Made by a program: the position numbers and the translations under genes | Shown here: in pieces, positions 1 to 64,000 of the stretch | How the letters are laid out: each line of letters opens with the position of its first letter | Position numbering within the stretch: the first letter of the stretch is position 1 | Assembly: GCA_016214655.1 (NCBI GenBank) | Contig: JACROC010000006.1 | Location: 21,377-85,376 of the forward strand | Source: Candidatus Harrisonbacteria bacterium | Lineage (GTDB): Bacteria > Patescibacteriota > Minisyncoccia > UBA6257 > 02-FULL-45-10c | Reading direction: 5' to 3' | Length of the DNA: 64,000 nt | The notes under the pieces: model-generated | Databases searched by the model: none | Told to the model about the DNA's origin: nothing | What the model saw: only the letters and a program-made list of their open reading frames with translations

Positions 1-797
1 AATCAGTTTCTATTGTCTATGATTTTCCTTATAAACATTTGCCGCCGCGCGACTTGAAAGATCGGCTTCGCCGGATTGTGATCGGCTGGTATCACGGATT
101 TTCATTGCGCCGGGCCGGTGCGATTGTGGCGATATCCCATTCAACTAAAGACGAAATAATAAAATTTTTTAATATCAATCCCGGAAAAATCAAAGTCATC
201 TATCACGGTTTTAAAAGCATCTGCGTATTACCGGAGCAAAAATTGGATTTGCCGGATAAATTCTTTTTTTTCGCCGGCACTCTTAAGGAACGGAAAAACG
301 TGCTGAATATAGTCCGCGCTTATAATCTGTTTCGGAAGGCGCGGCCGGATATTGGAATGAAATTGGTTTTGAGCGGAAAAAGCGAGGGCACATATTATGA
401 AGCGCTGAAAAAATATGTTGCGCAGGAGGGTTTGGCGGAAGATGTCGTATTTTCCGGTTATCTTAATGACGGGCAGTTATCGTATGTTTATAAAAAGGCC
501 AGTGCGCTGGTGTTTCCGAGTATTATTGAAGGATCCGGAAACCCGATTTTGGAGGCAATGGACTGCGGATTGCCGGTGATCACTTCCAATATCTTTGGTC
601 CGGCTGAATTGGGAAGCGGCGGATCGGCGCTTTTAGTTGATCCATATAGCGTGGAAGAATTGGCAAGTGCCATGCAAAAAGTGGCAATGGATAAGAAGGT
701 AAGAGAATTTTTGATTGAAAAAGGACGGCGGCAAATAAAGAAATTTTCCTGGGATACGGCAGTGAGAGAGCTCCTTTCGGTAATTAAATCTTTATAG
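1..797 (+). CDS. GT4-family glycosyltransferase (GT-B fold), C-terminal part; 5' end truncated by window edge
   Basis: Reading frame is open from nt 3 up to the listed TTG at 39 (no in-frame stop), so the N-terminal half is outside the window. C-terminal domain shows the retaining-GT4 signature ...FPSIIEGSGNPILEAMDCGLPVITS... Confidence 0.7.
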   Translation, partial: SVSIVYDFPYKHLPPRDLKDRLRRIVIGWYHGFSLRRAGAIVAISHSTKDEIIKFFNINPGKIKVIYHGFKSICVLPEQKLDLPDKFFFFAGTLKERKNVLNIVRAYNLFRKARPDIGMKLVLSGKSEGTYYEALKKYVAQEGLAEDVVFSGYLNDGQLSYVYKKASALVFPSIIEGSGNPILEAMDCGLPVITSNIFGPAELGSGGSALLVDPYSVEELASAMQKVAMDKKVREFLIEKGRRQIKKFSWDTAVRELLSVIKSL

Positions 798-803
798 CGT
801 AGA

Positions 804-1940
804 ATGTATTTTTATTATCGCATACGAAATTGGATTTTTATCTCGCTTAGCATAATTTTATCCCCGGTCATTTTTCTTATTATTCGGTGGCGGGCTCGCA
901 GAAAAAGCGGCAGCCAATTCCCGAGAATTCTTGTGATTCCGCAGTTTACCCGAATCGGCGATGTGGTGTGCGCGACACCGGTGTTCCGGGCGATCAAGAA
1001 GCAATACCCAGAAAGTTTTATCGCGGTAGTGGTGCATAAAAAAGCCGCCGGCATTTTGAAAAATAATCCGCATATCGATGAGGTTATATTATATGGGTAT
1101 GCAAATTTTTTGGACGCGATCCGCCGAATCAGATTCCTTCAATTAAATTGGAGTTTTTGCTTATCCGGAAGTTCCATCGGGAATTTGATGGCATGGTGGG
1201 GAATGATTCCAAATCGTGTTAAATTAACCCGCTCAGGCAGGCCGGTTTCGGAATGGCTGACAGATTGGTTGAATAATTATCAATTTTTTTATGCGCACCA
1301 TACCTATTTGCCTGGCCATTACTTAAAGATGCTTTCGGTATTAGGCATTTCTAATCCGGAAGAGGTAAAAGAAGTTTTTGTTGCTCCAGAAGGGGAGAAA
1401 AAAATCGGACAATTTTTAAAGATTCATCAGATAAGCGAATTTGATATGTTGGTGGGAATGAGTATTACTGCGGGTAATAAAATCAAAGAATGGGGCGACG
1501 GCAAATTCATAGAGCTAGCAAAAAGAATTGTTGCAAAATATACCGCAAAGATTGTTTTTATTGGTGGAAAGAATGATAATGCACGCATTGCATCCTTATT
1601 GGAGAATCTGCCCAAAGTAAGTTATTTCAAGGCGACCGATTTTTCGCTGGAGGAATTGCCTTCTTTGATAAAGCACCTCAAATTATATATTGCAGTGGAT
1701 ACGGGCCCAATATATGTTGCGCATGCACTAAAAACGCCGTTGATTGATATCGTCGGGCCCGTAGATCCTCGGGAACAGCCGCCCCATGATGAGCGCAGTT
1801 TGTTGGTATTGCCGTCAGATGGCATCAATCCGTCAAGCTTTGTATTTAAAAAAGCGGGAGAGGAGGTAAATTATAAGGCAGCTATCGATTCCATTTCAGT
1901 AGAAAGGGTGATGGAAGCAGTAGAAAAATTGATTTCTTAA
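804..1940 (+). CDS. GT9-family glycosyltransferase (ADP-heptose:LPS heptosyltransferase-like)
   Basis: N-terminal motif ILVIPQFTRIGDVVCATPVFRAIKKQYP and C-terminal ...YIAVDTGPIYVAHALKTPLIDIVGP are typical of WaaC/WaaF-type GT9 enzymes. ATG at 804. Confidence 0.65.
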   Translation: MYFYYRIRNWIFISLSIILSPVIFLIIRWRARRKSGSQFPRILVIPQFTRIGDVVCATPVFRAIKKQYPESFIAVVVHKKAAGILKNNPHIDEVILYGYANFLDAIRRIRFLQLNWSFCLSGSSIGNLMAWWGMIPNRVKLTRSGRPVSEWLTDWLNNYQFFYAHHTYLPGHYLKMLSVLGISNPEEVKEVFVAPEGEKKIGQFLKIHQISEFDMLVGMSITAGNKIKEWGDGKFIELAKRIVAKYTAKIVFIGGKNDNARIASLLENLPKVSYFKATDFSLEELPSLIKHLKLYIAVDTGPIYVAHALKTPLIDIVGPVDPREQPPHDERSLLVLPSDGINPSSFVFKKAGEEVNYKAAIDSISVERVMEAVEKLIS

Positions 1941-3004
1941 TGAGAGTTTGTTTTTTAACTCATAATTTGAGATCGGATAATGGCGCGGGAGTTTTTTCTC
2001 TCCGGCTTATTCGGAGCATGCAGGATGCTTTGAGATGTAAAGTGGTGGCATTGACGGCGGTTCCCGATAAAATCAGGTTCTGGAGCGCATTTTTCCAATT
2101 ACGAAAGATTTTGAAAGGATGCGACATTATTCATGCGCTGGATGCCTATCCTTACGGCGTTATGGCAACATTAGCTGCCCTAGGATTAGGAAAGAAAATA
2201 ATCATTACTGCGGTAGGAACCGGCTCAATTAATCCGCTCTATAGGATTCCGTATTCGTGGTTATTGAAATATGTATATCGGCGGGCATATAAAATTACCG
2301 CGATCAGCCATTTTACCAAAAATGAAATATTAAAAAAAGTACCGGATATTCAAATTGAAGTAATTAATCACGGAGTTGATCTTGAAAAGTTTCAAAAAAA
2401 TATTGATACGCGTAAATGCGTCAATGCAGACCAATATAAGCCATATATATTGAGCGTGGGTTCGCTCCGCTGGCGGAAAGGATATCATCTGAGCATTCCG
2501 GCTTTTGCGCGGGTCGCGGCTGAATTCCCAAATTTGAAATACATTATTGTCGGAAAAAAATATGCGGCGGATTATTACCAAAGATTGCAAAAACTCATTT
2601 CCGATTATAAGCTGGAGGACAAGGTATTTTTACTTGATTCTGTAGATAATTTTGACGATCTTTTGTGTTTGTATCGGGGCGCAGAATTATTCTGCCTTTT
2701 ATCGCAAAATGCAAGGCATGATGTTGAGGGATTTGGCCTGGTATTTTTGGAAGCGGCAGCCGCTGGCCTTCCGGTAATCGGCAGTAAAGGCGGGGGCATT
2801 GAGGACGCCGTATTGGAGAATAAAAATGGATTTTTGGTGCCAGAACAAGACGAAGATGTGTTTGCGGGCGCGGTCATTAAGATTTTGAAAAATAAGGATT
2901 TGCGAAATGGGATGGTTAAGGAATCGCTTTCATTGGCCGAATCATCCCGATGGGACAAAAGATTGGATGAATATGCTGCTATTTATAAATCTATAATTCA
3001 TTAA
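1940..3004 (+). CDS. GT4-family glycosyltransferase
   Basis: C-terminal EGFGLVFLEAAAAGLPVIGSKGGGIEDAV (E-x7-E GT4 motif). ATG overlaps upstream stop (taATGa). Confidence 0.75.
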   Translation: MRVCFLTHNLRSDNGAGVFSLRLIRSMQDALRCKVVALTAVPDKIRFWSAFFQLRKILKGCDIIHALDAYPYGVMATLAALGLGKKIIITAVGTGSINPLYRIPYSWLLKYVYRRAYKITAISHFTKNEILKKVPDIQIEVINHGVDLEKFQKNIDTRKCVNADQYKPYILSVGSLRWRKGYHLSIPAFARVAAEFPNLKYIIVGKKYAADYYQRLQKLISDYKLEDKVFLLDSVDNFDDLLCLYRGAELFCLLSQNARHDVEGFGLVFLEAAAAGLPVIGSKGGGIEDAVLENKNGFLVPEQDEDVFAGAVIKILKNKDLRNGMVKESLSLAESSRWDKRLDEYAAIYKSIIH

Positions 3005-3047
3005 ATAAAGTTACGAAAATCTCCTTATTTTGGTTATACTCAATAAC

Positions 3048-4052
3048 ATGGCGCAAAAAAAGAAAGCATTGATTACCGGCATTACCGGACAAGACGGCTC
3101 TTATATGGCTGATTTTTTGCTGGCAAAGGGATATGAAGTGCATGGATTGGTAAGGCGCTCCTCAAGTTTTAATACCGGAAGAATTGATCATTTGTATGGC
3201 GGGACAGTGCAGGAGACGAAGGATTTTTTTATGCACTACGGCGATCTTACCGATACGAATTCACTGATTCATATTATTGATAAATGCCGTCCGGATGAGG
3301 TGTATCATTTTGGCGCTCAGAGCCACGTGCGCATCAGTTTTGATATTCCGGAATCTACTGCGCAAATTACCGGCGTATCTACCCTCAAGCTTCTGGAAGC
3401 GCTTCGTATTGTAAGTCCGAAAACAAAATTTTATCAGGCATCTTCTAGCGAAATGTTCGGTAAAGCAAGAGAGATACCCCAGAAAGAGACAACCCCGTTT
3501 TATCCCCGCAGTCCGTACGGCATTGCGAAAGTTTTTGCATACTGGACCGCAGTGAATTACCGGGAAGCGTACGGAATGTTTGCTTGCAACGGAATTCTGT
3601 TTAACCATGAATCGCCGCGCCGCGGTGAGAATTTCGTAACGCGGAAGATTACCACTGGTATTGCGAAAATTTTAGCCGGCAAACAAAAGAAAATTTATTT
3701 GGGAAATCTTGATGCCAAAAGGGATTGGGGATATGCCCCCGAATATATGGATGCTGCCTGGCGCATGCTTCAGCAGCCGGAGCCCGACGATTATGTTATC
3801 GCAACCGGTGAAACGCATACAGTGCGGGAATTTGTGGAGGAAGCGTTCCGTGTAGCGGGTATTGCGGATTGGAAGAATTATATTGAAGTTGATCCTAGAT
3901 ATTATCGTCCTGCGGAAGTTGATGTGCTGATTGGCGACGCCACTAAAGCAAAGCAGAAATTGGGATGGGAGCCGAAAGTAAAATTCAAGGAATTAGCGGA
4001 AATCATGGTGAAAGCTGATTGTAAAAAGCAAGGTATTGAGCTGAAGTCATGA
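3048..4052 (+). CDS. gmd: GDP-mannose 4,6-dehydratase
   Basis: [46 protein letters not shown]... classic Gmd N-terminus. Catalytic SSSEMFG / YGIAK motifs present. ATG at 3048 (the listed start at 3030 is TTG). Confidence 0.9.
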
Positions 4053-5251
4053 GAAAGATCGGATATCAAATCGGCGTTGGGTGCGCTGATATCAGTAAAA
4101 AAGAAAAAGAATATGTAAAAGACGTGTTGGAGCACGAGCGTCTTTCCTACGGGCCTTACACAAAGAAATTTGAAGAAGAATTCGCAAGAGCTCATGGGTG
4201 CAGATATGCCATTTTTTTGAATAGCGGCACTAGCGCGCTTCGGATTGCGGTAGCCGCTTTGAAAGAGATTGAGGGCTGGAAAGATGGGGATGAGGTATTG
4301 TGCCCCGCAGTTACCTTTGTTGCTTCTTCAAATGTGATTATTATGAACGGCTTAAAGCCGGTGTTTGTGGACGTTGATCCGCGGACATACAATATTGATC
4401 CGCGAAAGATTGAAGAGGAAATTACCAAGAAGACCCGTGCGATTATGGCGGTTAATTTGTTTGGACAGCCGGCGGATATGGATCCGATCTTAAAGATTGC
4501 TAAAAAACACAAGCTGAAAATTATTGAGGATTCCTGCGAAACAATGTTTGTGAAATACAAAGGTAGGCCGGCGGGTTCTTTCGGAGATATCAGCTGTTTT
4601 TCAACATATGTTGCGCATTTATTGGTAACTGGAGTAGGCGGATTTTCCTGCACGAGCAATCCAAAATACGCGGAAGTGATGAAGAGTTTGGCGAATCACG
4701 GCCGGGACGGGATTTATCTGCATATTGATGACGATAAAAATTTGAACAAACAGGGTCTATTTCAGGTAGTGTCCCGGCGATTCCATTTTATCCGCCTTGG
4801 TTATAGTTTTAGGGCGACCGAAATGGAAGCAGCTCTGGGTATAGGTCAGATGGAGCGGAAGGACCAGATTTTAGGGGCAAGGAAAAAGAATGCGGCGTAT
4901 TTGCTGAAAAAATTAAAGCCGCTTGCACAATATCTCCAGCTCCCGTGGCATCCCGGGCGGGTGGAACATTCATTTATGATGTTTCCGATTGTGGTGAAGC
5001 GGGGCGTTGGTATAAAAAAGCAAGACCTGGTGATGTACTTGGAAGAGCATAATGTGGAGACGCGCGACATGCTCCCGCTTTTAAGCCAGCCGGTGTATAA
5101 AAAATTATTCGGCGATATTGAAAACCAATATCCGGTGGCGAAATGGGTAAATGGTAATGGATTTTATATTGGCTGTCATCAAAAACTGACCAAGAAAGAA
5201 ATGGATTATATGGTTGCCGTTTTTGAAGATTTCTTTAAAAAACGAGTATGA
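4049..5251 (+). CDS. DegT/DnrJ/EryC1-family PLP enzyme, ColD-like (GDP-4-keto-6-deoxy-D-mannose 3-dehydratase-like)
   Basis: DegT-fold sequence. At the position where aminotransferases carry the Schiff-base Lys (SFHxxK...GEGG) this protein has ...[19 protein letters not shown]..., i.e. His instead of Lys, as in ColD (remembered as ...TFSSFYSHHIATMEGG...). The C-terminus NGFYIGCHQ resembles ColD GLFVGNHQ. Translationally coupled to gmd (ATGA overlap). Confidence 0.6.
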
Positions 5252-6474
5252 ACATTAAGAAAATTGCTGTCATTCTTCGCCGCCTGAATGTACGCGGCGG
5301 TACCCAGCGCCAGGCGCTTTCTTTGGCGCGTGAGTTGCAAAAGCGCGGCCATACCATCAAGCTCTATACGTTTCTTTATGACGCCGATCGTTCCTATGGG
5401 GATATGCTGAAGAATTTTGAGGTTGTTTCGCTGAATAAAGGCACCGGACCATCTTGGTTAAAATCAGTTCCATTAGTGCGGCATTTTTTGCAATTAGTGA
5501 ATGAAAATAAACTTGCAAAGGAGCTTGCGATGATGATGGATGACGATTTTGACTTACTCAATCCTCACGATCAGGTTAGTTATAAAGTTGCATTTTATTA
5601 CAAAAAATATAAAAGAAATGTTCCATCGGTGTGGCATATGAATGATTTGCCGCTTTTATGCTGGGCCTACGACCGCTTAATGGGTGCAGATGAGGCATTC
5701 CGTCAGTCGCTGGTAAAGCGGTTTCTGTATTATATTGCCGATCAATATGAAATCCGGAAATTCCTGCGGCATCAAGACGCGATTATTGTGGTAGATAGTT
5801 TTAATGTGGATCTTGTAAAAAAATATATGAATCTCGAAGCGATAACCGTGCGGAGCGGCCCAGATACGGAGCATTTCACTTTTACCAAAAGAACGCCGCC
5901 ATCAAAAAATATTAAAATTCTTACCAGCGGCATTTTGATGCCGCACCGGCGGTATCAGGATACTATCCGAGCGGTAAAGATGTTATTGGATGAAGGATGT
6001 GCTCCGACGCTGACCATTCTCGGAGATTATGAAAATGATAAGAAATACCATCAACTGCTTATTAATCTGGTAAATGAATTAGGGATTCAGAATAATGTAA
6101 AATTTTTGGGCAGAGTATCTGAAAAAGATTTATTGCGGGCTTATGCGGAGCACGATATCTACGTATTTCAGCACCATCTTCAGTCTGATGGATTGTCTCC
6201 GTTTGAGGCGGCAGTCTCTGGTTTGCCGATCCTGGTGTCGCGTACCGCCGGATGCCATGAAATGCTTACTGATCACGAGAACGCGCTCATTATAGAACCA
6301 AAAAATCCCGCAGATATTGCGGGATGCGTGAAGGAATTAGCTGATAATTCTGATTTATATATGAAATTGAGCAAGAACGGCGCAGAGTTTGTGTGTGAAA
6401 ATTTTTCTTGGGCGAAATATGCCGATGGGGTATTGCGAGTTTTTGAAAATGCAGCTAAAAGTTACAAGGAATAA
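5248..6474 (+). CDS. GT4-family glycosyltransferase
   Basis: N-terminal GT4 N-domain (RGGTQRQALSLARELQKRGHTIKLY). C-terminal LSPFEAAVSGLPILVSRTAGCHEML motif. Confidence 0.7.
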   Translation: MNIKKIAVILRRLNVRGGTQRQALSLARELQKRGHTIKLYTFLYDADRSYGDMLKNFEVVSLNKGTGPSWLKSVPLVRHFLQLVNENKLAKELAMMMDDDFDLLNPHDQVSYKVAFYYKKYKRNVPSVWHMNDLPLLCWAYDRLMGADEAFRQSLVKRFLYYIADQYEIRKFLRHQDAIIVVDSFNVDLVKKYMNLEAITVRSGPDTEHFTFTKRTPPSKNIKILTSGILMPHRRYQDTIRAVKMLLDEGCAPTLTILGDYENDKKYHQLLINLVNELGIQNNVKFLGRVSEKDLLRAYAEHDIYVFQHHLQSDGLSPFEAAVSGLPILVSRTAGCHEMLTDHENALIIEPKNPADIAGCVKELADNSDLYMKLSKNGAEFVCENFSWAKYADGVLRVFENAAKSYKE

Positions 6475-7352
6475 TATTTTTCCAGATATTTTTGCAAGGA
6501 AACTCGCCAATGAGGAAGTTTTGGTAATTTGGTATTCAGAAGTACGTTAGACGGCGCGCGCGGCACTTTAAAGAATTTGTCTTGATTAACGAAAGTAAGA
6601 CGGAATTTTTCCATTGGGATTTTAAGGTGGTTGGCGATTAATTTTAGTACGTCCAAAGTCGTTGCCTCTCCGGCATTAACTTCATTTACAAGGTGAAATA
6701 TCCCGCTTGCATAATTTCCGCCCAACAAATTGTTTAGTCCTTCGGCGAAGTCATGCGTCCAGGTGGGCGAACGCCATTGGTCTTGGATGACAGACAATTC
6801 GTTTTTTTCTTTAAGATCGTTTATAAATCGATCCACGAATGTTTGTCTTCCTCGTCCATAGAGCCACCCGGTCCGGACGATAAACCATTTTAGGAATGTC
6901 TCCGGATGGGCTGACGCAATCTCTTGTATTAAATCCTCCGCTTCTTTTTTCGCTTTTTGGTATGCGCTTATCGGCTGGCGATCGTCATTCTCTTTATATC
7001 CTTCAACTTTACAATTTTGAAAAGTTCCGCCGAATACTTCGGAAGTGCTGATCTGGACTACTATCGTCGGTTTTTTGAGCTCGATTAATGCCTCAAGGAT
7101 ATTTTTAATTCCGTCACGATTTACCGCATAGCATTTGGCTGGATTTTGTTCGCAAAAATTAATATTCAGAATAGCCGCGCAGTTGATAACGATATCGGGA
7201 CGATGCGTTTCAAGCTGGGCGTGGATGCTTTCCGGATCGGCGATTTCAATATCCTGGTGAGTGAGCTGGATCACTTCAAATTGAGATTTTAGGTGACCCG
7301 ACAATTCTTTTCCCAAAAGCCCACCCGCTCCCGTAATTAAGATCCTTTTCAT
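6462..7352 (-). CDS. NAD(P)-dependent sugar-nucleotide reductase/epimerase, RmlD-like (possible 4-reductase partner of the gmd/ColD-like branch)
   Basis: MKRILITGAGGLLGKELS... Rossmann GxxGxxG motif. Length (~296 aa) and layout match dTDP-4-dehydrorhamnose reductase-type SDRs. It is the only minus-strand gene in the first 20 kb. Confidence 0.55.
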   Translation of the reverse strand: MKRILITGAGGLLGKELSGHLKSQFEVIQLTHQDIEIADPESIHAQLETHRPDIVINCAAILNINFCEQNPAKCYAVNRDGIKNILEALIELKKPTIVVQISTSEVFGGTFQNCKVEGYKENDDRQPISAYQKAKKEAEDLIQEIASAHPETFLKWFIVRTGWLYGRGRQTFVDRFINDLKEKNELSVIQDQWRSPTWTHDFAEGLNNLLGGNYASGIFHLVNEVNAGEATTLDVLKLIANHLKIPMEKFRLTFVNQDKFFKVPRAPSNVLLNTKLPKLPHWRVSLQKYLEKYYSL

Positions 7353-7421
7353 ATGTTTCCTTTTTAATGTTTCTAAGGTTATACTTTACGCTAACCTATA
7401 CGCAAATTCAAGGCAATTTAT

Positions 7422-8804
7422 ATGAAAAAAACTTTATTTTTTTCCGCTTATTCAACCATGGGATTCAGAAATTTTTTGGTGATTCCTAATGGCGTGGCTG
7501 CGCGGCTGGCGCAAAATAAAAACTTGGAATTAGTTTTCTTGATTCCGAGAGGATCCAATCTCGGCGCCTTGATTAAAAAATATAACCTTGGCCCGAATGT
7601 AATTGTTGAAGAGGTGGATACGAAAATGCAGAAATTTTCGCTTATTCAAAAAGCATTTTATTTTTTTTATTCCTATCTTATTTTTACCGGCACGACTCGC
7701 CTGCTTGCGACATTCGGGGCGCGGGCTGACGCGCCTCCGGCCGGAGGTAATAGATACGCCGCGCCTCTTAAAAGCTTGATTTCCAAAACATTCGGAAGAT
7801 CCCGGCGGATTAAAACCGTTTTTGTTCCGTGGGCGTATAAGAAGCTTTTTTTCAGGAAAGAACTTGCCGATCTTTTTGAAAAGTATCACCCAGATTTGGT
7901 ATTTTTATCCGGCATCGCCGCCTTTGAGGACGAGGAATTATTGGCGGAAGCGCAGCGTAGAAGGGTGAAGACGATTGGCATGCCTACAAACTGGGATCAC
8001 CTTAATAAGTATTATATTCCGGTTCATGCGGACTTTTTGCTGATCCAGAATGAGCCGATGAAAAAAGAGGCGATGGAATATCATGGTTATCGCGAAGATC
8101 AGATTGTGATGGTAGGTTTTCCGCAATTTGATTTTTATGTAATCGGAAAGGAATATATTAAGCCGCGTGCGGAGGTGTTTAAAAAATACGGGTTTGACCC
8201 GGATTCAAAACTCATCTTATTTATTTCCGGAAGCGTTTATGCTTTGGACGAACAGGATATTTTAAGGGCTATTTATGATCGGGCCTGGCGCGGAGAATTT
8301 GGATATCCGGTTAGCGTGATGGTGCGCCCATATCCAAATCGCGCCGACATCGTCAAATATAAGCACTTGGAGGGCTTGCCGGGAATTGCATTTTTTTGGG
8401 AAAATACTTCAACTAATTTTGAAAATATTATTGAATTTACAAATATCCTACGCCATGCCGATGCGGTTATTTCCGTATTTTCCACGACGGCGATTGAAGC
8501 TGCGATATTTGATAAGCCAACTATTACTATAGGATTTGACGGCTATAGTAAGCGGCCGATGCACCAATCTTTGGCGCGCATGGAGAAGCTTTCGCATTTT
8601 AAACACGTACTGGACACCGGGAGCGTGAAAGTTGCGCGAAGTTTTGAGGAATTATTCGCCCAACTAGGCCAATACTTGAAGTCGCCGGAAACTGATCGGG
8701 AACAGCGTAAACTGTTAATCGAAAAAATGTGTTACAAAATGGACGGCAATTCCACGCAGCGGATTGTTGAGTTTATTAATGCGCAACTAAGCGATGCAAA
8801 ATAG
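7422..8804 (+). CDS. TagF/TagB-like CDP-glycerol glycerophosphotransferase-family protein (paralog 1 of 5)
   Basis: Shares with four other ORFs the motifs YHPDLVFLSG...VKTIGMPTNWDHLN, KLILFISGS (compare the family motif ILYAPTWR) and STTAIEAAIFDKPTITIGFDGY (compare the family motif DYSSVxFDFxxLxKPII). About 450 aa. Confidence 0.5.
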   Translation: MKKTLFFSAYSTMGFRNFLVIPNGVAARLAQNKNLELVFLIPRGSNLGALIKKYNLGPNVIVEEVDTKMQKFSLIQKAFYFFYSYLIFTGTTRLLATFGARADAPPAGGNRYAAPLKSLISKTFGRSRRIKTVFVPWAYKKLFFRKELADLFEKYHPDLVFLSGIAAFEDEELLAEAQRRRVKTIGMPTNWDHLNKYYIPVHADFLLIQNEPMKKEAMEYHGYREDQIVMVGFPQFDFYVIGKEYIKPRAEVFKKYGFDPDSKLILFISGSVYALDEQDILRAIYDRAWRGEFGYPVSVMVRPYPNRADIVKYKHLEGLPGIAFFWENTSTNFENIIEFTNILRHADAVISVFSTTAIEAAIFDKPTITIGFDGYSKRPMHQSLARMEKLSHFKHVLDTGSVKVARSFEELFAQLGQYLKSPETDREQRKLLIEKMCYKMDGNSTQRIVEFINAQLSDAK

Positions 8805-10170
8805 GCCGGCTTCTTTTACTAAGAAATTTATCAGCGGCGAGATGTACTTCGGATTTTGGGGCATGATTTCCAAGGTATTAGGTTTGGGCAACACTTTTTT
8901 GACCGTCTCCTCATTAACGGTTTATCAGTATGGAGTATTGCAATTGATTCTTGCCACCTATGCGGCGTTCGCTGATCTGATGCTGATCGGCAGTCCGGTA
9001 GTCAGCAATGAGATTTTCCGTTTAGTCGGATCGGGAAAAGAGGAAAAAGCAAAACGCCTTTTTTTTGAATATAATAAGCTTTACGTATTAATCGCAATAT
9101 TTTTTTGGGGCTTATTCTTTTTTGGCGCGCCGGTTCTTTCATTCAGATATGGTCCGGATTTCATTCAATTCGCCAAGATTATTTCATTTTTATTTTTATT
9201 TGAGGTCTTCTTGGCTGCAGCGAAATTATTGCTTAAATTGAGGTTGAAGTTTAAAGTTGTCGCCAGCCGGTCTTCAATTGCTAAATTTGTCCAATTTTCT
9301 ATATTAAGCTATTTCTTTTTCTTTTCGCACCTTGGTTTGAGAGAGGTTTTGTTGTCTTTGGTAATTGCCATGTTTATCTCTCTTTTATCTTTAGTTCCGG
9401 CCGCAATAAAAGCTTATCGTCCATGGGTCGGTAGGGCCGCCTTAAACGAAAGGATTCTTTTGGGGATATTTTTTGCGCATGGTAAGTGGGATATATTAAG
9501 ATCTTTATTCTCAAGATTAACCTCAAGAATTGAGCCGTGGATACTCAAATTATTTGTCGGTACGGAAGCCGTTGCCATTTTTTCCGTGGCTAACACGATT
9601 GTTGGAACAATAAAAGACTATTTCCCGAATAATACGATAAATTCTCTCGCCGCCTTGGCCGTAGAAGATAAAGCCAGGTCCCAAAGAATTTTTTCTTATG
9701 GAATGAAATATATGTTTTTACTTTCAATCGCGGTATCTATTGCGGCGCTAATTGCGGTTCCTCCCTTTATTAGATTATTTTTTGCGAAATATAGCGCTTC
9801 TTTGCCGCTTTTCTACATCCTATTGTTTAATTTGCCGATGGGAATGCTGGCATTTATGCCGTCTATTTATTTACAAATTCTGAAGAAACAGAAGTTTTTA
9901 CTCTATCAAGGAGTCATAAGATCTATCATAGAAATTCCGTTAGTATTGATTCTGGTTATTCTATTTGGATTGTGGGGGTTAGTTGCAAAGGAAATATTAA
10001 TAAAGCTGATCATGTTCCCGATCACCCTCTGGTATTTTTTGAGATATCAAAATCTGGTATCCATAAAATGGGGCGAGTTATTTTCATTTACCGGAAACGA
10101 TAGAATATTCTTGGCGAATATGTATTCTAATTTTACTTCTTTGATTAAAATGAAATTGAATATAAAATGA
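8794..10170 (+). CDS. polytopic membrane protein, putative MOP/Wzx-type glycopolymer flippase
   Basis: 458 aa and about 12-14 hydrophobic segments throughout. Embedded between TagF-like paralogs. No soluble domain. Confidence 0.35.
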   Translation: MQNRPASFTKKFISGEMYFGFWGMISKVLGLGNTFLTVSSLTVYQYGVLQLILATYAAFADLMLIGSPVVSNEIFRLVGSGKEEKAKRLFFEYNKLYVLIAIFFWGLFFFGAPVLSFRYGPDFIQFAKIISFLFLFEVFLAAAKLLLKLRLKFKVVASRSSIAKFVQFSILSYFFFFSHLGLREVLLSLVIAMFISLLSLVPAAIKAYRPWVGRAALNERILLGIFFAHGKWDILRSLFSRLTSRIEPWILKLFVGTEAVAIFSVANTIVGTIKDYFPNNTINSLAALAVEDKARSQRIFSYGMKYMFLLSIAVSIAALIAVPPFIRLFFAKYSASLPLFYILLFNLPMGMLAFMPSIYLQILKKQKFLLYQGVIRSIIEIPLVLILVILFGLWGLVAKEILIKLIMFPITLWYFLRYQNLVSIKWGELFSFTGNDRIFLANMYSNFTSLIKMKLNIK

Positions 10171-10178
10171 ACTGATAT

Positions 10179-11531
10179 ATGAAAACTATATTTTTATTCA
10201 TACCGAATTACGTCTACTCCTCTGATTTTTTATGTACCGGATTTATAAGATGCCTGGTTTCCAGATTCCGGGTCGTTATTTTCGCGCCCGAGGTGATTTT
10301 GGAGAGCAATAAATTGCGGCTTCAATCGCCGAACCTGGTTTGTATAAAGTGGGAAACACAATATCCGCGATTTTGGAATTTATTCGGAAGATATTTGCGG
10401 TATTCTCTTATCAGGAAATATGATTTTGAACCGGTGATTCAGCGGAACCGCAAAAAAGGAATGAAGGATTGGCGGAGAAAAATATTGCGGTTTTTTTCGT
10501 ATGCGTTTCCGGCGGCGTGGCTGACGCCGGATCTTTTTTTTAAATTGGAAATTTTACTGGCCCCCAAATCCAAATTATTTTCAGAATACGCGGAAAAGTA
10601 TCAGCCGGCCATTGTTGTTACTCCTACTCCGGGATTTACTCATTTTGACGCCGAAGCGATTGTGCTGGCGAAAAAATCGCATCTTCCCACCGCTGCCATC
10701 GATTTTAGCTGGGACAACCTGCATAATGGCGGCCCGCATTTTAGAAGAGTCGATTATCTGATTGTTTGGAATAAAATTATTAAAAATACTGCCGTCAGGG
10801 AATACGGATATCCGGAAAACCGCGTTTTTGTTTCAGGAATAATGAGATTTGACCATTACTTTAAAAAACAGCCCGGCGAATTGTCCAGGGAAGAATTTCT
10901 TAAAAGTAAAAATTTAGACCCGAAGGAAAAGTTAATACTTATTACTACGGTCACTAAGGGCAATTATCCCAACGAGCATTTATTATTAAAAGATTTATTG
11001 GAAGCCAGAGAGAAAAATGTTTTTAACGGTTTCCCGAATATTCTGGTCAGAATGCACCCTAAAGAAGAAGTGAAAAATTTTACCGCTTTTCTGGATGCGG
11101 GAATCAGGGGTTTATGCGTTGAAAAAGCCGGTAAAGAAAAAGCAGTGGAATTGGGCAGTAATATTGAAATGGATGAGGAGGACCTGTTAAATCTCAAGCA
11201 TACTTTGGAATATTGCGATCTGAACATCAATTACTTATCCACTATTACCCTAGAAGCTTTTGTTTTTGACAGGCCGGTTATTAATATCAACTATCCGCCG
11301 GAATATCATTTGGGCTATACCTTCAGCCATTATAAGCCGTTGATTGAAATGAAATCTGTCCGGCTGGCATATAGTTTTGAAGAGCTGATTAACGATATCA
11401 ATATTTATTTTAAAAATCCCAATCTGGAACATCGGGAACGGCAGGCGGCTTTTGAGAAATATATCAAGTTTTCCGACGGCCTTAGCTACAAGAGGAGCGT
11501 TGATTTTTTGCATTCCATATTATATAAATAA
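10179..11531 (+). CDS. TagF/TagB-like glycerophosphotransferase-family protein (paralog 2, most divergent)
   Basis: YQPAIVVTPTPGFTHFDAEAIVLAKKSHLPTAAIDFSWDNLHNGG, KLILITTVTKGNYP and STITLEAFVFDRPVININYP align with the paralog motifs. Confidence 0.45.
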   Translation: MKTIFLFIPNYVYSSDFLCTGFIRCLVSRFRVVIFAPEVILESNKLRLQSPNLVCIKWETQYPRFWNLFGRYLRYSLIRKYDFEPVIQRNRKKGMKDWRRKILRFFSYAFPAAWLTPDLFFKLEILLAPKSKLFSEYAEKYQPAIVVTPTPGFTHFDAEAIVLAKKSHLPTAAIDFSWDNLHNGGPHFRRVDYLIVWNKIIKNTAVREYGYPENRVFVSGIMRFDHYFKKQPGELSREEFLKSKNLDPKEKLILITTVTKGNYPNEHLLLKDLLEAREKNVFNGFPNILVRMHPKEEVKNFTAFLDAGIRGLCVEKAGKEKAVELGSNIEMDEEDLLNLKHTLEYCDLNINYLSTITLEAFVFDRPVININYPPEYHLGYTFSHYKPLIEMKSVRLAYSFEELINDINIYFKNPNLEHRERQAAFEKYIKFSDGLSYKRSVDFLHSILYK

Positions 11532-11550
11532 CCAAGTGTTTAAGCGGTTT

Positions 11551-12768
11551 ATGCGGGATAAACAGGTGCAGAATTTGGTTGGGCAAGAATTGAGGCGGCA
11601 GCAGCTTTCGCTTGATTTAATTGCTTCGGAAAATTACGTTTCTCCCCAGATACTGAAGATTTTAGGATCGCCGCTGGTTAATAAATATTCCGAGGGTTAT
11701 CCGGGAAAGCGATATTATCCCGGCAATGAATTTTATGACCTGATTGAAAAATTGGCCCAAGACCGGGCCAGGAAGGTTTTTAATCTGTCTCACCGGAGCT
11801 GGGATGTTAACGTTCAGCCGTATTCCGGTTCGCCTGCAAATCTGGCGGTTTATTTCGCTTTAATGGATCCGGGTGATGTTTTGATGGGTATGAATTTGAT
11901 GTCTGGCGGCCATTTGACCCATGGCCATAAAGTGAATTTTTCCGGCAAAATTTATAAATCGGTCCAATACGGCGTTAATGAACAAACCGGGTTGGTAGAT
12001 TATTCCAAGGCGGCAAATCTAGCCAGAAAATATAAACCAAAGGTTATTGTTTCCGGGTTAACGGCTTATCCCAGAAAAATTAATTTCAAAAAATTCGGCC
12101 AGATTGCCAAATCGGTCGGCGCATATCATTTGGCGGACATTTCACACATTGCCGGCTTGGTAGCGGCTGGTTTGCACCAGTCCCCATTTCATTATAGTGA
12201 CGTAGTAATGACCACAACTCATAAGACTTTGCGCGGTCCAAGGGGCGCGATAATTTTTGCCAGGAAAGAATTATCTGAAAAAATAGATAGGGCGGTTTTT
12301 CCCGGGATTCAGGGCGGCCCGCACAATAACGTAGTTGCCGCCAAAGCAGTGATGTTTTTTGAGGCGCTAAAGCCGGAATTTAAGCGGTATCAGCGGCAAG
12401 TTGTAAAAAACGCCGCTGCTCTGGCTGGTAATTTAAGGGATTTAGGATTTAAATTAGTTACCGGCGGAACGGATAATCATTTGATTCTCGTTGATCTCAG
12501 GGATTCTTTGATTGACGGGTTAACCGCGGAGAAAATACTGGAAAAAAATAATATTACTGCGAATCGCAATGCTATACCGGGTGACTATTCTCCGTTTAAG
12601 CCGTCGGGCATCAGAATCGGCACGCCAGCGGTCACCACTCGTAGGATGGGCGAGTCGGAAATGTCTGAAATTGCCGGATTCATTTATCTGGCTTTAATTA
12701 AAAAACGAGATGTTAAAAAGGAAGTTGAAAAATTATGCAGAAGGTTTCCCTTGGAATATGGATATTAA
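11551..12768 (+). CDS. glyA: serine hydroxymethyltransferase
   Basis: LDLIASENYVSPQILKILGSPLVNKYSEGYPGKRYYPG... and the PLP-lysine region VVMTTTHKTLRGPRGAIIF. ATG at 11551 (the listed start at 11452 is upstream of the previous gene's stop). Confidence 0.9.
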   Translation: MRDKQVQNLVGQELRRQQLSLDLIASENYVSPQILKILGSPLVNKYSEGYPGKRYYPGNEFYDLIEKLAQDRARKVFNLSHRSWDVNVQPYSGSPANLAVYFALMDPGDVLMGMNLMSGGHLTHGHKVNFSGKIYKSVQYGVNEQTGLVDYSKAANLARKYKPKVIVSGLTAYPRKINFKKFGQIAKSVGAYHLADISHIAGLVAAGLHQSPFHYSDVVMTTTHKTLRGPRGAIIFARKELSEKIDRAVFPGIQGGPHNNVVAAKAVMFFEALKPEFKRYQRQVVKNAAALAGNLRDLGFKLVTGGTDNHLILVDLRDSLIDGLTAEKILEKNNITANRNAIPGDYSPFKPSGIRIGTPAVTTRRMGESEMSEIAGFIYLALIKKRDVKKEVEKLCRRFPLEYGY

Positions 12769-13654
12769 AAATTTTATTGTAAATTATCATTATGTTGAGG
12801 ATCCCCGGCCGGATTTTTCCGGCATTTGGCCGTGCTCTATTAGCGAATTTGAGCGTCAAATAAAATTCTTATCCGGTAATTTTTCTATAGTGTCGGCTGT
12901 TGACGTTTATAGGGCATCCCAGGAGAATAGCGGGGGTAATTATTGCGCCATTACTTTTGATGACGGCTTGAGGGATCAATATCAGAATGCGGTCCCGATT
13001 TTGAAAAAATATAACGCGACCGCGACTTTTTTTATTATTACTGATACCCTTAATGGATTTTTGCCACCCGCCCACCAGATCCACTTTTTGCTTTCCAAAG
13101 TTCCGGCAGAAAAATTAATTGATTTATTCAACGATTTTCAGAACCAATATCAGATACCCAAAGATCGGAGAGTTAATCCTAAAAAAAGACTTTTTGAGGA
13201 TATTTTGATTGCCAATTTTAAAGAAACTATGATGTCGGCGCCCCAAGACCTGACAGAACCGTTTTTGGGACATTGTTTTGAAAATCTTTCTTTGGATCCG
13301 GAAAAGTTCGGGCGGGGAACCTTTATGGATGAGCCGGAAATTCTCAGTTTAAGAAACACCGGTTTTTCCATCGGCAGCCACGCCCATAAACATTATTTGG
13401 AAGAAAGCATTAATCAAAAATATTTTCCTAGCGAGGTACGGGATTCTAAAAAAATTCTCGGGAGACTCCTCGGAGAAGATCCGACGATTTTCTCTTATCC
13501 CCATGGCCGGCACAATAATGAGGTTATCGCCCTTTTAAAAGAAGAAGGATTTAAACACGCTTTTATCACGGATCCGCGTCCCCCGAGGGCTGGAGACAAT
13601 CCGTATCTTATACCGAGACTGGATACCAACGATATTAAAAAATTAATTTATTAA
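12758..13654 (+). CDS. polysaccharide deacetylase (NodB-homology, CE4)
   Basis: NodB motif 1 AITFDDGLRDQ and His motif IGSHAHKH. ATG at 12758 overlaps the glyA stop. Confidence 0.7.
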   Translation: MDIKNFIVNYHYVEDPRPDFSGIWPCSISEFERQIKFLSGNFSIVSAVDVYRASQENSGGNYCAITFDDGLRDQYQNAVPILKKYNATATFFIITDTLNGFLPPAHQIHFLLSKVPAEKLIDLFNDFQNQYQIPKDRRVNPKKRLFEDILIANFKETMMSAPQDLTEPFLGHCFENLSLDPEKFGRGTFMDEPEILSLRNTGFSIGSHAHKHYLEESINQKYFPSEVRDSKKILGRLLGEDPTIFSYPHGRHNNEVIALLKEEGFKHAFITDPRPPRAGDNPYLIPRLDTNDIKKLIY

Positions 13655-13656
13655 TT

Positions 13657-14454
13657 ATGGTTTCAGCAGTTTTAATAACCAGCAATGCTTTACGGCATCA
13701 TTTTGTCGCCAATTATCTTTCTGACCATTTGAATTTGGCGGGCGTGGTATCTGAAGCCAAGCTTGCTTCTCCTCAGGGCGCCACCGTGGCGGAGGATGAA
13801 ATCATAAAAACGCATTTGCAGGAATTGAAAGAAACAGAGAAAGAATTTTTCGGTGGATATGAAAATTTTAAAATTCCAAAAAGCAGCGTATTAGAAATCG
13901 CGCGCGGCACTTCTAATGACCCCGCGGTTTTTGAGTGGGTTAAAAATAAAAATCCGGAATACCTGATTTTATTCGGATCCTCAATAATCAAAGACCCCCT
14001 TTTGAGTTATTTTAAGGATAAGGTGATTAATATGCATTTGGGTTTGTCCCCGTATTATCGCGGCTCTGGAACTAATTTTTGGCCCCTGGTATTTCGCGAA
14101 CCGGAGTGTGTCGGCGCAACTATTCATTTGGCGACGCTTGAGGTTGATGCCGGCGCAATCTTGGGTCAAGTGAGGCCGGACTTTGTTCCTGGTGATAATT
14201 GCCACACTTTGGGTTTTAAAACCGTTATTGCCGGAACGCAGTTACTGGTAAAGATCATTGGGGCGTATAATAAAGGAAATCTGGCGGGGCATAGACAAAA
14301 TCTGTCTATTGGCAAAGTATTTAAGAAAAAGAATTTTAATGCCGAAGCAGTGTTAGCTATGAGGAAAAATTTTGAAACCGGAATGATTGAAGAATATTTA
14401 AATGATCAGGCAGATCGCAATCAACAATATCCAATAATTTCCCCATTTTTATAA
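13657..14454 (+). CDS. formyltransferase-domain protein, sugar N-formyltransferase-like
   Basis: Formyl_trans_N catalytic signature NMHLGLSPYYRG (compare N-x-H-x-S-LLP-x-x-RG) and GATIHLATLEVDAGAILGQ (catalytic Asp). 265 aa with no tRNA-binding C-terminal domain, so not Fmt. Confidence 0.6.
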   Translation: MVSAVLITSNALRHHFVANYLSDHLNLAGVVSEAKLASPQGATVAEDEIIKTHLQELKETEKEFFGGYENFKIPKSSVLEIARGTSNDPAVFEWVKNKNPEYLILFGSSIIKDPLLSYFKDKVINMHLGLSPYYRGSGTNFWPLVFREPECVGATIHLATLEVDAGAILGQVRPDFVPGDNCHTLGFKTVIAGTQLLVKIIGAYNKGNLAGHRQNLSIGKVFKKKNFNAEAVLAMRKNFETGMIEEYLNDQADRNQQYPIISPFL

Positions 14455-14487
14455 AAAATAAATTAGAAATTAATTTTTAGATAACCC

Positions 14488-15855
14488 ATGCACCCACAAC
14501 CAGCAAAAACTATTTTTCTTACTAGCTTCCACGTGCTTATTTCCAGAAATATCCTCTCGACACCAATTTTAAAGATGTTGACTGATAAAGGCGTACAAAT
14601 AGTTATCTTGGTACCAGATTACAAGAAAGAATTTTTTGAAAAGAACTTTTCCGGACCAAACATTATCATTGAGGGGATAGAGGCATATGGGTTCTCAAAG
14701 AGTTTTATTGGCTTATTCTTTAAACGCTTGTCGCGTGTTATTCTTGATACGGATACAGTAAGGATTAGAATGAAGTATAAGCTCGTTGTAGAGAGAAAAT
14801 TTATATATTATTTTTTATTTTTTGTGCCGGCGAAGATTTTAGGGAAATCCAAAACTGTAATTAGCCTGATAAGATTTTTAGATTATAAACTGCGCTCGAA
14901 GCCGGGATATTTCCTGGATTTATTTAATAGATATCATCCTGATCTTATAGTCGCCACTGATGTGAATAATGAGAATGATGTTGCATTACTTCAGGATGCA
15001 AAGGCCAAAAAAATGCCGACAGCTGCTATTGTGCGGTCGTGGGATAATTTAACAAATTTTCTAATGAGAAGCACACCCGATTGGTTGGTTGTTGCAAATG
15101 AGATTATGAAATCACAAGTAATTACATATCATGGCCTCAGGGCGGAGAATGTTTTGGTAACCGGGATGCCGCATTATGACCGCTATATCCGCGGTGCTAC
15201 GATGAGTCGTAAAGAATTTTTTGATTCCATTGACGCAGATCAAAGGAAGAAATTAATTTTATATGTGCCAGTTGCGGATTATCGGGTGAAAGAAAATGAT
15301 ATTGATTCGTATATTATACGCTTACTTTCAAGTCTAGATGTAAATACTCTTGTCCGTTTTCCCCCCGCAGCTACGGTGGCAGTGGATAAAACTCAATTTC
15401 CGGAGAATGTGATCTTTGACGAGCCGGGAGTTCGATTCGGCGGCAAGGGAGATAGCGAGATGACGAAAGAGGATGACGATGGGTTGATTAATATTCTTTC
15501 TTATTCTGACGTGGTTGTATCCGGTCCGGGCACGATGAATATTGATGCGGCGATTTTTGATAAACCAATTGTGCTTGTGAATTTATATCCCACCCAGCGT
15601 ATTCAATTGGAGGGTATCAAAGAATACGGATATACACATATCCAAAATATATTAAAAACCGGCGGAATTCGTATGGCGACGAATAAAGAAGAACTTTTTG
15701 ATTTTATCAATCTGTATTTTAAAAATCCGAGTTTGGATGCTGATGGCAGGCGGAGAATTACCAGAGAACAGTGTTACAAATTAGATGGCAGAAGTAGCGA
15801 ACGCGTTACTAACCATATTTTAAGATTTTTGTCTGAAAATGAAATCATTGCTTAA
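14488..15855 (+). CDS. TagF/TagB-like glycerophosphotransferase-family protein (paralog 3)
   Basis: YHPDLIVATDVNNENDVALLQDAKAKKMPTAAIVRSWDNLTNF, KLILYVPVADYR, SGPGTMNIDAAIFDKPIVLVNLY and the C-terminal REQCYKLDGRSSERV shared with paralogs. Confidence 0.5.
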   Translation: MHPQPAKTIFLTSFHVLISRNILSTPILKMLTDKGVQIVILVPDYKKEFFEKNFSGPNIIIEGIEAYGFSKSFIGLFFKRLSRVILDTDTVRIRMKYKLVVERKFIYYFLFFVPAKILGKSKTVISLIRFLDYKLRSKPGYFLDLFNRYHPDLIVATDVNNENDVALLQDAKAKKMPTAAIVRSWDNLTNFLMRSTPDWLVVANEIMKSQVITYHGLRAENVLVTGMPHYDRYIRGATMSRKEFFDSIDADQRKKLILYVPVADYRVKENDIDSYIIRLLSSLDVNTLVRFPPAATVAVDKTQFPENVIFDEPGVRFGGKGDSEMTKEDDDGLINILSYSDVVVSGPGTMNIDAAIFDKPIVLVNLYPTQRIQLEGIKEYGYTHIQNILKTGGIRMATNKEELFDFINLYFKNPSLDADGRRRITREQCYKLDGRSSERVTNHILRFLSENEIIA

Positions 15856-16699
15856 TAAAATTAAAAATTTCTTACGTTGTCCCCTAGATTATTCTGCGCA
15901 ATTCGAATTAAGTGGGGGCGTATTTATTTGTCGAGGGTGTAAGAAGGAATATGGTATCCGTGATGGAAAGGTAATTTTTGATCATCCACCCAGCGATGTA
16001 CTTGTTTGTACTAAAAGAAATCCGATTGATAAAACAAAATGGAGTGAGTGGCGGGCTGCCAACTTCGAATATTTAAAAAGTTTTCTTTTAGAGGAGGAAA
16101 AAAATAAAATCTTAATTGATATTGGCGCGGGTACTGCTTCTTTCCGCGAATTGACTGGATCATTCAAAACTACAATTGGTATTGATTTTTATCCACATGA
16201 GATGGTTGATGTGGTGGCAGATGTTACTAAGCCATTACCAATTAGAGATGAGAGTTGTGACATAGTTTTTTTGTCCAATGTTTTAGAGCATATTCCTGAG
16301 CCACAGCCGTTGCTCGATGAGTGTTATCGTATTTTAAAGCCGAGAGGATATATTATTGGCGCAGTTCCCTTTCTGATGCAAATTCATCAAGAACCTTATG
16401 ATTTCAATCGTTATACTGATTTTATGCTTGAGCGAATGTTGGCTCATAGTGGATTTGAGCGTACGCGGGTCACATCATTAGGAACGCCGTTAGATGTATA
16501 TCGCACGATGCAGAGAGAATATTTCCACATTTTATTAAATAAGCAATTGTCGGTGAATATTTTCAAAAATTCTGTCTTACAATTCGCAATTCGCTTTACC
16601 AGAAAAATTACTTATCTCTTTACTCGCATCTATAAGTTGTTCCCCCTCCTCTCATCTAATAGATATACGGAAGGATATGGTTTTATTGGATATAAATAA
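15839..16699 (+). CDS. class I SAM-dependent methyltransferase with N-terminal Cys4 zinc-ribbon
   Basis: CPLD...CRGCKKEY zinc-ribbon. MTase motif I ILIDIGAGTASF and post-I/II motifs DIVFLSNVLEHIPE...YRILKPRGYIIG. Confidence 0.65.
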   Translation: MKSLLNKIKNFLRCPLDYSAQFELSGGVFICRGCKKEYGIRDGKVIFDHPPSDVLVCTKRNPIDKTKWSEWRAANFEYLKSFLLEEEKNKILIDIGAGTASFRELTGSFKTTIGIDFYPHEMVDVVADVTKPLPIRDESCDIVFLSNVLEHIPEPQPLLDECYRILKPRGYIIGAVPFLMQIHQEPYDFNRYTDFMLERMLAHSGFERTRVTSLGTPLDVYRTMQREYFHILLNKQLSVNIFKNSVLQFAIRFTRKITYLFTRIYKLFPLLSSNRYTEGYGFIGYK

Positions 16700-16773
16700 C
16701 TATTGACGAGCTATTACTTTTTTAGTAAGCTTTTTTTAGCTACATTGACTTCTATATAGAGGAGGAACGGAAG

Positions 16774-17715
16774 ATGCAAAGAGTAAAGATCGCGGGTTTA
16801 GAGGTTGGAGATGGCGCCCCCGTTTTTATGATTGCCGAGATTGGAATTAACCATAATGGCAGTTTAGATGTTGTTAAAAAATTAATTGATGCCGCTGCTG
16901 AAGCGGGGTGTCAAGCGGTAAAGTTCCAAAAGCGCACAATTCCAGTTATTTATTCTGAAGCCGAGCTCCAGAAGCCTCGTGAAGTGCCCGCTGATGTGAT
17001 CGTGCGAGCTCTGAAGAGGGGGGTTCTTTCTAAAGAGGCAGTTGTTCGCCTTGTCGACTCGGATCTTCGGCAGACAACAAATGGCGATTTGAAGCTGGCG
17101 TTGGAGTTGACGGCATCAGAGTATGCCGAAATTGATGTATATTGTAAAACAAAAAACATGCTTTGGTTCGCTTCTCCTTGGGATGAGGATAGCGTTGATT
17201 TTTTGGATCAATTTAATCCCTGTTGTTATAAAGTGGCATCTGCGTCATTAACTGATGACGGATTATTGGAGTATATTCGTTCTAGGGGGTGTCCCGTGAT
17301 TCTTTCAACTGGTATGAGTACTCTTGAGCAGATTGATCATGCGATTGATGTCCTTGGAGAGGATGATCTGGTATTACTGCATTGCGTTTCTACTTATCCA
17401 GCAGAGTACAAAGAACTTAATCTCCGCGTAATTCCGGTTTTAAAAGCAAGATATGATATTCCGGTAGGATATAGCGGTCATGAGCGAGGTATCCATTCGT
17501 CAGCTCATGCAGTTGCGTTAGGCGCTTGTGCAGTCGAAAGACATGTGACCCTTGATCGTATAATGTGGGGTAGTGATCAGGCTGCTAGTATTGAGCCGAA
17601 AGGATTGGAGTCATTAGTAAAAGAGATTCGTCATTTAGAGGAGGCATTGGGAGATGGAGAGAAGCGATTACTTGATTCAGAAGTTCCTATTATGAAGAAA
17701 CTGCGACGGAAATAA
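16774..17715 (+). CDS. neuB: NeuB-family nonulosonic acid (sialic-acid-type) synthase, no SAF domain
   Basis: APVFMIAEIGINHNGSLDVVKKLIDAAAEAGCQAVKFQKRT... is the NeuB/PseI/SpsE TIM-barrel signature. 313 aa, ends before any SAF domain. Carries a ~45-aa insert after KFQKRT. RBS gaggagg upstream. Confidence 0.75.
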   Translation: MQRVKIAGLEVGDGAPVFMIAEIGINHNGSLDVVKKLIDAAAEAGCQAVKFQKRTIPVIYSEAELQKPREVPADVIVRALKRGVLSKEAVVRLVDSDLRQTTNGDLKLALELTASEYAEIDVYCKTKNMLWFASPWDEDSVDFLDQFNPCCYKVASASLTDDGLLEYIRSRGCPVILSTGMSTLEQIDHAIDVLGEDDLVLLHCVSTYPAEYKELNLRVIPVLKARYDIPVGYSGHERGIHSSAHAVALGACAVERHVTLDRIMWGSDQAASIEPKGLESLVKEIRHLEEALGDGEKRLLDSEVPIMKKLRRK

Positions 17716-17726
17716 AGATGTACACC

Positions 17727-17753
17727 GCCGGATTATCTGATCCGGCTTTTTTA
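17727..17753 (+). terminator. rho-independent terminator after the NeuB-like gene
   Basis: gccggat-tatctg-atccggc hairpin followed by ttttttattt. Confidence 0.55.
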
Positions 17754-17754
17754 T

Positions 17755-17783
17755 TTGCTAAATATCAATTTTTGTGTTAGATT
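17755..17783 (+). promoter_or_regulatory. candidate sigma70-type promoter for the SDR/oxidoreductase genes
   Basis: TTGCTA - 17 nt - (TGt)TAGATT, about 35 nt upstream of the ATG at 17819 with RBS ggaggg. By-eye match only. Confidence 0.25.
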
Positions 17784-17818
17784 GCTTCTAGTTTCCTTGA
17801 GAAGTCAATGGAGGGAAG

Positions 17819-18556
17819 ATGCAAAATCTCTTTTCTTTAAATGGGAAAGTGATAATTCTTACTGGCGGCAGCGGGTTTTTGGGATCATATTATATGCGAG
17901 CTTTGCGTGATGCGGGCGCTATCGTTATCGATTGGGATTTGAAATCTGGCATTGATATTACCGATGATCAATCAGTCGCGGCAGCAATTGAGAATGTTTT
18001 GGAGAAATATGGAAGAGTTGATGGATTGGTCAATAATGCGGCGCTGGATGCAAAACCACATTCTGATCCAGCGAGTAATTGGAAGCCGTATGAAGAATTT
18101 CCAATGGATCTTTGGGAGAGAGAATTGGCGGTAAATCTGACGGGTGCAATGAGGGTGACTAAGGTGGTTGTCCCGTACATGATGCGTCAGCGTTTCGGCT
18201 CTATTATTTTTGTAGCTTCTGATTTGGCTTTAATTGCGCCAAATAATTCTATCTACGATGCGGGTCGCTTTAAGGATATTGCTTATATCACTTCAAAGGC
18301 TGGTCTTCTTGGCCTGATGCGAGCATGGGCTTCGCGACTCGGGTCATACAATGTCCGAGTAAATGCGTTCGTCCCCGGCGGAGTTTTTAACGGCCATTCG
18401 GAAGAATTTGTAAAAAAGAATGGGGCGCTTAACATGTTGGGGCGTATGGCTGAGCCAAACGAGTACAGTGGCGCAATTATCTTTTTACTTTCCGATGCCT
18501 CAACATTTATGACTGGTTCATGTATGGTGATGGATGGAGGGAGGACTGCATGGTAA
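17819..18556 (+). CDS. short-chain dehydrogenase/reductase (SDR)
   Basis: TGGSGFLGSYY (TGxxxGxG) and YITSKAGLLGL (YxxxK). Confidence 0.75.
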   Translation: MQNLFSLNGKVIILTGGSGFLGSYYMRALRDAGAIVIDWDLKSGIDITDDQSVAAAIENVLEKYGRVDGLVNNAALDAKPHSDPASNWKPYEEFPMDLWERELAVNLTGAMRVTKVVVPYMMRQRFGSIIFVASDLALIAPNNSIYDAGRFKDIAYITSKAGLLGLMRAWASRLGSYNVRVNAFVPGGVFNGHSEEFVKKNGALNMLGRMAEPNEYSGAIIFLLSDASTFMTGSCMVMDGGRTAW

Positions 18557-18561
18557 ATAAA

Positions 18562-19551
18562 ATGAAGTTCCTTTTGTGCGGAATAGGGTCAATGGGGCAG
18601 AGGCATTTTCGGAATTTGAATGGATTGAGGCAGGAAATTGCACTTTTTCGGTCAAAACAAACAACCACTCCTTTTATTGAAAAGTTTTTTGAGGAGCAAA
18701 GAAAGAAAGGATTATTAATCCCTCTTTTTTATGACCTAGAGCTAGCATTGACAAGTTTTCGGCCGGATGCAGTTGTGGTTGCAAATCCTAATTCTCTGCA
18801 TATGCCCATTTCGTTGGCTGGCGCAAGAGCTGGTTGCCATCTTTTTATTGAAAAGCCAGTTTCCCATACGATGGATCAGATGGACGAATTGACAGAATTA
18901 CTCAAGAAGAAGAATTTAATTGCAATGGTCGGCTATAATCTTCGGTTTCATCCGCTTTTACAATTGATGAAAAGGATGTACGAATCCGGAGAAATCGGGC
19001 GCGCTGTATCTGTCCATGTTGAAGTTGGAGAAAATATTGAGGATTGGCATCCGTGGGAAGATTATAGAGACGCATACGCATGCTGGAAAAGCGGCGGTGG
19101 CGGAGTAACGTTATGTTTTAGCCACGACATAGATTATCTTTATTGGTTTTTTGGAATGCCAGAACGCGTGCAGGCTATTGGGGGTAAAAAGGCTCCGCTT
19201 GGCGGAGATGCCGAGGATACTATAAAGGCACTTATGGAATTTCGCGGCGGGCTAATTGCCTCGCTCCACATGGATTATTGGCAGAGACCAAAAAAGCGGA
19301 CATTTGAAATTATAGGAACACTTGGAAGGATGATGTGGGATTGCGGCGCAGGGACATTGGTGCTGGAAAAAAGAGATCTAATCAAAAAAACTTTTGACGT
19401 CCCAAAGAATTTCGATAGGAATGATATGTTTATTTCTGAGATGAAAAATTTTATTTTATCCGCAGAAAATAAAGAAAATCTACTTATTCCATTTGAAGAA
19501 GGGGTTGATGTTCTTAGGATTTGTATTGACATTAAGAAAAAAATTTATTAA
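18562..19551 (+). CDS. Gfo/Idh/MocA-family NAD(P)-dependent oxidoreductase
   Basis: MKFLLCGIGSMGQRHFRNL Rossmann N-terminus and the family-typical EKP motif (LFIEKPVSHT). ATG at 18562 just after the SDR stop. Confidence 0.7.
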   Translation: MKFLLCGIGSMGQRHFRNLNGLRQEIALFRSKQTTTPFIEKFFEEQRKKGLLIPLFYDLELALTSFRPDAVVVANPNSLHMPISLAGARAGCHLFIEKPVSHTMDQMDELTELLKKKNLIAMVGYNLRFHPLLQLMKRMYESGEIGRAVSVHVEVGENIEDWHPWEDYRDAYACWKSGGGGVTLCFSHDIDYLYWFFGMPERVQAIGGKKAPLGGDAEDTIKALMEFRGGLIASLHMDYWQRPKKRTFEIIGTLGRMMWDCGAGTLVLEKRDLIKKTFDVPKNFDRNDMFISEMKNFILSAENKENLLIPFEEGVDVLRICIDIKKKIY

Positions 19552-19560
19552 ATATATATT

Positions 19561-19590
19561 TCCGTGTTACGTAGACACGGATTTTTTTTT
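19561..19590 (+). terminator. rho-independent terminator
   Basis: tccgtgt-tacgtag-acacgga perfect 7-bp stem followed by T9. Confidence 0.6.
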
Positions 19591-19607
19591 GAATTATCAT
19601 TAAAAAA

Positions 19608-20624
19608 ATGAATTATTACGAAATACAAAATCAATCCAGGAAATTGCTTTCTTGGTTTTTAGATATAAGATCGAAAATCCTTGATTTAGATGGAGAGCAC
19701 CGTGTTTATGAAATTGCCGAAATTATAGCTTGTAATTATAGAAATTTAAATATTAATTTTCCTAAAAATGAAGTCATTGTAAGCGCTCCTCAAATTACAA
19801 ATAATTATTTTAATAATGATTCGGAATATAGGAAGCCTGTTAAGGATTTATTTAATCTAGTAAACAGGGAGCTCTCTCCATTTGTCAGTCAATTTTATTT
19901 ACACGGTAGCTTAGCTACCGAAGATTATAAAAAGGGATGGAGCGATTTAGATACATTTATGGTTATTAATGGGGAGGTTGTATTAGACGCGAAAAAGCTA
20001 ATTAAACTTCGAGAAATATGTTTTAATGCCTGGCCGATATTTTTGGAAATTACCCCATTACAGCATCACGGATTTATAATCATTACTGAGCTTGATACAA
20101 AATGTTATTCTAATTCTTTTTTACCAACGGAAGTATTTAAGTTGTCACTAGCTATGAAAAATAACCAGCCAACGCTTAAATTGTTAATTCGGGACGATGA
20201 TGGGTTGTCTAAAAATTTATTATTAAATAGATTAGAGCTTGCTCGTGAATCGGCGAATGAAGGAATTTTTAAATATCATCCACACAATGGGAAATATCTT
20301 TTATCTGAATTTCGTAATGCAAACGATTCAATGCATCAACTGTTTTCATTTTTAGGAAATAATATGAATGCTCCAATTTATTTTTTAGATTCTATTGGGA
20401 AAGGCTGTCATAAAAAAGAATCTTTTTTAAGAGCGCGATCATATTTTTCGGATGAGGCCTGGAGCGTTATTGACAAAGCAAGTATTATCAGGGATTTATG
20501 GCCAGATAAGGAAGGTCAAAGATACAGAGGTAATGCGATTCCGAAGTGGGTTATGGAAATTTTAGGGAAAAATTATATTAAGGAAGCCGTTACTTTGTGG
20601 GAAGAAGCGGTTAGTAATGTTTAA
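19608..20624 (+). CDS. uncharacterized protein with polymerase-beta-type nucleotidyltransferase-fold motif (possibly LicD/fukutin-like phosphotransferase)
   Basis: hG[ST]-x10-[DE]h[DE]h pattern: LHGSLATEDYKKGWSDLDTFMVI. No other recognisable domain. 338 aa. Confidence 0.3.
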   Translation: MNYYEIQNQSRKLLSWFLDIRSKILDLDGEHRVYEIAEIIACNYRNLNINFPKNEVIVSAPQITNNYFNNDSEYRKPVKDLFNLVNRELSPFVSQFYLHGSLATEDYKKGWSDLDTFMVINGEVVLDAKKLIKLREICFNAWPIFLEITPLQHHGFIIITELDTKCYSNSFLPTEVFKLSLAMKNNQPTLKLLIRDDDGLSKNLLLNRLELARESANEGIFKYHPHNGKYLLSEFRNANDSMHQLFSFLGNNMNAPIYFLDSIGKGCHKKESFLRARSYFSDEAWSVIDKASIIRDLWPDKEGQRYRGNAIPKWVMEILGKNYIKEAVTLWEEAVSNV

Positions 20625-20636
20625 AAATGAAATATT

Positions 20637-21695
20637 ATGAATAAAAAATTTGTTAATCCACCGCCTCGCAATATTAGTTTGGCGAAATATGATGCTGCCC
20701 ACAAAGAGCTTATCGAAGTCTTTTCGCAGTTTACGGATGTTGCGGCTTTGTATGATTATGGCACCGTCCATAATCCCGGCATTAGCGACCTCGATATTTT
20801 TCTGATTTTAAAGGGTGATTTGCATTCTTCGAAGGCAGAAGACTATCTTATTAGTGAAAAGAAATTTCCCCATACATATTCTCTTCCCCGAGGCACATTA
20901 ATGGTTATGAATGTTGGTGATTTTCAAGGGGTTCACTGGTTTGACGATCAAATTAAACTAAGCCATTTTTTTGGAGATAAAATTATATTGCAGGATATAG
21001 ATCTAGAAATGCAACGGCAGAGATTTTTTGCAAGTATTATTGATTGGCTGCCAGAGCGTTTAGGTGCCTTAGTCCGCTTACTACAGAAATCGGAAATCGA
21101 CATAGTATTTTCGCTACGCGTATTGAGGTGTTATTGTTATACGTTGGAAAAATTATACAAACTTACCAAGGGTTCTCAATATCAGGAATTTGTTAATCGA
21201 GTTTTGGATTTAAGAAACCATTGGAATGACGGAAGAGAAAAAGAATTAGTTGAATTAATACGTGGAGGAATCGTATTAGGATGTAAAGCGCTTTTAGATG
21301 TTTCGGATACGATTCTAAAAAATGAAGAAGGAGCTGTTGGTGAATTATCTTTATATCCCGATCTGAGATTTCATTTTATTGATAATGCGCAACTATTATC
21401 TGCTCAATGGATTTTGTCCAATTTGCATCCATCGAGTATTGTTATCCCGGTTCCGAGCACATATGCCCCGCATTTTTCTTTTTATAGCCAGCAGCCGGGA
21501 TTTCTAGCGGAACAAATGCGTCGGCAAATGAATATGTCGTTGATGCTTCAACCGAAGAGTGAATTATATAGAAAATTTTTAGCTAAGAAAATCGGATTGG
21601 CAACTCGTGCCGGAGAATTTTTGCTTCGCAATGGATTTAAGGACGGGCTTTTTCGTTTTGGGTTCTATTTTAAAAATTATTTGAATAATTTTTAA
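20637..21695 (+). CDS. uncharacterized nucleotidyltransferase-fold protein, distant paralog of the preceding gene
   Basis: YDYGTVHNPGISDLDIFLIL shows the same G[ST]...SDLD-hydrophobic-strand pattern. 352 aa. Confidence 0.3.
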   Translation: MNKKFVNPPPRNISLAKYDAAHKELIEVFSQFTDVAALYDYGTVHNPGISDLDIFLILKGDLHSSKAEDYLISEKKFPHTYSLPRGTLMVMNVGDFQGVHWFDDQIKLSHFFGDKIILQDIDLEMQRQRFFASIIDWLPERLGALVRLLQKSEIDIVFSLRVLRCYCYTLEKLYKLTKGSQYQEFVNRVLDLRNHWNDGREKELVELIRGGIVLGCKALLDVSDTILKNEEGAVGELSLYPDLRFHFIDNAQLLSAQWILSNLHPSSIVIPVPSTYAPHFSFYSQQPGFLAEQMRRQMNMSLMLQPKSELYRKFLAKKIGLATRAGEFLLRNGFKDGLFRFGFYFKNYLNNF

Positions 21696-22407
21696 AATTC
21701 TGTTCGGCGATCTTGAGATCTTTATACGTATCGATATCAACAAATTTTTCCTTTGGCATAATAAACCCACATACTTTGCTTCCCCACACCCTCCCCCCTT
21801 TTATATATTTGGCTTTTGTGGCATATATTAATCCAACTTGTAAATAATATCGCGGAAGCATTTGTCTGGGTACATCAGTTCCTAGTTTTCTGTAGTTTGT
21901 GGTTGGTAAGAGCGCTTTCATGCGACCACTTTTACCATGAGGCAGTGTCCACATCTTGAATGGATTGTAGGGACTAGGATCAATTATTGTTCTTATAGAT
22001 TCACATTTATGTCGATGCATGAATGTAAGAACATTATCAATGTCTTTTCCTGTTCTAAATGGTGATGTTGGTTGAAGTATGACGATAATATCGGGATCCC
22101 ATCCTCGATTTTTTTGAAGCCACTGTAGCGCATGGGCCAAAAAGTCAATATCTTTTGATTTATCACCAGCTAATCTTTTGGGGCGGAGGAACGGGACGTC
22201 GGCTTTATATTTTTTTGCTACCCTGGCAATTGCGGGATCATCGGTTGACACCATGAATGTATCTAGTAGTTTAGATTGTTGTGCGGCGCGGATAGTATAA
22301 TAAATTAGAGGTTTTCCGTGTAGGGGAATAATATTTTTATGAGGTATTCCCTTTGATCCGCCGCGTGCAGGAATGATTCCGACTATTTTTATCTGACTTT
22401 TTTTCAT
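21670..22407 (-). CDS. neuA: acylneuraminate (CMP-nonulosonic acid) cytidylyltransferase
   Basis: KIVGIIPARGGSKGIPHKNIIPLHGKPLIYYTIRAA...STDDPAIARVAKKYKADV, the CTP_transf_3 signature. Confidence 0.8.
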   Translation of the reverse strand: MKKSQIKIVGIIPARGGSKGIPHKNIIPLHGKPLIYYTIRAAQQSKLLDTFMVSTDDPAIARVAKKYKADVPFLRPKRLAGDKSKDIDFLAHALQWLQKNRGWDPDIIVILQPTSPFRTGKDIDNVLTFMHRHKCESIRTIIDPSPYNPFKMWTLPHGKSGRMKALLPTTNYRKLGTDVPRQMLPRYYLQVGLIYATKAKYIKGGRVWGSKVCGFIMPKEKFVDIDTYKDLKIAEQNFKNYSNNF

Positions 22408-22492
22408 ATTATTTATTGTACAGAATAAATTTTATTTTGGTTACCATTGTCTCTGGGGAACAGTTTTAAATTACGACCCATTTTTTAGTAGA

Positions 22493-23809
22493 ATGACTAT
22501 TTTTATCACTAGTTTTCAATCGCTTATTTCACGGAATATTTTAGGAACTCCACTACTTTCATTTTTGAAAAGTAACAATGTGCAAGTGGTGCTTTTGGTT
22601 CCTCAAAAAAAGAAAGATTTTTTTGAAGAAGAATTCAGAGAATTTGAAGTTGTTGTAGAGAGTATTGATACAAAGTTGCAATGGCAAGATAAATTTTTAC
22701 GCTATCTATTTCTTACAGCGCTTAAGACGCGTACTTTAGACATCAAGCGGGAAACAGAAATGAAGGGAAGCGGGAAATGGCTTAAGGTTATTATTAGAAA
22801 TAGTAGCATAGGACGGAAGATGTTGCGATGGCTAAATGCGATTTTGACCCCACGCAATACATTTAAAGATTCATTTCAAAAGTATAATCCTGATTTAGTA
22901 TTTTCAACTGATGCACAAAATGAAATAGATGTCAGGTTGCTCTTGGATGCAAAAAGGAATGGCGTGAGCACGATCGGCATGGTTCGATCATGGGATAATC
23001 TTACCGCTAAGGGCGTGATTCGGGTTATCCCGGATTTGTTAGCGGTTCATAATGAAATTCTTAAAGAAGAAGCTATAACTCTTCATGGAATTCCGGAAGA
23101 AAGGATAAAGATTATCGGCATTCCGCACTACGATCGATATTTTCAGGGCTCGCATTCCAGCCGGGAGGAATTTATGAAACGAATCGGTGCTAATCCCCAA
23201 AAGAAATTAATATTATTTGCGCCTACCGGCGATCGGTATATCGGTGAAAATACAGTTGATAAAGAAGTGTTGGAGATTTTGGATAAAAATATCGGAGAAG
23301 AATACCAGATTTTGGTGCGTTTTCCGCCGGCTGATACGGTATCAGGCCTGGATGGCCGGGAAAACAACAGCCGTTTTATTTTTGACCGGCCGAGCAGGCG
23401 ATTTAAAGTATTAAAAAATACCGAACTTACCAAAGAAGAAGACGCGCATCTGGTAGATTCGATTTATTGGAGCGATTTGATAATCGCAGGCCCATCTACG
23501 CTCTGTGTTGATGCGGCAGTTTTCAACAAGCCGATAGTGCTGGTTGGATTTGATGGCTATGAAAAGCGCCCATATTATCAAGGTATCCGCCGATATTATG
23601 ATTACAATCATTTTGATCCGATACTTAAAAGCGGAGGAGTAAAATTAGCAGAGAATGCAGAGGCGTTAGCTAAATCTGTAAAGGCTTATTTGCAAAATCC
23701 ATTTCTGGATGAACAGGGGAGGCGAGCGATTGTCCGGCAAGAATGTTGGAATACGGATGGGAAAGCAACGGAGCGGCTGGCAAATTCGTTAATTTCCGCA
23801 CTTAAATAG
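22493..23809 (+). CDS. TagF/TagB-like glycerophosphotransferase-family protein (paralog 4)
   Basis: YNPDLVFSTDAQNEIDVRLLLDAKRNGVSTIGMVRSWDNLTAKG, KLILFAPTGDRY, AGPSTLCVDAAVFNKPIVLVGFDGY, and C-terminal RQECWNTDGKATERL. Confidence 0.5.
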   Translation: MTIFITSFQSLISRNILGTPLLSFLKSNNVQVVLLVPQKKKDFFEEEFREFEVVVESIDTKLQWQDKFLRYLFLTALKTRTLDIKRETEMKGSGKWLKVIIRNSSIGRKMLRWLNAILTPRNTFKDSFQKYNPDLVFSTDAQNEIDVRLLLDAKRNGVSTIGMVRSWDNLTAKGVIRVIPDLLAVHNEILKEEAITLHGIPEERIKIIGIPHYDRYFQGSHSSREEFMKRIGANPQKKLILFAPTGDRYIGENTVDKEVLEILDKNIGEEYQILVRFPPADTVSGLDGRENNSRFIFDRPSRRFKVLKNTELTKEEDAHLVDSIYWSDLIIAGPSTLCVDAAVFNKPIVLVGFDGYEKRPYYQGIRRYYDYNHFDPILKSGGVKLAENAEALAKSVKAYLQNPFLDEQGRRAIVRQECWNTDGKATERLANSLISALK

Positions 23810-23851
23810 CATTTTCTAGGGCATCGGAATTATGTTAAGATAAACCTGTTT

Positions 23852-24562
23852 ATGAAAACGCTTTCTGTTGTGATTCCGGTATACAATGAAAAAAATACAA
23901 TTCACAATGTTCTTTCGGCGGTAGAGAAATCGGATATCGGCAACATCGAGAAAGAGATTATCATTGTGGATGATTGTTCCGCTGACGGTACGCGCGAGAT
24001 TTTGGCTGAACTGGAAAAGCAGAAGAAATATAAAATCTTGTATCAGGAGAAAAACATGGGCAAGGGCGCGGCGCTTCGCCGCGGGTTTTCGTCGGTTACC
24101 GGCGATTTTATAATTATCCAGGATGCAGATTTGGAATATGATCCGGCGGAATACGGCACAATGCTGAAGCCGCTCTTGGATGGCCGCGCCGATGTAGTTT
24201 ACGGTTCCCGTTTTTTTGGCGGAGAAAAAACTGTGCACCGCGCATTATTTTTTTGGCATTACTTGGGAAATAGATTTATTACTTTTGTCTCAAATCTTTT
24301 TACCAATCTTAATCTCACCGATATGGAGACCGGTTATAAGGCATTTACAAAATCGGCCATTGAGAAGATCGTCCCGCATTTGGAATCAAATCGTTTTGGC
24401 ATAGAGCCGGAAATTACCGCCTATGCGGCAAAAAACCGTTTGCGCGTTTACGAAGTCGGCATTTCGTATTCCGGAAGGACCTATGAAGAAGGAAAAAAAA
24501 TAAATTGGAAAGACGGTATTGCGGCGATTTGGTTCATAGTGAAATATAATTTACTGAAATAA
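23852..24562 (+). CDS. GT2-family polyprenyl-phosphate glycosyltransferase (DPM1/GtrB/ArnC-like)
   Basis: [14 protein letters not shown]...[12 protein letters not shown]...[10 protein letters not shown] (the DxD and acceptor motifs). 236 aa, soluble-type DPM1-like. Confidence 0.8.
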
Positions 24563-24564
24563 AT

Positions 24565-26214
24565 ATGGCTTTTGGAATTTTTACAAAATTTTCGGTGTTG
24601 CCGGTACTGCTCCAAAAAATATTTTTGCTGCAATTTCCTAATATATATACGCAGCACAACTTTATTATTTTAATTGAATCGCTGGTCTATATTTATGCTT
24701 CTTTTTTGGCGGGATCGTTTTTGTTGAGGAAAATGGGGCTTGACCTGAATTCCCGATTGAAACAGGCTGCCTATTCGGTAATGAGCGGATATGCCATTTT
24801 TGGTCTCTGGGGATTGGTTTTGGCCGCATCCGGATTATTTGAGCCGATGTATTTAAGGATGTTTTTGGTTTTGGCTGTTCTTGGTTCGGCGGGAACTATC
24901 GCAAAGCAGGGGATGGAAATCTGGAAGGCGGATTATTCAAAAGAGAGAATAACCCGTTTTCTGAAAACGATAGCAGACAGTTCATTAATTTTGAAATTAC
25001 TTATTGCGCTTTGGATAGCTGCCAATTTTGCCATTGTACTTGTGCCGATAACTGGCCATGATACGCTGCATTATCATCTTCCGATTATGGCGAATTTAAT
25101 TAGCGAGGGAAGGATGAATTTTGATACTGCTTTGCCGAGCAGATTTTTGCCGATTTTCGGAGAGATTATCTATGCGGTGCCAATGGCGATTTTCAGCAAT
25201 CTTACGGAACCATTTGTGTTCCAGGTGATGCAGTACAGCTTTTTGATTTTATTTGCGATTTTGATATACGAATTTTTGAAACCGCGTATTTCCAATCAAT
25301 TCTTGGGTCTTGCGGCAGTATTGCTTTTATTCTCAATTATGGATTTTCAGCGTGAGATTATGCACGGCGGATACATAGATGTATTGGCATTTCTATTTGG
25401 CAGCGCTAGCACTCTGCTTTTGATTGAAAACTGCTGCGAGGTGAATATGCGGCCTAGAGAAGTGATGCTTTCCGCGCTGATGCTCGGGGTTGCGCTCGGC
25501 GTTAAATATCTTGCATTGGTTTTTGCGGCAATCAACTTTTTATTTTTATTGGTGATGTTTTGGCGGCAGAAGGTAAATTATGGCGTTATAGCAAGGTGGC
25601 TGGCAGGATATGGGCTTATCATATTTGCCGTGTCGGGGTTTTGGTATTTAAAAAATGCGATTTTCTTTGGAAGCCCTATTTACCCGATGTTTTCTAACAA
25701 ATTGTTTACCTCGCAGGTAAATGTGTTTCTTTTAGACAGGACGGTACTTAATTTTTTCTGGTTTCCGTTTTATCGGTACGGACAGTGGTTTGTCCAGGAT
25801 GTGGAGACCTCCAGCCGTCTTGTGGTGCTGGGATATTTTATTGCCGCATATCTTTTATTCGCGATTTTCTTTTTCAGTAAAAAACTGCGTTGCGCAGAAA
25901 CGCTTTTATTCGTTTTTGTGCAATTATATCTTTTGTTTTTGTTTTTTATGTCCCATCAATATCGGTTCTTACTTCCTTCTAATATCATGCTGGTTCCGCT
26001 TTTGATCTTATTTATTGACCAGGTGTATCAATTTTTAAAAACAAAACTTTTTGAAAATCCATATTCTATTTTTGTCAGAGCATCTTTTTGGGCGATGAGT
26101 ATAGGTTTTGCACTGTTATTCCTCGCCAACACTCATTATTTATACGCTAAATTTTCGTATGCGACTGGCGTGTATGACCAGGATGAATACAGAAGCGAGA
26201 TTGGCGGGTTCTAG
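24565..26214 (+). CDS. polytopic membrane protein, putative GT-C-type glycosyltransferase (GT39/GT83-like) partnered with the upstream GT2
   Basis: 549 aa and more than 12 hydrophobic segments. Acidic/His loop (GHDTLHYH) after TM helices 3-4. Gene order GT2 then large membrane protein is typical of polyprenyl-P-sugar donor/GT-C pairs. No diagnostic motif confirmed. Confidence 0.3.
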   Translation: MAFGIFTKFSVLPVLLQKIFLLQFPNIYTQHNFIILIESLVYIYASFLAGSFLLRKMGLDLNSRLKQAAYSVMSGYAIFGLWGLVLAASGLFEPMYLRMFLVLAVLGSAGTIAKQGMEIWKADYSKERITRFLKTIADSSLILKLLIALWIAANFAIVLVPITGHDTLHYHLPIMANLISEGRMNFDTALPSRFLPIFGEIIYAVPMAIFSNLTEPFVFQVMQYSFLILFAILIYEFLKPRISNQFLGLAAVLLLFSIMDFQREIMHGGYIDVLAFLFGSASTLLLIENCCEVNMRPREVMLSALMLGVALGVKYLALVFAAINFLFLLVMFWRQKVNYGVIARWLAGYGLIIFAVSGFWYLKNAIFFGSPIYPMFSNKLFTSQVNVFLLDRTVLNFFWFPFYRYGQWFVQDVETSSRLVVLGYFIAAYLLFAIFFFSKKLRCAETLLFVFVQLYLLFLFFMSHQYRFLLPSNIMLVPLLILFIDQVYQFLKTKLFENPYSIFVRASFWAMSIGFALLFLANTHYLYAKFSYATGVYDQDEYRSEIGGF

Positions 26215-26229
26215 TGTTATATATTGCAT

Positions 26230-27567
26230 ATGATTAAAACGCTTTTTTTAACTATATTTGAAGGGGCAGAGGCGCGGAATCTTTTACGGACTTCAGTGGC
26301 GCCGACGCTATTAAGCGATCCGGAAGTGCGAATTGTGCTTTTTACGAAAAGTCCGGATCGCGTGGAGTATTATAAAAAAGAATTCAGCGATCCGAGATTG
26401 ATCTATGAGGTAGTGGCGCCGATAAAAGTTGAAGGATTAGACAAGTTCTTTGCCTTCTTAAAATTTCTTCTTTTAAAAACCGAAACTACGGATCTCCGGC
26501 GCTCCTCGCGCTTTAGCTTATTTGCCAGCTGGCTCTTGGCCCGGCCCGCAGTAAGGAGGATGGTCCGATTTCTGGATTATCATTTGGTGAGAAATTCCGC
26601 GTATAGCCGCTATTTTGACGCTTATAAACCGGACGCGGTTTTGCTTGCCCATTTATTTGATGAACCAGAGATTCATCTTTTGCGCGAGGCAAAAAAGCGC
26701 AGAGTAAAGACGATCGGATTTGTAAATTCGTGGGATAAGGTTACGGCCCGCTGTATCCTGCGCTTGCTGCCCGATAAGGCAGTCGTCTTTAACGATGTCG
26801 TGAAAAAAGAAATGATGGAGCATAATGAAATGGCGGAAAAAGATATTTTTGTTAGCGGCCTGCCCCAATACGATAGTTATTTTATGGATAAAAATTACAC
26901 TTCGCGGGAAGTTTTTTTTAATAAATTAAATCTTGATCCGAGGAAAAAATTAATCGTCTACGCGCCGCTGGGCCGCACCTGTGGCGAATCTGACTGGGAT
27001 ATAATCGATCTTTTATATCGTCTCCGTGACAGCGGAAGATTCGGCGATGGCGCGGATTTACTTGTCCGGTTCCAGCCCAATGATTTCTTGGATGAGGCAG
27101 AATTGAAAAAGCGGCCACATCTTAAGTATGATTATCCGGGCACCCGTTTTTCTTCGACGCGCGGCATAGACTGGGATATGAATGCCGAGCACTTGAAGCA
27201 TTTAAGGGACACGCTTCATCATATGTCGCTTTTGGTATGTTACGCGTCTAGCGTCAGCATTGATGCGGCGATTTTTGATAAACCGATTATTAACATTAAT
27301 TTTGAAACCCGGAAACCGGATTCTTTTGAAGAGTCTTCAACTAAATATTATTCGTTCACTCATTACAAAAAAGCGCTGGCTACGGGAGGAATCCGCCTGG
27401 CGAGCAGCGAGGAAGAATTGGTTGCAGCAATTAAGGAATACCTTGCTGATTCTTCGCCTGATCGCGAAGGCAGGAAGAGATTGGTGCGCGAACAATGCCA
27501 ATTTGTTGACGGTAAAGCCGGCGAGAGGATTGGTAAATTTATACTAGAGCCATTTAAGACCCAATGA
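26230..27567 (+). CDS. TagF/TagB-like glycerophosphotransferase-family protein (paralog 5)
   Basis: YKPDAVLLAHLFDEPEIHLLREAKKRRVKTIGFVNSWDKVTAR, KLIVYAPLGRT, ASSVSIDAAIFDKPIININFE, C-terminal REQCQFVDGKAGERI. ATG at 26230. Confidence 0.5.
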   Translation: MIKTLFLTIFEGAEARNLLRTSVAPTLLSDPEVRIVLFTKSPDRVEYYKKEFSDPRLIYEVVAPIKVEGLDKFFAFLKFLLLKTETTDLRRSSRFSLFASWLLARPAVRRMVRFLDYHLVRNSAYSRYFDAYKPDAVLLAHLFDEPEIHLLREAKKRRVKTIGFVNSWDKVTARCILRLLPDKAVVFNDVVKKEMMEHNEMAEKDIFVSGLPQYDSYFMDKNYTSREVFFNKLNLDPRKKLIVYAPLGRTCGESDWDIIDLLYRLRDSGRFGDGADLLVRFQPNDFLDEAELKKRPHLKYDYPGTRFSSTRGIDWDMNAEHLKHLRDTLHHMSLLVCYASSVSIDAAIFDKPIININFETRKPDSFEESSTKYYSFTHYKKALATGGIRLASSEEELVAAIKEYLADSSPDREGRKRLVREQCQFVDGKAGERIGKFILEPFKTQ

Positions 27568-27626
27568 TTTCTTTTTAGTTAAAAATATCGTATTATGATA
27601 TTCAAACCTAAAGATGGCTAGAAAAA

Positions 27627-28256
27627 ATGAATACACATAATATATTTGAACATAAGCAGGGGGCGGAGCATATTGCAACGCCGGTTTCAATTTATATGGT
27701 CAAGCGTCTTTCTAGGAAGTGTAAACACATCTTAGAAATAGGAGGGGGAATTGGTACTTTGACATACTCAATTTTATCTGAGAGCGAGAGCCAAGTTGAT
27801 GTGTATGAAGATAATGATTTTTGTATTAATGAATTAAAAAAAAATCTCGCCGAGTTATCGGAGAGATACACGCTTTTGGATGATTGTACCCAATCACCTC
27901 CACGAATTGATTATGATCTTGTGATTATTGATGGGGGACAGGGCGGCTATGATTGTGGTTATCCTGGCATGACGGAGAATATCTTTACATTTGTTAAACC
28001 CACCTTTGTATATTTTGAAGGAGTACGAAGAAAACAAAGGCGGACCACCCTTAGGGTTCTTAGGAATCGCTATACGATAAAAATTTACCGAATTCCATTC
28101 TATTTTTATCAAGATCGTTTATACAAAGGCGGAACCCTTATGAGGTGTTATGTGTGTAATTCGTTTGTCAAACGGTGGGTGAATTATATACTGAACACAA
28201 TATACGAGTCGCAGTATACGGAAAAATTCTTTGGTAGGATAAAACCGCCTGTATAA
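27627..28256 (+). CDS. hypothetical protein, possible small SAM-dependent methyltransferase
   Basis: Motif-I-like ILEIGGGIGTLTYS followed by the acidic VYEDN and DLVIIDGG. Weak. Confidence 0.3.
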   Translation: MNTHNIFEHKQGAEHIATPVSIYMVKRLSRKCKHILEIGGGIGTLTYSILSESESQVDVYEDNDFCINELKKNLAELSERYTLLDDCTQSPPRIDYDLVIIDGGQGGYDCGYPGMTENIFTFVKPTFVYFEGVRRKQRRTTLRVLRNRYTIKIYRIPFYFYQDRLYKGGTLMRCYVCNSFVKRWVNYILNTIYESQYTEKFFGRIKPPV

Positions 28257-28265
28257 TAAATCTCT

Positions 28266-29279
28266 ATGATTGAGGAGAATAGAATTTTTGATTATTTTAA
28301 AGTGCGGTTGGAAGAGCTCCCGTGCAATCTTTGCGGGAAAGATAATTTTGCGGTGCTGGCGAAGCGGTCCGGAAACGGCCTTTTGGCGCAGACCTGCATG
28401 TGCCGGAATTGCGGATTAATTTATATCAATCCGCGCATGACCAAGGCGGGGTACGATGATTATTATAAATATTTTTATCGCCAGGACCGGGCGTCGGCTA
28501 AGGGCAGGAATTTGGTTCAAAGCGAAAAAAATAACTGGATTGAGCAGAATTTTTTAAGAGCCAGAAAATTCGGATTGGCCTTAGGCGGGTTGCTTAAGGA
28601 TTATTTCAAGCCGGGCCTGACTATTGATATCGGCTCAAGCACTGGCGGAGTATTATACGGATTGCGCGAGGCAATCGGGAACTTGGATTTGCTCGGCATA
28701 GAGCCATCGATTGCCGAATCCAATTTTGCCAATCAAAAAGGCGTGAAAACTCTGAATGCGCTTTTCGAAAATATACCCGAAAAGGAAATCGGCAAGGCGG
28801 CCAATATTCTATGCGTACAAAGTTTGAACCATTTGTTGGATCCGCGCAGTTTTTTCCAGCGCTGCTTCGAGTATCTTCAGGATGGCGGCTGCCTTATCTT
28901 GTCGGTAAAAAATTTCCGGCATCAGGCGCGCCGTGCCGGATCAATAGAGGCGGGAGTGCAGATTGATCATCCGTTTATGTTTACTCCGGAGACGCTGAAG
29001 CTTTTCGTGGAATCGGTAGGATTCAAGGTGGTATATCTCGATGTAGATGAAGGAAAATCTGAATTTGATTTGCGGAAGCAGCGGAACGAAGGATTAAGCC
29101 GCCATCATATCCGTTTGGCGGCTGAAAAGCCAGAGAAATGGGCGGGCGGGAGAATGGCTGGCGTTTCTAAGCCGGATGTCTATTGGAAGTCGCGCCTGCA
29201 ATTTTGGAAGCCGTATGTAAAGCTTTATTATTGGCTTTTTTATTCCCATCGGTTAAGTTTTTTAAGGAAAACTTTCTAA
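28266..29279 (+). CDS. class I SAM-dependent methyltransferase with N-terminal zinc-ribbon
   Basis: CNLCG...CRNCG ribbon. Motif I TIDIGSSTGGVL and DGGCLILSV. Confidence 0.5.
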   Translation: MIEENRIFDYFKVRLEELPCNLCGKDNFAVLAKRSGNGLLAQTCMCRNCGLIYINPRMTKAGYDDYYKYFYRQDRASAKGRNLVQSEKNNWIEQNFLRARKFGLALGGLLKDYFKPGLTIDIGSSTGGVLYGLREAIGNLDLLGIEPSIAESNFANQKGVKTLNALFENIPEKEIGKAANILCVQSLNHLLDPRSFFQRCFEYLQDGGCLILSVKNFRHQARRAGSIEAGVQIDHPFMFTPETLKLFVESVGFKVVYLDVDEGKSEFDLRKQRNEGLSRHHIRLAAEKPEKWAGGRMAGVSKPDVYWKSRLQFWKPYVKLYYWLFYSHRLSFLRKTF

Positions 29280-29384
29280 ATTTTAAGGGGAAACCGGGTC
29301 ATATTTTGCGGGGTTGTATATAGATACAAACCCGATATTTATTTGTCAAAGTGAGTAATTTATTGTATCTTATTAAGGTTCGTA

Positions 29385-30566
29385 ATGTCCCTAAAAATCA
29401 TGAAAAAAACAGCTAAACGCAAAATTTGTTTCCCGATAATGAATAAGATCCATTATGCCCGGCAGAAGCATCTTTTGACGCTTTTAAAAAATCATCCGAA
29501 GGCGGATCTTCAAATCGTTGCCGGAGGATCGGTGTTGCTGGAAAAATACGGTGAACGGTTTTTATCCGCAATCCAAGATGCCGGATTTACCGTGCAGGAT
29601 ACGCTCTATAATGTCATTGATGGCGGAAGCCATATTTCGATGGCAAAAACTGCTGGTTTAACTGCGCTGGAGTTTTCCAATTCTCTATATAAATTGAATC
29701 CGGACGTGGTGCTGATCCGCGGCGATCGTTTTGAGCAATTAGCAATTGCAATGACTGCCGCATATTTGAATAAAACTATTGCGCATATTGAAGGCGGGGA
29801 TGTGAGCGGGACGATTGACGAAAGCGTGCGCCATGCGATCACGAAATTGGCGCATATTCATTTTGTGACTAATGAAGACGCGCGCAAGCGGGTGATTCAG
29901 ATGGGAGAGAATCCCAAAATGGTTTTTAATGTCGGATCTCCGGATGCGGAGTTCGCGGCTTCGGTTGATAAAAAATTGGATGGCAGCGCGGTAAATCGAA
30001 TTGGCATCGGTGAAGAAATTGATTTAAGTAAACCGTTTTTGATGGTGATGCAGCATCCAGTCACAACGGAAAAGAATAACCGCGAGCATATGGAATTGAC
30101 GCTGAAAGCGGTGAATGAATTGAATATGCCGGCGATCTGGTTTTGGCCGAACAGCGATGCCGGGACAAATGAAATTTCCAAGGCAATCCGCGATTACCGT
30201 GAATCAGGAAAACTGACCAATGCGCAGGTAAGATTCGTGACTGATTTATTGCCAGAAGATTTTATTGCTTTATTGCGCCGCGCAAGTGTTCTGATCGGCA
30301 ATTCTTCGGCGGGCATTAAAGAATGTTCATATTTAGGTGTGCCGGTGGTGAACATCGGTACCCGGCAGAATAATCGTTTGCGCGGCCAGAACGTGCTGGA
30401 TGTAGGTTATAGCGTGAATGCGATTAAAAAGGCTATTCAGTCGCAGCTTGAGCACGGTAAATATCAGAGCTCGGATCTTTACTATAAACCGGACGGAAGT
30501 AAAAAAATGGCGGAAATTTTAACCACCGTTCCGCTTTATTCACAAAAGAAGTTCTACAATGTCTAA
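29385..30566 (+). CDS. neuC: UDP-N-acetylglucosamine 2-epimerase, NeuC-like (hydrolysing type)
   Basis: Epimerase_2 fold with HIEGGDVSGTIDESVRHAITKLAHIHFVTNE (compare the HxEGG motif of hydrolysing NeuC/SiaA). Confidence 0.7.
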   Translation: MSLKIMKKTAKRKICFPIMNKIHYARQKHLLTLLKNHPKADLQIVAGGSVLLEKYGERFLSAIQDAGFTVQDTLYNVIDGGSHISMAKTAGLTALEFSNSLYKLNPDVVLIRGDRFEQLAIAMTAAYLNKTIAHIEGGDVSGTIDESVRHAITKLAHIHFVTNEDARKRVIQMGENPKMVFNVGSPDAEFAASVDKKLDGSAVNRIGIGEEIDLSKPFLMVMQHPVTTEKNNREHMELTLKAVNELNMPAIWFWPNSDAGTNEISKAIRDYRESGKLTNAQVRFVTDLLPEDFIALLRRASVLIGNSSAGIKECSYLGVPVVNIGTRQNNRLRGQNVLDVGYSVNAIKKAIQSQLEHGKYQSSDLYYKPDGSKKMAEILTTVPLYSQKKFYNV

Positions 30567-31278
30567 GGTTCTTGGGGTTATTACTGCGCGAGGCGGTTCC
30601 AAGGGAGTTCCCGGGAAAAATATTAAATTATTATCAGGAAAGCCGCTTATTGCATATACTATCGCAGCCGCCAAAAATTCTGGCATTTTGGACAGGCTGA
30701 TTTTATCTACCGACGATTCCAGTATTGCGGCGGTTGCAAAAAAATGCGGCTGTGAAGTGCCGTTTATGCGGCCGAAAGAAATTGCTCAAGATGAAACCTC
30801 GCATTTGCCAGTAATACAGCATGCGGTCCAGTGGCTTAAAGACAATGAAAATTACTGGCCGGATTATGTGATGATTTTGCAGCCAACTTCGCCTTTGCGG
30901 CAGGCATTCCATATCAAAGAAGCGGCGGATCTTATTGTGAAAAGCGGGGCCGATTCGGTATTAAGCGTAGCGGAGATTCCGGAGAATTTCAGTCCTTATA
31001 AGGCGATGGTCGTGGAGAATGGCGAATTAAGATTGTTCAATGGGAATCCGGTACGGAAACGAATGGCGCGCCGGCAGGATCTCGGAAAAACTTATTGGAG
31101 TATCGGATCAATTTATCTTTTTAGAACCGAATTGCTTTTTGATAAAAATGAGCCGAATTTCTACGGCGATAAAGTTATGCCGTACGTTATTGAAGATAAA
31201 TACCTGGTTGATATTAATGTTCCGGAAGATTGGGAAAAAGCCGAAAGAGCCCTTAATAATCTAAACCCTAAACCCTAA
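30559..31278 (+). CDS. neuA: acylneuraminate (CMP-nonulosonic acid) cytidylyltransferase
   Basis: VLGVITARGGSKGVPGKNIKLLSGKPLIAYTIAAA...STDDSSIAAVAKKCGCEV. Confidence 0.8.
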   Translation: MSKVLGVITARGGSKGVPGKNIKLLSGKPLIAYTIAAAKNSGILDRLILSTDDSSIAAVAKKCGCEVPFMRPKEIAQDETSHLPVIQHAVQWLKDNENYWPDYVMILQPTSPLRQAFHIKEAADLIVKSGADSVLSVAEIPENFSPYKAMVVENGELRLFNGNPVRKRMARRQDLGKTYWSIGSIYLFRTELLFDKNEPNFYGDKVMPYVIEDKYLVDINVPEDWEKAERALNNLNPKP

Positions 31279-31292
31279 ACCCTATTTTATCC

Positions 31293-32228
31293 ATGGTTAC
31301 TCTCATTACCGAACCAAAAGATTATTCTGAAAAAGCTCTAGATATTTATCGATCAATGGGGAGGGTTTATTTTGGCGGGACGCCAAGAGAAGATGCGGAG
31401 ATTTTAGTAGTTCGTCTCGGTTATAAAATTGACAGGCTTTGGATGGATAAAGTGCCGAATCTAAAGATAATTGCCACGCCGACGACTGGATTGAATCATA
31501 TTGATTTGAAGGAGGCGGAAAAACGCGGCATAAAAATAATTTCTTTGCGCGGGCACACCGGTTTTTTGAGCCGTATTACTTCTACCGCCGAAGAGACGTT
31601 GGCCTTGATGTTGGCTTTGGTGCGGAAATTGCCCTGGGCTTTTGATGATGTGAAAAGGGGAAACTGGAATCGGGATGCATTTAAGGGTCATCAATTAGCG
31701 GAAAAAACTTTGGGCATTTTAGGTCTTGGTCGTTTAGGGAAGATAATGGCGAGATATGGCCAGGCGCTCGGCATGCGAGTGATCGCATCGGATCCAAATG
31801 TCGGTGTTGATGAAATGAAGCAGTTGGGAGTTGAGCGCGTTGCAATGGAAGAACTTTTCCGCTTGTCGGATGTGCTTTCGATTCATGTATTGTTAACTGA
31901 TGAAACTAAAAATTTAGTTAAGGAACATCATTTGAAGTTAATGAAGCCTGAAGCGGTATTGATTAATACGGCCAGGGCGGAAATTATTGAGAAGGGCGCA
32001 TTGGAAAAAGCATTAAAAGAGAAATGGATTGCCGGCGCGGCAGTGGACGTCATGTGGGATGAGCAGGGTAATGGCGGGCATCTGAAAAATAACGAACTTC
32101 TAGAATACGCAAAAAATAACAACAATCTTTTAATTTCCCCGCATTTTGGCGGAGCCACCTATGAAGCCATGCAGATTACGGAGGAGTTCATTGCCGATTT
32201 GGTAAAAAAAGAATCAGCCAAATTATGA
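31293..32228 (+). CDS. D-isomer-specific 2-hydroxyacid dehydrogenase-family protein (NAD-binding)
   Basis: LGILGLGRLGKIMARYGQALGMRVIASDP (GxGxxG) plus the catalytic-domain arrangement of PGDH/formate-DH-like enzymes. Confidence 0.7.
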   Translation: MVTLITEPKDYSEKALDIYRSMGRVYFGGTPREDAEILVVRLGYKIDRLWMDKVPNLKIIATPTTGLNHIDLKEAEKRGIKIISLRGHTGFLSRITSTAEETLALMLALVRKLPWAFDDVKRGNWNRDAFKGHQLAEKTLGILGLGRLGKIMARYGQALGMRVIASDPNVGVDEMKQLGVERVAMEELFRLSDVLSIHVLLTDETKNLVKEHHLKLMKPEAVLINTARAEIIEKGALEKALKEKWIAGAAVDVMWDEQGNGGHLKNNELLEYAKNNNNLLISPHFGGATYEAMQITEEFIADLVKKESAKL

Positions 32229-33346
32229 CCGCATCCGAAAAAATTTGGGAGAAAATAGAAAAAGGGGTATTTATTATTGCTGAAGCAGGCAAGAATTTTA
32301 TTCAAACCGCGGATGACCGGCTGGTGGAAGAATATTTGAAAAACGCGAAAGAATTAGTCGATCGGGCGGTCTGGGCCGGCGCGGACGCAATTAAATTTCA
32401 AACCCATAGCGTTGAAGATGAGCAATTAAATATTGAAATTGTTTCACCCCATTTTAAAGGATTAGACCGGTATCAATGGGTGCGCCGGAATACTTTGGCA
32501 ACGCCGGTAAATGAATTTTGGCGGCCATTAAAGGATTACTGCGAACAGAAAGGAATTGTGTTTTTCTCGACGCCCATGAGCCGCGGCGCCGCCATGCGGC
32601 TTTCCGAAGTCGGGGTTCCGCTTTGGAAGATCGGCTCCGGAGATATATTGGATTTTGTGTGCATGGATTATCTGCGCGCCACGGATATTCCGGTTATTAT
32701 GTCTTCCGGCATGAGTACGCTGGAGGAAGTCCGGAAAGGAATTGATTTTTTGCGCGCGAAAAATCCGCGCGTAGCCCTTATGCATGCGTTATCAAAATAC
32801 CCCGGTCTTCCGGAGGAGGCGAATCTGGCAGTCATGCAGTTATTCCAAGAAAGTTTTCCAGGAGTTCCGATTGGGTTCTCTGAAAATTCTGTAGGTATTG
32901 AGCCGTCACTGCTTGCAGTTGCCTTAGGAGCGACGATTATTGAAAAGCATTTTACTTTACGGCGCGATTTATGGGGTTCAGATCACAAAGTTTCTTCCAC
33001 GCCGGAAGAATTTAAGGAATTGGTCGCGGCAATTAGAAAAATCGAAAATAGTTCGGAAGAAAAGGATCGCTGGATAAATTATCCGAACCTTTCCGCAGTA
33101 CTCGGAAAGAAAGAAAAAATTCTTCAAAAAGACGAGGCGGAATTCAGGCCGATTTTCAGGAAATCGCTGATGGCTGGGATGGATCTTACGGCGGGAACGG
33201 TATTAGAACCGAAAATGCTTTATGCGATGCGCCCGCAAAAGTATGCCGGCGGGCTGCCGTCGGAAGATTATGAAGAAGTTCTTGGAAAGCGGATTAAAAT
33301 TCCGTTAAAAAAATTTGACCCGATTACCAAAATGGTATTAGAATAA
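32225..33346 (+). CDS. neuB: NeuB-family nonulosonic acid synthase with C-terminal SAF domain
   Basis: FIIAEAGKNFIQ...AGADAIKFQTH... TIM-barrel plus a C-terminal SAF-like segment (LMAGMDLTAGTVLEPKMLYAMRP). Confidence 0.8.
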   Translation: MTASEKIWEKIEKGVFIIAEAGKNFIQTADDRLVEEYLKNAKELVDRAVWAGADAIKFQTHSVEDEQLNIEIVSPHFKGLDRYQWVRRNTLATPVNEFWRPLKDYCEQKGIVFFSTPMSRGAAMRLSEVGVPLWKIGSGDILDFVCMDYLRATDIPVIMSSGMSTLEEVRKGIDFLRAKNPRVALMHALSKYPGLPEEANLAVMQLFQESFPGVPIGFSENSVGIEPSLLAVALGATIIEKHFTLRRDLWGSDHKVSSTPEEFKELVAAIRKIENSSEEKDRWINYPNLSAVLGKKEKILQKDEAEFRPIFRKSLMAGMDLTAGTVLEPKMLYAMRPQKYAGGLPSEDYEEVLGKRIKIPLKKFDPITKMVLE

Positions 33347-33390
33347 ATAAACTCGTTACATTTTTTTAATCAAGGGTGTTGTATTAGTGT

Positions 33391-34308
33391 ATGAATAACA
33401 CATTAAAAATCGGAATTGCCGGCGTCGGCTGGGTCGGCGCCCAGCTCAAAAAATATTTTGAAGAAGTTAGGGATTTTAAGGTCGGGGAGAATTTACTATT
33501 GTATGATATTTTACCCGAAAAATGCGCTGGCAATATAGAAGATGCAGATGTTATTTTCGTAACTCTGCCCACGCCGCGAAGTCGGAATGACGGATCCTGC
33601 AATATCTCTATTGTTACGTCCGCGATTGCTAAGCTGGATGAATTAAGCAAGGACTCTTCGAAAATTATCGTCATTAAATCCACTGTCCCCCCGGGTACGA
33701 CAGAAGATTTCCAGAAAAAGTATCCGCGCCACAAGTTTTTATTCAATCCGGAATTTCTTACCGAGAGCCGCGCCTGGGAAGATATGATGCGGCCGGACCG
33801 GCAGATTATCGGTTATACCGAACATAGTTTGGATGCGGCCCAATTAGTTCTTTCTTTGCTTCCCAAGGCGCCGTTTATGTCGCCATGGGGAACGGGAACA
33901 TATCATCAGACTCGGATCAGTGCGACTGAGGCTGAATTCATAAAATACGCTGGCAACCTTCATTTTGTCCGGAAGGTGAATTGGGCGAATGCACTGGCGC
34001 GTGCGGCGGAAAAAATGGGCGTGAATTACGAGAATGTCCGGAAGGGTATGGCGGCAGACCACCGGATCGGCGATTCTCACTTGGATGTGCATCATGGCGG
34101 CTACCGGGGCTGGGGAGGATCCTGTTTCCCAAAAGATTTAGATGCATTTATACAATTTGCAAAAAGTGAGGGCCTTTCTGAAGTTGAAACTCTTCTTATG
34201 TCGGACCGCAATTTTAATGAAACTCTTTTACAGGAACAGGGACTTTCTTTAGAGCTGGTAAGCGACCATATTGATAAGCTTGCGGAGAAATTAAAGAAGA
34301 AAGCTTAG
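33391..34308 (+). CDS. UDP-glucose/GDP-mannose dehydrogenase-family protein lacking the C-terminal nucleotide-sugar-binding domain
   Basis: IGIAGVGWVG, IVIKSTVPPGTT, NPEFLTES, EAEFIKYAGN and the catalytic GGSCFPKD are all present. The protein ends about 55 aa after the catalytic Cys at 305 aa; canonical members are about 390-450 aa. Confidence 0.55.
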   Translation: MNNTLKIGIAGVGWVGAQLKKYFEEVRDFKVGENLLLYDILPEKCAGNIEDADVIFVTLPTPRSRNDGSCNISIVTSAIAKLDELSKDSSKIIVIKSTVPPGTTEDFQKKYPRHKFLFNPEFLTESRAWEDMMRPDRQIIGYTEHSLDAAQLVLSLLPKAPFMSPWGTGTYHQTRISATEAEFIKYAGNLHFVRKVNWANALARAAEKMGVNYENVRKGMAADHRIGDSHLDVHHGGYRGWGGSCFPKDLDAFIQFAKSEGLSEVETLLMSDRNFNETLLQEQGLSLELVSDHIDKLAEKLKKKA

Positions 34309-34382
34309 AAACTAGTTTTGTTTGCAGATTTGGATTGGATATAATAGAGTTAAAATTGCGTAAGGAAACGCAATTTTATTTT

Positions 34383-36590
34383 ATGAGCAATACTGCGTAC
34401 AAAAATTTCGCACTTTTTATAATAAAAGCCGGAGCTTTTATTATCCCATTGATACCGCTTTATATTGCCAATTCTCTATTTTTCCCATATATAACCGGCA
34501 AGGCGTTTATTTTCCGGATATTGGTGGAAATCATTTTTGCGGCTTGGGTATGGCTGGCGATTTTCTATCCGGAATATCGTCCGCAGAAGACTCCGCTTCT
34601 CATTGCCGCATCACTTTTTTTTGCCGCAGTCGTTTTAGCAACTATTTTGGGCATCAATCCAGCAAGGAGTTTTTGGTCCAATTATGAAAGGATGGAAGGG
34701 TTAGTCGCATATCTCCATCTCTTTGCCTATTTTTTGGTTTTAGGGCATGTATTTAAAAAATCCAATTGGATCATATTTTTCAACGCATTCGTATTGGCCG
34801 GCCTGGCGGAAAATATTTATGCGCTTATTCAGAAACTTGGTTATTTGCCTTCGCCGCAAGGCGGATTTAGGGTGGACGGGACAATCGGCAATCCGACGTA
34901 CCTTGCCGCTTATCTTATTTTTGTGATGGCATTCAGCGGCTGGTTATTTTTGCAGACTGCAAACAAATTCGCGAGATATTTTTACGGCGCCATGGCTGCG
35001 TTTTCTCTGTTAAGCATTTATTTCACCGCGACGCGGGGCGTGGCGGTGGCGTTGGTGGCTGGCGGTATTGCGGGAATCCTATTCTATTTGTCGTTAGTCC
35101 GGGCAATGGATTATAAGCAGCGATGGTATCGAAAATTGGCAATAGCCGGATTGGTGCTGATTTTGTTGGGCTCTTTCTCGGTTAAAATATTCAAGGATTC
35201 ATCGGTGGTCAAAAATAGCGAAGTACTTTCTCGGTTCGCCTCAATTTCTTTTTCTGAGGCGAGGACGAGGTTTACGATTTGGAAGATGGGTTTTGCCGGC
35301 GTGAAGGAAAAGCCGGTTCTTGGTTGGGGGCCGGAAAATTACCCGGTTATCTTTGCAAAGTTTTATAATCCAAGCCTCTATTCTCAAGAACCCTGGTTTG
35401 ACCGTTCCCATAATATTATTTTGGATTGGCTTATTAACGCCGGTATATTAGGTCTTTTTTCTTATCTGAGTATTTTAATAATTGCCGGTTATATAGTTTG
35501 GAAATCATATCGCCGTGGGCGGCTCCCGGCAGAAGAAACGATTTTACTGCTGGTACTTTTATTGGTTTATTTTTTGCAAAATCTTTTTGTTTTTGACCAA
35601 ATCGCAACGTACATTAGTTATTTCGCGGTTCTTGCCTATATTCATAATGTTGCGATTTCTGCCGAGATCCATAAGGAAAAGATTAAGCCGTCTATCCGGT
35701 CGTCAGTTGATGCAGCTAATTATGGACCAATCGCAGCCGGTTTTTTGTTGATTCCGCTGGTGCTGGTGGTTTATTTCATAAATGCCAGGCCATTTTTTGC
35801 TAATAAGAGCTTGCTTAATTCTTTAAAACTTCAAAACCTTCAGGATTTCGAAGGGGCCTTTAAGGGTTATGGACAGGCTTTATCGTATAATACGCTTGGC
35901 AATCAGGAAGTCCGGGAACAATTTGTCCGCTTTGCGGTTAATGCCGGAGCGCTTTCGGGAGTTAGTGCGGAATTTAAGAATAAAATTCTTAGCCGGGCCA
36001 TTGAAGAAGCTGAGGGGGGGGTAAAAGAAAATCTTTTGGATCCGCGGGCCTATCTTTTCTTGGGTTCTATCTACAGCCGGGTTGGGTTAATAGATCCTGC
36101 GATTCAGGTTTTGAACAGGGCGGTGGAATTGTCTCCCAGGAAACAGCAAATTTATTTTGAGTTAGCAGATGCTTATCTTAAAAAAGGAGAAAACGCCAAT
36201 GCGGTTAGGGCCCTGGAGAAATCTTTTAATGATGCTCCGGCCTTTGACCAAGCCAGAATGAATTTAGTGGCCGCTTATATTCTAAATAATCAGCAAGATA
36301 AAGCGGATCAGCTGCTTTTGGAGGCTTATAAAAAAGTTAATATTCCGGATCAGCTCCTGGTGCAGGTTTATTCCGTGACAAAAAATTATGAACGGCTGCT
36401 CGGCATTTGGCAGGCTTTTGCCGGTTCTGATCCCGCCAACGTTGAATACCGGAAGCGTTTGGCTGCCGCTTATCTCTTGGTTAATCAGAAAGATGCGGCC
36501 GTCAGCGAATTGGAAGAGGCCATCCGCCTCAGTCCCGGATTCAAGTCCGAAGGCGAAGCGTTAATTGCGGAAATTAGAAAAGGAAAATAA
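34383..36590 (+). CDS. Wzy_C (O-antigen ligase/polymerase-like) polytopic membrane protein fused to C-terminal TPR repeats
   Basis: About 12 TM helices with the Wzy_C-type loop ...YFTATRGVAVALVAGG... C-terminal ~280 aa are TPR-like (LGSIYSRVGLIDPAIQVLNRAVELSP..., AYLLVNQKDAAVSELEEAIRLSPG). ATG at 34383. Confidence 0.55.
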   Translation: MSNTAYKNFALFIIKAGAFIIPLIPLYIANSLFFPYITGKAFIFRILVEIIFAAWVWLAIFYPEYRPQKTPLLIAASLFFAAVVLATILGINPARSFWSNYERMEGLVAYLHLFAYFLVLGHVFKKSNWIIFFNAFVLAGLAENIYALIQKLGYLPSPQGGFRVDGTIGNPTYLAAYLIFVMAFSGWLFLQTANKFARYFYGAMAAFSLLSIYFTATRGVAVALVAGGIAGILFYLSLVRAMDYKQRWYRKLAIAGLVLILLGSFSVKIFKDSSVVKNSEVLSRFASISFSEARTRFTIWKMGFAGVKEKPVLGWGPENYPVIFAKFYNPSLYSQEPWFDRSHNIILDWLINAGILGLFSYLSILIIAGYIVWKSYRRGRLPAEETILLLVLLLVYFLQNLFVFDQIATYISYFAVLAYIHNVAISAEIHKEKIKPSIRSSVDAANYGPIAAGFLLIPLVLVVYFINARPFFANKSLLNSLKLQNLQDFEGAFKGYGQALSYNTLGNQEVREQFVRFAVNAGALSGVSAEFKNKILSRAIEEAEGGVKENLLDPRAYLFLGSIYSRVGLIDPAIQVLNRAVELSPRKQQIYFELADAYLKKGENANAVRALEKSFNDAPAFDQARMNLVAAYILNNQQDKADQLLLEAYKKVNIPDQLLVQVYSVTKNYERLLGIWQAFAGSDPANVEYRKRLAAAYLLVNQKDAAVSELEEAIRLSPGFKSEGEALIAEIRKGK

Positions 36591-38009
36591 TTCTTCTTTT
36601 TGGAATTTTAAAATCAGCAGATAGGCGATTATCGCGATCCCTAGGTTGAAGATTAAATTCAGGCCAAGGGTTTTAAGCAGGGCAGTTGTAATTGCCGTCA
36701 AAACTGCCGCTGTTAGCGGTTTTTTGATTTTATTCCAGATTTCAAATTCGCTTATCTCCTTTAGTTTTTTCCACATTAGAGAGTTGGCAATTATTTGGGT
36801 GAAGAGTGTGGCGGCCGCGCAGCCGGCGATGCCGAAAGATGGGATTAAAAGGAAATTAAAGAAAACATTGCCGATGGTTCCCACTAACGAAAAAGCAATG
36901 AATCTTTTCTGCTGGTCATGCGCCAGGATGGCGTTGTTGATAATTGCCGACGGGAAGACTATTAAAATGGTTCCCAGTAAAATTTGAAAAGAAGCAATGG
37001 AATTTTGGTAAGCCGGGCCAAAAAATAAATTAATAAGCTGATCGCCAAGAATAATTCCGCCAAAAGTTATCGGCAGAGCAGCCAAGAAAACTATCTTCAA
37101 AGAATTTTCCAGAATTTTTTTGAATTCTTCCCGGCTGGTTTTGGCTAATTTGGTAAATACGGGAAATAAGCTGACTGCAAATAGAGCCGGTAAGATATAT
37201 AAGAATTGAACTGGTCGCTGGGCAGCTGAATAAAATCCTAATTCTTCTGGGGTGCGCAGCCAGCCTAGCATGACGATGTCGGTATTTATCATAATTGCGC
37301 CAAGGGATCCGGCGAGCGCTATCGGCCAGGCCATTTCCAAAATTGGCTTGACGAGCTGGTAGTCAAAATGGGTCAGGAGACTGCTGAAGTAAGGTTTCAG
37401 CCGCCAGACGATTAATAAAAACCCGATTGCAGTGGCAATGGCATAGCTGATAGTCAGGTTGAGGCTGTTGGGATAGAACCATAAGAAAAGGAAGCCTAAG
37501 ACGGAAATGGCAACGTTGGTTAAAGTTTCATTTATGCCTTCCCACTGCATTTTTTCCTTGGCCCGGCCGAGGGTAAAACCGAAATTTCTCAAGCTGTCAA
37601 AAATCAAAATTAAAGCGGCAACCGGCAAAAGCGATTTTACCTCCTCGATTTTAGTGATAATCGGAGCGCCGAAGATTAGTAATACGGCACCGAGCATTAA
37701 AAGTACTGATTTTATGAAAAAGGCCGTGGAAAAATATTTGTTGCTGACCTCCGGGCTTTTGGCGGATTCTCTTGTTACAATGGCGCTTATGCCGATATCG
37801 GTAAAAATGGTTAAAAAGGCCACTAAGCTGGTGGCGTAAGAAAAAGCGCCCCAGCTGGCTGGTCCGAGAATTCTGGCGGCATAGATGATAATGGCGACCC
37901 TCGCCAGCCGCCCGAAAATCTGCCCGAAAAATAGCCAGAAAGTATTTTTAGCGATGGACTGGTGGAGATTTTGATTTTCGAAAAGCAGATTTTTGATTCG
38001 CGAAAACAT
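36561..38009 (-). CDS. Wzx-type flippase (MOP superfamily, Polysacc_synt)
   Basis: 482 aa, 12-14 TM, N-terminus ...LLFENQNLHQSIAKNTFWLFFGQIFGRLARVAIIIYAARILG... typical of Wzx/RfbX. 3' end overlaps the convergent upstream gene by about 30 nt. Confidence 0.65.
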   Translation of the reverse strand: MFSRIKNLLFENQNLHQSIAKNTFWLFFGQIFGRLARVAIIIYAARILGPASWGAFSYATSLVAFLTIFTDIGISAIVTRESAKSPEVSNKYFSTAFFIKSVLLMLGAVLLIFGAPIITKIEEVKSLLPVAALILIFDSLRNFGFTLGRAKEKMQWEGINETLTNVAISVLGFLFLWFYPNSLNLTISYAIATAIGFLLIVWRLKPYFSSLLTHFDYQLVKPILEMAWPIALAGSLGAIMINTDIVMLGWLRTPEELGFYSAAQRPVQFLYILPALFAVSLFPVFTKLAKTSREEFKKILENSLKIVFLAALPITFGGIILGDQLINLFFGPAYQNSIASFQILLGTILIVFPSAIINNAILAHDQQKRFIAFSLVGTIGNVFFNFLLIPSFGIAGCAAATLFTQIIANSLMWKKLKEISEFEIWNKIKKPLTAAVLTAITTALLKTLGLNLIFNLGIAIIAYLLILKFQKEELFSFSNFRN

Positions 38010-38056
38010 ATTAAAAAGCTCTGCCTGTTTGTCGTACGGCAGATAAGCAGAGATTA

Positions 38057-39397
38057 TTACGTGTGGTTAGTGATCAGAAATTTAATAGTCCTTAGAATAA
38101 TCAAAAAATCCAAAAGCGGGGAGTTATTTTTAATGTAGTAAATATCGTATTGCAGTTTCTGATAGGCATCTTCGGCCGAGGCGGCGTAGCGGTAGTTAAT
38201 CTGTGCCCAGCCGGTAATGCCCGGTTTGGTCAGGTGACGGAGATCATAATAGGGCAATTCCTTCCTTAATTTGACGACGAATTCCGGCCGCTCCGGCCTT
38301 GGGCCGACAAAAGACAGCTCGCCTTTCAGGATGTTGATTAACTGCGGCAATTCATCCAGATGCGACCGGCGCAAAATTTTCCCAATCCAAGTCGCCCGTT
38401 TATCTTGATGGTAGTTGGCCCATTGCGGCCCGGATTTTTCTGCATCAACATACATGGTGCGGAATTTATAGATGGTGAATTCTTTTTCGTGTTTGCCGAT
38501 TCTAGTTTGCCTGAAAATTACTGGGCCGGGAGAAGTAAATTTAATTAAAATTGCTATTAGAATTATCAGCGGTGATAAGATTATTCCCAGCAGTAAAGCG
38601 CCCACGATTTCCAGCGGCCCGCTTAATAATTCATAAATTTTATGTTTATTTACCAGATTTTCCAAAAACCAGACTTCTTCCAGTTCGGCTAGCGGGACTT
38701 TATGGAAAATTATTTCATGGAGCCGGGAAAGTTCCATCACTTCGATTCCTAGGACGATGGTTTTATAAATTAATTTGGCCGCCTGGCTGTCTTTTTTAAG
38801 ATGCGCCGGAATTACCATTGTATTGATATTATTAGCCATGATTATCTGCGCCAGATGTCCAAACTCTATGTCTTTAAGGCCTTCCTGCATCCAATATTTT
38901 ACCTGATAGCCGAGCTGCGGATTATTCTGGATATGTTCCATTATTTCTTGGGCGGTTTTATTTGATCCGACGATTAAAACCCGGTTTGCCGCCCCGGTTT
39001 TCCCGACGGCAAAGTTGTAAATTTGTCTCCAAAGATAATTTATACCTCCGAAGACCAAGAAGAAAATAACTAGATTAGTTTTCGGGGTGATGCCGAAATA
39101 GGGTATCAAGTAAAAAAAGATTGCCGTCAGCGCGACATTGAAAATCAGGGCATTCCAAAATACCTGTTCAAACTCCAATCCGTTTTTCAGGAATTTCAGG
39201 TCATAGAGGCCGGCAATGTAAGATACGGCTATCCAGATTCCGAAAATAATTGTGAACGGCTGTATGTGATAATTAATCAGTTCGGCGTAAAATAAATTCC
39301 CGTATCTTAGCCAAAGAGTTAAGATAAGGGCGGCGTAGAGGGTGAGAATGTCGCCGATTATTAAAGTAGTTTGTTTTAATCTGGACAAATTATTCAT
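38057..39397 (-). CDS. polyprenyl-phosphate hexose-1-phosphate transferase (WbaP/WcaJ/PglB-type initiating phosphoglycosyl transferase, Bac_transf)
   Basis: N-terminal TM bundle plus C-terminal SPGPVIFRQTRIGKHEKEFTIYKFRTM...ELPQLINILKGELSFVGPRPERPEFV, the Bac_transf catalytic signature. Confidence 0.85.
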   Translation of the reverse strand: MNNLSRLKQTTLIIGDILTLYAALILTLWLRYGNLFYAELINYHIQPFTIIFGIWIAVSYIAGLYDLKFLKNGLEFEQVFWNALIFNVALTAIFFYLIPYFGITPKTNLVIFFLVFGGINYLWRQIYNFAVGKTGAANRVLIVGSNKTAQEIMEHIQNNPQLGYQVKYWMQEGLKDIEFGHLAQIIMANNINTMVIPAHLKKDSQAAKLIYKTIVLGIEVMELSRLHEIIFHKVPLAELEEVWFLENLVNKHKIYELLSGPLEIVGALLLGIILSPLIILIAILIKFTSPGPVIFRQTRIGKHEKEFTIYKFRTMYVDAEKSGPQWANYHQDKRATWIGKILRRSHLDELPQLINILKGELSFVGPRPERPEFVVKLRKELPYYDLRHLTKPGITGWAQINYRYAASAEDAYQKLQYDIYYIKNNSPLLDFLIILRTIKFLITNHT

Positions 39398-39447
39398 TTG
39401 AGTTACTATAATAAGTACTATATTAATATAACAGTAAATTTACCTAT

Positions 39448-40176
39448 ATGGATACTGAAAATCAGAAGCCACAAAGTAGTGGCAATAATCAAAATATATT
39501 TCTTCCAGCCAGCATTTTGATAGCCGCCGTTTTAATTTCCGGTTCGTTGATTTACAGCACCGGCAAGAAAGCCGCTCCAAGCCAGCTGGGCGCCAATACC
39601 GGGGAAGTGGTGGCCGGCGTAACGACTGGGAAGGAATTGGAGTTGACCAGCGAGGATGTAGTTTTGGGCGATTTGAATGCGCCGGTGACGGTGGTGGAAT
39701 ACGGAGATTTTCAGTGTCCTTTTTGCGGCCGTTTTTATTCCACAACCGAAAATCAAATCAGAGAAAATTATGTGAAATCCAATAAGGTTAAGTTTGTGTA
39801 TCGGCACTTCGCTTTCCTCGGACCGGAATCCCGGGTGGCGGCTAATGCGGCGGAATGCGCCAAGGATCAGGGAAAGTTTTGGGCGTATCATGATTCGCTG
39901 TACGATACAGAAATTAAAGATGGCGAAGAGCATAATGGAAATTTGAATCGCGATCTATTTTTATCTTTGGCCAAGGATCTTAGTCTGAATGAGAATGATT
40001 TTACCGCTTGTTTGGATAGTAATAAATATGATGAAAAAGTTCAGAAAGATTATGTAGGCGCTCAAGCGCTGGGAGTCCGGGCTACGCCGACCATTTTTGT
40101 TGATGACAAGAAAGTAGAGGGCGCATTGCCTTATGAACAATTTAAATTGCTGATTGATCAAGAATTATCAAAATAG
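39448..40176 (+). CDS. DsbA-like thiol:disulfide oxidoreductase (thioredoxin fold, membrane-anchored)
   Basis: N-terminal TM anchor. CxxC active site GDFQCPFCGRF. DsbA_FrnE-like length. Confidence 0.65.
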   Translation: MDTENQKPQSSGNNQNIFLPASILIAAVLISGSLIYSTGKKAAPSQLGANTGEVVAGVTTGKELELTSEDVVLGDLNAPVTVVEYGDFQCPFCGRFYSTTENQIRENYVKSNKVKFVYRHFAFLGPESRVAANAAECAKDQGKFWAYHDSLYDTEIKDGEEHNGNLNRDLFLSLAKDLSLNENDFTACLDSNKYDEKVQKDYVGAQALGVRATPTIFVDDKKVEGALPYEQFKLLIDQELSK

Positions 40177-40202
40177 TTTGTGGTATAATCTAATTAAGTA
40201 AT

Positions 40203-40442
40203 ATGGCGAAAAACATCACAATTTACTCCACTCCGACTTGCGTTTATTGCAAAATGGCGAAAGAATTTTTTAAGAAAAATAACGTGCAATATACGGAGCA
40301 CAATGTTGCCGAGGATGAAAAGGCCAGAGAAGAAATGGTGGAAAAATCTCATCAGCTGGGCGTGCCGGTGATTGATATTGACGGCGAGGTGCATGTCGGA
40401 TTCAACCGGTCAGAGTTGGAAAGGGCGTTAGGGTTGAAATAG
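40203..40442 (+). CDS. glutaredoxin / NrdH-like redoxin
   Basis: 79 aa, ITIYSTPTCVYCKMAKEFFKK (CxxC in the glutaredoxin context). Confidence 0.7.
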   Translation: MAKNITIYSTPTCVYCKMAKEFFKKNNVQYTEHNVAEDEKAREEMVEKSHQLGVPVIDIDGEVHVGFNRSELERALGLK

Positions 40443-40489
40443 CTTTTATTTAAAGCTGATTTACCAAGTTGTCGTAGAGAAACTACGGA

Positions 40490-40533
40490 GGCGTCAAAAG
40501 ATTAGTGTCCCGCCTTGCGGGACTTTTGACGCC
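40490..40533 (+). promoter_or_regulatory. GC-rich nested hairpin in the trxB leader
   Basis: ggcgtcaaaag ... cttttgacgcc outer stem enclosing gtcccgc-ctt-gcgggac inner stem. GC content is far above the local average. Confidence 0.35.
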
Positions 40534-40564
40534 GAGGCGTAGCGGGCTTGCGCCGCTGGAGCGC

Positions 40565-40580
40565 GAGAACCGCGGTTCTC
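40565..40580. promoter_or_regulatory. perfect 16-bp palindrome GAGAACCGCGGTTCTC about 33 bp upstream of the trxB start; candidate operator
   Basis: Exact inverted repeat read from the sequence (gagaaccg / cggttctc). Confidence 0.35.
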
Positions 40581-40612
40581 ATAGACAATTTGGTGAAGCA
40601 GCCTCTCTTTGT

Positions 40613-41539
40613 ATGTATGATTTAGTTATTGTGGGCGGCGGTCCTGGCGGTGTGGCAGCCGGCGTTTATGCGGCCAGGAAGAAACTTAATACTGTAGTTG
40701 TTGCGGAAAATTTCGGCGGCCAGTCGGCAGTCTCTGCCGACATCCAGAATTGGATCGGAACCAAATCCGTTTCCGGTTTTGATTTGGCGAAAAATCTGGA
40801 AGAGCATTTGCGCGCTCAGCAAGATTTGGAAATCGTTGACGGTGATCTCGTAACTAAAGTTGAAAAAGCCGACGGCGGTTTTAAAGTTTCTACCCGCGGC
40901 GGAAAATTATTGGATACTAAAACCATTTTGGTTGCTTCCGGCAGCCGGCACCGGCGGCTGGGTGTTCCCGGAGAAGACAGGTTAGATGGCAAAGGGGTTG
41001 TCTGGTGTTCCACCTGCGATGCGCCATTATTCGGCGGTAAAACGGTGGCGGTTGTTGGCGCCGGTAATGCCGGTTTGGAAGCGGTCAGGGATTCGCTGGC
41101 CTATGCTTCAAAAGTATATTTAATCGTGCGAGGTGAGGTTATCAAAGGAGATCCGCAGACCTTAGAGGAAATTAAAAAAGATTCCCGCCTGGAAATTATG
41201 TATTTGGCGGAGACGCAAGAAATACTTGGGGATAAATTTGTAACCGGACTAAAGTATTTGGATAAAAAAGACAATCAAGTTAAGGAATTAAAGGTTGACG
41301 GAGTTTTTGTGGAGATCGGCGCTGTGCCGAATGTTGAATTTCTCGGTGATTTAGTCAAAAAAGACCAGTACAATGCGATTATTGTTGATCACACTACCCA
41401 GCAGACATCCCAATTGGGGATTTGGGCTGCCGGTGACGTCACTTCGCTTCTATATAGGCAAAATAATATTTCCGCTGGCGACGCCGTTAAGGCAGTGCTG
41501 AACATTAACGATTATTTGAGCAAGATAAATAGAAGTTAG
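40613..41539 (+). CDS. trxB: thioredoxin-disulfide reductase
   Basis: MYDLVIVGGGPGGVAAGVYAARK (FAD GxGxxG), redox-active CSTCD (CxxC), second Rossmann VAVVGAGNAGLEAV. ATG at 40613. Confidence 0.8.
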   Translation: MYDLVIVGGGPGGVAAGVYAARKKLNTVVVAENFGGQSAVSADIQNWIGTKSVSGFDLAKNLEEHLRAQQDLEIVDGDLVTKVEKADGGFKVSTRGGKLLDTKTILVASGSRHRRLGVPGEDRLDGKGVVWCSTCDAPLFGGKTVAVVGAGNAGLEAVRDSLAYASKVYLIVRGEVIKGDPQTLEEIKKDSRLEIMYLAETQEILGDKFVTGLKYLDKKDNQVKELKVDGVFVEIGAVPNVEFLGDLVKKDQYNAIIVDHTTQQTSQLGIWAAGDVTSLLYRQNNISAGDAVKAVLNINDYLSKINRS

Positions 41540-41597
41540 AATTTTGCTGAATTACTCACGTATTTTCTTTAGACACTTCACCTCAGCAGATACTTCA

Positions 41598-41633
41598 CCC
41601 CAGCTATATTTGCGATCGCAAATATAGCTGGGG
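41598..41633. repeat. 36-bp perfect palindrome, copy 1 of a 3-member family
   Basis: CCCCAGCTATATTTGCGATCGCAAATATAGCTGGGG, ending 25 bp upstream of the PaaX-like ATG. Confidence 0.8.
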
Positions 41634-41658
41634 TATTATAAATAAACTCCATATATCT

Positions 41659-42213
41659 ATGCGAATTGGTCCAATTCAAAAAAAGTTTTTAATTTTACTT
41701 TTCGGCCACTTATCTATGGGATTTTGTTATTCTTATGGGCAGCGCGCCAAGGTATTACGAGAAATGGATAAAGAATGGGAGCGAGTTAATGAAGAATCGC
41801 TGCGTCAGGCTATTCAAGGTCTTTATAAGAATAGATTGATAGATATAAAAGAATCGGCTGACGGCAAAGTTGTAATAAAACTTCAAGATCAGGGGAGGGA
41901 AAAAGTCTTAAGTTATAAATTAGATGAGATGGAAATTCCTAAAGCTAAAAGGTGGGACGGTAAATGGCGGATGGTCTTATTTGATATCCCCGATAATAAG
42001 AAGAAAGCCCGGGAGTCTTTGCGTCTTCATTTAAAGCGTTTGGGCTTTTATCAGTATCAGAAGAGTGTATTTATTTATCCATGCGAATGCAAAAACGAAA
42101 TCGATTTTTTGGTTGAGTTCCATAAAATTCGTCCGTATGTGCGGCAGCTGATCATTTCAGAAATGGATAACGACTTTCATTTGCGGAAAATTTTTCAAAA
42201 ATTGATTGCATAG
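41659..42213 (+). CDS. PaaX-like small winged-helix regulator-family protein (Cas2-like fold C-domain)
   Basis: C-terminal WDGKWRMVLFDIPDNKKKARESLRLHLKRLGFYQYQKSVFIYP resembles the PaaX C-domain / Cas2-like strand-helix motif. N-terminal half looks like a wHTH. Confidence 0.35.
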   Translation: MRIGPIQKKFLILLFGHLSMGFCYSYGQRAKVLREMDKEWERVNEESLRQAIQGLYKNRLIDIKESADGKVVIKLQDQGREKVLSYKLDEMEIPKAKRWDGKWRMVLFDIPDNKKKARESLRLHLKRLGFYQYQKSVFIYPCECKNEIDFLVEFHKIRPYVRQLIISEMDNDFHLRKIFQKLIA

Positions 42214-42275
42214 TTGTCGAAAAAAGAAGCAATCTAAAATACCCTACCCGTATTTTTAGGTGAAAACGATTTACT

Positions 42276-42307
42276 CCAGCTATATTTGCTATAGCAAATA
42301 TAGCTGG
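42276..42307. repeat. 32-bp perfect palindrome, copy 2
   Basis: CCAGCTATATTTGCTATAGCAAATATAGCTGG, followed by gttgttgacgttttttct. 45 bp upstream of ORF 42353. Confidence 0.8.
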
Positions 42308-42352
42308 GGTTGTTGACGTTTTTTCTGAGATTGATATAGAATATACACTAAT

Positions 42353-42850
42353 ATGTTCTCTAGAAATTTTTTTATTTTTTCCGGAGTTTTGATTTTGGTT
42401 GTGGTTTTGGCGGCGGGATCGCTTTTGTGGTGGCAGAGACACAATGATCCGGTTCGTCAGCAGCAAGCATTACTTGAAGATTATCAGCGGAAGGTGGAAG
42501 AAGCTTATAGCAATGATACCTACGGCGGCTCTACGCCGGAGGAAACCCTCCGCCTTTTTGTAGAGGCTCTTAAAAAAGAAGATATTGAACTTGCAAGTAA
42601 GTATTTTGCGTTAGATGATAATTTGGATAGGGGGAGATGGTATGGGGCGTTAAAAAAAGAAAAAGAGAACGGTAAGCTAAGTAATATAATTTCCGTAATA
42701 AATAGAGCTCAACCGGGGGATAATTCAGATAAAAATTTTGAGAAGCATTATTTTAATTTTATTGTCTATCGCGGAGATGGGGAAGTAGAGGCGGATATTA
42801 GTTTAGTCTTTAACCCAACTTCAAAAGTATGGAAAATAGAAAGCTTATAA
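42353..42850 (+). CDS. hypothetical membrane-anchored protein
   Basis: N-terminal TM (FIFSGVLILVVVLAAGSLLWW) then a ~140-aa soluble domain with no recognised motif. Confidence 0.3.
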   Translation: MFSRNFFIFSGVLILVVVLAAGSLLWWQRHNDPVRQQQALLEDYQRKVEEAYSNDTYGGSTPEETLRLFVEALKKEDIELASKYFALDDNLDRGRWYGALKKEKENGKLSNIISVINRAQPGDNSDKNFEKHYFNFIVYRGDGEVEADISLVFNPTSKVWKIESL

Positions 42851-45800
42851 AAATTTTTATCCCAGTTATGCTGGGATTTTTTAGTTATGCGAATTTGGCT
42901 CTTGCGTATGAGGTAGGCACGCACGAGTTTTTGACCAAGGAAGTAGTAGAATTTTACAATCAAAATTTTTCTGGCAATAAAATCTTGGATGAATATAAGC
43001 CCGCTATTATTAGCGGCGCCAATCACGAAGATGATAATCCGCGCTGGATGAATCATTTCTATGACCCAGTTTATAATCGCGGTTTAACAAAGATTCCCGG
43101 CAATTGGGTTAGTTCCAAAGATTGGGCGCATAATTCGGATCAGCAGATTTCCGCTTTATATAATCCAGTTTTAAATACAACTATTGCCGGACTTTTGGCG
43201 GTGACTAACCCCGGAGAATTGCGCAAAACCGATTTTACTTGGGAACGCGCCATTCGTGATTATTTAAGAGGCGACAAAGAAAGAGCTTTCCGCGGGTTGG
43301 GACAGATTCTGCATTTGATTGAGGATGCTTCGGTGCCGGATCATACTCGCAATGATCCGCATCCGGCCTTTGATCAAGAAGATTTTTTAGAAACTGGCAG
43401 CCCTTATGAACTTTGGACTGGTGATTTTAATCTGGATAATCCCGATAAAAATTTGTCGTTACGATTATCCAATAAAAAACCGATTGCCTTGGATGATTTA
43501 GATACCTATTTTGATTCCTTGGCGTCATATTCAAATAATAATTTTTATAGTAAAGATACGATTGGTGGCCAAGAATATAATTTACCGAAACCAGATTATT
43601 TATTTAAAGATAGACAACGTATTTACGCATTTAAAATAGATTTCGAATTTGGAGATTATCGGTTATTTGAAAAGATTGTTCCGGATATTTTATTAAAAAA
43701 TGAACTTGAGGCAGAGTTGAGGCCGATTGTATTGCAAGATTACTGGGATCGGCTTTCTGTAAAAGCGGTACAACATGGCGCCGGAGTTGTTGATTTGTTC
43801 TTTAAAGAAATTGAAAAAGCAAAAAACAACCCTAATTTTGTAACGGAAGAACCAAAGTCTTTATTAGCGCAAGTAGCGGATGCAATGCGCGGCTTATTTA
43901 CCAACATAACCGCGCTTTTTAAAGGAGAAGATGATTTGAAGTTGGTTGCAGAGATTTCGTTGGATAAAAATGAGAAGAGTGGTGAAGTTGTGGCTTTTGG
44001 TGATAACAGTGTTTTGGGTGGCGAAATTCCTAGTGGTTCCGAGCAAAATAAGATTGATAGGAATAATGGGATGAATACGGATAATGAGCCAGTTGAGTTG
44101 GACAGAAATTTTGTTGATGATCAAAATGAAGATGCGGCTGAAGCTGCTAATAGGAAGAATGAAGAAGTTGCTACTACCACTGCGGTGGTAACGAAAAATA
44201 ACACCAGCGTTTCAGAAAAACCAGTTACTGCGCCGGTTAAGAACTGTTCTTTTGCAACTGACAAAACTCCGAGCCACCAAAAACTATTAATTAATGAAGT
44301 CGCCTGGATGGGCGGGTTTTCCAGCGCTAATGACGAGTGGACGGAGCTTAAAAATATTTCCGGAGATGATTTAGATATTTCCAGTTGGCAGCTTTTGGAT
44401 AAAGATGAGCAGATCAAAATTGTATTTCCAGGCGGAGCTAAACTATCTAGCGGCGGATTCATGCTTTTGGAGAGAACCAATGACGACTCGGTTTCCGGGC
44501 TTGCGGCTAATTTAATTTATGCCGGGGCATTGTCTAATGCTAATGAGGGATTAAGACTTTTTGATCCGGATTGTAATTTAGTTGATGAGGTTTTAGCGGC
44601 GAGCGATTGGCCATCCGGAGATGCGGCTGCTCGGAAAACCATGGAGCGGGGAAGTGATTTAAGCTGGCATGCGTACAGCGGTGATGGCGAGAATTTTGGC
44701 GGAGCGCAGATTATGGGAACGCCAAAAAAAGAAAATAGTTCCCGTTATATGTCTGGCGGCGGAAATAGCGCGGCAACCGAGAATCAACAAGTTAGTCCGG
44801 CGCCGGCAACCCAGAAAATTTTAATTTCCGAGGTGCAGACTACCGGCGGCACCGGCCAGACTAACAATGAATTTATTGAACTATATAATCCGAATAATGC
44901 CGTATTTGATTTAAAAGGATACCGGTTGGTGAAACGAACTAAAACTGGTACTGCTGATACAACTATTAAATCATGGACAACTGATGCTTTTGTGCCAGCA
45001 AAAGGATTTTATCTTTGGGCGAATAGCAGTTACACCGGTATTGTGGTGACGCCGGATGCTACCACTACGGTAAGTATTGCTGATGATAACGGGATTGCCA
45101 TCCGTCTTGGCTCCGAGGACACCGGTACTATTATTGACAGCGTTGGCTGGGGAGAGGCGCAGAACGTTTTTGCGGAAGGAGCGGCATTCTTAACTAATAC
45201 CGGGGCTAACCAAAGTTTGGAAAGAAAAGCATTGCAGAATAATAGTTGTGTCTCGGCGCAATCGGGCGGAGAATTTTTAGGCAATGGCTGTGATGTGAAT
45301 AACAACCAGAATGATTTTGACCTCCGCGGTTCGCCGAATCCGCAGAGTAGCAAAAGTTTTATTGAGCCGCGCTCGGCTCCAAGCGCAGTCAGTAATTTTA
45401 ACGCCGAGTATGCATCGTCAACACTCGGCGTTTCGCTTAGTTGGAGCGCGTCGGCGGATTATTTAGGATCAACTTCTACTACTCAATACGTTTTAAGCTA
45501 TGCCACTTCTACCGGCACCGCTCTGAAAGAATTGGCCATTCTGACGGCGACTACCACTTACAAATTTACCACTGCGGAAGTTGGATTGAATTATGATTTC
45601 TTAATTTCGGCAAAAGACAAAGAGGGGTTGGCTTCTGACTCCAGTACCAAGACATTAAGCGTGCCGAGCCAGTTTACTAACTTTTATTTTTATAAAGACA
45701 CCCGTACTGCTTCCAGCACAAAATATCTGGCGGAGTTTTATTATAACAATTACCCGCTTATCCAGGATTTGTACTGGAGTCCGGCGGATAGTTCTTGGAA

Positions 45801-47046
45801 AATCTTAGTTTTTTATCTGAATAAAGAGGCGCCGAAAGAACTGGAATTGAATGCCGGTAATAATTGGCAACCAGGAAATTTAAGCGGGGTGTTGGATATA
45901 GTTTATGCCAATTGTGCCAGCGGAAATTCAAACAGATTTTCTTTGACTCTTCCGGATGTAGAATCGCAGTGCAATAGTGGCGGCGGAGTGGCTAATAATG
46001 CGTTTAAATTCAGTAATCTGGAAGATCCGCATATTTTACTGGAGCTAGCCACGACTACTGCCGGCATCACTTTCGCGGCTGATGATTTTATAACTGTTGG
46101 AGCTTATTCGTTATACGATGCAGGAGCCGGCGACCAGAAATTTAAATTATCAACTTTGGATCGTGATAAATATTATTTCAGTACCAGTACGCCGACTCAC
46201 CAGGCGCCAGCGATGCCGGAAAATTTGGAATTGAAAGTTAATTCTGACTCATCTCTTTTAAGAATTATCTGGGATAAAGGAACTCTAGACGGCGATACGT
46301 TGGATAATTTAATAACTTTTGAGATCAATTATTCTACTACCACTTTGGATGATGCCGGGTGGGGTGCGGTTCCGAATGCTAGCCAGGATCCGGGAGAGGG
46401 CAGTGAAATTAACGGCCGTCCGTTTACTAAAATTACAGTTGAGCCGGACAATACTTATAATATAGCTTTGAGAGCGAAAGATGATTTCGGTAATGTTTCT
46501 TCTGCGACTACCACGATTTATTTTATTCCGGAAATTTCACCACCATATGGAATGTCCAATATAGAGTGGGGTCATTTGAATAGTTCTTCTACCATTGAAA
46601 TCGGTTTTAATGCTAACGCCTATCCTTTTATGACCGCCAATAAAACTAGCGCTATTTTGTTCTTTTTAAATCAGCTTCCGCCAGCCGGTTATTCATTTTC
46701 TAATAATGCTGAGCGATGGACTATCGGCGGTTCAAACAGTGTTTTGAAGCTGCAATATAATACCTGCCAGAGCAATAACGACGGTTTGCTGGGCGGTTTG
46801 CTGATGCATAATGATTCCAGTTGTCCGAATGGCGGCAGCGGACTCAGGAAAAATTCGGTGCGGAAAGATCTGACTTCTGGACAAACCAATTTCACTACAA
46901 CGGTTGCCGGGGTGCTTACTAGCGGCGGGACTGAATCACATACTTTTAGCACTGGTGATTATCTGACCATGGGATTTTATGAGCGTAACGGCAGCACTTT
47001 TGAGGAAGTTTCCGTTTACAATAAAAAAATCTATTTTCAACCATAG
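42829..47046 (+). CDS. giant secreted protein: N-terminal Zn-dependent phospholipase C / P1-nuclease-superfamily domain, two lamin-tail (LTD) domains, and a long beta-rich Ser/Thr-rich C-terminal region
   Basis: Signal peptide. Mature N-terminus YEVGTHEF..., ANHEDDNPRWMNHFYDPVYN and ILHLIEDASVPDHTRND match the His/Asp zinc-ligand pattern of Zn-PLC (HFYDPD, LHYLGD...PMHAAN). Two LTD signatures LLINEVAWMGG...DEWTELKN and ILISEVQTTGG...NEFIELYNPNN...DLKGYRL. Confidence 0.55.
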   Translation: MENRKLIKIFIPVMLGFFSYANLALAYEVGTHEFLTKEVVEFYNQNFSGNKILDEYKPAIISGANHEDDNPRWMNHFYDPVYNRGLTKIPGNWVSSKDWAHNSDQQISALYNPVLNTTIAGLLAVTNPGELRKTDFTWERAIRDYLRGDKERAFRGLGQILHLIEDASVPDHTRNDPHPAFDQEDFLETGSPYELWTGDFNLDNPDKNLSLRLSNKKPIALDDLDTYFDSLASYSNNNFYSKDTIGGQEYNLPKPDYLFKDRQRIYAFKIDFEFGDYRLFEKIVPDILLKNELEAELRPIVLQDYWDRLSVKAVQHGAGVVDLFFKEIEKAKNNPNFVTEEPKSLLAQVADAMRGLFTNITALFKGEDDLKLVAEISLDKNEKSGEVVAFGDNSVLGGEIPSGSEQNKIDRNNGMNTDNEPVELDRNFVDDQNEDAAEAANRKNEEVATTTAVVTKNNTSVSEKPVTAPVKNCSFATDKTPSHQKLLINEVAWMGGFSSANDEWTELKNISGDDLDISSWQLLDKDEQIKIVFPGGAKLSSGGFMLLERTNDDSVSGLAANLIYAGALSNANEGLRLFDPDCNLVDEVLAASDWPSGDAAARKTMERGSDLSWHAYSGDGENFGGAQIMGTPKKENSSRYMSGGGNSAATENQQVSPAPATQKILISEVQTTGGTGQTNNEFIELYNPNNAVFDLKGYRLVKRTKTGTADTTIKSWTTDAFVPAKGFYLWANSSYTGIVVTPDATTTVSIADDNGIAIRLGSEDTGTIIDSVGWGEAQNVFAEGAAFLTNTGANQSLERKALQNNSCVSAQSGGEFLGNGCDVNNNQNDFDLRGSPNPQSSKSFIEPRSAPSAVSNFNAEYASSTLGVSLSWSASADYLGSTSTTQYVLSYATSTGTALKELAILTATTTYKFTTAEVGLNYDFLISAKDKEGLASDSSTKTLSVPSQFTNFYFYKDTRTASSTKYLAEFYYNNYPLIQDLYWSPADSSWKILVFYLNKEAPKELELNAGNNWQPGNLSGVLDIVYANCASGNSNRFSLTLPDVESQCNSGGGVANNAFKFSNLEDPHILLELATTTAGITFAADDFITVGAYSLYDAGAGDQKFKLSTLDRDKYYFSTSTPTHQAPAMPENLELKVNSDSSLLRIIWDKGTLDGDTLDNLITFEINYSTTTLDDAGWGAVPNASQDPGEGSEINGRPFTKITVEPDNTYNIALRAKDDFGNVSSATTTIYFIPEISPPYGMSNIEWGHLNSSSTIEIGFNANAYPFMTANKTSAILFFLNQLPPAGYSFSNNAERWTIGGSNSVLKLQYNTCQSNNDGLLGGLLMHNDSSCPNGGSGLRKNSVRKDLTSGQTNFTTTVAGVLTSGGTESHTFSTGDYLTMGFYERNGSTFEEVSVYNKKIYFQP

Positions 47047-47104
47047 ATATTCGTGATAATCTGAATTCAGCTCTGTAATTGAAAAAGGATAACCTTTGTT
47101 AGCG

Positions 47105-47365
47105 ATGGCTGCGCCGCTGATAAGTTTGATTTGTCTGATTTTCGGAATGACGCACCAGATAAAAATTATCATAGACAAAGGACATTGTGAGGAGCTGTCC
47201 TTGCCAAGGATTTTTTTGGGAACTTTTTCCGGAGTGGTCTGGGTGCTTTACGGACTGGAGCTTGGCAATAACTGGATGATTGCGCTGAATGTAGTCGGAA
47301 TTATTATGAATTTGGCTTTGATGTCGATTATCTTCCATTTGCGTAAAAAACTTCCACCTCAATAA
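47105..47365 (+). CDS. SemiSWEET-like (MtN3/PQ-loop) small sugar transporter
   Basis: 86 aa, 3 predicted TM. LIFGMTHQIKIIIDKGHCEELSLPRIFLGTFSGVVWVLYG parallels the SemiSWEET PQ-loop region (PQV.RV..TK...DIS...Y....G...W..YG) with HQ in place of PQ. Confidence 0.45.
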   Translation: MAAPLISLICLIFGMTHQIKIIIDKGHCEELSLPRIFLGTFSGVVWVLYGLELGNNWMIALNVVGIIMNLALMSIIFHLRKKLPPQ

Positions 47366-47495
47366 GGCGGATTTTGTTTTGGGGATTGCGCCCTCCTGAT
47401 CAGGACGCGGGTGTTTATAGAATCATCTTTTTTGAAATGGAGCCGGCCAATTTCGGATTCAATCGGGCAGTTTATTATGATGCGCCGTTAGATTT

Positions 47496-47521
47496 AAAAA
47501 GTAGCGTTTAACGCTACTTTT
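47496..47521. terminator. bidirectional terminator between convergent genes
   Basis: aaaaa-gtagcg-tttaa-cgctac-tttt, with the A-run and T-run flanking a 6-bp GC-containing stem. Overlaps the stop of the minus-strand gene. Confidence 0.5.
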
Positions 47522-48350
47522 AATTTGTCTCACCGCCTTCTTTTATTTCAGAGATTCTTTTAATGGTGCGGTCGTAGACTTCGTCGTTTTCTATTGCGAT
47601 TCCCAAGCCTTTTATTTTGAGATCTTTTTGCGGGCCATTTTTGAAGGCGCCTAGGCGGGTGCTGAGGAAATCTGTGAGCTTTTCCAGCATTCCAGAAACT
47701 TTCATTAATTTATGATGTTGGTTTGTCGGGATTCCGCGCCGGGAAAAAGCCAGATGCAGCATTTCATGGGCTACTGTCCCATAAAAATAGACCCCGCTTT
47801 CTTCATAGGATATATCATTATTGATGCGGCGATAATAATTTTCCCAATGATAAAGCGTTTCAGCGATTTCCTCCACATATATTTCCGCGCGATTCTGGTT
47901 CAAAAAAGCTCTGCCCAGAATTCCTTGTGCCGAATCGATTATTCGGTTTTTATCGCTTTTACATTGTTTCCGGTCTTTTTTATTTTGATACCGGCTGCAA
48001 TCTTCGCGTAGTATTCTGTACTCTGATCGCAGATAGTCTTGATAAAGATTATTTGCCGGTTGTCCGAGGACGGCCGATGCCCGGCTTTCTATTACCTGGC
48101 GATTTTTTTCGCAGCGCGTCTTCTTTCCATTTTCGTATTGTTCGCAATCGCGCATGAGAAGCTGATAATAAAAATCCTCCTTTAGAAAAACGATTTCTGG
48201 TAGTGGAGTATTAGGAGGTAGATCCGTCAGTTTCAGGATTTTTTTCCAGGTGTCTTGGACTAATACCGTATCCACTTGCTCTTCATCGCAGCTGGCTAAG
48301 GTTAAAATTGGCAGAAGCAGTATAATCCGCCATATTTTTTTAAGGTGCAC
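47520..48350 (-). CDS. putative lipoprotein zinc metallopeptidase (HExxH)
   Basis: Signal peptide plus lipobox ILTLASC. HExxH in VAHEMLHLAF. GTG start. Confidence 0.4.
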   Translation of the reverse strand: MHLKKIWRIILLLPILTLASCDEEQVDTVLVQDTWKKILKLTDLPPNTPLPEIVFLKEDFYYQLLMRDCEQYENGKKTRCEKNRQVIESRASAVLGQPANNLYQDYLRSEYRILREDCSRYQNKKDRKQCKSDKNRIIDSAQGILGRAFLNQNRAEIYVEEIAETLYHWENYYRRINNDISYEESGVYFYGTVAHEMLHLAFSRRGIPTNQHHKLMKVSGMLEKLTDFLSTRLGAFKNGPQKDLKIKGLGIAIENDEVYDRTIKRISEIKEGGETN

Positions 48351-48420
48351 AGCGACTCCATTAATCAGCGCAGTTATTTAATCTATAACATATTCATTAG
48401 CGGCTCACAATTGAATTTTA

Positions 48421-48453
48421 ATAAAAATTAAATCCGCCCTTTTAGGGGCGGAT
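48421..48453 (-). terminator. rho-independent terminator (minus strand)
   Basis: On the minus strand: atccgccc-ctaaaa-gggcggat followed by ttaatttttatt. Confidence 0.5.
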
Positions 48454-48461
48454 AATAATGC

Positions 48462-49091
48462 TTACCAGCAATCTGACCAGTGGCCGTATTCGGTGTCGGC
48501 GTGAATATTTGGTGGAAGTTTGGAGGAAGATTTATTTTTTCCTTCCGTCTTTTCATCTTTATAAATGCCATAGTCCAAAAACTGGAGGGAAAGATATTTT
48601 GCTAAGCCGTCATGATGGAGTTTGAAATGGTCGCTGATAACGTCGATAACTTTGGATAAATATTGGCGATCCCGCATGATTCTATGCTGTTGTGTGGTCT
48701 CCTCGCGGACGTGGATTGCGTAGTGGAGCATTTCGTGGGCAACCGTGTTATAAAGCAATGCCTCGGCCTCATAATAGGATATGTCGTATCCGTATGCGGC
48801 ACCGTATTTGCCATATCGATCGCGGGAATTCCAAATATATTCCATTAGTTGGCCGATATAGATTTCTGCTTTGCGGCCATTCCAATAATATCGTCCATGG
48901 GCTTTTTCACCCATAACATCATTGCCATTAATGAATTCAATTACCGGTTTTGGCGTGTCCGGCGGCAATTCAGCAATTTTCATGACCTCCTGCCAGATGT
49001 GATCGATTAGCTGCTGATCAATTTCTTTCTCCTTGCAGTTTGCCCAAGCCAGGAGCGGAATAATCGGGAGTAGCCGTATTAGTTTTTTCAA
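48462..49091 (-). CDS. putative secreted zinc metallopeptidase (HExxH), paralog of the gene downstream on the same strand
   Basis: Signal peptide. VAHEMLHYAIH. Shares ELPPDTP / ELPPNTP and ...YNTVAHEMLH... blocks with ORF 47520-48350. TTG start. Confidence 0.4.
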   Translation of the reverse strand: MKKLIRLLPIIPLLAWANCKEKEIDQQLIDHIWQEVMKIAELPPDTPKPVIEFINGNDVMGEKAHGRYYWNGRKAEIYIGQLMEYIWNSRDRYGKYGAAYGYDISYYEAEALLYNTVAHEMLHYAIHVREETTQQHRIMRDRQYLSKVIDVISDHFKLHHDGLAKYLSLQFLDYGIYKDEKTEGKNKSSSKLPPNIHADTEYGHWSDCW

Positions 49092-49174
49092 GGCGCACTA
49101 CCTTTGAGTTGGTAATCCTAATTAAAATTTACTATATATTTTGGATTTTGTGAATAAAAATATTTTAGAGTACA

Positions 49175-49657
49175 ATGATTTGCATGGTTATTATCTTAGA
49201 TAATATCCGCAGCGTCCATAACGTAGGATCAATTTTCCGTACTGCCGATGCCGCGGGCGTTGAGAAAATTTATTTATGCGGCATTACACCGGAGCCGGTA
49301 GATCGCTTCGGTAGGCCACTGGAGCAATTTGTTAAAGTTTCTCTTGGAGCGGAGAAAACAGTGGAATGGCAAAAGATTAAAGTTATAAGTAAATTGATTG
49401 ATAAATTAAAAAAAGAAAACTATAAAATTTTTGCGGTAGAACAATCCAAAAAATCTATCCCGTTCTATACCCCTAACCCTAAACCCCATACCCTTAAAAA
49501 AACCACATTAGTTTTTGGTAACGAAGTAAAAGGAATTTCACCGGCGATTTTGAAGAAGGCGGATAAGATTTTGGAAATTCCGATGAGTGGCAGAAAAGAA
49601 TCTTTGAATGTGGCTGTCGCTTTCGGTATTGTTGTATTCGGTATTTTATATAAATAA
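49175..49657 (+). CDS. SpoU/TrmH-family RNA 2'-O-methyltransferase
   Basis: ILDNIRSVHNVGSIFRTADAAGV...LVFGNEVKGIS...LNVAVAFGIVVF (SPOUT motifs). Confidence 0.75.
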   Translation: MICMVIILDNIRSVHNVGSIFRTADAAGVEKIYLCGITPEPVDRFGRPLEQFVKVSLGAEKTVEWQKIKVISKLIDKLKKENYKIFAVEQSKKSIPFYTPNPKPHTLKKTTLVFGNEVKGISPAILKKADKILEIPMSGRKESLNVAVAFGIVVFGILYK

Positions 49658-49658
49658 C

Positions 49659-50126
49659 ATGACTGTGCTTAAAAAAATTTTTGTTAGCCTTGGTCTTTTT
49701 ACGGTTGTGGTGGTTTTGGGTGGGTTATACGGATTATTGTTGGGTAATAGGGACAGAAGGGAAGAGTTCAAAACTTTGATAATAGGCACGAATAAGTTTG
49801 AAATTGAAATTGCGGATAACGCCTTAGAACAAGCGCACGGACTTTCTGGTAGGGATTTTTTAGCAGATGATCGCGGTATGCTTTTCGTATTTGCAGATTT
49901 ATCCGTTCGAAGTTTTTGGATGGCGGGGATGAAATTTCCTCTGGACATTATTTGGATTAAGGGGGATAAGGTTGTCGGTTTCTCCGAGAATTTGCCGTTA
50001 GCTTCGGCCGCAAATGTCAAGATCTATTACTCACCGGAATCAATTGACAAGGTTTTGGAGATTAACGCCGGGTTAGTAAATAAGTTAGGAATTCGGGCGG
50101 GTGATGTTATTGGATTTGATCAGTGA
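49659..50126 (+). CDS. DUF192 (COG1430) family protein
   Basis: FEIEIADNALEQAHGLSGRDFLADDRGMLFVF...MKFPLDIIWI is the DUF192 signature. ATG at 49659, two nt after the trmH-like stop. Confidence 0.6.
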   Translation: MTVLKKIFVSLGLFTVVVVLGGLYGLLLGNRDRREEFKTLIIGTNKFEIEIADNALEQAHGLSGRDFLADDRGMLFVFADLSVRSFWMAGMKFPLDIIWIKGDKVVGFSENLPLASAANVKIYYSPESIDKVLEINAGLVNKLGIRAGDVIGFDQ

Positions 50127-50180
50127 TAATTTTTGTGATAATATACTAAAAATCCTTAAACATAAGGAGGTTCATTGAAA

Positions 50181-50669
50181 ATGAAATGGTTTGCGACTGG
50201 TTTGGCGGCAGTATCTTTTTTTATATTGGTTTCTTGCGTGCAGGCGGCGGAAACTTATATCCGTTTTGGTGAGGGTTATTTAGTCGGTTTGAGCAAGAAT
50301 CGGCTGGCGATTGGAAATTCCATCGGCGTCAATGTCACTGCCGGTTATCAGTTTTCCAAGAAAACCGCTCTGGAAGGTGACTATATAAATTATCGGCAGG
50401 GGCCGTCTGCTGGATTCGTCTCTCTCAATTTTTCTAGGCCCGATGGCGCTTGGCGTCCACGTTTGAATATGGGATTGGGTGCTATTGACCATAAGCTATT
50501 GGGGTTTGGCATTGCCGGAAAAGTTGGTGCGGGATTAAGTTATTTTTATCAGCCGATTTCCAGCCCGGAAATTGCGATTGGTTTTGAGACCTCTCTAATA
50601 AAAGGTACCGGTGGAGTAGGCAGCTTTCTTTATCTGAACAATGCTTTGATGTTCGCATTACATTTTTAA
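50181..50669 (+). CDS. hypothetical secreted protein
   Basis: RBS aaggagg. Signal peptide MKWFATGLAAVSFFILVSCVQA. Gly/Tyr-rich, beta-strand-like composition. Confidence 0.35.
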   Translation: MKWFATGLAAVSFFILVSCVQAAETYIRFGEGYLVGLSKNRLAIGNSIGVNVTAGYQFSKKTALEGDYINYRQGPSAGFVSLNFSRPDGAWRPRLNMGLGAIDHKLLGFGIAGKVGAGLSYFYQPISSPEIAIGFETSLIKGTGGVGSFLYLNNALMFALHF

Positions 50670-50678
50670 GTTTTCTGG

Positions 50679-50706
50679 CTCTTCGTTAAACCCGAAGAGT
50701 TTTTTA
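50679..50706 (+). terminator. rho-independent terminator
   Basis: ctcttcg-ttaaacc-cgaagag followed by tttttta. Confidence 0.55.
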
Positions 50707-50749
50707 TTTAAAGGCGTGGTATGGATGGTTTACGTGTTATATTAAAAAG

Positions 50750-51175
50750 ATGCGCCTGATTAGCAGACAAAAAAACCAATATTTCCTGCGTTTTGATTAC
50801 GGAGAGGACTTTTTAATGGAGTTCAAAAGATTTTTCTTAAACTATAAAATTGGCGGCGGCTGGGTTAGCGGATTGGGCTCCATGATCAATCCGGAGCTTG
50901 CTTATTATGATTTAGAAAAAGGAAAGTACCTTAATAAAAGATTTACAGGTAAGTTTGAAGTTTTAAATTTAACCGGCAACGCCGCTTATCTGGGCAAAAA
51001 TTTGGTTCTACACATTCACATTACCTTGAGTGGCAGAGATTATAAAGTGTTTGGCGGCCATTTAATTGACGGGAAGGTGGGCGGAACTTTGGAGGTGTTT
51101 TTAAATGCCGTATCCGGAACTAAGCGATTAAAGAAAAAACTTGATAGCGCCACTGGTTTGACGCTATTGTATTAG
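50750..51175 (+). CDS. PPC-domain (DUF296) protein
   Basis: FLRFDYGEDFLMEF...VSGLGSMINPEL...LHIHITLSGRDYKVFGGHLIDGKVGGTLEVFL matches the DUF296/PPC pattern. Confidence 0.5.
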   Translation: MRLISRQKNQYFLRFDYGEDFLMEFKRFFLNYKIGGGWVSGLGSMINPELAYYDLEKGKYLNKRFTGKFEVLNLTGNAAYLGKNLVLHIHITLSGRDYKVFGGHLIDGKVGGTLEVFLNAVSGTKRLKKKLDSATGLTLLY

Positions 51176-51190
51176 AACCGATAAGATTTC

Positions 51191-52390
51191 ATGCCTATTG
51201 AATCACAAAAGAAAATTTTAGGTTTGCGTCCGAATGTTTTCTGGCTGGGGCTGGTAAGCTTATTAAATGATTTTTCTTCTGAATTAATTTATTCGGTCAT
51301 GCCGGCTTTTTTGACCGCGGTTTTAGGTGCGCCCCCTATTTTAGTCGGTTTTATAGAGGGTTTTGCCGATGCCTTGGCGAGTGTTTTAAAGATTTATTCC
51401 GGCTGGTTTTCAGATAAAATCCGAAAGCGGAAGATTCTGGCAGTCACTGGTTATACAATTTCTACGGCTACGCGCTGGTTTTTAGCTTTAGTCGCTAATT
51501 TCTGGCAAGTGTTTATTTTACGCGCGATCGATAGAGTCGGTAAGGGACTTCGCGATTCGCCGCGAGATGCGCTTATTTCCGAATCCGTTGAAGTAAAAGA
51601 GTTGGGAAAATCTTTCGGTTATCATCGTGCGATGGATGGTGTGGGTTCTGCCCTTGGTCCTCTCTGTGCGGTTTTGCTTTTGCCGCTGATTCTGAATGAT
51701 TACCGGTTACTGTTTAAAATTGGATTTGTGGTGGGAATACTGTCGGTCTTAACCTTCATTTTTGTAAAGGATGTTAAAAAGGAAAAAACTTCAGAACCGG
51801 AAGAACCTCATCCGCCCTTCAGTTTTTCTTTAAGAGATTATAGCCATAATTTTAAAGTTTATATTGCGGCGGTTTTTGTTTTCGGTTTGGGGGTGATGCC
51901 GTTGGCGCTTTTATTATTGAAGGCGCAGGAGCTTGGTCTGAACAGCTACGCCATACCTTTGATGTATTTTATTTACAACCTCTCTTTTATTATTTTTGCC
52001 ATTCCGGCTGGAAAACTCGCTGATCGTCTTGGCGACAAAAAAATAATTGCCGGAGGATTTTTAGCCGCTGTCCTGGCATACTTGGAATTGGCATTTTTTG
52101 CTACCGTGCCAGCGGTTATTTTAGGATTTATTTTATTCGGGATCTATTCAGCCATGACTGATGGTGTAGAAAGGGCTTTTGCCGCTAAATTGGTTTCGTC
52201 TGATAAAATTGCGACCGGCCAGGGATTTTTGAATGCGGCCGTAGGAATTTCTTCGCTGCTGGCTGGTTTAGTTGGCGGAGCCATCTGGACCCAATTTGGA
52301 TCCAATACCGCTCTTTTATACGGCGCAGCTATGATGGTTGTTGGGCTATTAACATTTATTCATTTAAATAGGCATCAGAACAATGTATAA
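51191..52390 (+). CDS. MFS transporter
   Basis: 399 aa and 12 predicted TM helices. Loop 2-3 motif GWFSDKIRKRKIL and the MFS-like repeat in the second half. Confidence 0.6.
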   Translation: MPIESQKKILGLRPNVFWLGLVSLLNDFSSELIYSVMPAFLTAVLGAPPILVGFIEGFADALASVLKIYSGWFSDKIRKRKILAVTGYTISTATRWFLALVANFWQVFILRAIDRVGKGLRDSPRDALISESVEVKELGKSFGYHRAMDGVGSALGPLCAVLLLPLILNDYRLLFKIGFVVGILSVLTFIFVKDVKKEKTSEPEEPHPPFSFSLRDYSHNFKVYIAAVFVFGLGVMPLALLLLKAQELGLNSYAIPLMYFIYNLSFIIFAIPAGKLADRLGDKKIIAGGFLAAVLAYLELAFFATVPAVILGFILFGIYSAMTDGVERAFAAKLVSSDKIATGQGFLNAAVGISSLLAGLVGGAIWTQFGSNTALLYGAAMMVVGLLTFIHLNRHQNNV

Positions 52391-52396
52391 TAAGAT

Positions 52397-52807
52397 ATGG
52401 CCAATATACGGTACGTTTTAGGAGTCATCCTTCTTCTGTACGCGGCGGCATTTGTATTTTTTATTATTGATTGCCGAAGCGCGCCAGATTCGTGTTCCGG
52501 AGAAATTTATCTCACCGGATTGACGATCTTAGCGATTATAGGCGGCTTGGCTTTGTTTAAAAATTTTGCGCATATTGGTTATGCTATTGCCATGATACTG
52601 GGATTATTGGGCTTTGTTTATTCCTGGGCTTTTTACGCGCTCGGTTCCACTGAAACGAATTTACAGCCCGGTACCCTCACTGTCATTTTTCCGTCATTCT
52701 TTTTAATCTTTGGCTTTACCTTTACTTCTAGCGTCGTCGGTCTTATGAAAAAGCCGGCTGAGAAGTTGAAATTAGAATACAAAAAATTAAAGAAAAATAA
52801 TTTTTAA
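52397..52807 (+). CDS. hypothetical small membrane protein
   Basis: 136 aa with 4 hydrophobic segments and no motif. Confidence 0.3.
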   Translation: MANIRYVLGVILLLYAAAFVFFIIDCRSAPDSCSGEIYLTGLTILAIIGGLALFKNFAHIGYAIAMILGLLGFVYSWAFYALGSTETNLQPGTLTVIFPSFFLIFGFTFTSSVVGLMKKPAEKLKLEYKKLKKNNF

Positions 52808-52809
52808 TT

Positions 52810-53856
52810 ATGGAGAAATATCGCATTGCTATAAACGGATTTGGCAGAATTGGCCGGCTATTTTTCCGGCAGGCTTTTGGCAACAAAAATTTAAATATCG
52901 TAGCCATTAATGATCTCGGTGACATTGAAAACCTCGCTTATCTTTTAAAATATGATTCGGTTTATCGAACTTATGACAAATCGGTGGAATTCAAGCGGGA
53001 TCCAGGCGGGATTGGCGGGGAATTAATAGTTGATGGAAAAGTAATCAAGGTCATTCAAGAAAAAGATTTAACTAAATTGCCGTGGAAGGATTTAAAAATT
53101 GACGTGGCGGTGGAATCTACTGGCGCCTTTGAATCATTTGAGAGGGCTTCATTTCATGTGACTGCGGCCGGCGCCAGGCGGGTGGTAATTTCTGCTCCAG
53201 CTAAAGATGAGGAGGGTGTTGCCGGAGGTAAAACAATTTTGCTTGGAGTTAACGAAGATGAATTTAAAACCTGCAGGGTGTCTTCCAATGGTTCTTGCAC
53301 TACTAACGCCACTTCTCCGGTAGCGGCGATTATGCATGAGGAGATCGGGATTTTAAAGGCATTTTTGGCCACTACTCATGGTTATACCGCTACGCAGAAT
53401 TTAGTTGATGGTCCGACTAAAGGAAAAGATTTTCGTCGTGGCCGGGCAGCGGCAGTGAATATCGCCCCGTCTTTTACCGGAGCGGCGATTTCCGTAACCA
53501 GGGCGATTAAAGATTTAGAGGGAAAATTTGACGGTATTGCGTTACGCGTGCCGATTGTGACCGGTTCGCTTGGTGATTTTACTTTTCTTACTAAAAGAAA
53601 GACTTCCGCGGAGGAAGTAAATGATATTTTTAGAAAAGCCGCTGATTCAAAACGTTGGAAAGGAATTTTAAAAGTTAGCGAGGATCAGCTGGTTTCTTCG
53701 GATATTATCGGCGAATCGGTGGCTGCTATTGTGGATTTGCAATATACCAAAGTTGTTGACGATGATTTGGTGAAAGTTCTAGCTTGGTACGACAACGAAT
53801 GGGGTTATGTGACTACGTTAGTTACGCATGTATTAAGGGCAGCAGACGCAATTTAA
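52810..53856 (+). CDS. gap: glyceraldehyde-3-phosphate dehydrogenase (type I)
   Basis: RIAINGFGRIGRLFFR...SNGSCTTNATSPVAAIM (catalytic Cys) ...WYDNEWGY. Confidence 0.9.
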   Translation: MEKYRIAINGFGRIGRLFFRQAFGNKNLNIVAINDLGDIENLAYLLKYDSVYRTYDKSVEFKRDPGGIGGELIVDGKVIKVIQEKDLTKLPWKDLKIDVAVESTGAFESFERASFHVTAAGARRVVISAPAKDEEGVAGGKTILLGVNEDEFKTCRVSSNGSCTTNATSPVAAIMHEEIGILKAFLATTHGYTATQNLVDGPTKGKDFRRGRAAAVNIAPSFTGAAISVTRAIKDLEGKFDGIALRVPIVTGSLGDFTFLTKRKTSAEEVNDIFRKAADSKRWKGILKVSEDQLVSSDIIGESVAAIVDLQYTKVVDDDLVKVLAWYDNEWGYVTTLVTHVLRAADAI

Positions 53857-54308
53857 TGCTTGTTTACATTGGCGCTGATCATCGGGGATTTCCTTTAAAG
53901 GAATCCCTTAAAAAATATTTACAGGAAAATGGCTATGAGGCAGTTGATGTTGGGAATAAAAAATTAGATCCTAAAGACGATTATCCTGATTTTGCTTCTA
54001 AGGTTGCTAAAGAAGTCAGTTTAGACCCGGAACACTCTCGGGGTATTGTAATTTGCGGTTCTGGAGTCGGGGTTGATGTGGTAGCGAATAAATATCCGAA
54101 TGTCCGTTCAGCGCTGGCTGCCACGCCGGATCAGGCAATGGATTCCCGCAATGACGACGATACTAATGTCCTTGCTTTGGCGGCTAATTATTTAAGCGAG
54201 GACGAGGCGTTGAAGATTACCGAGGTTTGGCTGCAGACTGATTTTTCCGAGGAAGAGAGGCACTGGAGAAGATTGGGGAAGATTGAAAAAATTGAAGATA
54301 AGCTATAG
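53856..54308 (+). CDS. rpiB: ribose-5-phosphate isomerase B (RpiB/LacAB family)
   Basis: MLVYIGADHRGFPLKE...GIVICGSGVGVDVVANK...ALAANYL. ATG overlaps the gap stop (taATG). Confidence 0.75.
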   Translation: MLVYIGADHRGFPLKESLKKYLQENGYEAVDVGNKKLDPKDDYPDFASKVAKEVSLDPEHSRGIVICGSGVGVDVVANKYPNVRSALAATPDQAMDSRNDDDTNVLALAANYLSEDEALKITEVWLQTDFSEEERHWRRLGKIEKIEDKL

Positions 54309-55037
54309 TTTCTTATAGAGCTGCTTAAAAATCACTTTTTGGAAATCCGATAAGGCGGAATTTTCAATAATTATCGCCTGTTCGGTATTAAGATCAATAA
54401 AGGCTACCCGGTCCCGATAAATTATCTGGATAATGTTTTGATTGAAGAGATCAACTTCTGGCGGAATAAATTTGATAAAACGCTCCAATCGGGGGCGTTT
54501 TTGCTTGCCGGATATTGGATTGCTGATTACTAACCGTTCCAATCGTTTTTTGTCACGACGCTCACGATAATCTGGAGCTAAATAGCGATTTACCGCTGCC
54601 AGGTCGCGTTCTGAGGTATAACGGTAGAAGGTGTCTCTGGGCTTGCTATGATTAATGACATCGTCAAAAACTGCGCGGATTCCTTTTGGCCCGTGAAAAA
54701 TTCGCATGGAGCTGTTTACAGTTTCGGCATGGGAAAGGTCTTGATTTTTTATTGATCCAGCGAGACTTTCAAGGTTTTTGGTAAATAATTTTAAAATGCG
54801 CTGGCTGTTTTCGGGAACGTAATAATTTCTCTCCCCAATTTTTTTAGTTGAAATTAATTTTGCATCGAGTAAGGCGCGCAGTGCGCGATAGACTGCCGGC
54901 CGGTGGACTTTAGTTTTGGAAACTATTGCGGTAGCCAGCAGGGGACCGCTATTTTTTACTGCTTGGTAGATTTTATCGGTGTGTTTTGGGAACCCAAGCT
55001 GGATGAAAACTTGGGTGAGCTCTGTAATTTCTTTCAT
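54303..55037 (-). CDS. TrmB-family (sugar-responsive) transcriptional regulator
   Basis: N-terminal wHTH ...IYQAVKNSGPLLATAIVSKTKVHRPAVYRALRALLDAKLIS... plus a TrmB-like C-domain. Divergent from prs. Confidence 0.55.
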   Translation of the reverse strand: MKEITELTQVFIQLGFPKHTDKIYQAVKNSGPLLATAIVSKTKVHRPAVYRALRALLDAKLISTKKIGERNYYVPENSQRILKLFTKNLESLAGSIKNQDLSHAETVNSSMRIFHGPKGIRAVFDDVINHSKPRDTFYRYTSERDLAAVNRYLAPDYRERRDKKRLERLVISNPISGKQKRPRLERFIKFIPPEVDLFNQNIIQIIYRDRVAFIDLNTEQAIIIENSALSDFQKVIFKQLYKKL

Positions 55038-55044
55038 AATATGA

Positions 55045-55062
55045 GTGTACTTTATTTAGTAC
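55045..55062. promoter_or_regulatory. 18-bp palindromic operator-like site TGTACTTTATTTAGTACA (copy 1), between the TrmB-like gene and prs
   Basis: Perfect inverted repeat TGTACT / AGTACA. With flanks, 31 of 33 bp identical to the copy at 57095-57128. Confidence 0.5.
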
Positions 55063-55139
55063 ATATTTTCAAGTTTTTTTGCGGAAATTTAGCATATCTG
55101 ATATGCTCATGGGGTTGTTCTTTGAAAAGGAGGCAGGAA

Positions 55140-56132
55140 ATGAACCCGTCCCACGAAAACTTATTTGTTCTGGTTTCTTCGCCGCTAATGTATGATCTTG
55201 GCGAGGCAATCATACGGCATCTGGAGGGCCGTAAGATGCAGATGGCGCATCATCGGATTGAATACACCAGTTTTGCCAATGGCGAGTTTCTTCCATACAT
55301 TCCGCAGCCGATCCGCGGACAACATGCCTTTTTTCTTCATGGGCTTCAGCACCCCGATCCTAATTCGGCGGTTATGAAGATGCTTTTGACGGCCGATGCC
55401 ATGCGCCGCGCTTCAGTGGCGGGCATTACTTTAGTGACTCCGTATCTTCCATATTTGCGGCAGGATCGCAAAGACCGGGCGCGGGTGCCGATTTCAGCCA
55501 GGCTTCTCGCTGACTTGATTGAATCTAACCGGACAGTGAAGCAATTGATTACGATTGATATGCACGCTGAGCAGGAGCAGGGATTTTTCTCGATTCCGGT
55601 TGATAATTTAACCGGCGTTCGCCTGTTTTCGGAACACATCCGGGCGAAGTTCGGAGATGATGTCAAAAATCTGGTTGCGGTGGCGGCGGATTTCGGAGCT
55701 GCGGTGCGCACCCGGAGATTAGCGAGGGCGCTCGGTGATATTCCGGCTGCGATCTTTGAGAAGCGGCGGCCAACGCCGAATCAGGCAGAGATTGTTTCTG
55801 TTAATGGTACTAGTGTTGCGGGTAAAGAGGTGGTTATTTACGAAGACATGATTGATACCGGACATACTATTTTAGGAGTTATAAAGACTCTAAAAAATAT
55901 GGGTGCCCGGGGAGTTCATGTTTATGCGACTCATGGGATTTTTAGCGGCGGCGCTGAAAAACATTTTGCTGCTGAAGATTCTGCTGTTGTCTGCACTGAT
56001 TCGATTCCGCGAACGGTTGAATATTATCAGAGGGAGAAATGGCTGACCAGAATTCCGATTGACGCCTATTTTGCTGAAGCTATTTATGCGGCAACGCAGA
56101 TGGGCGGCAGCATCAGCAGGCTTGCGCAATGA
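55140..56132 (+). CDS. prs: ribose-phosphate pyrophosphokinase (PRPP synthase)
   Basis: RBS aaggagg, then MNPSHENLFVLVSS...YTSFANGEF...LITIDMHAEQ...YEDMIDTGHT. ATG at 55140. Confidence 0.85.
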   Translation: MNPSHENLFVLVSSPLMYDLGEAIIRHLEGRKMQMAHHRIEYTSFANGEFLPYIPQPIRGQHAFFLHGLQHPDPNSAVMKMLLTADAMRRASVAGITLVTPYLPYLRQDRKDRARVPISARLLADLIESNRTVKQLITIDMHAEQEQGFFSIPVDNLTGVRLFSEHIRAKFGDDVKNLVAVAADFGAAVRTRRLARALGDIPAAIFEKRRPTPNQAEIVSVNGTSVAGKEVVIYEDMIDTGHTILGVIKTLKNMGARGVHVYATHGIFSGGAEKHFAAEDSAVVCTDSIPRTVEYYQREKWLTRIPIDAYFAEAIYAATQMGGSISRLAQ

Positions 56133-56656
56133 ATCTCAAAGAATATATTCGCGATGTGCCGGATTTCCCAAGAAAAGGTATTTTGTTTAGGGATATTACA
56201 TCCTTACTGGAACAGCCGGAGGCATTTAGAGAAGTTATCAGAGAAATGTCAACTAAGTGGCGCGATAAGATTGACGTCATTACAGCCCTGGATGCCCGGG
56301 GCTTTATTTTCGGCGGGGCGCTTTCGGTAGAGCTTGGAGTTCCTCTGGTGCTTGCGCGAAAGAAAGGAAAATTGCCGGGAAAAACTGTGAGCGTTTCTTA
56401 CGGATTGGAATATGGCACTGATACTTTAGAGATGCATGCTGATTCTTTGACTTCGGGAATGCGCGTTTTGGTGGTTGATGATTTACTGGCAACCGGAGGT
56501 ACGGCAAGCGCAGCTTGCTCGCTTATCGAAAAATTAGGCGCAGAAGTAGCGGGATGCGCTTTTGTAATTGAACTAGAAGGATTGGGAGGCCGTGAGAATC
56601 TTAGCAAATATCAAATACAATCACTTGTGCGTTACACCGAGGAAACAAATGAATAA
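56129..56656 (+). CDS. apt: adenine phosphoribosyltransferase
   Basis: IRDVPDFPRKGILFRDITSLL...VLVVDDLLATGGTA (PRPP-binding motif). Confidence 0.9.
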   Translation: MNLKEYIRDVPDFPRKGILFRDITSLLEQPEAFREVIREMSTKWRDKIDVITALDARGFIFGGALSVELGVPLVLARKKGKLPGKTVSVSYGLEYGTDTLEMHADSLTSGMRVLVVDDLLATGGTASAACSLIEKLGAEVAGCAFVIELEGLGGRENLSKYQIQSLVRYTEETNE

Positions 56657-57056
56657 TCCAGCTAAAATTATTTATTGCGCTGATGTCATTGCGCGATATG
56701 GAGAACATATTGTCATTGTAGAGCGACTTGGTTCGGTAAAAGGTTTGGCGCTTCCAGGAGGAAAGCAGGATCCTGGTGAAACTCTTTCGCAAACAGTTAA
56801 GCGAGAATTTCTTGAAGAAACTGGCCTCGAGCTCGTTATTGAAGAAGTATTAGGAACGCGAGCTGAAGACGGCCGTGATCTGCGCGGAAGATATGTTTCA
56901 ACAATATTTCTTGGAACCGCGCATGGTGTGCCGCGTGACGAGGTTGGTAAAACTCGAGTAAAGTTTTTTGATCTTCAGACGCTTGCAGAAAATAGACATC
57001 TTTTTGTCTTTGATCACGCAATTATTCTGGAAGAGTATCGCCGCCTAGTAGGTTAA
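56649..57056 (+). CDS. NUDIX hydrolase
   Basis: Nudix box GGKQDPGETLSQTVKREFLEETGLEL. ATG at 56649. Confidence 0.75.
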   Translation: MNNPAKIIYCADVIARYGEHIVIVERLGSVKGLALPGGKQDPGETLSQTVKREFLEETGLELVIEEVLGTRAEDGRDLRGRYVSTIFLGTAHGVPRDEVGKTRVKFFDLQTLAENRHLFVFDHAIILEEYRRLVG

Positions 57057-57074
57057 TCCGAACGGCGGTTTTTT
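57039..57074 (+). repeat. 36-bp segment CGCCGCCTAGTAGGTTAATCCGAACGGCGGTTTTTT (terminator-like: GC stem plus T6), copy 1
   Basis: Exact duplicate of 57726-57761. Spans the last codons and stop of the NUDIX gene plus a ccgcc...ggcgg hairpin and a T-run. Confidence 0.6.
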
Positions 57075-57095
57075 GTTGCGGGCGATCCATTATTT

Positions 57096-57113
57096 TGTAC
57101 TTTATTTAGTACA
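57096..57113. promoter_or_regulatory. 18-bp palindromic operator-like site TGTACTTTATTTAGTACA (copy 2), upstream of ORF 57198
   Basis: Identical palindrome plus the conserved flank ATTTTCAA. Possible -35/-10 TTGTAC-17-TTCAAT overlapping it. Confidence 0.5.
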
Positions 57114-57197
57114 GATTTTCAATTTTTCCAGCATAAATTTTTAAATTCTATTATATTCATTAAGCAGTTCTTTGAAATCGTAAACAGGAGGTGGCTC

Positions 57198-57716
57198 ATG
57201 GAGATCGAGTTGTATCGAAATACTAAAGCCGAGATTCCGGATGGTGAGAAAGAGAAGGATTCTTCAATTAAGAAAGCCCAAGAGCTTTGCAAACGTTATA
57301 GGAATTTGGGGTTAGAAGGGCAGGCTACCATGATTGAAAAAGCGATAAAAGTTGGTGGGCCGCTTATCACTGATAAGATTAAGCCGGATTTATTTTGGCG
57401 GAAAATATCTGATAATGACTTGCGTATTTGGAGAATTTTTTTACCAACCAGTTATAGATCTGATTTGGGGCCTGGCAGGACACTCGCAAGCTATGCTTTT
57501 GACCAAATACCGGAAGAAGTAATTTCGGAGTTTGAGTTAGCAAAAGCACTGCGTTTATTTAATGTTTACGAAGTTAGGACTCCTGAAGGAAGGAATATTG
57601 ATCCGATTTTGATTGGATTGTACGGCAATACCTCATATCTTATTGCTCGCTGGGGGGAAAGCTTGCAATCGTTTGAGGAAATTAAAAGACAAGTGCGTCA
57701 AAGCAGAGGTTGGTAA
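57198..57716 (+). CDS. hypothetical protein
   Basis: RBS acaggagg. 172 aa with no recognisable motif. Bracketed by the duplicated operator and the duplicated terminator segment. Confidence 0.3.
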   Translation: MEIELYRNTKAEIPDGEKEKDSSIKKAQELCKRYRNLGLEGQATMIEKAIKVGGPLITDKIKPDLFWRKISDNDLRIWRIFLPTSYRSDLGPGRTLASYAFDQIPEEVISEFELAKALRLFNVYEVRTPEGRNIDPILIGLYGNTSYLIARWGESLQSFEEIKRQVRQSRGW

Positions 57717-57725
57717 AATTATCAG

Positions 57726-57761
57726 CGCCGCCTAGTAGGTTAATCCGAACGGCGGTTTTTT
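57726..57761 (+). repeat. 36-bp terminator-like segment, copy 2
   Basis: Identical to 57039-57074. Confidence 0.6.
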
Positions 57762-57829
57762 ATTTGTATAAGAATTTATTTTATGTTATTTTTTAGTCAG
57801 CAAGAATATTGAAAAGATAAAGAGGCCGG

Positions 57830-58546
57830 ATGATTTCGGAAAAAATCAGCACTTTGGTTTTAATCAGGCACGGCAGATCTTTGAGGAATGTTTATGAAAC
57901 TGCCGGGCCGTTTTATGAAAATAATGAGCAGAGGAGAAAAGTAGGAATTTCGCAGGATCGTTTAATACCGCTGGTTGAGGAAGGATGGGAACAGGCACGC
58001 GGAGCAGGCAAGGGCATTCGCGAATTGTTCGGTGTACCCAATTACCTTTTTAATTCCGGATTTGTAAGAACCAAGCAGACAACCGAAGGGATTTTAGAAG
58101 CCTATTCCGCGGAGGAGCTGAAAAGTTTGACTATTATAGAAAGCCATTTGATCAGGGAGCGCAATCCAGGATATCTTTGGAATTTTACGGTTGCGGAAGT
58201 TGAGAAATTTTTTCCGTGGTGGGAAGAGTATTGGAGAAAAGCTGATCCGTTTATTACTTTTCCGCTTGGCGGCGAAAGTATGGCGAGTATATGCGAGGGA
58301 AGGCTGGCGGCTTTCTTACGTAATTTGGATGGAGAGCTGGCATATGTGCCAGGCGGATCCAAAGTTTTCGTTGTCTCTCACGGCCGGGCGATTTTGGGAA
58401 TGCGGTATCTTTTGGAGAATTGGAACTATGAAAGAATTCATTCTGCTTTGCGCAATGAAAATCCGCCGAATTGTTCCGTTACTTGGTATCAATTTGATAA
58501 TTCTGGAAAAGCAGAATTACAGTTTGCTAATAAAGTTTTTTATTAA
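57830..58546 (+). CDS. histidine phosphatase-family protein (phosphoglycerate-mutase-like)
   Basis: LVLIRHGRSLRN (RHG catalytic motif) and a later His in VSHGRAIL. Confidence 0.55.
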   Translation: MISEKISTLVLIRHGRSLRNVYETAGPFYENNEQRRKVGISQDRLIPLVEEGWEQARGAGKGIRELFGVPNYLFNSGFVRTKQTTEGILEAYSAEELKSLTIIESHLIRERNPGYLWNFTVAEVEKFFPWWEEYWRKADPFITFPLGGESMASICEGRLAAFLRNLDGELAYVPGGSKVFVVSHGRAILGMRYLLENWNYERIHSALRNENPPNCSVTWYQFDNSGKAELQFANKVFY

Positions 58547-58572
58547 AACCTCCTTAATTGGGAGGTTTTTAT
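58547..58572 (+). terminator. rho-independent terminator
   Basis: aacctcc-ttaattg-ggaggtt followed by ttt. Confidence 0.5.
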
Positions 58573-58575
58573 TTA

Positions 58576-58611
58576 CCCCAGTTATATTTGCTATAGCAAA
58601 TATAACTGGGG
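58576..58611. repeat. 36-bp perfect palindrome, copy 3
   Basis: CCCCAGTTATATTTGCTATAGCAAATATAACTGGGG. Differs from copy 1 by paired (compensatory) substitutions that keep the symmetry perfect. 39 bp upstream of rpe. Confidence 0.8.
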
Positions 58612-58650
58612 TTGGGGCAATATATTTAATTTTTATGGTAAAATATCAAT

Positions 58651-59292
58651 ATGCAAGTAATTCCGGCAATTAATGAAACTATTTTTTCGGAGATAGAGGA
58701 TAAGATAAAAAAAGCCCATGCTTTTGGAGCCGGGTGGGTGCATTTGGATGTAAGCGACGGAAAATTTACGAAAAATACGCTTTGGAATAATCCGAAAGAT
58801 TTAGCTGGTATTTATGCTACGCGGGAACAGCACCCACACATTGAGGTTCATTTGATGGTGGAAAATCCGGATGAGGTCTTAGATGATTGGCTGGATGCCG
58901 GCGTTAAACGAGTGATCGTTCATGTTGAGGCTGTAAAAGATGTTGACGTTATGAAAATGAAATGCGGGATGTTTGGTGTACAGTTGGTATTGGCATCAAA
59001 CCCAGATACGCCAGTAGAGCAATTATTAAAATATAAGGACGACACAGGTGAATTTCTAATCTTAGCTGTTAATCCGGGTCTGGCTGGACAGAAATTTCAA
59101 GAGAATCAGTTAGAGAAAATTAAAACTTTGCGGCAGAAATTTCCTGATGCTAAAATTGAAGTAGACGGCGGAGTTAATTTAGAAAATGCGCCGAAAATTA
59201 AGGAAGCCGGCGCAGATATTCTTGTTGCGGCATCGGCTATTTGGGGGAGTAAGGATCCGAAAGAAGCATATAATAAATTGTCAGAGGTTTAG
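58651..59292 (+). CDS. rpe: ribulose-phosphate 3-epimerase-like
   Basis: VIPAINETIFSEIEDKIKK...WVHLDVSDGKFTKNTLW...HLMVENP...VDGGVN (ribulose-phosphate-binding barrel). Confidence 0.7.
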   Translation: MQVIPAINETIFSEIEDKIKKAHAFGAGWVHLDVSDGKFTKNTLWNNPKDLAGIYATREQHPHIEVHLMVENPDEVLDDWLDAGVKRVIVHVEAVKDVDVMKMKCGMFGVQLVLASNPDTPVEQLLKYKDDTGEFLILAVNPGLAGQKFQENQLEKIKTLRQKFPDAKIEVDGGVNLENAPKIKEAGADILVAASAIWGSKDPKEAYNKLSEV

Positions 59293-59295
59293 TGT

Positions 59296-60162
59296 ATGGC
59301 AGAGTTGCACGAAAATAAATTAAAATTTTTAGAGGAGATGGCGAATAAGATCCGCCAGGATATTATTTCTTCTTTAGTAGAAGCAAAATCCGGGCATTCT
59401 GCCGGTCCTTTGGGGATGGCGGATATTTTTGCCGCGCTTTATTTTCATATTTTAAATCATGACCCGAAAAATCCGGCTTGGCCGGATCGCGATCGGGTGG
59501 TGGTTTCTAATGGCCATATTTGCCCAGTGCTTTATGCGACGCTAGCTAATGCTAATTATTTTCCAGTGGAGGAATTGATGACTTTAAGGAAAATAAATTC
59601 ACGTCTACAGGGCCATCCTCATCGCAATTCATTGCCGGGGCTGGAGACAACTTCCGGTCCGCTTGGTTCCGGAATTTCACAATCAATTGGCATGGCGTTA
59701 GCGGCCAGATTAGATAAAAAGAAATATCGGATCTATTGTCTTACTTCTGACGGTGAGCATCAGGAGGGAAATACCTGGGAAGCGGTTATGTTTGCGGGCA
59801 AGCAAAAATCCAAGCTCAATAATTTAACCGTGATTATGGACCGGAATAATATCCAAATTGACGGTTTCACGGAGGAAGTGATGCCGCTGGAGCCGCTTCG
59901 CCAAAAATATGAAGTTTTTGGCTGGCATGTCATTGATGTGAGCGGCCATGACATTGCGGAATTTGTTTCCGCGGTTAATGAGGCGAAGGCGATTTATGAA
60001 AAGCCGACCATGATTATCGCCCATACCATACCCGGCAAAGGGGTGAGTTTTATGGAGAATGATTATGTTTGGCATGGCAAGCCGCCAAATCCGGAAGAAG
60101 CGAAAGCGGCTTTATTGGAATTAAGGACGCTTGGCGGACAGATTAAGTCAGAACACGAATAG
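59296..60162 (+). CDS. tkt: transketolase, N-terminal (TPP-binding) subunit of a split enzyme
   Basis: SGHSAGPLGMADIFAALYFHILNHDP...DRVVVSNGHICPVLYATL...GSGISQSIGMALAARL...LTSDGEHQEGNTWEA. Confidence 0.85.
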   Translation: MAELHENKLKFLEEMANKIRQDIISSLVEAKSGHSAGPLGMADIFAALYFHILNHDPKNPAWPDRDRVVVSNGHICPVLYATLANANYFPVEELMTLRKINSRLQGHPHRNSLPGLETTSGPLGSGISQSIGMALAARLDKKKYRIYCLTSDGEHQEGNTWEAVMFAGKQKSKLNNLTVIMDRNNIQIDGFTEEVMPLEPLRQKYEVFGWHVIDVSGHDIAEFVSAVNEAKAIYEKPTMIIAHTIPGKGVSFMENDYVWHGKPPNPEEAKAALLELRTLGGQIKSEHE

Positions 60163-60231
60163 CGAATTTGTTATAATTGTAATTAGCAGTGAAAGGTCGC
60201 TGATAATAATTAATGATAAAAATTTATACAT

Positions 60232-60480
60232 ATGATGCAAGGTGAACATGGTAAGTGGCATTGGTCTTGTTGCCTGAGGCCGGCCTTGGGAATGCTTCTC
60301 TGGCTTGCCGGGGCAGCAGCTTTAGCATTGGCTTGGTGGGCGGTCTGGAGGCGGGAATTGGTGTGGGGTCTTGAGCCGCTGGCCTGGTACTGGAATGCCT
60401 TAATCCTTGGAGTTTTGGCATTAGGTTGCAAGGGACACGGTAGCGGACATTGTGGTACTTGTATGCCAGAATCTAAATAA
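60232..60480. other. GC-rich, G+T-skewed ~250-bp island between the two transketolase genes (compositional anomaly; coding status unclear)
   Basis: Top strand is dominated by G and T with few A (ggccttggg, ggcttgccgggg, ggcttggtgggcggtctggaggcggg...). ORFs open in several frames on both strands. The + ORF has no RBS and gives a Trp/Ala/Leu/Gly-rich product. Confidence 0.5.
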
Positions 60481-60546
60481 TAGAGAAAATTCTCGAGAAT
60501 TTTCACTGTGGCTCCGCTTTGCGGGGCTACCAGAAAGTTTTTGAGC

Positions 60547-61560
60547 ATGCTTAATTCCAACGCAAAAATTAATTCTAAAATATTTGATGCCGATATTGAG
60601 TATCGGCCGACTCGCGATGGTTATGGCGAAGGTTTGGTGATTGCCGGCGAACAAGATCCAAATGTGGTAGTTTTATGCGCCGATCTTACCGAATCCACCC
60701 GCTCCGAAGGATTTGCTAAAAAATTTCCGGAAAGATTTTTTGAGGTGGGCGTGGCAGAGCAGAATCTGGCAACCATTGCTTCCGGGCTTGGTGTCAGCGG
60801 CAAGATTCCTTTTATTTCTTCTTACGCAACTTTTTCTCCGGGAAGAAATTGGGAGCAAATCCGCACTACGATTTCTTACAATGATTCCAATGTGAAAATT
60901 GCCGGCGCCCATGCGGGAATTTCTGTCGGTCCGGATGGCGCAACGCATCAAGCGATAGAAGATATTGCAACTATGCGGGTGATGGCAAACATGAAGGTGA
61001 TTGTTCCTTGTGATGCGGTCGAAGCAAAAAAGGCGACCATGGCGGCGGCAAAAATCTGGGGTCCGGTTTACTTGCGTTTCGGCCGGGAAAAAATGCCAGT
61101 TTTTACAACCGAAGAAACACCATTTATTCCCGGGAAGGCGGAAATTTTCTGGGAATCTACCGGGAAAAAAAGCCGCGCCAAAAAACCGCAAGTTGTGATA
61201 GTCGGCTGCGGTTCGCTGGTTCATTATGCGTTGTTGGCCGCCAAAGAACTGGAAGAAGAGGGAATCGGAACCATAGTAATAAACAGTCACACTATCAAGC
61301 CCCTAGATGAAAAAACTATTTTAACAGCCGCAGAAGATTGCGGAGCGGTAGTGACGGTGGAAGAACATCAGGTGTTGGGCGGGCTTGGTGGGGCGGTAGC
61401 GGAATTGCTCGCCAAAAAATTGCCGATCCCCATGGAATTTATCGGAATGCAGAATGTTTTTGGCGAATCTGGCCCGCCCAAAGAATTGATAGAGAAGTAT
61501 GGAATGGGAGTGGAAGATATCAAGGCGGCGGTGAAAAAGGTTTTGAAAAGAAGAAAATAA
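60547..61560 (+). CDS. tkt: transketolase, C-terminal (pyrimidine-binding plus C-domain) subunit
   Basis: GEGLVIAGEQDPNVVVLCADLTESTRS...FFEVGVAEQNLATIASGLGVSGKIPFISSYATF. ATG at 60547. Confidence 0.85.
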   Translation: MLNSNAKINSKIFDADIEYRPTRDGYGEGLVIAGEQDPNVVVLCADLTESTRSEGFAKKFPERFFEVGVAEQNLATIASGLGVSGKIPFISSYATFSPGRNWEQIRTTISYNDSNVKIAGAHAGISVGPDGATHQAIEDIATMRVMANMKVIVPCDAVEAKKATMAAAKIWGPVYLRFGREKMPVFTTEETPFIPGKAEIFWESTGKKSRAKKPQVVIVGCGSLVHYALLAAKELEEEGIGTIVINSHTIKPLDEKTILTAAEDCGAVVTVEEHQVLGGLGGAVAELLAKKLPIPMEFIGMQNVFGESGPPKELIEKYGMGVEDIKAAVKKVLKRRK

Positions 61561-61586
61561 ATCCAGTCATTGACTGGATTTATTTT
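61559..61586 (+). terminator. rho-independent terminator
   Basis: aaatccagt-cattg-actggattt followed by attttgggg. Confidence 0.5.
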
Positions 61587-61635
61587 GGGGTTTATTATCA
61601 AGTCACAGTTCTTTGAGAAACTGCGAGGTTTAGCT

Positions 61636-62271
61636 ATGTCTTTGGTATTGGTGCCTTTGGTTCTGGCGATAGTTATGGCATCAATTATTCTGCATGAAGT
61701 GGCTCACGGATTAGCAGCGCTGATGTTCGGTGATGATACAGCTAAAGAGGCTGGGCGTTTAACTCTTAATCCGATTGTTCACATTGATCTAATCGGATCT
61801 ATTTTTTTGCCGGTGGTGTGTTTATTGATGGGCGCACCGATGATCGGCTGGGCAAAACCGGTTCCGGTAGACTTTAACCGCCTTCCGTCGCGATTTGCCG
61901 ATCTTTGCGTGAGTCTGGCTGGTATTGCAGTTAACTTCACTTTAGCGGTTGGTGCCGGTTTATTGATCCGGACCTCTCCGCATTGGCTGGTATGGATTTT
62001 TGGAAGTGATGTAAGTCAGGGACAGATGTATGCGCTCTTGGGTCCGCTGATGCTCGTAGCGCAGATTAATTTAGTTCTCGGAGTCTTTAATCTGATGCCC
62101 GTGCCGCCACTGGATGGCTGGCGCATCTGGGGCGTCTGGCTTCCGTATGATTGGAGAATGTTCATTGAGATGAAGGCGATGTGGTTTATGATTGCGCTCT
62201 TTATTCTCTTGCCGTACCTGCCTGTTTTCTGGCTGGTAAATCTTTTGTACACTCTTCTAATCGGTCTTTAA
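61636..62271 (+). CDS. site-2-protease-family (M50) membrane metalloprotease
   Basis: HExxH in a TM helix, IILHEVAHGLAAL, with a downstream LDG-type motif (NLMPVPPLDGWRI). ATG at 61636. Confidence 0.7.
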   Translation: MSLVLVPLVLAIVMASIILHEVAHGLAALMFGDDTAKEAGRLTLNPIVHIDLIGSIFLPVVCLLMGAPMIGWAKPVPVDFNRLPSRFADLCVSLAGIAVNFTLAVGAGLLIRTSPHWLVWIFGSDVSQGQMYALLGPLMLVAQINLVLGVFNLMPVPPLDGWRIWGVWLPYDWRMFIEMKAMWFMIALFILLPYLPVFWLVNLLYTLLIGL

Positions 62272-62274
62272 TAA

Positions 62275-62297
62275 TCCTGCTTTAGCGGGATTTTTTG
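62275..62297 (+). terminator. rho-independent terminator
   Basis: tcctgc-ttta-gcggga (one G-U pair) followed by ttttttg. Confidence 0.45.
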
Positions 62298-62317
62298 TTT
62301 TATGATAAAATTTTACT

Positions 62318-63367
62318 ATGTACGATATTGTAACTATCGGTTCGGTTACCAGGGATAATTTTTTAGAATCGGATTACGAGATTATTAAATGGCCGAAAAC
62401 GCCATCCGGAAGGGCGATTTGTTTGCCGTTCGGAGAAAAGCTCCCCATTAAGCGCTTGTTTCTTACGACTGGCGGAAATTCCGCCAATGCCAGCGTGACT
62501 TTTGCGAGACAAGGATTTCAAACCGCTTGTTTTGGAAAAATCGGAGATGATTTGTCGGGCAGAGAATTGTCCCAGCGCTTAAAAAAAGAAGGCGTTCAGA
62601 CAACTTTTTCCATTTCCGAAAATCGGCCTACCGCCTACTCATCTCTTTTATTAAAAGGAGGCGAAAGGACAATTTTGGGTTATCATGGAGCTTCCGATAC
62701 TTGGACTCTGAATGATATTCCTTGGAGAAAATTAAAATCTAAGTGGTGGTATTTGTCTCTGGCTGGAGAGTCGGATAAATTTTTGAAACCATTATTGCAA
62801 TTTGCTAAAAAAAATAAAATTAAAGTTGCTTTTAATCCGAGTGGACACCATATCGGGCATAAACGGAAAGAAGTTTTGTCCGCCTTGAAAGACTCAGCCT
62901 TTTTAGTTTTAAATGAAGGAGAGGCAGCGGATTTAGTCGGTATCCCGTTTAAAAAAGAAAAAGAGGTTTTTAAGAAATTGGATAACTTAACTCCCGGGAT
63001 CGTGGCGGTGACTGACGGCCCGAACGGTGTGACTGTTTCAGACGGAAAATATTTGTATAAAGCAGGGGTTTTCAAAGAAAAAGCAGTGGTGGATCGCACT
63101 GGCGCGGGTGACGCGTTTGGATCCGGATTTGTAGCCGGATTAATGCATGCCGAGCGTCCAGCGTCCAGCGTCCGGCGTTCAGAGAAAAAAGAACTAAGCG
63201 CTAACCGCTATACGCTAGATGCTATAAGATATGCCATTCGCCTTGCTTCAGCCAATGCCACGTCGGTCGTAGAGCATATCGGCGCGACTGAAGGTACTCT
63301 TACTAAAAATCAATTTGAAAAACAAAGACGCTGGAGTAAATTTTTGATTAAAATAAAAAAGATTTAG
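62318..63367 (+). CDS. PfkB-family carbohydrate/nucleoside kinase (ribokinase-like)
   Basis: GGNSANASVTFARQG (Gly-Gly motif) and DRTGAGDAFGSGFVAG (anion hole). Contains a ~20-aa low-complexity insert. Confidence 0.75.
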   Translation: MYDIVTIGSVTRDNFLESDYEIIKWPKTPSGRAICLPFGEKLPIKRLFLTTGGNSANASVTFARQGFQTACFGKIGDDLSGRELSQRLKKEGVQTTFSISENRPTAYSSLLLKGGERTILGYHGASDTWTLNDIPWRKLKSKWWYLSLAGESDKFLKPLLQFAKKNKIKVAFNPSGHHIGHKRKEVLSALKDSAFLVLNEGEAADLVGIPFKKEKEVFKKLDNLTPGIVAVTDGPNGVTVSDGKYLYKAGVFKEKAVVDRTGAGDAFGSGFVAGLMHAERPASSVRRSEKKELSANRYTLDAIRYAIRLASANATSVVEHIGATEGTLTKNQFEKQRRWSKFLIKIKKI

Positions 63368-63370
63368 CTT

Positions 63371-64000
63371 ATGGATAATAATTACGAAAAAATATCAAAA
63401 ATTCTAAGATTCGATAAAAACCGCATTCAAGAATTGCAGGCGGCGATGTCTAGAGTTACCGGTAAAGAAGGAGTATGTGAGGATGTTACCGCGCGGAATG
63501 ATGAATTGGTCCGCCAGCGATTGGATTTTCTTGGTTTGGGCAAAAATGTTTCAGCGCTGGAAGTTTACGATGCTTTAATCAGCAAAATTGAGGCGGACGA
63601 TGTTAAAATTTTTGAAGCGATCGGACTTTTTTCTTTGCGTAATCCGGATACTGCCGGCAAGATAGTGGATTTTGTGGAAAAACTACATCCTTTACGGAAA
63701 GGATATTTTTTGAAATACGAGCGCGCAACCGAATTTTTGCGGCGCGAACCGCCTAAGATGATAATGAAAGCGCTTGGTTATAAAGATGTTGAGGACTTGA
63801 TTAAAAATGAAGATTTACTGGAGGTGTATAGCGCGCTTCGATTTTTGGAAGACCCAGATTGGCTGAATAAGGCGTTTTTTAAACAATACGAGCAGTTGAC
63901 CCCGGAAGATTTTGAAGAGCGGCCGATCCAGCTGCGCGCGCTGGATCCAAAATGGACCAAGGCGGCGGAAAAATTTGTCGCTAAAAAATACCACAATGTC
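63371..64000 (+). CDS. hypothetical protein, 3'-truncated by window edge
   Basis: ATG at 63371, then open frame with no stop to nt 64000 (MDNNYEKISKILRFDKNRIQELQAAMSRVTGKEG...). No recognised motif. Confidence 0.35.
   Translation, partial: MDNNYEKISKILRFDKNRIQELQAAMSRVTGKEGVCEDVTARNDELVRQRLDFLGLGKNVSALEVYDALISKIEADDVKIFEAIGLFSLRNPDTAGKIVDFVEKLHPLRKGYFLKYERATEFLRREPPKMIMKALGYKDVEDLIKNEDLLEVYSALRFLEDPDWLNKAFFKQYEQLTPEDFEERPIQLRALDPKWTKAAEKFVAKKYHNV

Follow-up and report, generated by a model that had tools for sequence, protein, structure and literature searches.

A large gene island, very probably a Wzx-dependent surface-glycan locus with two ulosonic-acid modules, in a Candidatus Harrisonbacteria genome

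The window analysed, a 64,000-nucleotide stretch of a Candidatus Harrisonbacteria contig, contains in positions 1-39400 a total of 35 tightly packed ORFs of at least 100 aa (ORF listing), 31 on the + strand and 4 on the - strand, designated g01 to g35. Nearly all of these belonged to envelope-glycan families in Pfam and NCBIfam scans. Glycan-biosynthesis families were present in none of the 30 ORFs scanned between 39.4 and 64 kb, and this flanking 25 kb was housekeeping. The scans and the glycan-free flank bear out the single-theme envelope-glycan island proposed in a preliminary description made from the sequence, although its count of about 38 consecutive genes was too high. Its placement of the organism in the CPR was also right, since g08 was 100% identical to a protein of a Candidatus Harrisonbacteria MAG and the TrxB neighbours were all from Paceibacteria/Patescibacteria MAGs. 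The window edge cuts the first gene, and the 5' end of the island is beyond it; as relatives carry at least 4 further glycan genes upstream, its full length must exceed 39.4 kb.

The cut gene, g01 (39..797, +), encodes a GT4 glycosyltransferase (Pfam Glycos_transf_1, 8e-33) lacking its N-terminus, with a Glyco_transf_4 match that begins at profile position 117 of 170. It is followed by a GT9-family glycosyltransferase (g02, 804..1940, +; Glyco_transf_9, 4e-15), whose orthologue in the related locus L081 was 77% identical, and by two more GT4 enzymes matching Glycos_transf_1, g03 (1940..3004, +; 3e-38) and g06 (5248..6474, +; 1e-25). The same region harbours a dideoxyhexose module. This comprises a GDP-mannose 4,6-dehydratase (g04, 3030..4052, +; GDP_Man_Dehyd over its full length, 8e-144), a PMP-dependent sugar 3-dehydratase (g05, 4049..5251, +; DegT, 3e-95; best NCBIfam match RfbH) and an RmlD-type NDP-4-keto-sugar reductase (g07, 6462..7352, -; RmlD_sub_bind, 6e-54), the last scoring 168 bits against TIGR01214, under the 224-bit cut-off. 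In an alignment of g05 to perosamine synthase 3BN1, His replaced the catalytic Lys, which identifies the enzyme as ColD/E1-type.

Five paralogs with a TagB/TagF fold are distributed over the + strand, at 7422..8804 (g08), 10179..11531 (g10, with an 'RMHP' motif), 14488..15855 (g14), 22493..23809 (g22) and 26224..27567 (g25). They matched Pfam Glyphos_transf (2e-12, 3e-9, 2e-10, 2e-15 and 9e-14, respectively) and NF046086, the BFO_1060 family (4e-20, 3e-24, 1e-13, 8e-14 and 1e-15). Their mutual identity was 24-31%, indicating that the paralogs are old, and the AF2 model of g22 presented a GT-B fold (pLDDT 92.7). A first Wzx-type (MOP) flippase (g09, 8794..10170, +; Polysacc_synt, 6e-10; about 9 or more TM segments) lies between the first two paralogs, and this copy recurs adjoining TagF1-type genes.

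Tailoring genes follow in the order glyA, CE4 deacetylase, formyltransferase. The serine hydroxymethyltransferase (g11, 11452..12768, +; SHMT, 6e-163) was matched from residue 35, its true start probably being near 11.53 kb, and glyA holds the same position in L081. Next are a CE4 polysaccharide deacetylase or deformylase (g12, 12710..13654, +; Polysacc_deac_1, 1.5e-21; TFDDG motif) and a sugar N-formyltransferase (g13, 13657..14454, +; Formyl_trans_N, 1e-11; NxH...D motif), nearest in the PDB to the ArnA N-domain, TDP-3-aminoquinovose N-formyltransferase, PseJ and WbkC. As the window has no amino sugar aminotransferase, the substrate of g13 can only be guessed. Three methyltransferases were found where three or four had been suggested: the SAM methyltransferases g15 (15839..16699, +; Methyltransf_11, 6e-15) and g27 (28266..29279, +; Methyltransf_23, 3e-12), and the putative g26 (27627..28256, +), a weak match (Methyltransf_PK, 1e-4; MTS, 3e-4).

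Two nonulosonic-acid (NulO) modules are present. The first begins with a NeuB-family synthase without SAF domain (g16, 16774..17715, +; NeuB, 1e-75; 249 bits against TIGR03569, under the 400-bit cut-off), a classical SDR oxidoreductase (g17, 17819..18556, +; adh_short_C2, 1e-37) and a GFO/IDH/MocA oxidoreductase (g18, 18520..19551, +; GFO_IDH_MocA_C3, 9e-22) with a UDP-GlcNAc 3-dehydrogenase-like match (3e-24). It continues with a Pol-beta-fold nucleotidyltransferase (g19, 19608..20624, +; NTP_transf_2, 5e-6; GSx10DLD motif; no match in PADLOC or the PDB) and a rare protein with an NTase-like G..SDLD motif (g20, 20637..21695, +). The latter had no match in Pfam, NCBIfam, PADLOC or the PDB and only five homologues; both of the two whose contigs were examined lay in glycan/NulO contexts. 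The CMP-ulosonic acid synthetase of this module is NeuA/PseF-like (g21, 21670..22407, -; CTP_transf_3, 3e-21; 150 bits against TIGR03584, under the cut-off), and the SDR-GFO-NeuA-NeuB grouping recurs in other loci. The second module contains a hydrolysing UDP-HexNAc 2-epimerase of NeuC/LegG type (g28, 29385..30566, +; Epimerase_2, 5e-69; 359 bits against TIGR03568, above the 236-bit cut-off), a second CMP-ulosonic acid synthetase (g29, 30559..31278, +; CTP_transf_3, 2e-23; 186 bits against TIGR03584, under the 206-bit cut-off), a D-2-hydroxyacid dehydrogenase (g30, 31293..32228, +; 2-Hacid_dh_C, 1e-51) and a NeuB-family synthase with SAF domain (g31, 32225..33346, +; NeuB, 5e-63, plus SAF; 243 bits against TIGR03569, under the cut-off). 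The dehydrogenase occupies the same embedded position in three other loci (L125, L127 and L145).

Between the modules lie a GT2 enzyme, likely a polyprenyl-phosphate sugar synthase (g23, 23852..24562, +; Glycos_transf_2, 2e-35; nearest PDB entries Dol-P-Man synthase 5MLZ and ArnC), and a 549-aa membrane protein (g24, 24565..26214, +) with about 12-13 predicted TM helices and no Pfam match. The "GT-C-like" label given to g24 was upheld by its predicted structure: the 22 top Foldseek hits of the AF2 model (pLDDT 88) in the PDB were all GT-C (ArnT, AftA, ALG3, STT3, Emb, Pmt, PglB), which identifies it as a GT-C-fold glycosyltransferase. One g24 homologue cluster was named GT39 and carries PMT_2, and the GT2 and GT-C pair recurs in L093, L095, L096, L116 and L141. 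Downstream of the second module is a short UGDH-family dehydrogenase (g32, 33391..34308, +; UDPG_MGDP_dh_N and central domain only). It had been called truncated, and the C-terminal UDP-binding domain is indeed absent, but the N-terminal GxGxxG and the GGSCFPKD Cys motif are intact. A pseudogene was ruled out because the length is conserved in other MAGs (65-72% identity at equal length in L005 and L064; the L069 copy ends at the contig end).

The 3' end of the island comprises a Wzy_C-domain membrane protein with C-terminal TPR (g33, 34335..36590, +; Wzy_C, 7e-18, TPR repeats; about 12 TM), a second Wzx-type flippase (g34, 36561..38009, -; Polysacc_synt, 2e-35) and a WbaP-type polyprenyl-phosphate hexose-1-phosphate transferase (g35, 38057..39397, -; Bac_transf, 3e-64; 4 TM segments). 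The Wzy_C domain is common to WaaL ligases and PglL/PilO O-oligosaccharyltransferases, and g33 may act as polymerase, ligase or O-oligosaccharyltransferase. Wzz/PCP, LCP ligase and manB/manC genes were not found in the window. The profile scans thus recovered the assembly, export and NeuA/B/C genes of the preliminary description in the numbers given there, together with its five glycosyltransferases and its dideoxyhexose and formyl/methyl tailoring modules.

These three 3' genes form a conserved anchor beside dsbA-trxB in many Paceibacteria, and the order wzy_C-TPR, wzx, wbaP, dsbA, trxB, PaaX_M-like gene and LTD giant protein was syntenic across many MAGs. In the 57 TrxB-anchored loci that had 5 kb or more of upstream sequence, WbaP was found in 35, Wzx2 in 31, Wzy_C-TPR in 10 and NeuB in only 1. 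All of the island upstream of the anchor is a mosaic variable region. The relatives L081 and L141 share 78-83% nucleotide identity with the window and are collinear with it except for three cassettes: an indel of g03 (missing in L081; blastn gap 1937-3004), a replacement of g19-g21 and an indel of g26 (missing in L141; blastn gap 27542-28283). A further locus, L083 (GCA_020724845.1), had the left part in common with the window and a different NulO module. Given such close syntenic relatives in public data, and sialic-acid genes previously noted in CPR genomes (PMC4736985), the earlier suggestion of an "undescribed system" was overstated. The island is the form taken here by a modular glycan locus that is widespread in Paceibacteria and has a conserved wbaP-wzx anchor; it is large for a tiny CPR genome, yet built of known modules, and represents a familiar type of system in a lineage that has received little study.

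Under the "teichoic-acid-like" polyol-phosphate reading first proposed, the TagB/TagF-fold paralogs would be five genuine CDP-glycerol/CDP-ribitol phosphotransferases that make an anionic polymer also carrying nonulosonic acids and deoxyhexose. All five paralogs passed the PF04464 gathering threshold (37-57 bits against 22.1), TarL was the only PDB sequence match of the family profile, a C-terminal DG(K/R)SxxR motif is common to the family and TarL, and the NCBI annotation of a paralog protein is CDP-glycerol glycerophosphotransferase family protein. TagF-like capsule polymerases are also known from outside wall teichoic acid systems (PMC5974469). The TarL match was nevertheless weak (E 9e-7) and confined to the C-terminal half. 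The invariant, activity-critical H433 of TarL (the second His of TagF) aligned to Y/H/P/P/Q across the five paralogs, leaving His only in g10; the other 4 lack it, as do 25 of 36 family members. Nor was the PT(W/F)R region conserved, and in the aligned N-subdomain an invariant W-D appears to stand where TarL has W299-H300. A scan of 65 window ORFs detected no CTP:glycerol-3-P or ribitol-5-P cytidylyltransferase and no ribulose-5-P reductase. Initiation and export are of WbaP and Wzx type, respectively, and the window has no TagO/TagA, TagGH or LCP ligase. The polyol-phosphate reading is therefore unlikely, and the product is probably not a teichoic acid.

In Tannerella forsythia, terminal transfer of Pse/Leg depends on the BFO_1060 family (PMC5420450). 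This family outscored TarB/F/L for all five paralogs (1e-13 to 3e-24 vs 7e-5 or worse), at 51-86 bits, far under its curated cut-off of 200. In a metagenome survey of 46 loci of at least 8 kb anchored on TagF-like homologues, some of them duplicates of one contig, NeuA/B/C genes lay within 10 kb in 30 loci and at least two TagF-like paralogs occurred in 27. A TagD-like gene was found in only 1 of the 46, with a TagD query that may be approximate. The homologues are thus genomically tied to NeuA/NeuB/NeuC and not to TagD. On balance, transfer of ulosonic acids by the paralogs, g08 included, is slightly favoured. Against this, the Tannerella sialyltransferase motifs HP and D/E-D/E-G were not conserved in the paralogs, and SpsB of B. 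subtilis, the only further TagB-like protein to have been tested beside a Leg pathway, was dispensable for Leg transfer (PMC7439481).

The island is very probably a Wzx-dependent surface-glycan locus, and its product is most likely a surface sugar chain attached to a lipid carrier, rich in sugars of sialic-acid-like type and with a dideoxy sugar. The full reading, a locus for a heteroglycan linked to undecaprenyl phosphate, with two CMP-ulosonic acid modules and a variable part attached to the conserved anchor, is held with reasonable but lesser confidence. WbaP would start the chain on undecaprenyl phosphate, and the four GT4 and one GT9 enzymes would add hexoses. GMD, the ColD-type 3-dehydratase and the RmlD-type 4-reductase might supply a colitose-like GDP-3,6-dideoxyhexose, the configuration of which is uncertain owing to the lack of a ColC-type epimerase. 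NeuC, the second NeuA, the 2-hydroxyacid dehydrogenase and the second NeuB may yield a CMP-Neu5Ac-type nonulosonic acid, and the first NeuB, SDR, GFO oxidoreductase, NTase pair and first NeuA a second CMP-ulosonic acid. The five paralogs would act as CMP-dependent ulosonic-acid transferases rather than polyol-phosphate transferases. N-acetyl groups could be exchanged for N-formyl by the CE4 enzyme and the ArnA-like formyltransferase, possibly with one-carbon units via glyA, and the methyltransferases would donate methyl groups. After crossing the membrane via Wzx, the unit might receive a side-branch sugar from the GT2 and GT-C pair, and the Wzy_C-TPR protein would then polymerise it or ligate it to a surface acceptor. 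As predicted in the preliminary description, the glycan structure is not readable from known loci. The excess of five transferases over two ulosonic-acid pathways is unexplained.

The locus might instead serve general protein O-glycosylation and form no capsule or O-antigen-like polymer, with one large oligosaccharide built on undecaprenyl phosphate, flipped and moved en bloc by g33 (as a PglL/PilO/WsaB-type O-oligosaccharyltransferase) to proteins at the cell surface, for example an S-layer protein, pilins or the 1405-aa LTD protein encoded nearby. The Pfam description of its domain covers such enzymes, the TPR domain suggests protein recognition, and the missing chain-length regulator and LCP ligase, the synteny from wzy_C-TPR to the LTD giant protein and the protein O-glycosylation role of the nearest functional counterpart to the TagB-like enzymes (PMC5420450) all fit. 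The g33 sequence does not separate an oligosaccharyltransferase from a polymerase or ligase, however, its PDB sequence matches being to the TPR only. Furthermore, only 10 of the 57 anchored loci had Wzy_C-TPR at a distance of up to 10 kb, no acceptor protein or sequon was identified, and the extracytoplasmic transferase might just as well be g24, so that this alternative is regarded as tentative. Division of the 39 kb into two or more adjacent loci (a conserved housekeeping wbaP-wzx2 core glycan, a separately flipped outer or second glycan using wzx1, and an independent GT2/GT-C module) is possible to a similarly limited degree. It would account for the two Wzx genes, the conserved anchor beside a variable remainder, the independent recombination of the NeuC-NeuA-2HADH-NeuB and GT2-GT-C modules, and the recurrence of the GT4/TagF1-type/Wzx1 triple alone in many contigs (e.g. 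L086, L090, L093). Against such a division stand the single initiating phosphoglycosyl transferase in the window, genes that are nearly all co-directional, overlapping or very shortly spaced, and left and middle parts that stay collinear in a close relative.

Thirty-five ORFs of at least 100 aa were listed between positions 39 and 39397, densely packed and predominantly on the + strand. Families were assigned by Pfam and NCBIfam scans covering 65 ORFs of the window, 30 of them downstream of the island. The island begins with genes for three glycosyltransferases (g01-g03; GT4, with its 5' part lost at the window edge, GT9 and GT4), a GDP-mannose 4,6-dehydratase (GMD, matched at 8e-144), a DegT-family protein and another GT4 enzyme (g04-g06), and, on the - strand, an RmlD-type reductase (g07). 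The first Wzx lies between TagF-like proteins 1 and 2 (g08-g10), and is followed by a serine hydroxymethyltransferase (SHMT, glyA), a CE4 deacetylase and a formyltransferase (g11-g13), TagF-like 3 and a methyltransferase (g14-g15), the first NeuB, an SDR and a GFO/IDH/MocA oxidoreductase (g16-g18), an NTP_transf_2 protein and a 352-aa protein without a family match (g19-g20), and a CTP_transf_3 protein (g21, NeuA1) on the - strand. TagF-like 4, a GT2 glycosyltransferase, a 549-aa membrane protein and TagF-like 5 come next (g22-g25), then two methyltransferases, one with a weak match (g26-g27), and NeuC (above the TIGR03568 cut-off), a second CTP_transf_3 protein (NeuA2), a 2-hydroxyacid dehydrogenase and a second NeuB with an SAF domain (g28-g31). 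The 3' end encodes a short UGDH-like protein, a protein with Wzy_C and TPR domains (g32-g33) and, both on the - strand, the second Wzx and a WbaP-type Bac_transf protein (g34-g35).

The preliminary description had counted about 38 genes, which is now revised to 35, and had ascribed them to a single envelope-glycan theme. No glycan-biosynthesis family was matched among the 30 downstream ORFs scanned, all of which were of other kinds, and the thematic clustering is therefore real. The downstream ORFs include DsbA-like, TrxB-like, PaaX_M-like, 1405-aa LTD, SpoU and MFS transporter proteins. Further downstream, a compact central-carbon cluster at 52810-63367 encodes GAPDH, RpiB, a TrmB-like regulator, PRPP synthase, a phosphoribosyltransferase, a histidine phosphatase, Rpe, a transketolase split into separate genes for its N and C parts, an M50 peptidase and a PfkB kinase. 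As g01 is cut by the window edge and a close relative carries at least four additional glycan genes upstream, the island is larger than 39.4 kb. No tRNA gene marking an integration site was present in the window.

The five TagF-like paralogs (g08, g10, g14, g22 and g25) shared 24-31% pairwise identity, and each type had its own orthologues in other contigs. All five scored above the gathering score of PF04464 (Glyphos_transf; 37-57 bits vs 22.1), with a match spanning only the C-terminal two-thirds of the profile. The best NCBIfam match of each was NF046086, the BFO_1060 family glycosyltransferases (E 1e-13 to 3e-24), at 51-86 bits, which is below the curated cut-off of 200 bits; the TarB/F/L models gave E values of 7e-5 or worse. 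A profile of 36 sequences of the TagF-like family matched only TarL in the PDB, at an E value of 9e-7 and in the C-terminal half only, and a PDB sequence search with g22 alone gave no match.

Enzymes of the TagF-like family have two invariant histidines that are critical for activity, and H433 of TarL, the His of 'KMHP', is one of them (PMC10901376). Both positions were considered (TagF H444/H548, equivalent to TarL H300/H433). The H433 column holds Y, H, P, P and Q in g08, g10, g14, g22 and g25, respectively, and the histidine is thus lost in four of the five; across the 36 family members the column contains Y in 18, H in 11 and P in 5. TarL W299-H300, which provides the catalytic base, probably corresponds to an invariant W-D in the family, in a region that is not alignable by sequence. 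Nor do the paralogs conserve the PT(W/F)R region.

The presence of a PF04464 domain would fit a polyol-phosphate transferase, and the preliminary description had included a teichoic-acid-like component. Against such an activity stand the loss of the H433 equivalent, the probable W-D in place of W-H, the unconserved PT(W/F)R region, and the gene content of the window. No CDP-glycerol or CDP-ribitol synthesis gene (TagD/TarD, TarI/TarJ) was found among the 65 ORFs scanned, and no Glycos_transf_4 (WecA-type), Glyco_tran_WecG, ABC2 or LytR_cpsA_psr match that could represent TagO/TagA, TagGH or LCP was found in the window. Polyol-phosphate transfer by these proteins is considered improbable. With genes for polyol activation, linkage, export and ligation all absent from the window and H433 lost in four of five paralogs, the teichoic-acid-like component should be dropped.

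The genomic surroundings of the paralogs point elsewhere. CMP-nonulosonic acid pathway genes are close at hand in the window: g22 adjoins NeuA1, g14 is separated from NeuB1 by one gene (g15), and NeuC is the third gene after g25. Of 46 metagenome loci that were anchored on a TagF-like homologue and were 8 kb or longer, some being duplicates of one contig, 30 had NeuA, NeuB or NeuC homologues within 10 kb, against a baseline of NeuB in 1 of 57 loci anchored on TrxB. Two or more paralogs were present in 27 of the 46 and three or more in 19, while a TagD-like gene, searched for with an uncurated TagD query sequence, was found in one. The BFO_1060 family comprises TagB-like proteins of Tannerella forsythia; when these are deleted, the S-layer O-glycan loses its terminal Pse or Leg derivative (PMC5420450). 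Leg transfer did not require Bacillus subtilis SpsB, another TagB-like protein whose gene lies beside a Leg pathway (PMC7439481). As for the sialyltransferase motifs, HP and D/E-D/E-G were absent from the five paralogs or not conserved in position, and so cannot be used as support. On this evidence from sequence and gene context, we lean towards the view that the TagF-like paralogs transfer ulosonic acids.

Two gene modules could supply such acids. Module B (NeuC, NeuA2, the 2-hydroxyacid dehydrogenase and NeuB2) contains the gene set of the Neu5Ac route. Its hydrolysing UDP-GlcNAc 2-epimerase, g28, scored 359 bits with TIGR03568 (cut-off 236 bits), an equivalog-level match. Both NeuB proteins had strong Pfam NeuB matches, yet scored 243-249 bits against the TIGR03569 cut-off of 400; similarly, both NeuA proteins had strong Pfam CTP_transf_3 matches, yet scored 150-186 bits against the TIGR03584 cut-off of 206. 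The D-2-hydroxyacid dehydrogenase gene (31293-32228) lies between NeuA and NeuB, a position kept in three other loci (L125, L127 and L145; 57-59% identity); we know of no role for this enzyme in ulosonic-acid synthesis. Module A consists of NeuB1, which lacks SAF, the SDR, the GFO oxidoreductase, g19/g20 and NeuA1, and we infer that its product would be a second ulosonic acid. Legionaminic and pseudaminic acid pathways were considered and ruled out: Pfam and NCBIfam scans of the window gave no LegB/PseB-level dehydratase, LegC/PseC aminotransferase or LegH/PseH acetyltransferase, and the sole DegT protein of the island has His in place of Lys.

The segment g19-g21 (19608-22407) has a GC content of 0.36, compared with about 0.42 elsewhere, and is swapped for a + strand NeuA gene in the closest relative, L141. 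By inspection, a Pol-beta nucleotidyltransferase-like G[ST]...SDLD motif was recognised in g19 as well as in g20; PDB sequence searches with either gave no match. Only five homologues of g20 were detectable among approximately 5.8 billion protein clusters, and both contigs examined were glycan/NulO loci. The possibility that the low-GC pair is an inserted defence cassette was dropped, given these contigs and the lack of a PADLOC match. The short UGDH-like protein g32 (33391-34308; 305 aa) had been described as a truncated UGDH. The C-terminal UDP-binding domain is indeed missing, but the gene is not a pseudogene, because the GxGxxG and GGSCFPKD cysteine motifs are intact and proteins of 65-72% identity occur in other MAGs: those in L005 and L064 have an unchanged length, and the copy in L069 runs off its contig. 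It may represent an uncharacterised short UGDH subfamily.

Further sugar and tailoring genes are found in the left part of the island. When g05 was aligned with HMMER to the Caulobacter GDP-perosamine synthase 3BN1, the Schiff-base Lys ('FSFFGNK') fell on His ('FSTYVAH'). The best NCBIfam match of g05 was RfbH, and the ColD structures 2GMS and 3GR9 matched at approximately 1e-51. Together with the upstream GMD, this indicates a ColD-type GDP-4-keto-6-deoxymannose 3-dehydratase. The replacement of the catalytic Lys excludes an aminotransferase, and hence a role for g05 as a perosamine synthase feeding the formyltransferase in a Brucella-type N-formylperosamine route. No GDP-fucose-synthase-type ColC (C5-epimerase/4-reductase) was identified, the sole candidate, g07, being RmlD-type (RmlD_sub_bind, 6e-54); therefore the 3,6-dideoxyhexose need not be colitose, and g04, g05 and g07 may make a different one. 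The formyltransferase g13 bears an N-x-H...D signature, and its nearest PDB entries are sugar N-formyltransferases, namely the ArnA N-domain, TDP-3-aminoquinovose N-formyltransferase, PseJ, WbkC and WlaRD; the CE4 protein g12 bears a TFDDG motif. Directly upstream of these two genes is glyA (11452-12768), an arrangement that only the closest relative shares with the window. A role for glyA as one-carbon supplier to the formyltransferase is possible but weak. The TTG start listed for glyA lies within g10, giving an overlap of 80 nt, and the Pfam match does not begin until residue 35, which makes a true start near 11.53 kb probable.

A scan of a genome collection with the TrxB-like flanking protein as query returned 80 loci, nearly all from Patescibacteria/Paceibacteria-type MAGs as judged by title (best match 75% identity; Harrisonbacteria 68-70%). 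In addition, three island proteins were 100% identical to proteins of a Candidatus Harrisonbacteria MAG, which has locus tags such as HZB99_03255 and HZB99_03275. The CPR lineage proposed earlier is thus correct. All island proteins were searched by tblastn against these 80 loci, and counts were made on the 57 that extend 5 kb or more upstream of TrxB. WbaP and DsbA were each found in the window-like arrangement in 35 of the 57, Wzx2 in 31 and Wzy_C-TPR in 10, whereas upstream island genes occurred in single loci only (NeuB in one, a TagF-like gene in one). It follows that the island combines a variable region with an anchor at its 3' end that is shared across the lineage, a layout typical of O-antigen and capsule loci. 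Genes for the DsbA-like, TrxB-like, PaaX_M, 165-aa and 1405-aa proteins (39448-47046) adjoin wbaP-wzx in many Paceibacteria MAGs. The PaaX_M protein has a Cas2-like fold (PADLOC Cas2, 2e-8) and its 165-aa neighbour has no known function; the 1405-aa lamin-tail-domain (LTD) protein has an N-terminal TM segment.

Upstream of the anchor, relatives differ by whole cassettes. Contigs L081/L085 and L141 come from one metagenome (JGI 3300031576); their nucleotide identity to the window is 78-83%, and the order is collinear. Comparison of the window with L081/L141 revealed three events, namely the presence or absence of g03 (GT4), the swap of low-GC g19-g21 for the + strand NeuA gene, and the presence or absence of the methyltransferase gene g26. 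In GCA_020724845.1, the left third is common to the window at 54-84% amino-acid identity, and is followed by a different ulosonic-acid module. Sub-modules recurred independently in other contigs: GT4/TagF1-type/Wzx1, TagF2-type/CE4, TagF4/TagF5 arrays, GT2/GT-C, NeuC/NeuA/2-HADH/NeuB and SDR/GFO/NeuA/NeuB.

For assembly and export, the island encodes an initiating polyprenyl-phosphate phosphoglycosyl transferase (g35; Bac_transf 3e-64, 4 TM segments) and two MOP-family Wzx proteins (g34, Polysacc_synt 2e-35; g09, 6e-10). In g33, a Wzy_C domain (7e-18) is fused to TPR repeats, and its sequence is compatible with a polymerase, a ligase or an O-OTase alike; a PDB sequence search with g33 returned TPR matches only. 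No family match to a Wzz/PCP chain-length regulator was found in the 35 island ORFs or the rest of the window, and such a gene could lie elsewhere in the genome. The 549-aa membrane protein g24 has approximately 12-13 predicted TM helices, and one cluster of its homologues is named 'glycosyltransferase family 39' and carries PMT_2. A PDB sequence search with g24 gave no match. Its AF2 model (pLDDT 88.3) was compared with the PDB by Foldseek, and the best 22 matches were all GT-C proteins (probability approximately 1, TM approximately 0.4), among them ArnT, AftA, ALG3, STT3, DPY19, Emb, Pmt, PglB and AftB; WaaL had a probability of 0.15. The adjoining GT2 protein g23 is nearest in the PDB to Dol-P-Man synthase (DPMS) and ArnC. 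The two proteins g23 and g24 thus resemble a polyprenyl-phosphate-sugar and GT-C pair for extracytoplasmic glycosylation.

In the pathway that we propose, WbaP would prime undecaprenyl phosphate, and the chain would be extended in the cytoplasm by GT4, GT9 and TagB-fold transferases from GDP-dideoxyhexose, CMP-ulosonic acids and common UDP-sugars. The glycan would be tailored by the CE4 enzyme, the formyltransferase and the methyltransferases, and the unit flipped across the membrane by Wzx. GT2 and GT-C would add a side-branch sugar on the outside, and Wzy_C-TPR would polymerise the unit or ligate it to an acceptor. The absence of Wzz and of an LCP ligase from the window, the hint of protein recognition in the TPR fusion, and the synteny of the giant LTD surface protein with the anchor make it conceivable that the locus is a protein O-glycosylation system, although we regard this as rather unlikely; the LTD protein might be the surface acceptor. 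It is also possible, and again not what we favour, that more than one glycan is encoded, as the two Wzx genes and the independent recombination of modules would suggest.

Every component is of a known family, and the locus as a whole follows the logic of Wzx-dependent loci for O-antigen, capsule or S-layer glycan. None of the described loci matches it gene for gene, as is usual in this class. The general protein O-glycosylation locus of T. forsythia, with Pse/Leg genes and the TagB-like transferases Tanf_01245/TFUB4_00887 (BFO_1060 family), has in common with the window TagB/TagF-fold proteins beside CMP-nonulosonic acid pathways, lipid-carrier assembly with a Wzx-type flippase, methyl/acyl tailoring and a dideoxyhexose (digitoxose in T. 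forsythia). The window differs in having five paralogs rather than one, scores far below the family cut-off, unconserved HP and D/E-D/E-G motifs, no PseB/C/H/G or LegB/C/H, and a monoderm-type CPR host rather than Bacteroidota. Wzx/Wzy O-antigen and capsule loci, such as those of colitose-containing E. coli O55/O111, share a WbaP-type initiator, Wzx, a Wzy_C-family protein, a run of GT4/GT2 genes, gmd with a ColD-type 3-dehydratase, and hypervariable genes between conserved flanks. The window lacks ColC (an RmlD-type reductase is present instead), manB/manC and Wzz, adds two ulosonic-acid modules and the GT2/GT-C pair, and its host presumably has no LPS.

With the wall teichoic acid pathway, the window shares a distantly related GT-B domain (PF04464), a C-terminal DG(K/R)SxxR motif and a cytidine-nucleotide donor, but it is without polyol-activation genes, TagO/TagA, an ABC exporter or an LCP ligase, and the His433 equivalent and, probably, the W-H of the N-subdomain are replaced as described for the paralogs. 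The Arn system (ArnA/ArnC/ArnD/ArnT) and Gtr-type modules also combine a GT2 polyprenyl-phosphate sugar synthase with a GT-C enzyme (nearest fold ArnT), and an ArnA-like N-formyltransferase and a CE4 enzyme (ArnD family) are found in the same island here. Unlike Arn, the window has no ArnB-type aminotransferase or UDP-GlcA decarboxylase, its CE4/formyltransferase genes are 10 kb from GT2/GT-C, and the target is not lipid A. In Geobacillus/Paenibacillus S-layer glycan (slg) loci and in Pseudomonas aeruginosa 1244 pilin glycosylation, a WbaP-like initiator and a Wzy_C-family O-oligosaccharyltransferase transfer an undecaprenyl-linked glycan onto a surface protein, and the strain 1244 pilin glycan contains N-formylated pseudaminic acid. 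No acceptor protein was recognised in the window, and transfer to a protein is only one option for g33.

CPR/Patescibacteria have genomes of about 1 Mb or less and are attached to or dependent on other cells; to our knowledge, their surface chemistry is essentially unmeasured. The island is unusual in its lineage, which is nearly absent from the nonulosonic-acid literature searched, in its size relative to a CPR genome, and in its set of five divergent TagB-fold paralogs with their link to ulosonic-acid genes. Such linked arrays are widespread among CPR metagenome contigs. The library searched contained no paper that mentions Patescibacteria together with nonulosonic acids, or Candidate Phyla Radiation and Parcubacteria together with O-antigen and glycosyltransferase; in one paper, sialic-acid genes of Peregrinibacteria are mentioned in passing only (PMC4736985). 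At the genome sizes typical of CPR bacteria, the island, with its 39 kb or more, would occupy a few percent of the genome, which argues for strong, diversifying selection on surface glycans, and close relatives already differ by entire gene cassettes.

Many CPR MAG genes annotated as 'CDP-glycerol glycerophosphotransferase' are probably no sign of teichoic acids, and may instead point to nonulosonic-acid transferases of a little-studied class, of which we know very few characterised enzymes in any organism. If so, they would be candidate glycoengineering enzymes and would serve to recognise uncultivated bacteria with sialic-acid-like surfaces; if not, the island is an ordinary though large O-antigen/capsule-like locus. 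A broader proposal is made only tentatively. A large Paceibacteria (CPR) clade of TagB/TagF-fold proteins, currently carrying this annotation, may have had the paired histidines replaced (W-H by W-D; H433 by Y, P or Q) and may serve as the lineage's ulosonic-acid transferases, in arrays of two to five paralogs, within a WbaP-Wzx-Wzy_C-TPR system of general protein O-glycosylation that shapes the host-contact surface. The products would be oligo-ulosonic-acid-rich glycans attached to surface proteins of host-contacting episymbionts.

ADP-heptose synthesis genes were not found in the window. The island contains a gene of the GT9 ('heptosyltransferase') family at 804-1940, although the organism is presumed to be without LPS, and this gene has counterparts beside TagF-like genes in other CPR contigs (L091, L133, L148 and L149).

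Follow-up and report, generated by a model that had tools for sequence, protein, structure and literature searches.

In a large surface-glycan locus of Candidatus Harrisonbacteria (CPR), a cassette of four genes raises the question which sugar it supplies. A sequence-only reading had suggested a GDP-3,6-dideoxyhexose branch of the colitose type with no obvious ColC. We inspected a window of 64 kb, the whole stretch of DNA analysed here, out of a 103-kb contig, and all four ORFs were confirmed with the boundaries proposed before. The first gene (3048..4052, plus strand) encodes a GDP-mannose 4,6-dehydratase, Gmd, which scores 525 bits with the TIGR01472 gmd equivalog, above its cutoff of 415 (PF16363, 480 bits); a TTG at 3030 could serve as the start instead. 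The gmd stop codon overlaps in an ATGA with the start of a DegT-family PLP/PMP enzyme of 400 aa (4049..5251, plus; PF01041, 320 bits), and a second ATGA (5248-5251) couples the latter translationally to a GT4-family glycosyltransferase (5248..6474, plus; PF00534, 90 bits, and PF13439). An extended SDR of the RmlD family (6462..7352, minus; PF04321, 183 bits) completes the cassette. The link of the DegT-family gene to gmd, a translational coupling here as proposed, extends to most relatives as gene proximity: a genuine Gmd (at least 300 bits) accompanies it in 57 of 80 family loci, adjacent in 48, near in five and fused with it in one ORF in four. On balance, the cassette probably makes a GDP-linked 3,6-dideoxy surface sugar via a variant of the colitose pathway.

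This assignment turns on the DegT-family enzyme, a predicted GDP-4-keto-6-deoxy-D-mannose 3-dehydratase, whose 16-residue active-site motif begins at residue 183. In our alignments, His190 (codon 4616..4618, plus) pairs with the catalytic Lys186 of the Caulobacter GDP-perosamine synthase, Per (FSFFGNKIITTGEGG), and the residues opposite it in E1 and ColD are His220 (SFYPAHHITMGEGG) and His188 (SSFYSHHIATMEGG), respectively. His and not Lys thus occupies the Schiff-base position, as had been read from the sequence, and the reservation that a Lys might align there falls away. His190 is unchanged in all 120 closest homologs (59-100% identity), as is Ala189, so that it does not represent a chance substitution. 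The ED.C[ED] motif, which includes the cofactor-binding Asp, reads EDSCET here (E160-D161-S162-C163-E164-T165; 4526..4543, plus), EDNCES in ColD and EDCCDA in E1, compared to EDAAEA in Per, and E160, D161, C163 and E164 are invariant in the 120 homologs. An insertion of ~20 residues after HG (loop of residues 216-243; 4694..4777, plus) is likewise common to this enzyme, ColD and E1, whereas Per has none; N216, H217, G218, R219 and Y223 of the loop are invariant in the homologs and D227-D229 nearly so. The sites that determine dehydratase activity in E1 include D194, Y217 and H220 (10.1101/2021.09.04.459008), which map to E164, Y187 and H190, respectively. Changes that may count against a dehydratase are Met310 at the position of E1 Phe345, the invariant Val196 of the clade at the Glu of the GEGG/MEGG motif (GVGG here, MEGG in ColD), and Ala189 in place of ColD Ser187.

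E1 and SpnQ require a four-Cys [2Fe-2S] motif that ColD does not need (PMC8987622). None of the E1 loop cysteines (WGRDCYCAPGCDNTCKK in E1) has a match in the insertion loop of the DegT-family enzyme, the counterparts of C251, C253, C257 and C261 all being non-Cys, and the only invariant Cys of the clade are C163 and C183, of which C163 also occurs in the cluster-free ColD. Due to the missing cysteine loop, ColD-type, reductase-independent chemistry is predicted.

One of the nearest characterised counterparts is ColD (WbdK), the GDP-4-keto-6-deoxy-D-mannose 3-dehydratase of the colitose pathway from E. coli O55 and Yersinia pseudotuberculosis, together with the heptose homologs of C. jejuni HS:5/HS:11. 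The DegT-family enzyme shares with ColD the fold, the His at the Schiff-base position, the ED.CE motif, the insertion, the lack of an Fe–S cysteine loop and the coupling to gmd, as well as the C-terminal NG[FL][FY][IV]G.HQ block, in which NGFYIGCHQ aligns with NGLFVGNHQ of ColD, in agreement with the resemblance noted earlier. However, it is only ~26% identical to ColD, while characterised ColDs share 62-67% with one another, and its insertion, with the conserved acidic DDD stretch, is unlike that of ColD in sequence. Identities to E1 (31-34%) and to perosamine synthase (28-34%) are also low. No NCBIfam equivalog is reached, the best model being RfbH/E1 (257 bits, cutoff 423), and databases annotate clade members only as generic aminotransferases. 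In a rough NJ tree the enzyme forms its own clade apart from ColD, E1 and SpnQ, with a Lys-bearing paralog (L066) as nearest neighbour. This clade is represented in no fewer than 460 species-level genomes, chiefly from CPR bacteria and archaea of the DPANN group, and its members are sometimes fused to Gmd. Judged by these sequence comparisons, the enzyme is not a ColD ortholog but belongs to a separate, undescribed clade, whose dehydratase function may have an independent origin and differ in detail. The term ColD-like is appropriate for the predicted chemistry but not for the ancestry. An AF2 model (pLDDT 88.6, although unreliable at residues 188-195, the loop bearing the catalytic His) gave Foldseek TM scores of 0.86-0.89 to Per, E1 and ColD.

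By its family assignment, Gmd converts GDP-D-mannose to GDP-4-keto-6-deoxy-D-mannose. From the active-site anatomy and the gene linkage, we propose that the His-type enzyme would then bind PMP non-covalently, because the Lys for an internal aldimine is missing, and a ketimine would form between PMP and the C4 keto group, from which the C3 hydroxyl would be expelled with His190 as general base and acid. Since neither an Fe–S cluster nor an E3-type partner is present, the enamine would be hydrolysed as in ColD to GDP-4-keto-3,6-dideoxy-D-mannose and ammonia, while PMP would be restored from an amino-acid donor, probably L-glutamate. Synteny suggests that the RmlD-family SDR would reduce C4 with NAD(P)H to give the GDP-3,6-dideoxyhexose, and the co-translated GT4 enzyme would presumably move the sugar onto the growing glycan.

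As anticipated, ColC is not evident, and no Fcl/ColC-type gene was found anywhere in the 64-kb window. The RmlD-like gene had been taken as the only SDR-type candidate; it is indeed the sole extended-SDR sugar reductase near the cassette, but the window also holds a classical SDR (17819-18556) and a GFO/IDH/MocA oxidoreductase (18520-19551). In most of the 80 loci an SDR reductase lies beside the gmd/DegT pair (23 Fcl-like, 11 RmlD-like, one of the 6vo6 type and 19 other SDRs), and such a partner implies a 4-keto and not a 4-amino product. The clade teams up with different reductases by lineage, Fcl/ColC-like, RmlD-like or others, and a Pacearchaeota locus (L003) has the canonical order of gmd, His-type DegT and Fcl-like gene.

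It is conceivable, if doubtful, that the dehydratase is correctly assigned while the RmlD-like gene encodes a conventional dTDP-4-dehydrorhamnose reductase or has its role in a different pathway, with a ColC/Fcl-like gene elsewhere and L-colitose as product. The gene lies on the strand opposite to gmd and DegT, and known RmlD enzymes use dTDP-L-sugars and not GDP-D-sugars, both of which count against a role in the pathway. Among characterised proteins it is most closely related to RmlDs (1vl0, 103 bits; ~30-35% identity to solved RmlDs), with which it shares the PF04321 architecture, GxxGxxG and the catalytic S/T-Y-K (Tyr131, Lys135). The Fcl-like partners of other loci, the coverage of 64 kb out of 103 kb, and one locus (L099) in which neither gmd nor a DegT gene occurs within 5 kb of the RmlD-like/GT4 pair also speak for this alternative. 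However, the protein scores below the rmlD equivalog cutoff (TIGR01214, 168 bits, cutoff 224), in NCBI it carries no name more specific than 'NAD(P)-dependent oxidoreductase', and the RmlD motifs STDY, YGxxK, G.N and RPxxS are altered. It is part of a CPR subfamily with sharp limits: ~60 homologs are 44-54% identical to it and the next ones ≤35%. In all seven contexts examined the member stands tail-to-tail with a GT4 ortholog (50-86% identity), with gmd and a His-type DegT within 5 kb in five of them, while rmlA/B/C, a cupin epimerase or ColC were found neither in these contexts nor in the window. Another 10 loci carry an RmlD-like gene directly 5' of a co-oriented gmd, the two ORFs overlapping or separated by a short gap, and three of these genes adjoin Gmd-DegT fusions. 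In the otherwise equivalent locus L101, the operon consists of gmd, a ColD-clade DegT (ColD, 210 bits) and the RmlD-like gene, on which the GT4 ortholog converges. This is a natural swap of one dehydratase lineage for the other. Comparative genomics thus favours a role of the RmlD-like protein as reductase of this pathway and supports the interpretation of the cassette as a GDP-3,6-dideoxyhexose branch.

The part of the sequence-only reading that may be wrong is the colitose type. Since the window contains no epimerase and the reductase is of the RmlD type and not of the bifunctional ColC type, the product may stay D-configured, tyvelose-like or its C4 epimer, instead of being L-colitose, which is the least secure point of our proposal. 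C. jejuni likewise uses a GDP-sugar 4,6-dehydratase, a C3-dehydratase dependent on PLP, and a separate C4 reductase for GDP-3,6-dideoxyheptoses (Ghosh, Xiang and Raushel 2023, PMC10440746), and its ColD-type C3-dehydratase with stand-alone C4 reductases yields, without epimerase, GDP-3,6-dideoxy-D-arabino- or D-lyxo-heptoses in vitro. In contrast to our cassette, these pathways act on heptoses, their C3-dehydratase is a genuine ortholog of ColD, that study does not describe the reductases as RmlD-family, and a C5 epimerase takes part in the native routes (PMC10440746).

It is improbable that the enzyme is an atypical C4 aminotransferase of the Per lineage whose product is GDP-perosamine or another 4-amino sugar of that kind, with N-formylation perhaps added afterwards by a formyltransferase encoded 9 kb downstream (Formyl_trans_N, 13657-14454), which shares the glycan locus with an SHMT gene. 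Per, a GDP-sugar enzyme with the same predicted substrate, is the nearest solved structure (C. crescentus, 3BN1; TM 0.86/0.94) and the best PDB match by raw score (Per 201, E1 197, ColD 182 bits), an outcome that had been named in advance as contrary evidence, and the nearest tree neighbour is of the Lys type. A His is also able to run the transamination half-reaction, as in PMP regeneration by ColD, and the His-type SpnQ can transaminate under some conditions (PMC8987622). The top score of Per does not refute a 3-dehydratase, however, because the Lys of Per (preceded by Asn185) faces an invariant His, and both the dehydratase-specific insertion and the ED.C[ED] cysteine are missing from Per. 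Moreover, all characterised wild-type His-for-Lys enzymes of this fold are 3-dehydratases, a ColD-clade enzyme takes the same place in L101, and the formyltransferase is not kept near the cassette in a syntenic relative (L001). Per makes an amino sugar and needs no reductase, so that the 4-keto reductase found in most loci would be useless if C4 became an amine.

Finally, E1 (AscC/DdhC/RfbH), the CDP-6-deoxy-L-threo-D-glycero-4-hexulose 3-dehydrase, is the closest match in the C-terminal half (84 bits vs 57 for ColD) and shares Ala-His instead of Ser-His, the Tyr three residues ahead of His (Tyr187, E1 Tyr217), the GRD that opens the insertion and C163, aligned with the cluster ligand Cys193 of E1. 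Yet a 3-dehydratase of the E1/SpnQ type, with an outside electron-transfer partner to reduce its intermediate, is highly improbable, as the loop cysteines are missing, C163 is shared with ColD, no E3/FNR-type reductase or ferredoxin gene was found in the 64-kb window, and the linked dehydratase is the GDP-sugar enzyme Gmd and not a CDP- or dTDP-glucose dehydratase. A Pyr_redox_2 protein (40505-41539), which is not an FNR-type reductase, adjoins a thioredoxin-fold gene.

The cassette consists of three plus-strand genes, gmd (3048-4052), a DegT-family ORF of 400 amino acids (4049-5251) and a GT4 glycosyltransferase gene (5248-6474), and of a minus-strand gene for an RmlD-like extended SDR (6462-7352); the ORF coordinates of the earlier sequence-only reading held throughout. 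On the plus strand each gene overlaps the next by 4 bp (ATGA), thus gmd, the DegT gene and the GT4 gene are translationally coupled, and the RmlD-like and GT4 genes are convergent and overlap by 13 bp. Gmd passed the NCBI gmd equivalog model (525 bits, cutoff 415). Tentatively, and with less than even confidence, we propose that CPR and DPANN organisms possess a third lineage of His-type 3-dehydratases that is cluster-free, diverged independently and in some cases is fused to Gmd. In Harrisonbacteria, Paceibacteria and Sungbacteria it would act with a specialised RmlD-family C4 reductase and no epimerase to form a GDP-3,6-dideoxy-D-hexose (GDP-tyvelose or its C4 epimer), which a dedicated retaining GT4 enzyme would install at the surface of such ultrasmall episymbionts.

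The DegT-family protein has the DegT_DnrJ_EryC1 fold-type I architecture, as judged by PF01041 (320 bits over residues 14-391) and by Foldseek comparison of its AF2 model (pLDDT 88.6, the loop bearing His190 being of low confidence). TM scores were 0.86/0.94 for the best match Per, the GDP-perosamine synthase of Caulobacter, 0.89/0.85 for E1 (RfbH/AscC/DdhC), and 0.86/0.88 for ColD, the GDP-4-keto-6-deoxy-D-mannose 3-dehydratase of the colitose pathway. No NCBIfam equivalog was reached (best RfbH/E1 with 257.5 bits, cutoff 423), and among PDB sequences Per (201 bits), E1 (197 bits) and ColD (182 bits) were nearly equally close to the protein, with ColD below the other two; its C-terminal half scored 84 bits with E1, 57 with ColD and 50 with Per. 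A His in place of the catalytic Lys had been claimed from the sequence, and a Lys at the Schiff-base position would have spoken against it. The motif in question starts at residue 183, and HMMER alignments place His190 opposite Per Lys186, E1 His220 and ColD His188, with no Lys at this position, and the NGFYIGCHQ block, which had been likened to ColD, does align with ColD NGLFVGNHQ. The protein carries the catalytic His of the 3-dehydratase class and lacks the Schiff-base Lys with which sugar C4 aminotransferases form the internal aldimine. For ColD, the variant S187N/H188K (PDB entry 3GR9) is reported to convert to an aminotransferase.

We aligned the clade of this protein, the His-DegT family, with ColD, E1 and Per sequences; most ColD sequences recovered were partial (≤264 amino acids, spanning the active-site half), and a nearly complete ColD sequence of E. 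coli was obtained via the alignment of locus L101 from another genome. The His at the Lys position is common to the family, ColD and E1, but not to Per. The same distribution was seen for a Cys two residues past the cofactor-binding Asp (EDSCET in the window, EDNCES in ColD, EDCCDA in E1, EDAAEA in Per) and for an insertion of ∼20 residues after a conserved HG/WG, which is absent from Per. Sites implicated in the outcome of dehydration versus amination are D194, Y217, H220 and F345 of E1 and S187 of ColD, although they are not strictly conserved across dehydratases (10.1101/2021.09.04.459008). Their counterparts in the window protein are Glu164 (likewise Glu in ColD), Tyr187 (conserved in the family), His190 and Met310 (both invariant), and Ala189 (likewise Ala in E1). 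Across the 120 top homologs (59-100% identity) His190 never varies (120/120), and Ala189, the FSTY block and GVGG vary little or not at all. Two further positions distinguish the family from ColD, E1 and Per: the Glu of GEGG/MEGG, a motif of wide conservation, is replaced by an invariant Val (GVGG, residue 196), and the insertion loop holds a nearly invariant acidic DDD (residues 227-229).

The ColDs of E. coli, Yersinia and C. jejuni are mutually 62-67% identical (PMC10440746); the identity of the window protein is ∼26% to ColD, 31-34% to E1 and 28-34% to Per. In a rough NJ tree of a partial region with few outgroups (218 columns, 100 bootstraps), the His-DegT family, the ColD clade and the E1 clade were separate, each with 100% bootstrap support, and the branching among them was not resolved. 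Judged by its sequence, the window protein is outside the ColD and E1 orthologous groups, membership in which we reject on the basis of this tree, rough as it is. In this small sample the nearest neighbor of the family was a Lys-bearing DegT paralog, CFSLNVIKLITTGEGG, which is without the insertion and is encoded at L066:8797-9912, directly upstream of a gene of the His family (L066:10001-11212). It may be a clue to the origin of the His clade, or a Per-like competitor for the Gmd product. Further His-type paralogs occur in genomes with the family (L028:14838-16148 on the minus strand, L073:16083-17402 and L008:5644-6879 on the plus strand). Two of them are of the E1 type with the full WGRDCWC...C..R loop and stem from archaeal MAGs (Bilamarchaeaceae, Micrarchaeota); the third is a variant, FYGSHMITAGGSGG, adjoining a non-Gmd dehydratase. 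Thus, some small genomes hold two 3-dehydratase systems.

The substrate can be deduced from the genetic linkage to gmd. When the ORFs of 80 related loci were classed by BLAST against reference proteins, with ≥300 bits required for a true Gmd, 57 of the 80 His-DegT loci had one, either adjacent (48), near (5) or fused (4). The fusions are single ORFs of ∼740 amino acids (L011:8975-11176, L016:7770-10010, L023:2761-4998, L030:8327-10567), in-frame, with short linkers and without a stop codon or N's, and their DegT part lacks its own start codon. In L011 and L030 the separate ∼400-amino-acid 'aminotransferase' of NCBI starts at a codon inside the C-terminal helix of Gmd, by which the fusion is hidden; a truncated fusion was called as one gene by JGI (P0103, PF16363 and PF01041). 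Only these four loci have both domains in one ORF, as the long ORFs of L077 and L085 were rejected as artefacts of open 5' ends. Because of fusion, adjacency and the translational coupling in the window, we assign with high confidence GDP-4-keto-6-deoxy-D-mannose as substrate of the Gmd-linked members, including that of the window. In a few loci of Aenigmarchaeota or related archaea, a non-Gmd 4,6-dehydratase follows the His-DegT gene in place of Gmd (L017:3180-4148, L018:11212-12180, L020, L040). Since these enzymes stay below the cutoff of the gmd model (177 against 415 bits) and come close to their gmd score with dTDP-glucose dehydratase (152 bits), some members of the family may act on another nucleotide sugar. 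B12-binding radical-SAM genes lie beside gmd and the His-DegT gene in Pacearchaeota (L003:7546-8817) and Paceibacterota (L086:7253-8740 and 12229-13200), and their products may C-methylate or otherwise radically modify the deoxysugar.

An SDR adjoins the gmd/His-DegT pair in most of the 80 loci, but its type varies. Strong matches to Fcl or ColC, the Fcl-like epimerase/reductase of the colitose pathway, were found in 13 loci and more divergent ones in 10, RmlD-like partners in 11, a 6vo6-type SDR in 1 and other, weakly matching SDRs in 19. A low-scoring Gmd-like dehydratase/SDR without an adjacent true Gmd was the partner in 7 loci, and no partner was seen in 19, many of which are short contigs. 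The strong Fcl-like group includes a pacearchaeotal locus (L003) with the canonical order gmd, His-DegT, Fcl-like, whose Fcl-like protein scores 274 bits with the Fcl model and, against GDP-fucose synthetase of E. coli, 184 bits. All of the RmlD-like partners are from CPR genomes; the majority immediately precede gmd in the same orientation, with ORFs often overlapping or closely spaced, and three adjoin Gmd-DegT fusions. A recurring 4-keto reductase would be pointless after amination at C4, so that the repeated presence of an SDR partner independently supports a 4-keto product of the His-DegT enzyme.

ColC and Fcl are bifunctional epimerase-reductases, while RmlD is a simple C4 reductase. The remark that the window has no obvious ColC proved right, as none is encoded there, and the 23 of 80 loci with Fcl-like partners belong to other lineages. 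Since no epimerase was found in the window or in the inspected RmlD-type loci, the simplest prediction is that the RmlD-like SDR would reduce C4 without C5 inversion, and the product would be GDP-3,6-dideoxy-D-arabino-hexose, which has the tyvelose configuration, or its D-lyxo epimer. GT4 is a retaining family with many members using GDP-α-D-mannose, and the conserved GT4 partner hints weakly at an α-D-configured donor. In C. jejuni, a ColD-type C3-dehydratase and stand-alone C4 reductases yield GDP-3,6-dideoxy-D-arabino- and D-lyxo-heptoses in vitro (PMC10440746). A cryptic epimerase activity, or an epimerase gene elsewhere, may nevertheless alter the stereochemistry of the predicted product.

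The RmlD-like gene was compared in seven contexts (the window, L001/L006, L088, L099, L100, L101 and L102). A GT4 ortholog (50-86% identity) lies tail-to-tail with it in 7/7 contexts, and gmd and a His-type DegT gene within 5 kb in five of them; the L100 context stops at a contig edge, and L099 has no gmd or DegT gene within 5 kb of the RmlD-like gene. The L101 locus (2752-7218) has the order gmd (67% identical to that of the window), DegT, RmlD-like, with the GT4 ortholog convergent. Its DegT protein belongs to the ColD clade and not to the His-DegT family: the only strong PDB matches are ColD entries (210 bits), and its sequence includes EDNCES, FSFFVGHHLSTIEGG and RAHGWDRNLPK, although it is divergent (∼35% identity to E. 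coli ColD over the half compared). Thus, a dehydratase of either lineage can serve this reductase/GT4 module, and true ColD relatives therefore also pair with RmlD-family reductases instead of ColC. This swap argues for the His-DegT family doing the job of ColD, with the RmlD-like enzyme acting downstream and the GT4 enzyme using the product.

These observations also bear on the view that the His-DegT protein is an aminotransferase of the His type and makes perosamine. Genes for a formyltransferase and a serine hydroxymethyltransferase, 9 kb downstream of the cassette, would suit such a role, and together the serine hydroxymethyltransferase (11452-12768), a polysaccharide deacetylase (12710-13654) and a weak Formyl_trans_N match (13657-14454, 45 bits) may provide an N-formylated amino sugar with its one-carbon units. 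However, the formyltransferase is missing from the syntenic relative L001, and this gene group is an unlikely partner of the His-DegT enzyme. Perosamine synthesis is further disfavoured by the dehydratase-specific features of the His-DegT protein, the recurring reductase partnership and the replacement by a ColD-clade enzyme in L101.

A 3-dehydratase in the window could also coexist with an ordinary RmlD at 6462-7352 and a real ColC encoded elsewhere, but the RmlD-like subfamily itself makes us disfavour this option. The protein keeps the SDR Rossmann motif and the catalytic Ser/Thr-Tyr-Lys (G8, G11, G14, T103, Y131, K135), yet remains with 168.4 bits below the TIGR01214 rmlD equivalog cutoff of 224; gmd-linked RmlD-like partners elsewhere have 170-192 bits on this model. 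It has ∼60 CPR homologs with 44-54% identity (254-365 bits), named only 'NAD(P)-dependent oxidoreductase' by NCBI, before identity drops to ≤35% where RmlD-named sequences start. Several RmlD motifs are changed in the subfamily, with 92-100% conservation: STDY to S[ST]SE, YGxxK to YQxxK, RPxxS to RAxxN and G.N.F to R.TF, of which the change from G.N to R.T is common to other gmd-linked RmlD-like partners. Neither rmlA/B/C nor a cupin epimerase is present in the seven contexts. A metagenome scan with the RmlD-like protein recovered L088 as the only close relative, besides 10 loci with weak or unrelated matches.

The E1 cysteine loop WGRDCYCAPGCDNTCKK, whose cysteines we take to be the [2Fe-2S] ligands, aligns with a loop of the window protein without those cysteines, so that the four-Cys motif of E1 is missing, as in ColD. 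Among the 120 His-DegT members only C163, which is present in cluster-free ColD too, and C183 are invariant Cys. A cryptic Fe–S site formed by C163, C183 and C376 was rejected, since 27/120 members have Ser in place of C376, and ColD shares C163. No E3/FNR-type reductase gene lies within the 64-kb window; a thioredoxin-reductase-like gene (40505-41539) was considered as E3 analogue and dismissed, as it encodes a Pyr_redox_2 protein, not of FNR type, beside a DsbA-like thioredoxin-fold gene. E1 and SpnQ require a [2Fe-2S] cluster held by four cysteines and an external reductase, while ColD is cluster-free, its enamine intermediate being hydrolysed and PMP regenerated from glutamate (PMC8987622). 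E1-type chemistry is disfavoured, given the missing cysteines and the missing reductase, and for the same reasons ColD-type, reductase-independent chemistry is our best prediction for the putative 3-dehydratase of the window.

With two family-specific peptide patterns, the His-DegT family was found in at least 460 species-representative GTDB genomes, nearly all of them MAGs. It occurs in CPR (Paceibacteria, Sungbacteria, Saccharibacteria, Peregrinibacteria, Magasanikbacteria, Doudnabacteria among others) and DPANN archaea (Pacearchaeota, Aenigmarchaeota, Micrarchaeota, Nanoarchaeota among others), with scattered members in Acidobacteriota, Planctomycetota, Omnitrophota, Armatimonadota, Zixibacteria and others. 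Throughout both the CPR and the DPANN radiation, the clade most likely carries out the chemistry of ColD. Database names are all generic ('DegT/DnrJ/EryC1/StrS family aminotransferase') or guesses, such as perosamine synthetase or dTDP-4-amino-4,6-dideoxygalactose transaminase. Mis-annotation is systematic: His-type dehydratases are called aminotransferases, Gmd-dehydratase fusions are split by the pipeline, and the RmlD-like reductases are probably not RmlD.

The immune response to Gram-negative pathogens bearing 3,6-dideoxyhexoses is dominated by these rare sugars. To our knowledge only two routes lead to them, the CDP-linked one of E1/E3 and the GDP-linked one of ColD/ColC. CPR and DPANN organisms live attached to host cells. 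Characterised 3-dehydratases are only E1, ColD and SpnQ, with uncharacterised homologs for urdamycin and ossamycin (PMC8987622). In our full-text literature searches, no paper connected colitose or dideoxyhexoses to Patescibacteria, CPR or DPANN, 'GDP-tyvelose' had zero occurrences, and we came across no natural GDP-3,6-dideoxy-D-hexose of the proposed kind. The chemistry and the pathway logic are already known; new are the undescribed enzyme clade, the different reductase family and the lineages. The pathway appears modular, in that one dehydratase family is combined with at least four reductase types, and one reductase/GT4 module with either of two dehydratase lineages. New GDP-dideoxy sugars are to be expected from such modularity, which also provides additional parts for the enzymatic synthesis of modified sugars.

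The cassette of the window is part of a wider glycan locus. Five paralogous plus-strand genes of the TagB/TagF-like CDP-glycerol glycerophosphotransferase family (7422-8804, 10179-11531, 14488-15855, 22493-23809, 26224-27567; PF04464, 37-57 bits) suggest a teichoic-acid-like or polyol-phosphate surface polymer, and such genes also flank the cassette in L001, L099, L100 and L102. Two NeuB-family synthases, two CMP-sugar cytidylyltransferases (PF02348) and one UDP-GlcNAc 2-epimerase, encoded at 16774-17715, 21670-22407 (minus strand), 29385-30566, 30559-31278 and 32225-33346, resemble two distinct modules for nonulosonic (sialic/legionaminic-like) acids. A plus-strand gene (42829-47046) immediately downstream of the glycan locus encodes a protein of 1405 amino acids with an N-terminal hydrophobic segment, whose only Pfam match is to two Lamin Tail Domains (81 bits) and which is probably a large surface protein.

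Follow-up and report, generated by a model that had tools for sequence, protein, structure and literature searches.

Bacterial sialyltransferases and polysialyltransferases of families GT38, GT52 and GT80 adopt the GT-B fold and use a CMP-nonulosonate as the donor; their N-domain supplies an Asp/Glu base, and an HP-type contact to the phosphate comes from the C-domain. The GT-B fold is also that of TagF, TagB, TarF and TarL (PF04464; PDB 3L7I, 8VA1), with a catalytic-base histidine in the N-domain (TagF H444, TarL H300) and another histidine, in a K-x-H-P motif, that contacts the alpha-phosphate (TagF H548, TarL H433). TagB, TagF and TarL depend on both of these histidines (PMC10901376).

The Tannerella forsythia BFO_1060 family of pseudaminic/legionaminic acid transferases (NF046086) includes Tanf_01245 and TFUB4_00887, which have a TagB-type domain and are required for the decoration of the O-glycan with Pse or Leg derivatives, as established by knock-out and complementation (PMC5420450). 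A related TagB-domain protein, SpsB of B. subtilis, adjoins a legionaminic acid pathway and was reported to be dispensable for Leg transfer (PMC7439481). KpsS/KpsC (GT107), WbbB (GT99), KpsS1 (GT118) and KrkA (GT140) are retaining ulosonic-acid transferases with CMP-activated ulosonic acid donors; their related modules, sometimes fused, act in turn with one donor, and the residue central to catalysis is a carboxylate (PMC12887879).

Five putative transferase genes in one glycan cluster

The window, i.e., the whole 64-kb stretch of DNA analyzed, comes from a tiny, uncultured bacterium (CPR/Parcubacteria), and its large surface-sugar gene cluster holds five TagF-related ORFs, named P1–P5 (Table 1). 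The earlier note had taken them for one homologous family of 438–460 aa proteins, and this was borne out: BLASTP identities among them were 27–40%, with E values of 3e-28 to 5e-101 and mostly full-length matches, the closest pair being P3/P4 (40%). An HMM built from the five copies and run on the 160 six-frame ORFs of at least 80 aa in the window recovered P1–P5 alone (E <= 1e-183), with no sixth copy at E < 10. The start of P5 was given as TTG 26224 by the ORF lister; ATG 26230 yields the 445-aa protein deposited in GenBank. No transmembrane segment was found in any copy, and the N-domain of each has an insertion rich in basic and aromatic residues (net charge +7 to +12). These two features suit a monotopic membrane binding, and a membrane association of this kind would probably be shared with TagF, TagB, TarF and TarL.

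Table 1. Genes of the glycan cluster in window coordinates.
Feature	Position	Strand	Details
GT4	39-797		Pfam; cut by window start
GT9	804-1940		Pfam
GT4	1940-3004		Pfam
GDP-mannose 4,6-dehydratase	3030-4052		Pfam
DegT aminotransferase	4049-5251		Pfam; RfbH/PseC-type aminotransferase matches
GT4	5248-6474		Pfam
RmlD-like reductase	6462-7352	-	Pfam
P1	7422-8804	+	460 aa; TagF-like GT-B; PF04464 47.2 bits; GenBank MBI4992197.1
Wzx-type flippase, polytopic membrane protein	8794-10170	+	PF01943 Polysacc_synt; at least 9 hydrophobic segments
P2	10179-11531	+	450 aa; PF04464 36.9 bits
Serine hydroxymethyltransferase	from 11452	+	Probable start ATG 11551; PF00464 542 bits
Polysaccharide deacetylase	12710-13654	+	PF01522
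Formyltransferase	13657-14454	+	PF00551; ArnA/PurN-like formyltransferase matches
P3	14488-15855	+	455 aa; PF04464 40.8 bits
Methyltransferase	15839-16699		Nonulosonate donor module 1
NeuB-type synthase without SAF domain	16774-17715		Module 1; PF03102 254 bits
SDR	17819-18556		Module 1
GFO/IDH/MocA oxidoreductase	18520-19551		Module 1
NTP_transf_2 protein	19608-20624		Module 1
Unknown 352-aa protein	20637-21695		Module 1
PseF-like CMP-sugar synthetase	21670-22407	-	Module 1; PF02348 77 bits
P4	22493-23809	+	438 aa; copy chosen for structure model
GT2 glycosyltransferase	23852-24562	+	PF00535 122 bits
549-aa membrane protein, roughly 12 segments	24565-26214	+	12 hydrophobic segments; weak NF047510 LIC_10190-family match
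P5	26230-27567	+	445 aa; PF04464 51.6 bits
Methyltransferase	27627-28256	+	Nonulosonate donor module 2
Methyltransferase	28266-29279	+	Module 2
NeuC hydrolysing UDP-GlcNAc 2-epimerase	29385-30566	+	Module 2; TIGR03568 359 bits, above cutoff 236
CMP-sugar synthetase	30559-31278	+	Module 2; PF02348
D-2-hydroxyacid/phosphoglycerate dehydrogenase	31293-32228	+	Module 2; PF02826
NeuB with SAF domain	32225-33346	+	Module 2; PF03102+PF08666
UDP-glucose-dehydrogenase-like ORF, apparently truncated	33391-34308		Pfam
Wzy_C/O-antigen-ligase-type membrane protein, C-terminal TPRs	34335-36590		Pfam; 11 hydrophobic segments
Second Wzx-type flippase	36561-38009	-	Pfam
Bac_transf initiating phosphoglycosyl transferase	38057-39397	-	Pfam

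The genes at 39–7352 belong to this glycan cluster as well and lie on its upstream side, and those at 33391–39397 are its downstream assembly and export genes. A putative tailoring module for de-N-acetylation and N-formylation lies at 11452–14454, while the GT2 may be a polyprenyl-phosphate-sugar synthase that works together with the 549-aa membrane protein as a membrane transferase or polymerase. A pair of a GT2 and a large membrane protein recurs in a JGI CPR locus, beside a weak PMT match.

The expansion within one locus claimed in the earlier note is a misleading description, because each copy is more similar to its orthologs in other genomes (44–67% identity) than to its paralogs in the locus. 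Orthologs of P1 reach 67% identity (e.g., in locus L004), those of P2 about 60%, within a conserved gene order GT9, P2, P4, P5, those of P3 about 44%, and those of P5 54–57%, usually as the next gene downstream of one of P4 type. P1–P5 represent old, diverged subfamilies rather than the outcome of a recent local expansion. Two or more family copies occur in 57 of 81 related loci, and natural two-domain fusions were found, including a P4-like::P5-like protein (P0246) and others to GT4, methyltransferase and deacetylase domains. Several transferase modules per donor are the norm among the related loci, with two to five copies of the family per locus as compared to only one of BFO_1060.

Sequence relatives and donor genes

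In the comparison with NCBIfam models, NF046086 was the top match of all five copies (72, 86, 51, 52 and 57 bits for P1 to P5, the best score being 85.6) and also of ten members from other phyla (34–74 bits), with TIGR04396 ranking second for the five copies and the ten relatives. The stretch that matched NF046086 best was in most of these proteins the N-terminal domain with the S-W-D loop. Since the scores are far under the family cutoff of 200, P1–P5 are not members of the characterized BFO_1060 family. They resemble its transferases in size (about 445 aa), in the TagB/GT-B-type domain without transmembrane segment, and in the adjacency to genes for methyltransferases and CMP-nonulosonate synthesis (PMC5420450), the synthesis genes of the window being of the CMP-Pse or CMP-Leg type. 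On the other hand, two short motifs of bacterial sialyltransferases that have been reported for the Tannerella proteins, D/E-D/E-G and HP, are not conserved in the family of P1–P5. In a comparison with the motifs as reported, D/E-D/E-G was present in P3 alone, at a non-conserved site, and HP was at the structurally relevant site in P2 alone; the sialyltransferase motifs are those of Freiberger 2007 in the form in which PMC5420450 cites them.

Concerning the donors, the window has two NeuB genes, two CMP-sugar synthetases (CTP_transf_3) and one NeuC, the latter above its equivalog cutoff. Module 1 (15839–22407) was matched by TIGR03569/TIGR03586 and TIGR03584, in all cases under the equivalog cutoffs, and its unknown proteins gave no sequence match in the PDB. 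The cytidylyltransferases encoded in the locus belong to the CMP-ulosonate type (PF02348). Pfam scans of the window ORFs tested found no cytidylyltransferase of PF01467 or PF01128, no ORF within the 64-kb window matched a TagD query (a sequence validated as PF01467 at 97.6 bits), and no gene for CDP-glycerol or CDP-ribitol synthesis (tagD/tarD, tarI/tarJ) was found in the locus. CDP-polyol genes could lie elsewhere in the genome, beyond the window. Among 41 related loci of at least 18 kb, from several phyla, CMP-synthetase-like genes occur in 34, NeuB-like genes in 30 and NeuC-like genes in 27, while a TagD-like gene occurs in none of them (and in one of the 81 loci overall). The block NeuC, NeuB, CMP synthetase, 2-HADH and Wzy_C recurs in CPR loci, and outside CPR the nonulosonate link was found in Singulisphaera sp. 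Ch08 (L068, a cultured carrier of the family), Acidobacteriota, Saprospiraceae and Gammaproteobacteria.

It could be considered that P1–P5 are ordinary GT-B glycosyltransferases working with UDP-, GDP- or dTDP-sugars or with mixed donors, and that nonulosonate genes are nearby just as parts of one large cluster. However, the association of the family with CMP-synthetase and NeuB genes is found in several phyla and in loci of different architecture, where the genes are often immediate neighbours. Moreover, the only significant family matches at the sequence level were PF04464, NF046086 and TIGR04396, all of them cytidine-nucleotide-dependent, and no GT1, GT4 or GT28 model matched any of P1–P5 significantly. 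This makes the use of other nucleotide sugars by the whole set unlikely. Nevertheless, as there are five transferases versus two nonulosonate pathways in the window, and the copies outnumber the NeuB genes in most related loci, some copies may use other donors.

Comparison with TagF and its histidine pair

GenBank (PGAP) names all five proteins "CDP-glycerol glycerophosphotransferase family protein", and the earlier note also read them as true TagF/TagB-type enzymes, which would transfer a polyol- or other alcohol-phosphate from a CDP-donor to a teichoic-acid-like glycan. The family assignment stands insofar as all the copies passed PF04464 with 37–57 bits versus a gathering score of 22.1, but the match is limited to profile positions about 132–366 of 367, i.e., the C-terminal, nucleotide-binding half, and the TarB, TarF and TarL equivalog models gave about 20 bits versus cutoffs of 500–1000. 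The structure prediction proposed in that note gave for P4 a confident GT-B fold that resembles the structures of TagF and TarL; of the structural matches of the modelled copy, these two had the highest identity in sequence. In profile-profile comparison with hhalign, the family matched genuine TarL-like enzymes with 99% probability (E 8e-18). The homologous C-terminal cytidine-nucleotide domain shares the motifs GxPxxD, K/R-x-(H)-P, S-S/T...E/D...K-P and a C-terminal DG..S..R, whereas the N-domain showed no significant profile similarity to that of TagF/TarL.

The shared blocks quoted in the earlier note are genuine, as the alignment of the five copies displays YxPDxV, SWDxLT, KKLILxxP, SxxxIDAAIFDKPI and REQCxxxDGxSxER, none of low complexity. 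Across 163 family members (numbering of P4), the invariant or near-invariant residues are P133, S166, W167, D168, G209, D214, R276, P347, H373, D422, G423 and R428, with D168 and R276 kept in every member and W167 in 159. The TagF histidine pair behaved differently. No N-domain column holds a conserved histidine that would correspond to the catalytic base, and just two N-domain columns, both at variable positions, have His in at least 25% of the 163 members. In genuine TarL-like enzymes, QxWH and KxHP are invariant. The loop after the strand equivalent to the TarL W-H strand bears W167-D168 in P4 (W191-D192-H in P1, W178-D179 in P2, W185-D186 in P3, W168-D169-K in P5), its equivalence to TarL W299-H300 being one of secondary-structure order, since the profile alignment of this region alone was not significant. 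At the HP position, P1 to P5 have VRPYP (Y304), VRMHP (H293), VRFPP (P292), VRFPP (P278) and VRFQP (Q282), with His in P2 only; the register of this region shifts by 1–2 residues between programs, and P3, P4 and P5 lack His in any register. In the whole family, this position is His in 48 of 163 members, Pro in 45, Tyr in 30 and Gln in 27, so the histidine is missing in 115 members, including whole subfamilies. As judged from the alignments, the catalytic histidine pair of TagF/TagB/TarL is not conserved, and the family instead has a Trp-Asp pair and an Arg that are invariant.

The loss of residues essential in TagB, TagF and TarL, together with the lack of TagD-like genes and the CMP-ulosonate type of the cytidylyltransferases, makes a phosphotransferase function quite unlikely, despite the R-M-H-P kept in P2. 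The sequential polyol-phosphate additions put forward in the earlier note are without support, as the products of the donor modules located between the copies are of another kind, namely CMP-activated nonulosonic acids. It is very improbable that the copies without the HP histidine (P1, P3, P4 and P5) have no catalytic activity and serve an active copy as scaffold or acceptor-binding subunit, as whole His-less subfamilies and fused two-domain proteins might lead one to think, because those subfamilies keep W-D, R276, D214, P347, H373 and DG...R and are 44–57% identical across genomes, which suggests selection on the active site.

Proposed function

On the basis of gene context, we lean towards the interpretation that P1–P5 are CMP-nonulosonate-dependent glycosyltransferases, forming an unnamed family sister to the BFO_1060 transferases and acting on one Wzx/Wzy-type glycan. 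This comes close to the distinct, undescribed GT-B-like family that the earlier note had offered as an alternative. On balance, they seem to be peripheral-membrane GT-B enzymes with a more distant relationship to TagF, TagB and TarL than to BFO_1060.

The donor of each copy would be a CMP-activated nonulosonic acid from the two NeuB/CMP-synthetase modules of the locus, and the acceptor a growing undecaprenyl-diphosphate-linked oligosaccharide at the cytoplasmic face of the membrane. Different copies may form different linkages or use different acceptors, in some order of action; a common donor for several modules would have a precedent in the Kdo-transferase modules of KpsS/KpsC. The C-terminal domain would bind the cytidine nucleotide, as in TagF, while the S-W-D loop may provide the catalytic base through its invariant Asp, in place of the TagF histidine. 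The CMP phosphate could be handled by the invariant Arg that precedes the former HP position by two residues, with or without the HP histidine or the family-specific His373. Such a mechanism would be similar to that of GT38, GT52 and GT80 in the GT-B fold, the putative CMP-nonulosonate donor, the N-domain Asp/Glu base and the C-domain HP-type contact. With GT107, GT99, GT118 and GT140 it would share the CMP-ulosonate donor, the multiple or fused modules and the catalytic carboxylate, but neither their QxxxD nucleophile motif nor their fold was found in P1–P5. The finished glycan would be flipped by Wzx and then polymerized, or transferred to a surface acceptor, by the Wzy_C/TPR membrane protein. 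Altogether, the data suggest that this bacterium putatively uses the five enzymes for the attachment of sialic-acid-like sugars and not for the synthesis of polyol-phosphate chains of the teichoic-acid type.

Five homologues with a TagF-type C-terminal half

The five homologous ORFs described in the earlier note are present as described (see the table), and their pairwise identities are 27–40% (BLASTP, E from 3e-28 to 5e-101), with copies 3 and 4 as the nearest pair. When an HMM built from the five was run against all six-frame ORFs of the window, exactly these five were recovered, with no sixth copy at E < 10. The conserved sequence blocks reported in them are genuine, and the alignment excludes that they are a low-complexity artefact. 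GenBank names each of the five (MBI4992197.1, MBI4992199.1, MBI4992203.1, MBI4992211.1 and MBI4992214.1) "CDP-glycerol glycerophosphotransferase family protein", in agreement with the TagF-type family guessed earlier; copy 4 is 100% identical to its GenBank protein, encoded in a 103,474-bp contig of a metagenome-assembled genome of Candidatus Harrisonbacteria, a member of the Parcubacteria (CPR/Patescibacteria). Orthologues of the window copies in other genomes share 44–67% identity with them. They are thus closer than the paralogues are to each other, which rules out a recent tandem duplication and indicates that the five copies are old subfamilies rather than a recent local expansion.

Features of the glycan locus and its surroundings (copy 4 provides the residue numbering)
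Feature	Coordinates	Strand	Size or content	HP-site reading	H373 or counterpart
Copy 1 (P1)	7422-8804	+		VRPYP	H392
Copy 2 (P2)	10179-11531	+		VRMHP	H384
Serine hydroxymethyltransferase, deacetylase, formyltransferase	11452-14454	+	between copies		
Copy 3 (P3)	14488-15855	+		VRFPP	H384
Donor module 1	15839-22407		methyltransferase, NeuB, SDR, GFO-type oxidoreductase, two unassigned proteins, PseF-like CMP-sugar synthetase		
First NeuB	16774-17715	+	313 aa		
Copy 4 (P4)	22493-23809	+		VRFPP	H373
GT2 enzyme and membrane protein	23852-26214	+	membrane protein of ~12 segments		
Copy 5 (P5)	26230-27567	+		VRFQP	H378
Donor module 2	27627-33346		two methyltransferases, NeuC, CMP-sugar synthetase, 2-hydroxyacid dehydrogenase, NeuB with SAF domain		
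UDP-glucose/GDP-mannose dehydrogenase-like ORF	33391-34308	+	305 aa		
PaaX central Cas2-like domain protein	41659-42213	+	184 aa		
Lamin Tail Domain ORF	42829-47046	+	1405 aa		

All five copies matched PF04464, the profile of the CDP-polyol phosphotransferases, with 37–57 bits (gathering score 22.1), the match spanning profile positions ~132–366, i.e. the C-terminal half alone. The top NCBIfam match of every copy was NF046086, "BFO_1060 family glycosyltransferase" (51–86 bits; cutoff 200), followed by TIGR04396, and the TarB, TarF and TarL equivalogs gave only ~20 bits. In a PDB sequence search with the five-copy profile, the sole match was TarL (8VA1, E 5e-6), restricted to the C-terminal domain. 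The AF2 model of copy 4, obtained from a 54-sequence alignment, showed two Rossmann domains in a GT-B fold (pLDDT 93.7). A profile–profile comparison of the family with a set of genuine TarL-like proteins, gathered with a TarL fragment as the query, gave 99% probability and E 8e-18 over copy-4 residues 146–438. Considering these PF04464, PDB, fold and profile–profile matches, the homology to the TagF superfamily is real, and the relationship proposed in the earlier note stands, neither the PF04464 match nor the GT-B fold being wanting. The family is large: among 1.84 billion cluster representatives, the profile recovered 1,968 at E ≤ 1e-30 (clusters at 50% identity), 5,380 at E ≤ 1e-10 and 10,100 at E ≤ 1e-3.

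Catalytic positions

TagB, TagF and TarL depend critically on two invariant histidines; in TarL, W299-H300 serves as the base activating the acceptor hydroxyl, while H433 touches the alpha-phosphate and donates a proton to the departing CMP (PMC10901376). The TagF mutants H444N and H548A are named in PDB entry titles. Both histidines were invariant in 23 aligned TarL-like proteins, as QxWH and K-M-H-P. This pair, which the earlier note had suggested looking for, is absent as a conserved feature from the 163 aligned family members: there is no conserved N-domain histidine among them, and the residue at the position of the HP histidine is His in 48, Pro in 45, Tyr in 30 and Gln in 27. Within the window, that histidine is kept in copy 2 only. 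In members from other phyla the usual reading is VR[LP]HP, which makes R-x-H-P the apparent ancestral form; it is the same pattern as the K-M-H-P of TarL, with Arg for Lys.

The residues invariant across the 163 members are D168, R276, P133 and G209, and W167 is present in 159. In the AF2 model of a TarL-like protein, a strand (IILDDF) and a strand (LIQVW) followed by His precede a short helix, a strand, a helix and GxPRxD; in that of copy 4, a strand (LVFS-TD), a helix and a strand (TIGMV) followed by RSWD precede a short helix, a strand, a helix and GIPHYD. Since the order of elements matches in both models, the W-D of the family occupies the loop of the W-H of TarL. This order suggests, but only suggests, that W-D and W-H are equivalent residue by residue, a match unconfirmed by sequence methods, as the alignment restricted to this region had a probability below 1%. 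The placement of the TagF W-H on helix 144–155, returned by hhalign in local and global modes, was rejected because it conflicts with the strand-loop site in both AF2 models. In the P1 subfamily the motif reads W-D-H (P1 residues 191–193), with a histidine directly after the invariant Asp, compared to W-D-N or W-D-K in the others.

Another histidine, H373, is found in 149 of the 163 members, in a YxxxH[FY] loop of the C domain. It is specific to the family, TarL-like enzymes having no histidine at this site, and it might stand in for the lost HP histidine.

The glycan locus and its relatives

The genes around the five copies form a single glycan assembly cluster of ~39 kb, nearly all on the + strand and with short or overlapping junctions. 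Besides the modules in the table, a Wzx flippase lies between copies, and the flanks hold three GT4s, a GT9, a GDP-mannose dehydratase, a DegT protein, an RmlD-like reductase, a Wzy_C/TPR membrane protein, a second flippase and a Bac_transf initiating transferase. Across 1–64000, all 2-kb bins have a positive GC skew and the cumulative skew climbs steadily, with genes nearly all on the + strand and a GC content of 36–47%; skew and strand bias fit one leading-strand replichore segment.

Concerning the donor modules, the NeuC of module 2 scored 359 bits (cutoff 236), while both NeuBs and both CMP-synthetases fell under the Neu/Pse equivalog cutoffs, with scores too low to name the sugars of the two modules. 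The first NeuB carries no SAF domain and matches in two stretches, from NeuB profile position 40, and no PDB sequence matches were found for the 352-aa and 338-aa proteins of module 1. The serine hydroxymethyltransferase is full-length (PF00464, 542 bits) and lies directly 5′ of the polysaccharide deacetylase and the formyltransferase; its start is likelier at ATG 11551, because a start at TTG 11452 would put 80 nt inside paralog 2. Its unusual position inside a glycan locus suggests that it supplies one-carbon units locally to N-formylate an amino sugar or nonulosonate. N-formyl and N-glyceroyl groups are known nonulosonate decorations (PMC5378307), and decorations of this type appear to fit the tailoring enzymes of the locus.

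Other genes of the region deserve a brief mention. The dehydrogenase-like ORF matches in its N-domain from profile position 72, with no C-terminal UDP-binding domain reported in the Pfam scan, and could be a truncated or degenerate gene. A GT2 paired with a large polytopic membrane protein is seen again in CPR loci, once beside a weak PMT (GT-C) match (JGI 3300071325), and may represent an extracytoplasmic, polyprenyl-phosphate-sugar-dependent glycosylation step in the same cluster. The PaaX central Cas2-like domain protein (PF20803, 76 bits) also has a weak Cas2 match (PF09827). Just 3′ of the cluster, the ORF with two Lamin Tail Domain matches (PF00932, 81 bits) may encode a large surface protein, a candidate glycosylation target.

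A scan of GTDB species representatives yielded 79 related loci, mostly from Patescibacteria, the others coming from Acidobacteriota, Singulisphaera sp. Ch08, Saprospiraceae, Gamma- and Deltaproteobacteria, a Woesearchaeote and Heliomicrobium. Among the 41 loci of at least 18 kb, a CMP-synthetase-like gene was present in 34, a NeuB-like gene in 30 and a NeuC-like gene in 27; the chance of a NeuB in a random 20 kb of a ~1-Mb genome with 1–3 NeuB genes is a few per cent, by estimate rather than by a computed control. At least two family copies occur in 57 of 81 loci and at least three in 26; the maximum elsewhere is four, so the five of the window are the largest set seen. In CPR, the order GT9, P2, P4, P5, methyltransferase, NeuC, NeuB, CMP synthetase, 2-HADH, Wzy_C/TPR is kept, and some loci have two nonulosonate modules. 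In other phyla, family genes directly adjoin NeuB and CMP-synthetase genes. In the cultured planctomycete Singulisphaera sp. Ch08 (L068, NZ_CP155447.1, ~4,033,420–4,054,340), two members flank a CMP-synthetase and a NeuB, with a NeuC and a second CMP-synthetase upstream. The best profile matches also include predicted natural fusions of two family domains, or of a family domain with GT4, Methyltransf_23 or Polysacc_deac_1 (metagenome proteins P0246, P0247, P0248, P0250, P0253, P0249, P0355, P0323 and P0264), which mirror the gene neighbourhoods of the window; P0246 (897 aa) joins a P4-like and a P5-like domain.

Donor specificity and meaning of the family

On balance, the likeliest reading, a somewhat probable one, is that the five copies are CMP-nonulosonate-dependent glycosyltransferases. 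Descended from the TagF scaffold, they would be an as yet unnamed sister family to BFO_1060, peripheral to the membrane and acting on a lipid-linked glycan; we infer the donor, acceptor and mechanism from gene context and conservation. The BFO_1060 homologues Tanf_01245 and TFUB4_00887 of Tannerella forsythia have a TagB/GT-B domain and adjoin CMP-Pse or CMP-Leg genes, and knock-out and complementation showed that the terminal Pse/Leg derivative of the O-glycan requires them (PMC5420450). The relation of our family to BFO_1060 was assessed through the NF046086 scores, all below cutoff. Caution comes from B. subtilis SpsB, which has a TagB domain and adjoins a legionaminic acid pathway, yet is dispensable for Leg transfer (PMC7439481). 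In the retaining Kdo/Pse transferases GT99, GT107, GT118 and GT140, several related modules with a key Asp can act successively on one CMP-ulosonate donor (PMC12887879); their QxxxD motif is absent from the TagF-like family.

The copies could also be ordinary NDP-sugar transferases or a mixed-donor set, as they outnumber the nonulosonate pathways; we regard this as unlikely. Still less credible is that they are TagF-type phosphotransferases making the polyol-phosphate additions first proposed, given the missing histidines and the missing donor-synthesis genes: Pfam scans of the window ORFs and a TagD query revealed no CDP-glycerol or CDP-ribitol synthesis gene in the window (for TarI/TarJ-type genes the screen consisted of the Pfam scans of the window ORFs), and none of the 41 loci of at least 18 kb had a TagD-like gene.

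Returning to CMP-nonulosonate transfer, a fuller scheme may be put forward tentatively, as a possibility rather than an expectation: the His pair would have given way to an Asp base and an Arg that clamps the phosphate, so that a fold for CDP-polyol phosphotransfer became that of a CMP-nonulosonate glycosyltransferase, and CPR/Parcubacteria with 2–5 specialised copies would assemble a surface glycan with abundant sialic-acid-like sugars, perhaps in several linkages or as a polymer. Few nonulosonic acid transferases are known, and knowledge of them has been called "scarce" (Tomek et al. 2017). Among the papers searched, none on nonulosonic acids in Patescibacteria/CPR was found. Since Singulisphaera sp. 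Ch08 is a cultured carrier, the idea of nonulosonate transfer is testable.

If it is wrong, the copies are divergent TagF-like enzymes of a glycan locus, an ordinary finding. If it is right, ~2,000 sequence clusters named "CDP-glycerol glycerophosphotransferase family protein" would be mislabelled, automatic annotation calling the family teichoic-acid enzymes. The His-to-Asp and His-to-Arg changes would then illustrate the passage from a phosphotransferase scaffold to a glycosyltransferase. Many of the ultra-small CPR bacteria would be devoting a large share of a ~1-Mb genome to sialic-acid-like surface glycans, with a bearing on host recognition or evasion by these episymbionts. The fuller scheme, if true, would call for a new CAZy family and be the first evidence of nonulosonate glycans in CPR; its glycan could serve to attach to host cells or to recognise them.
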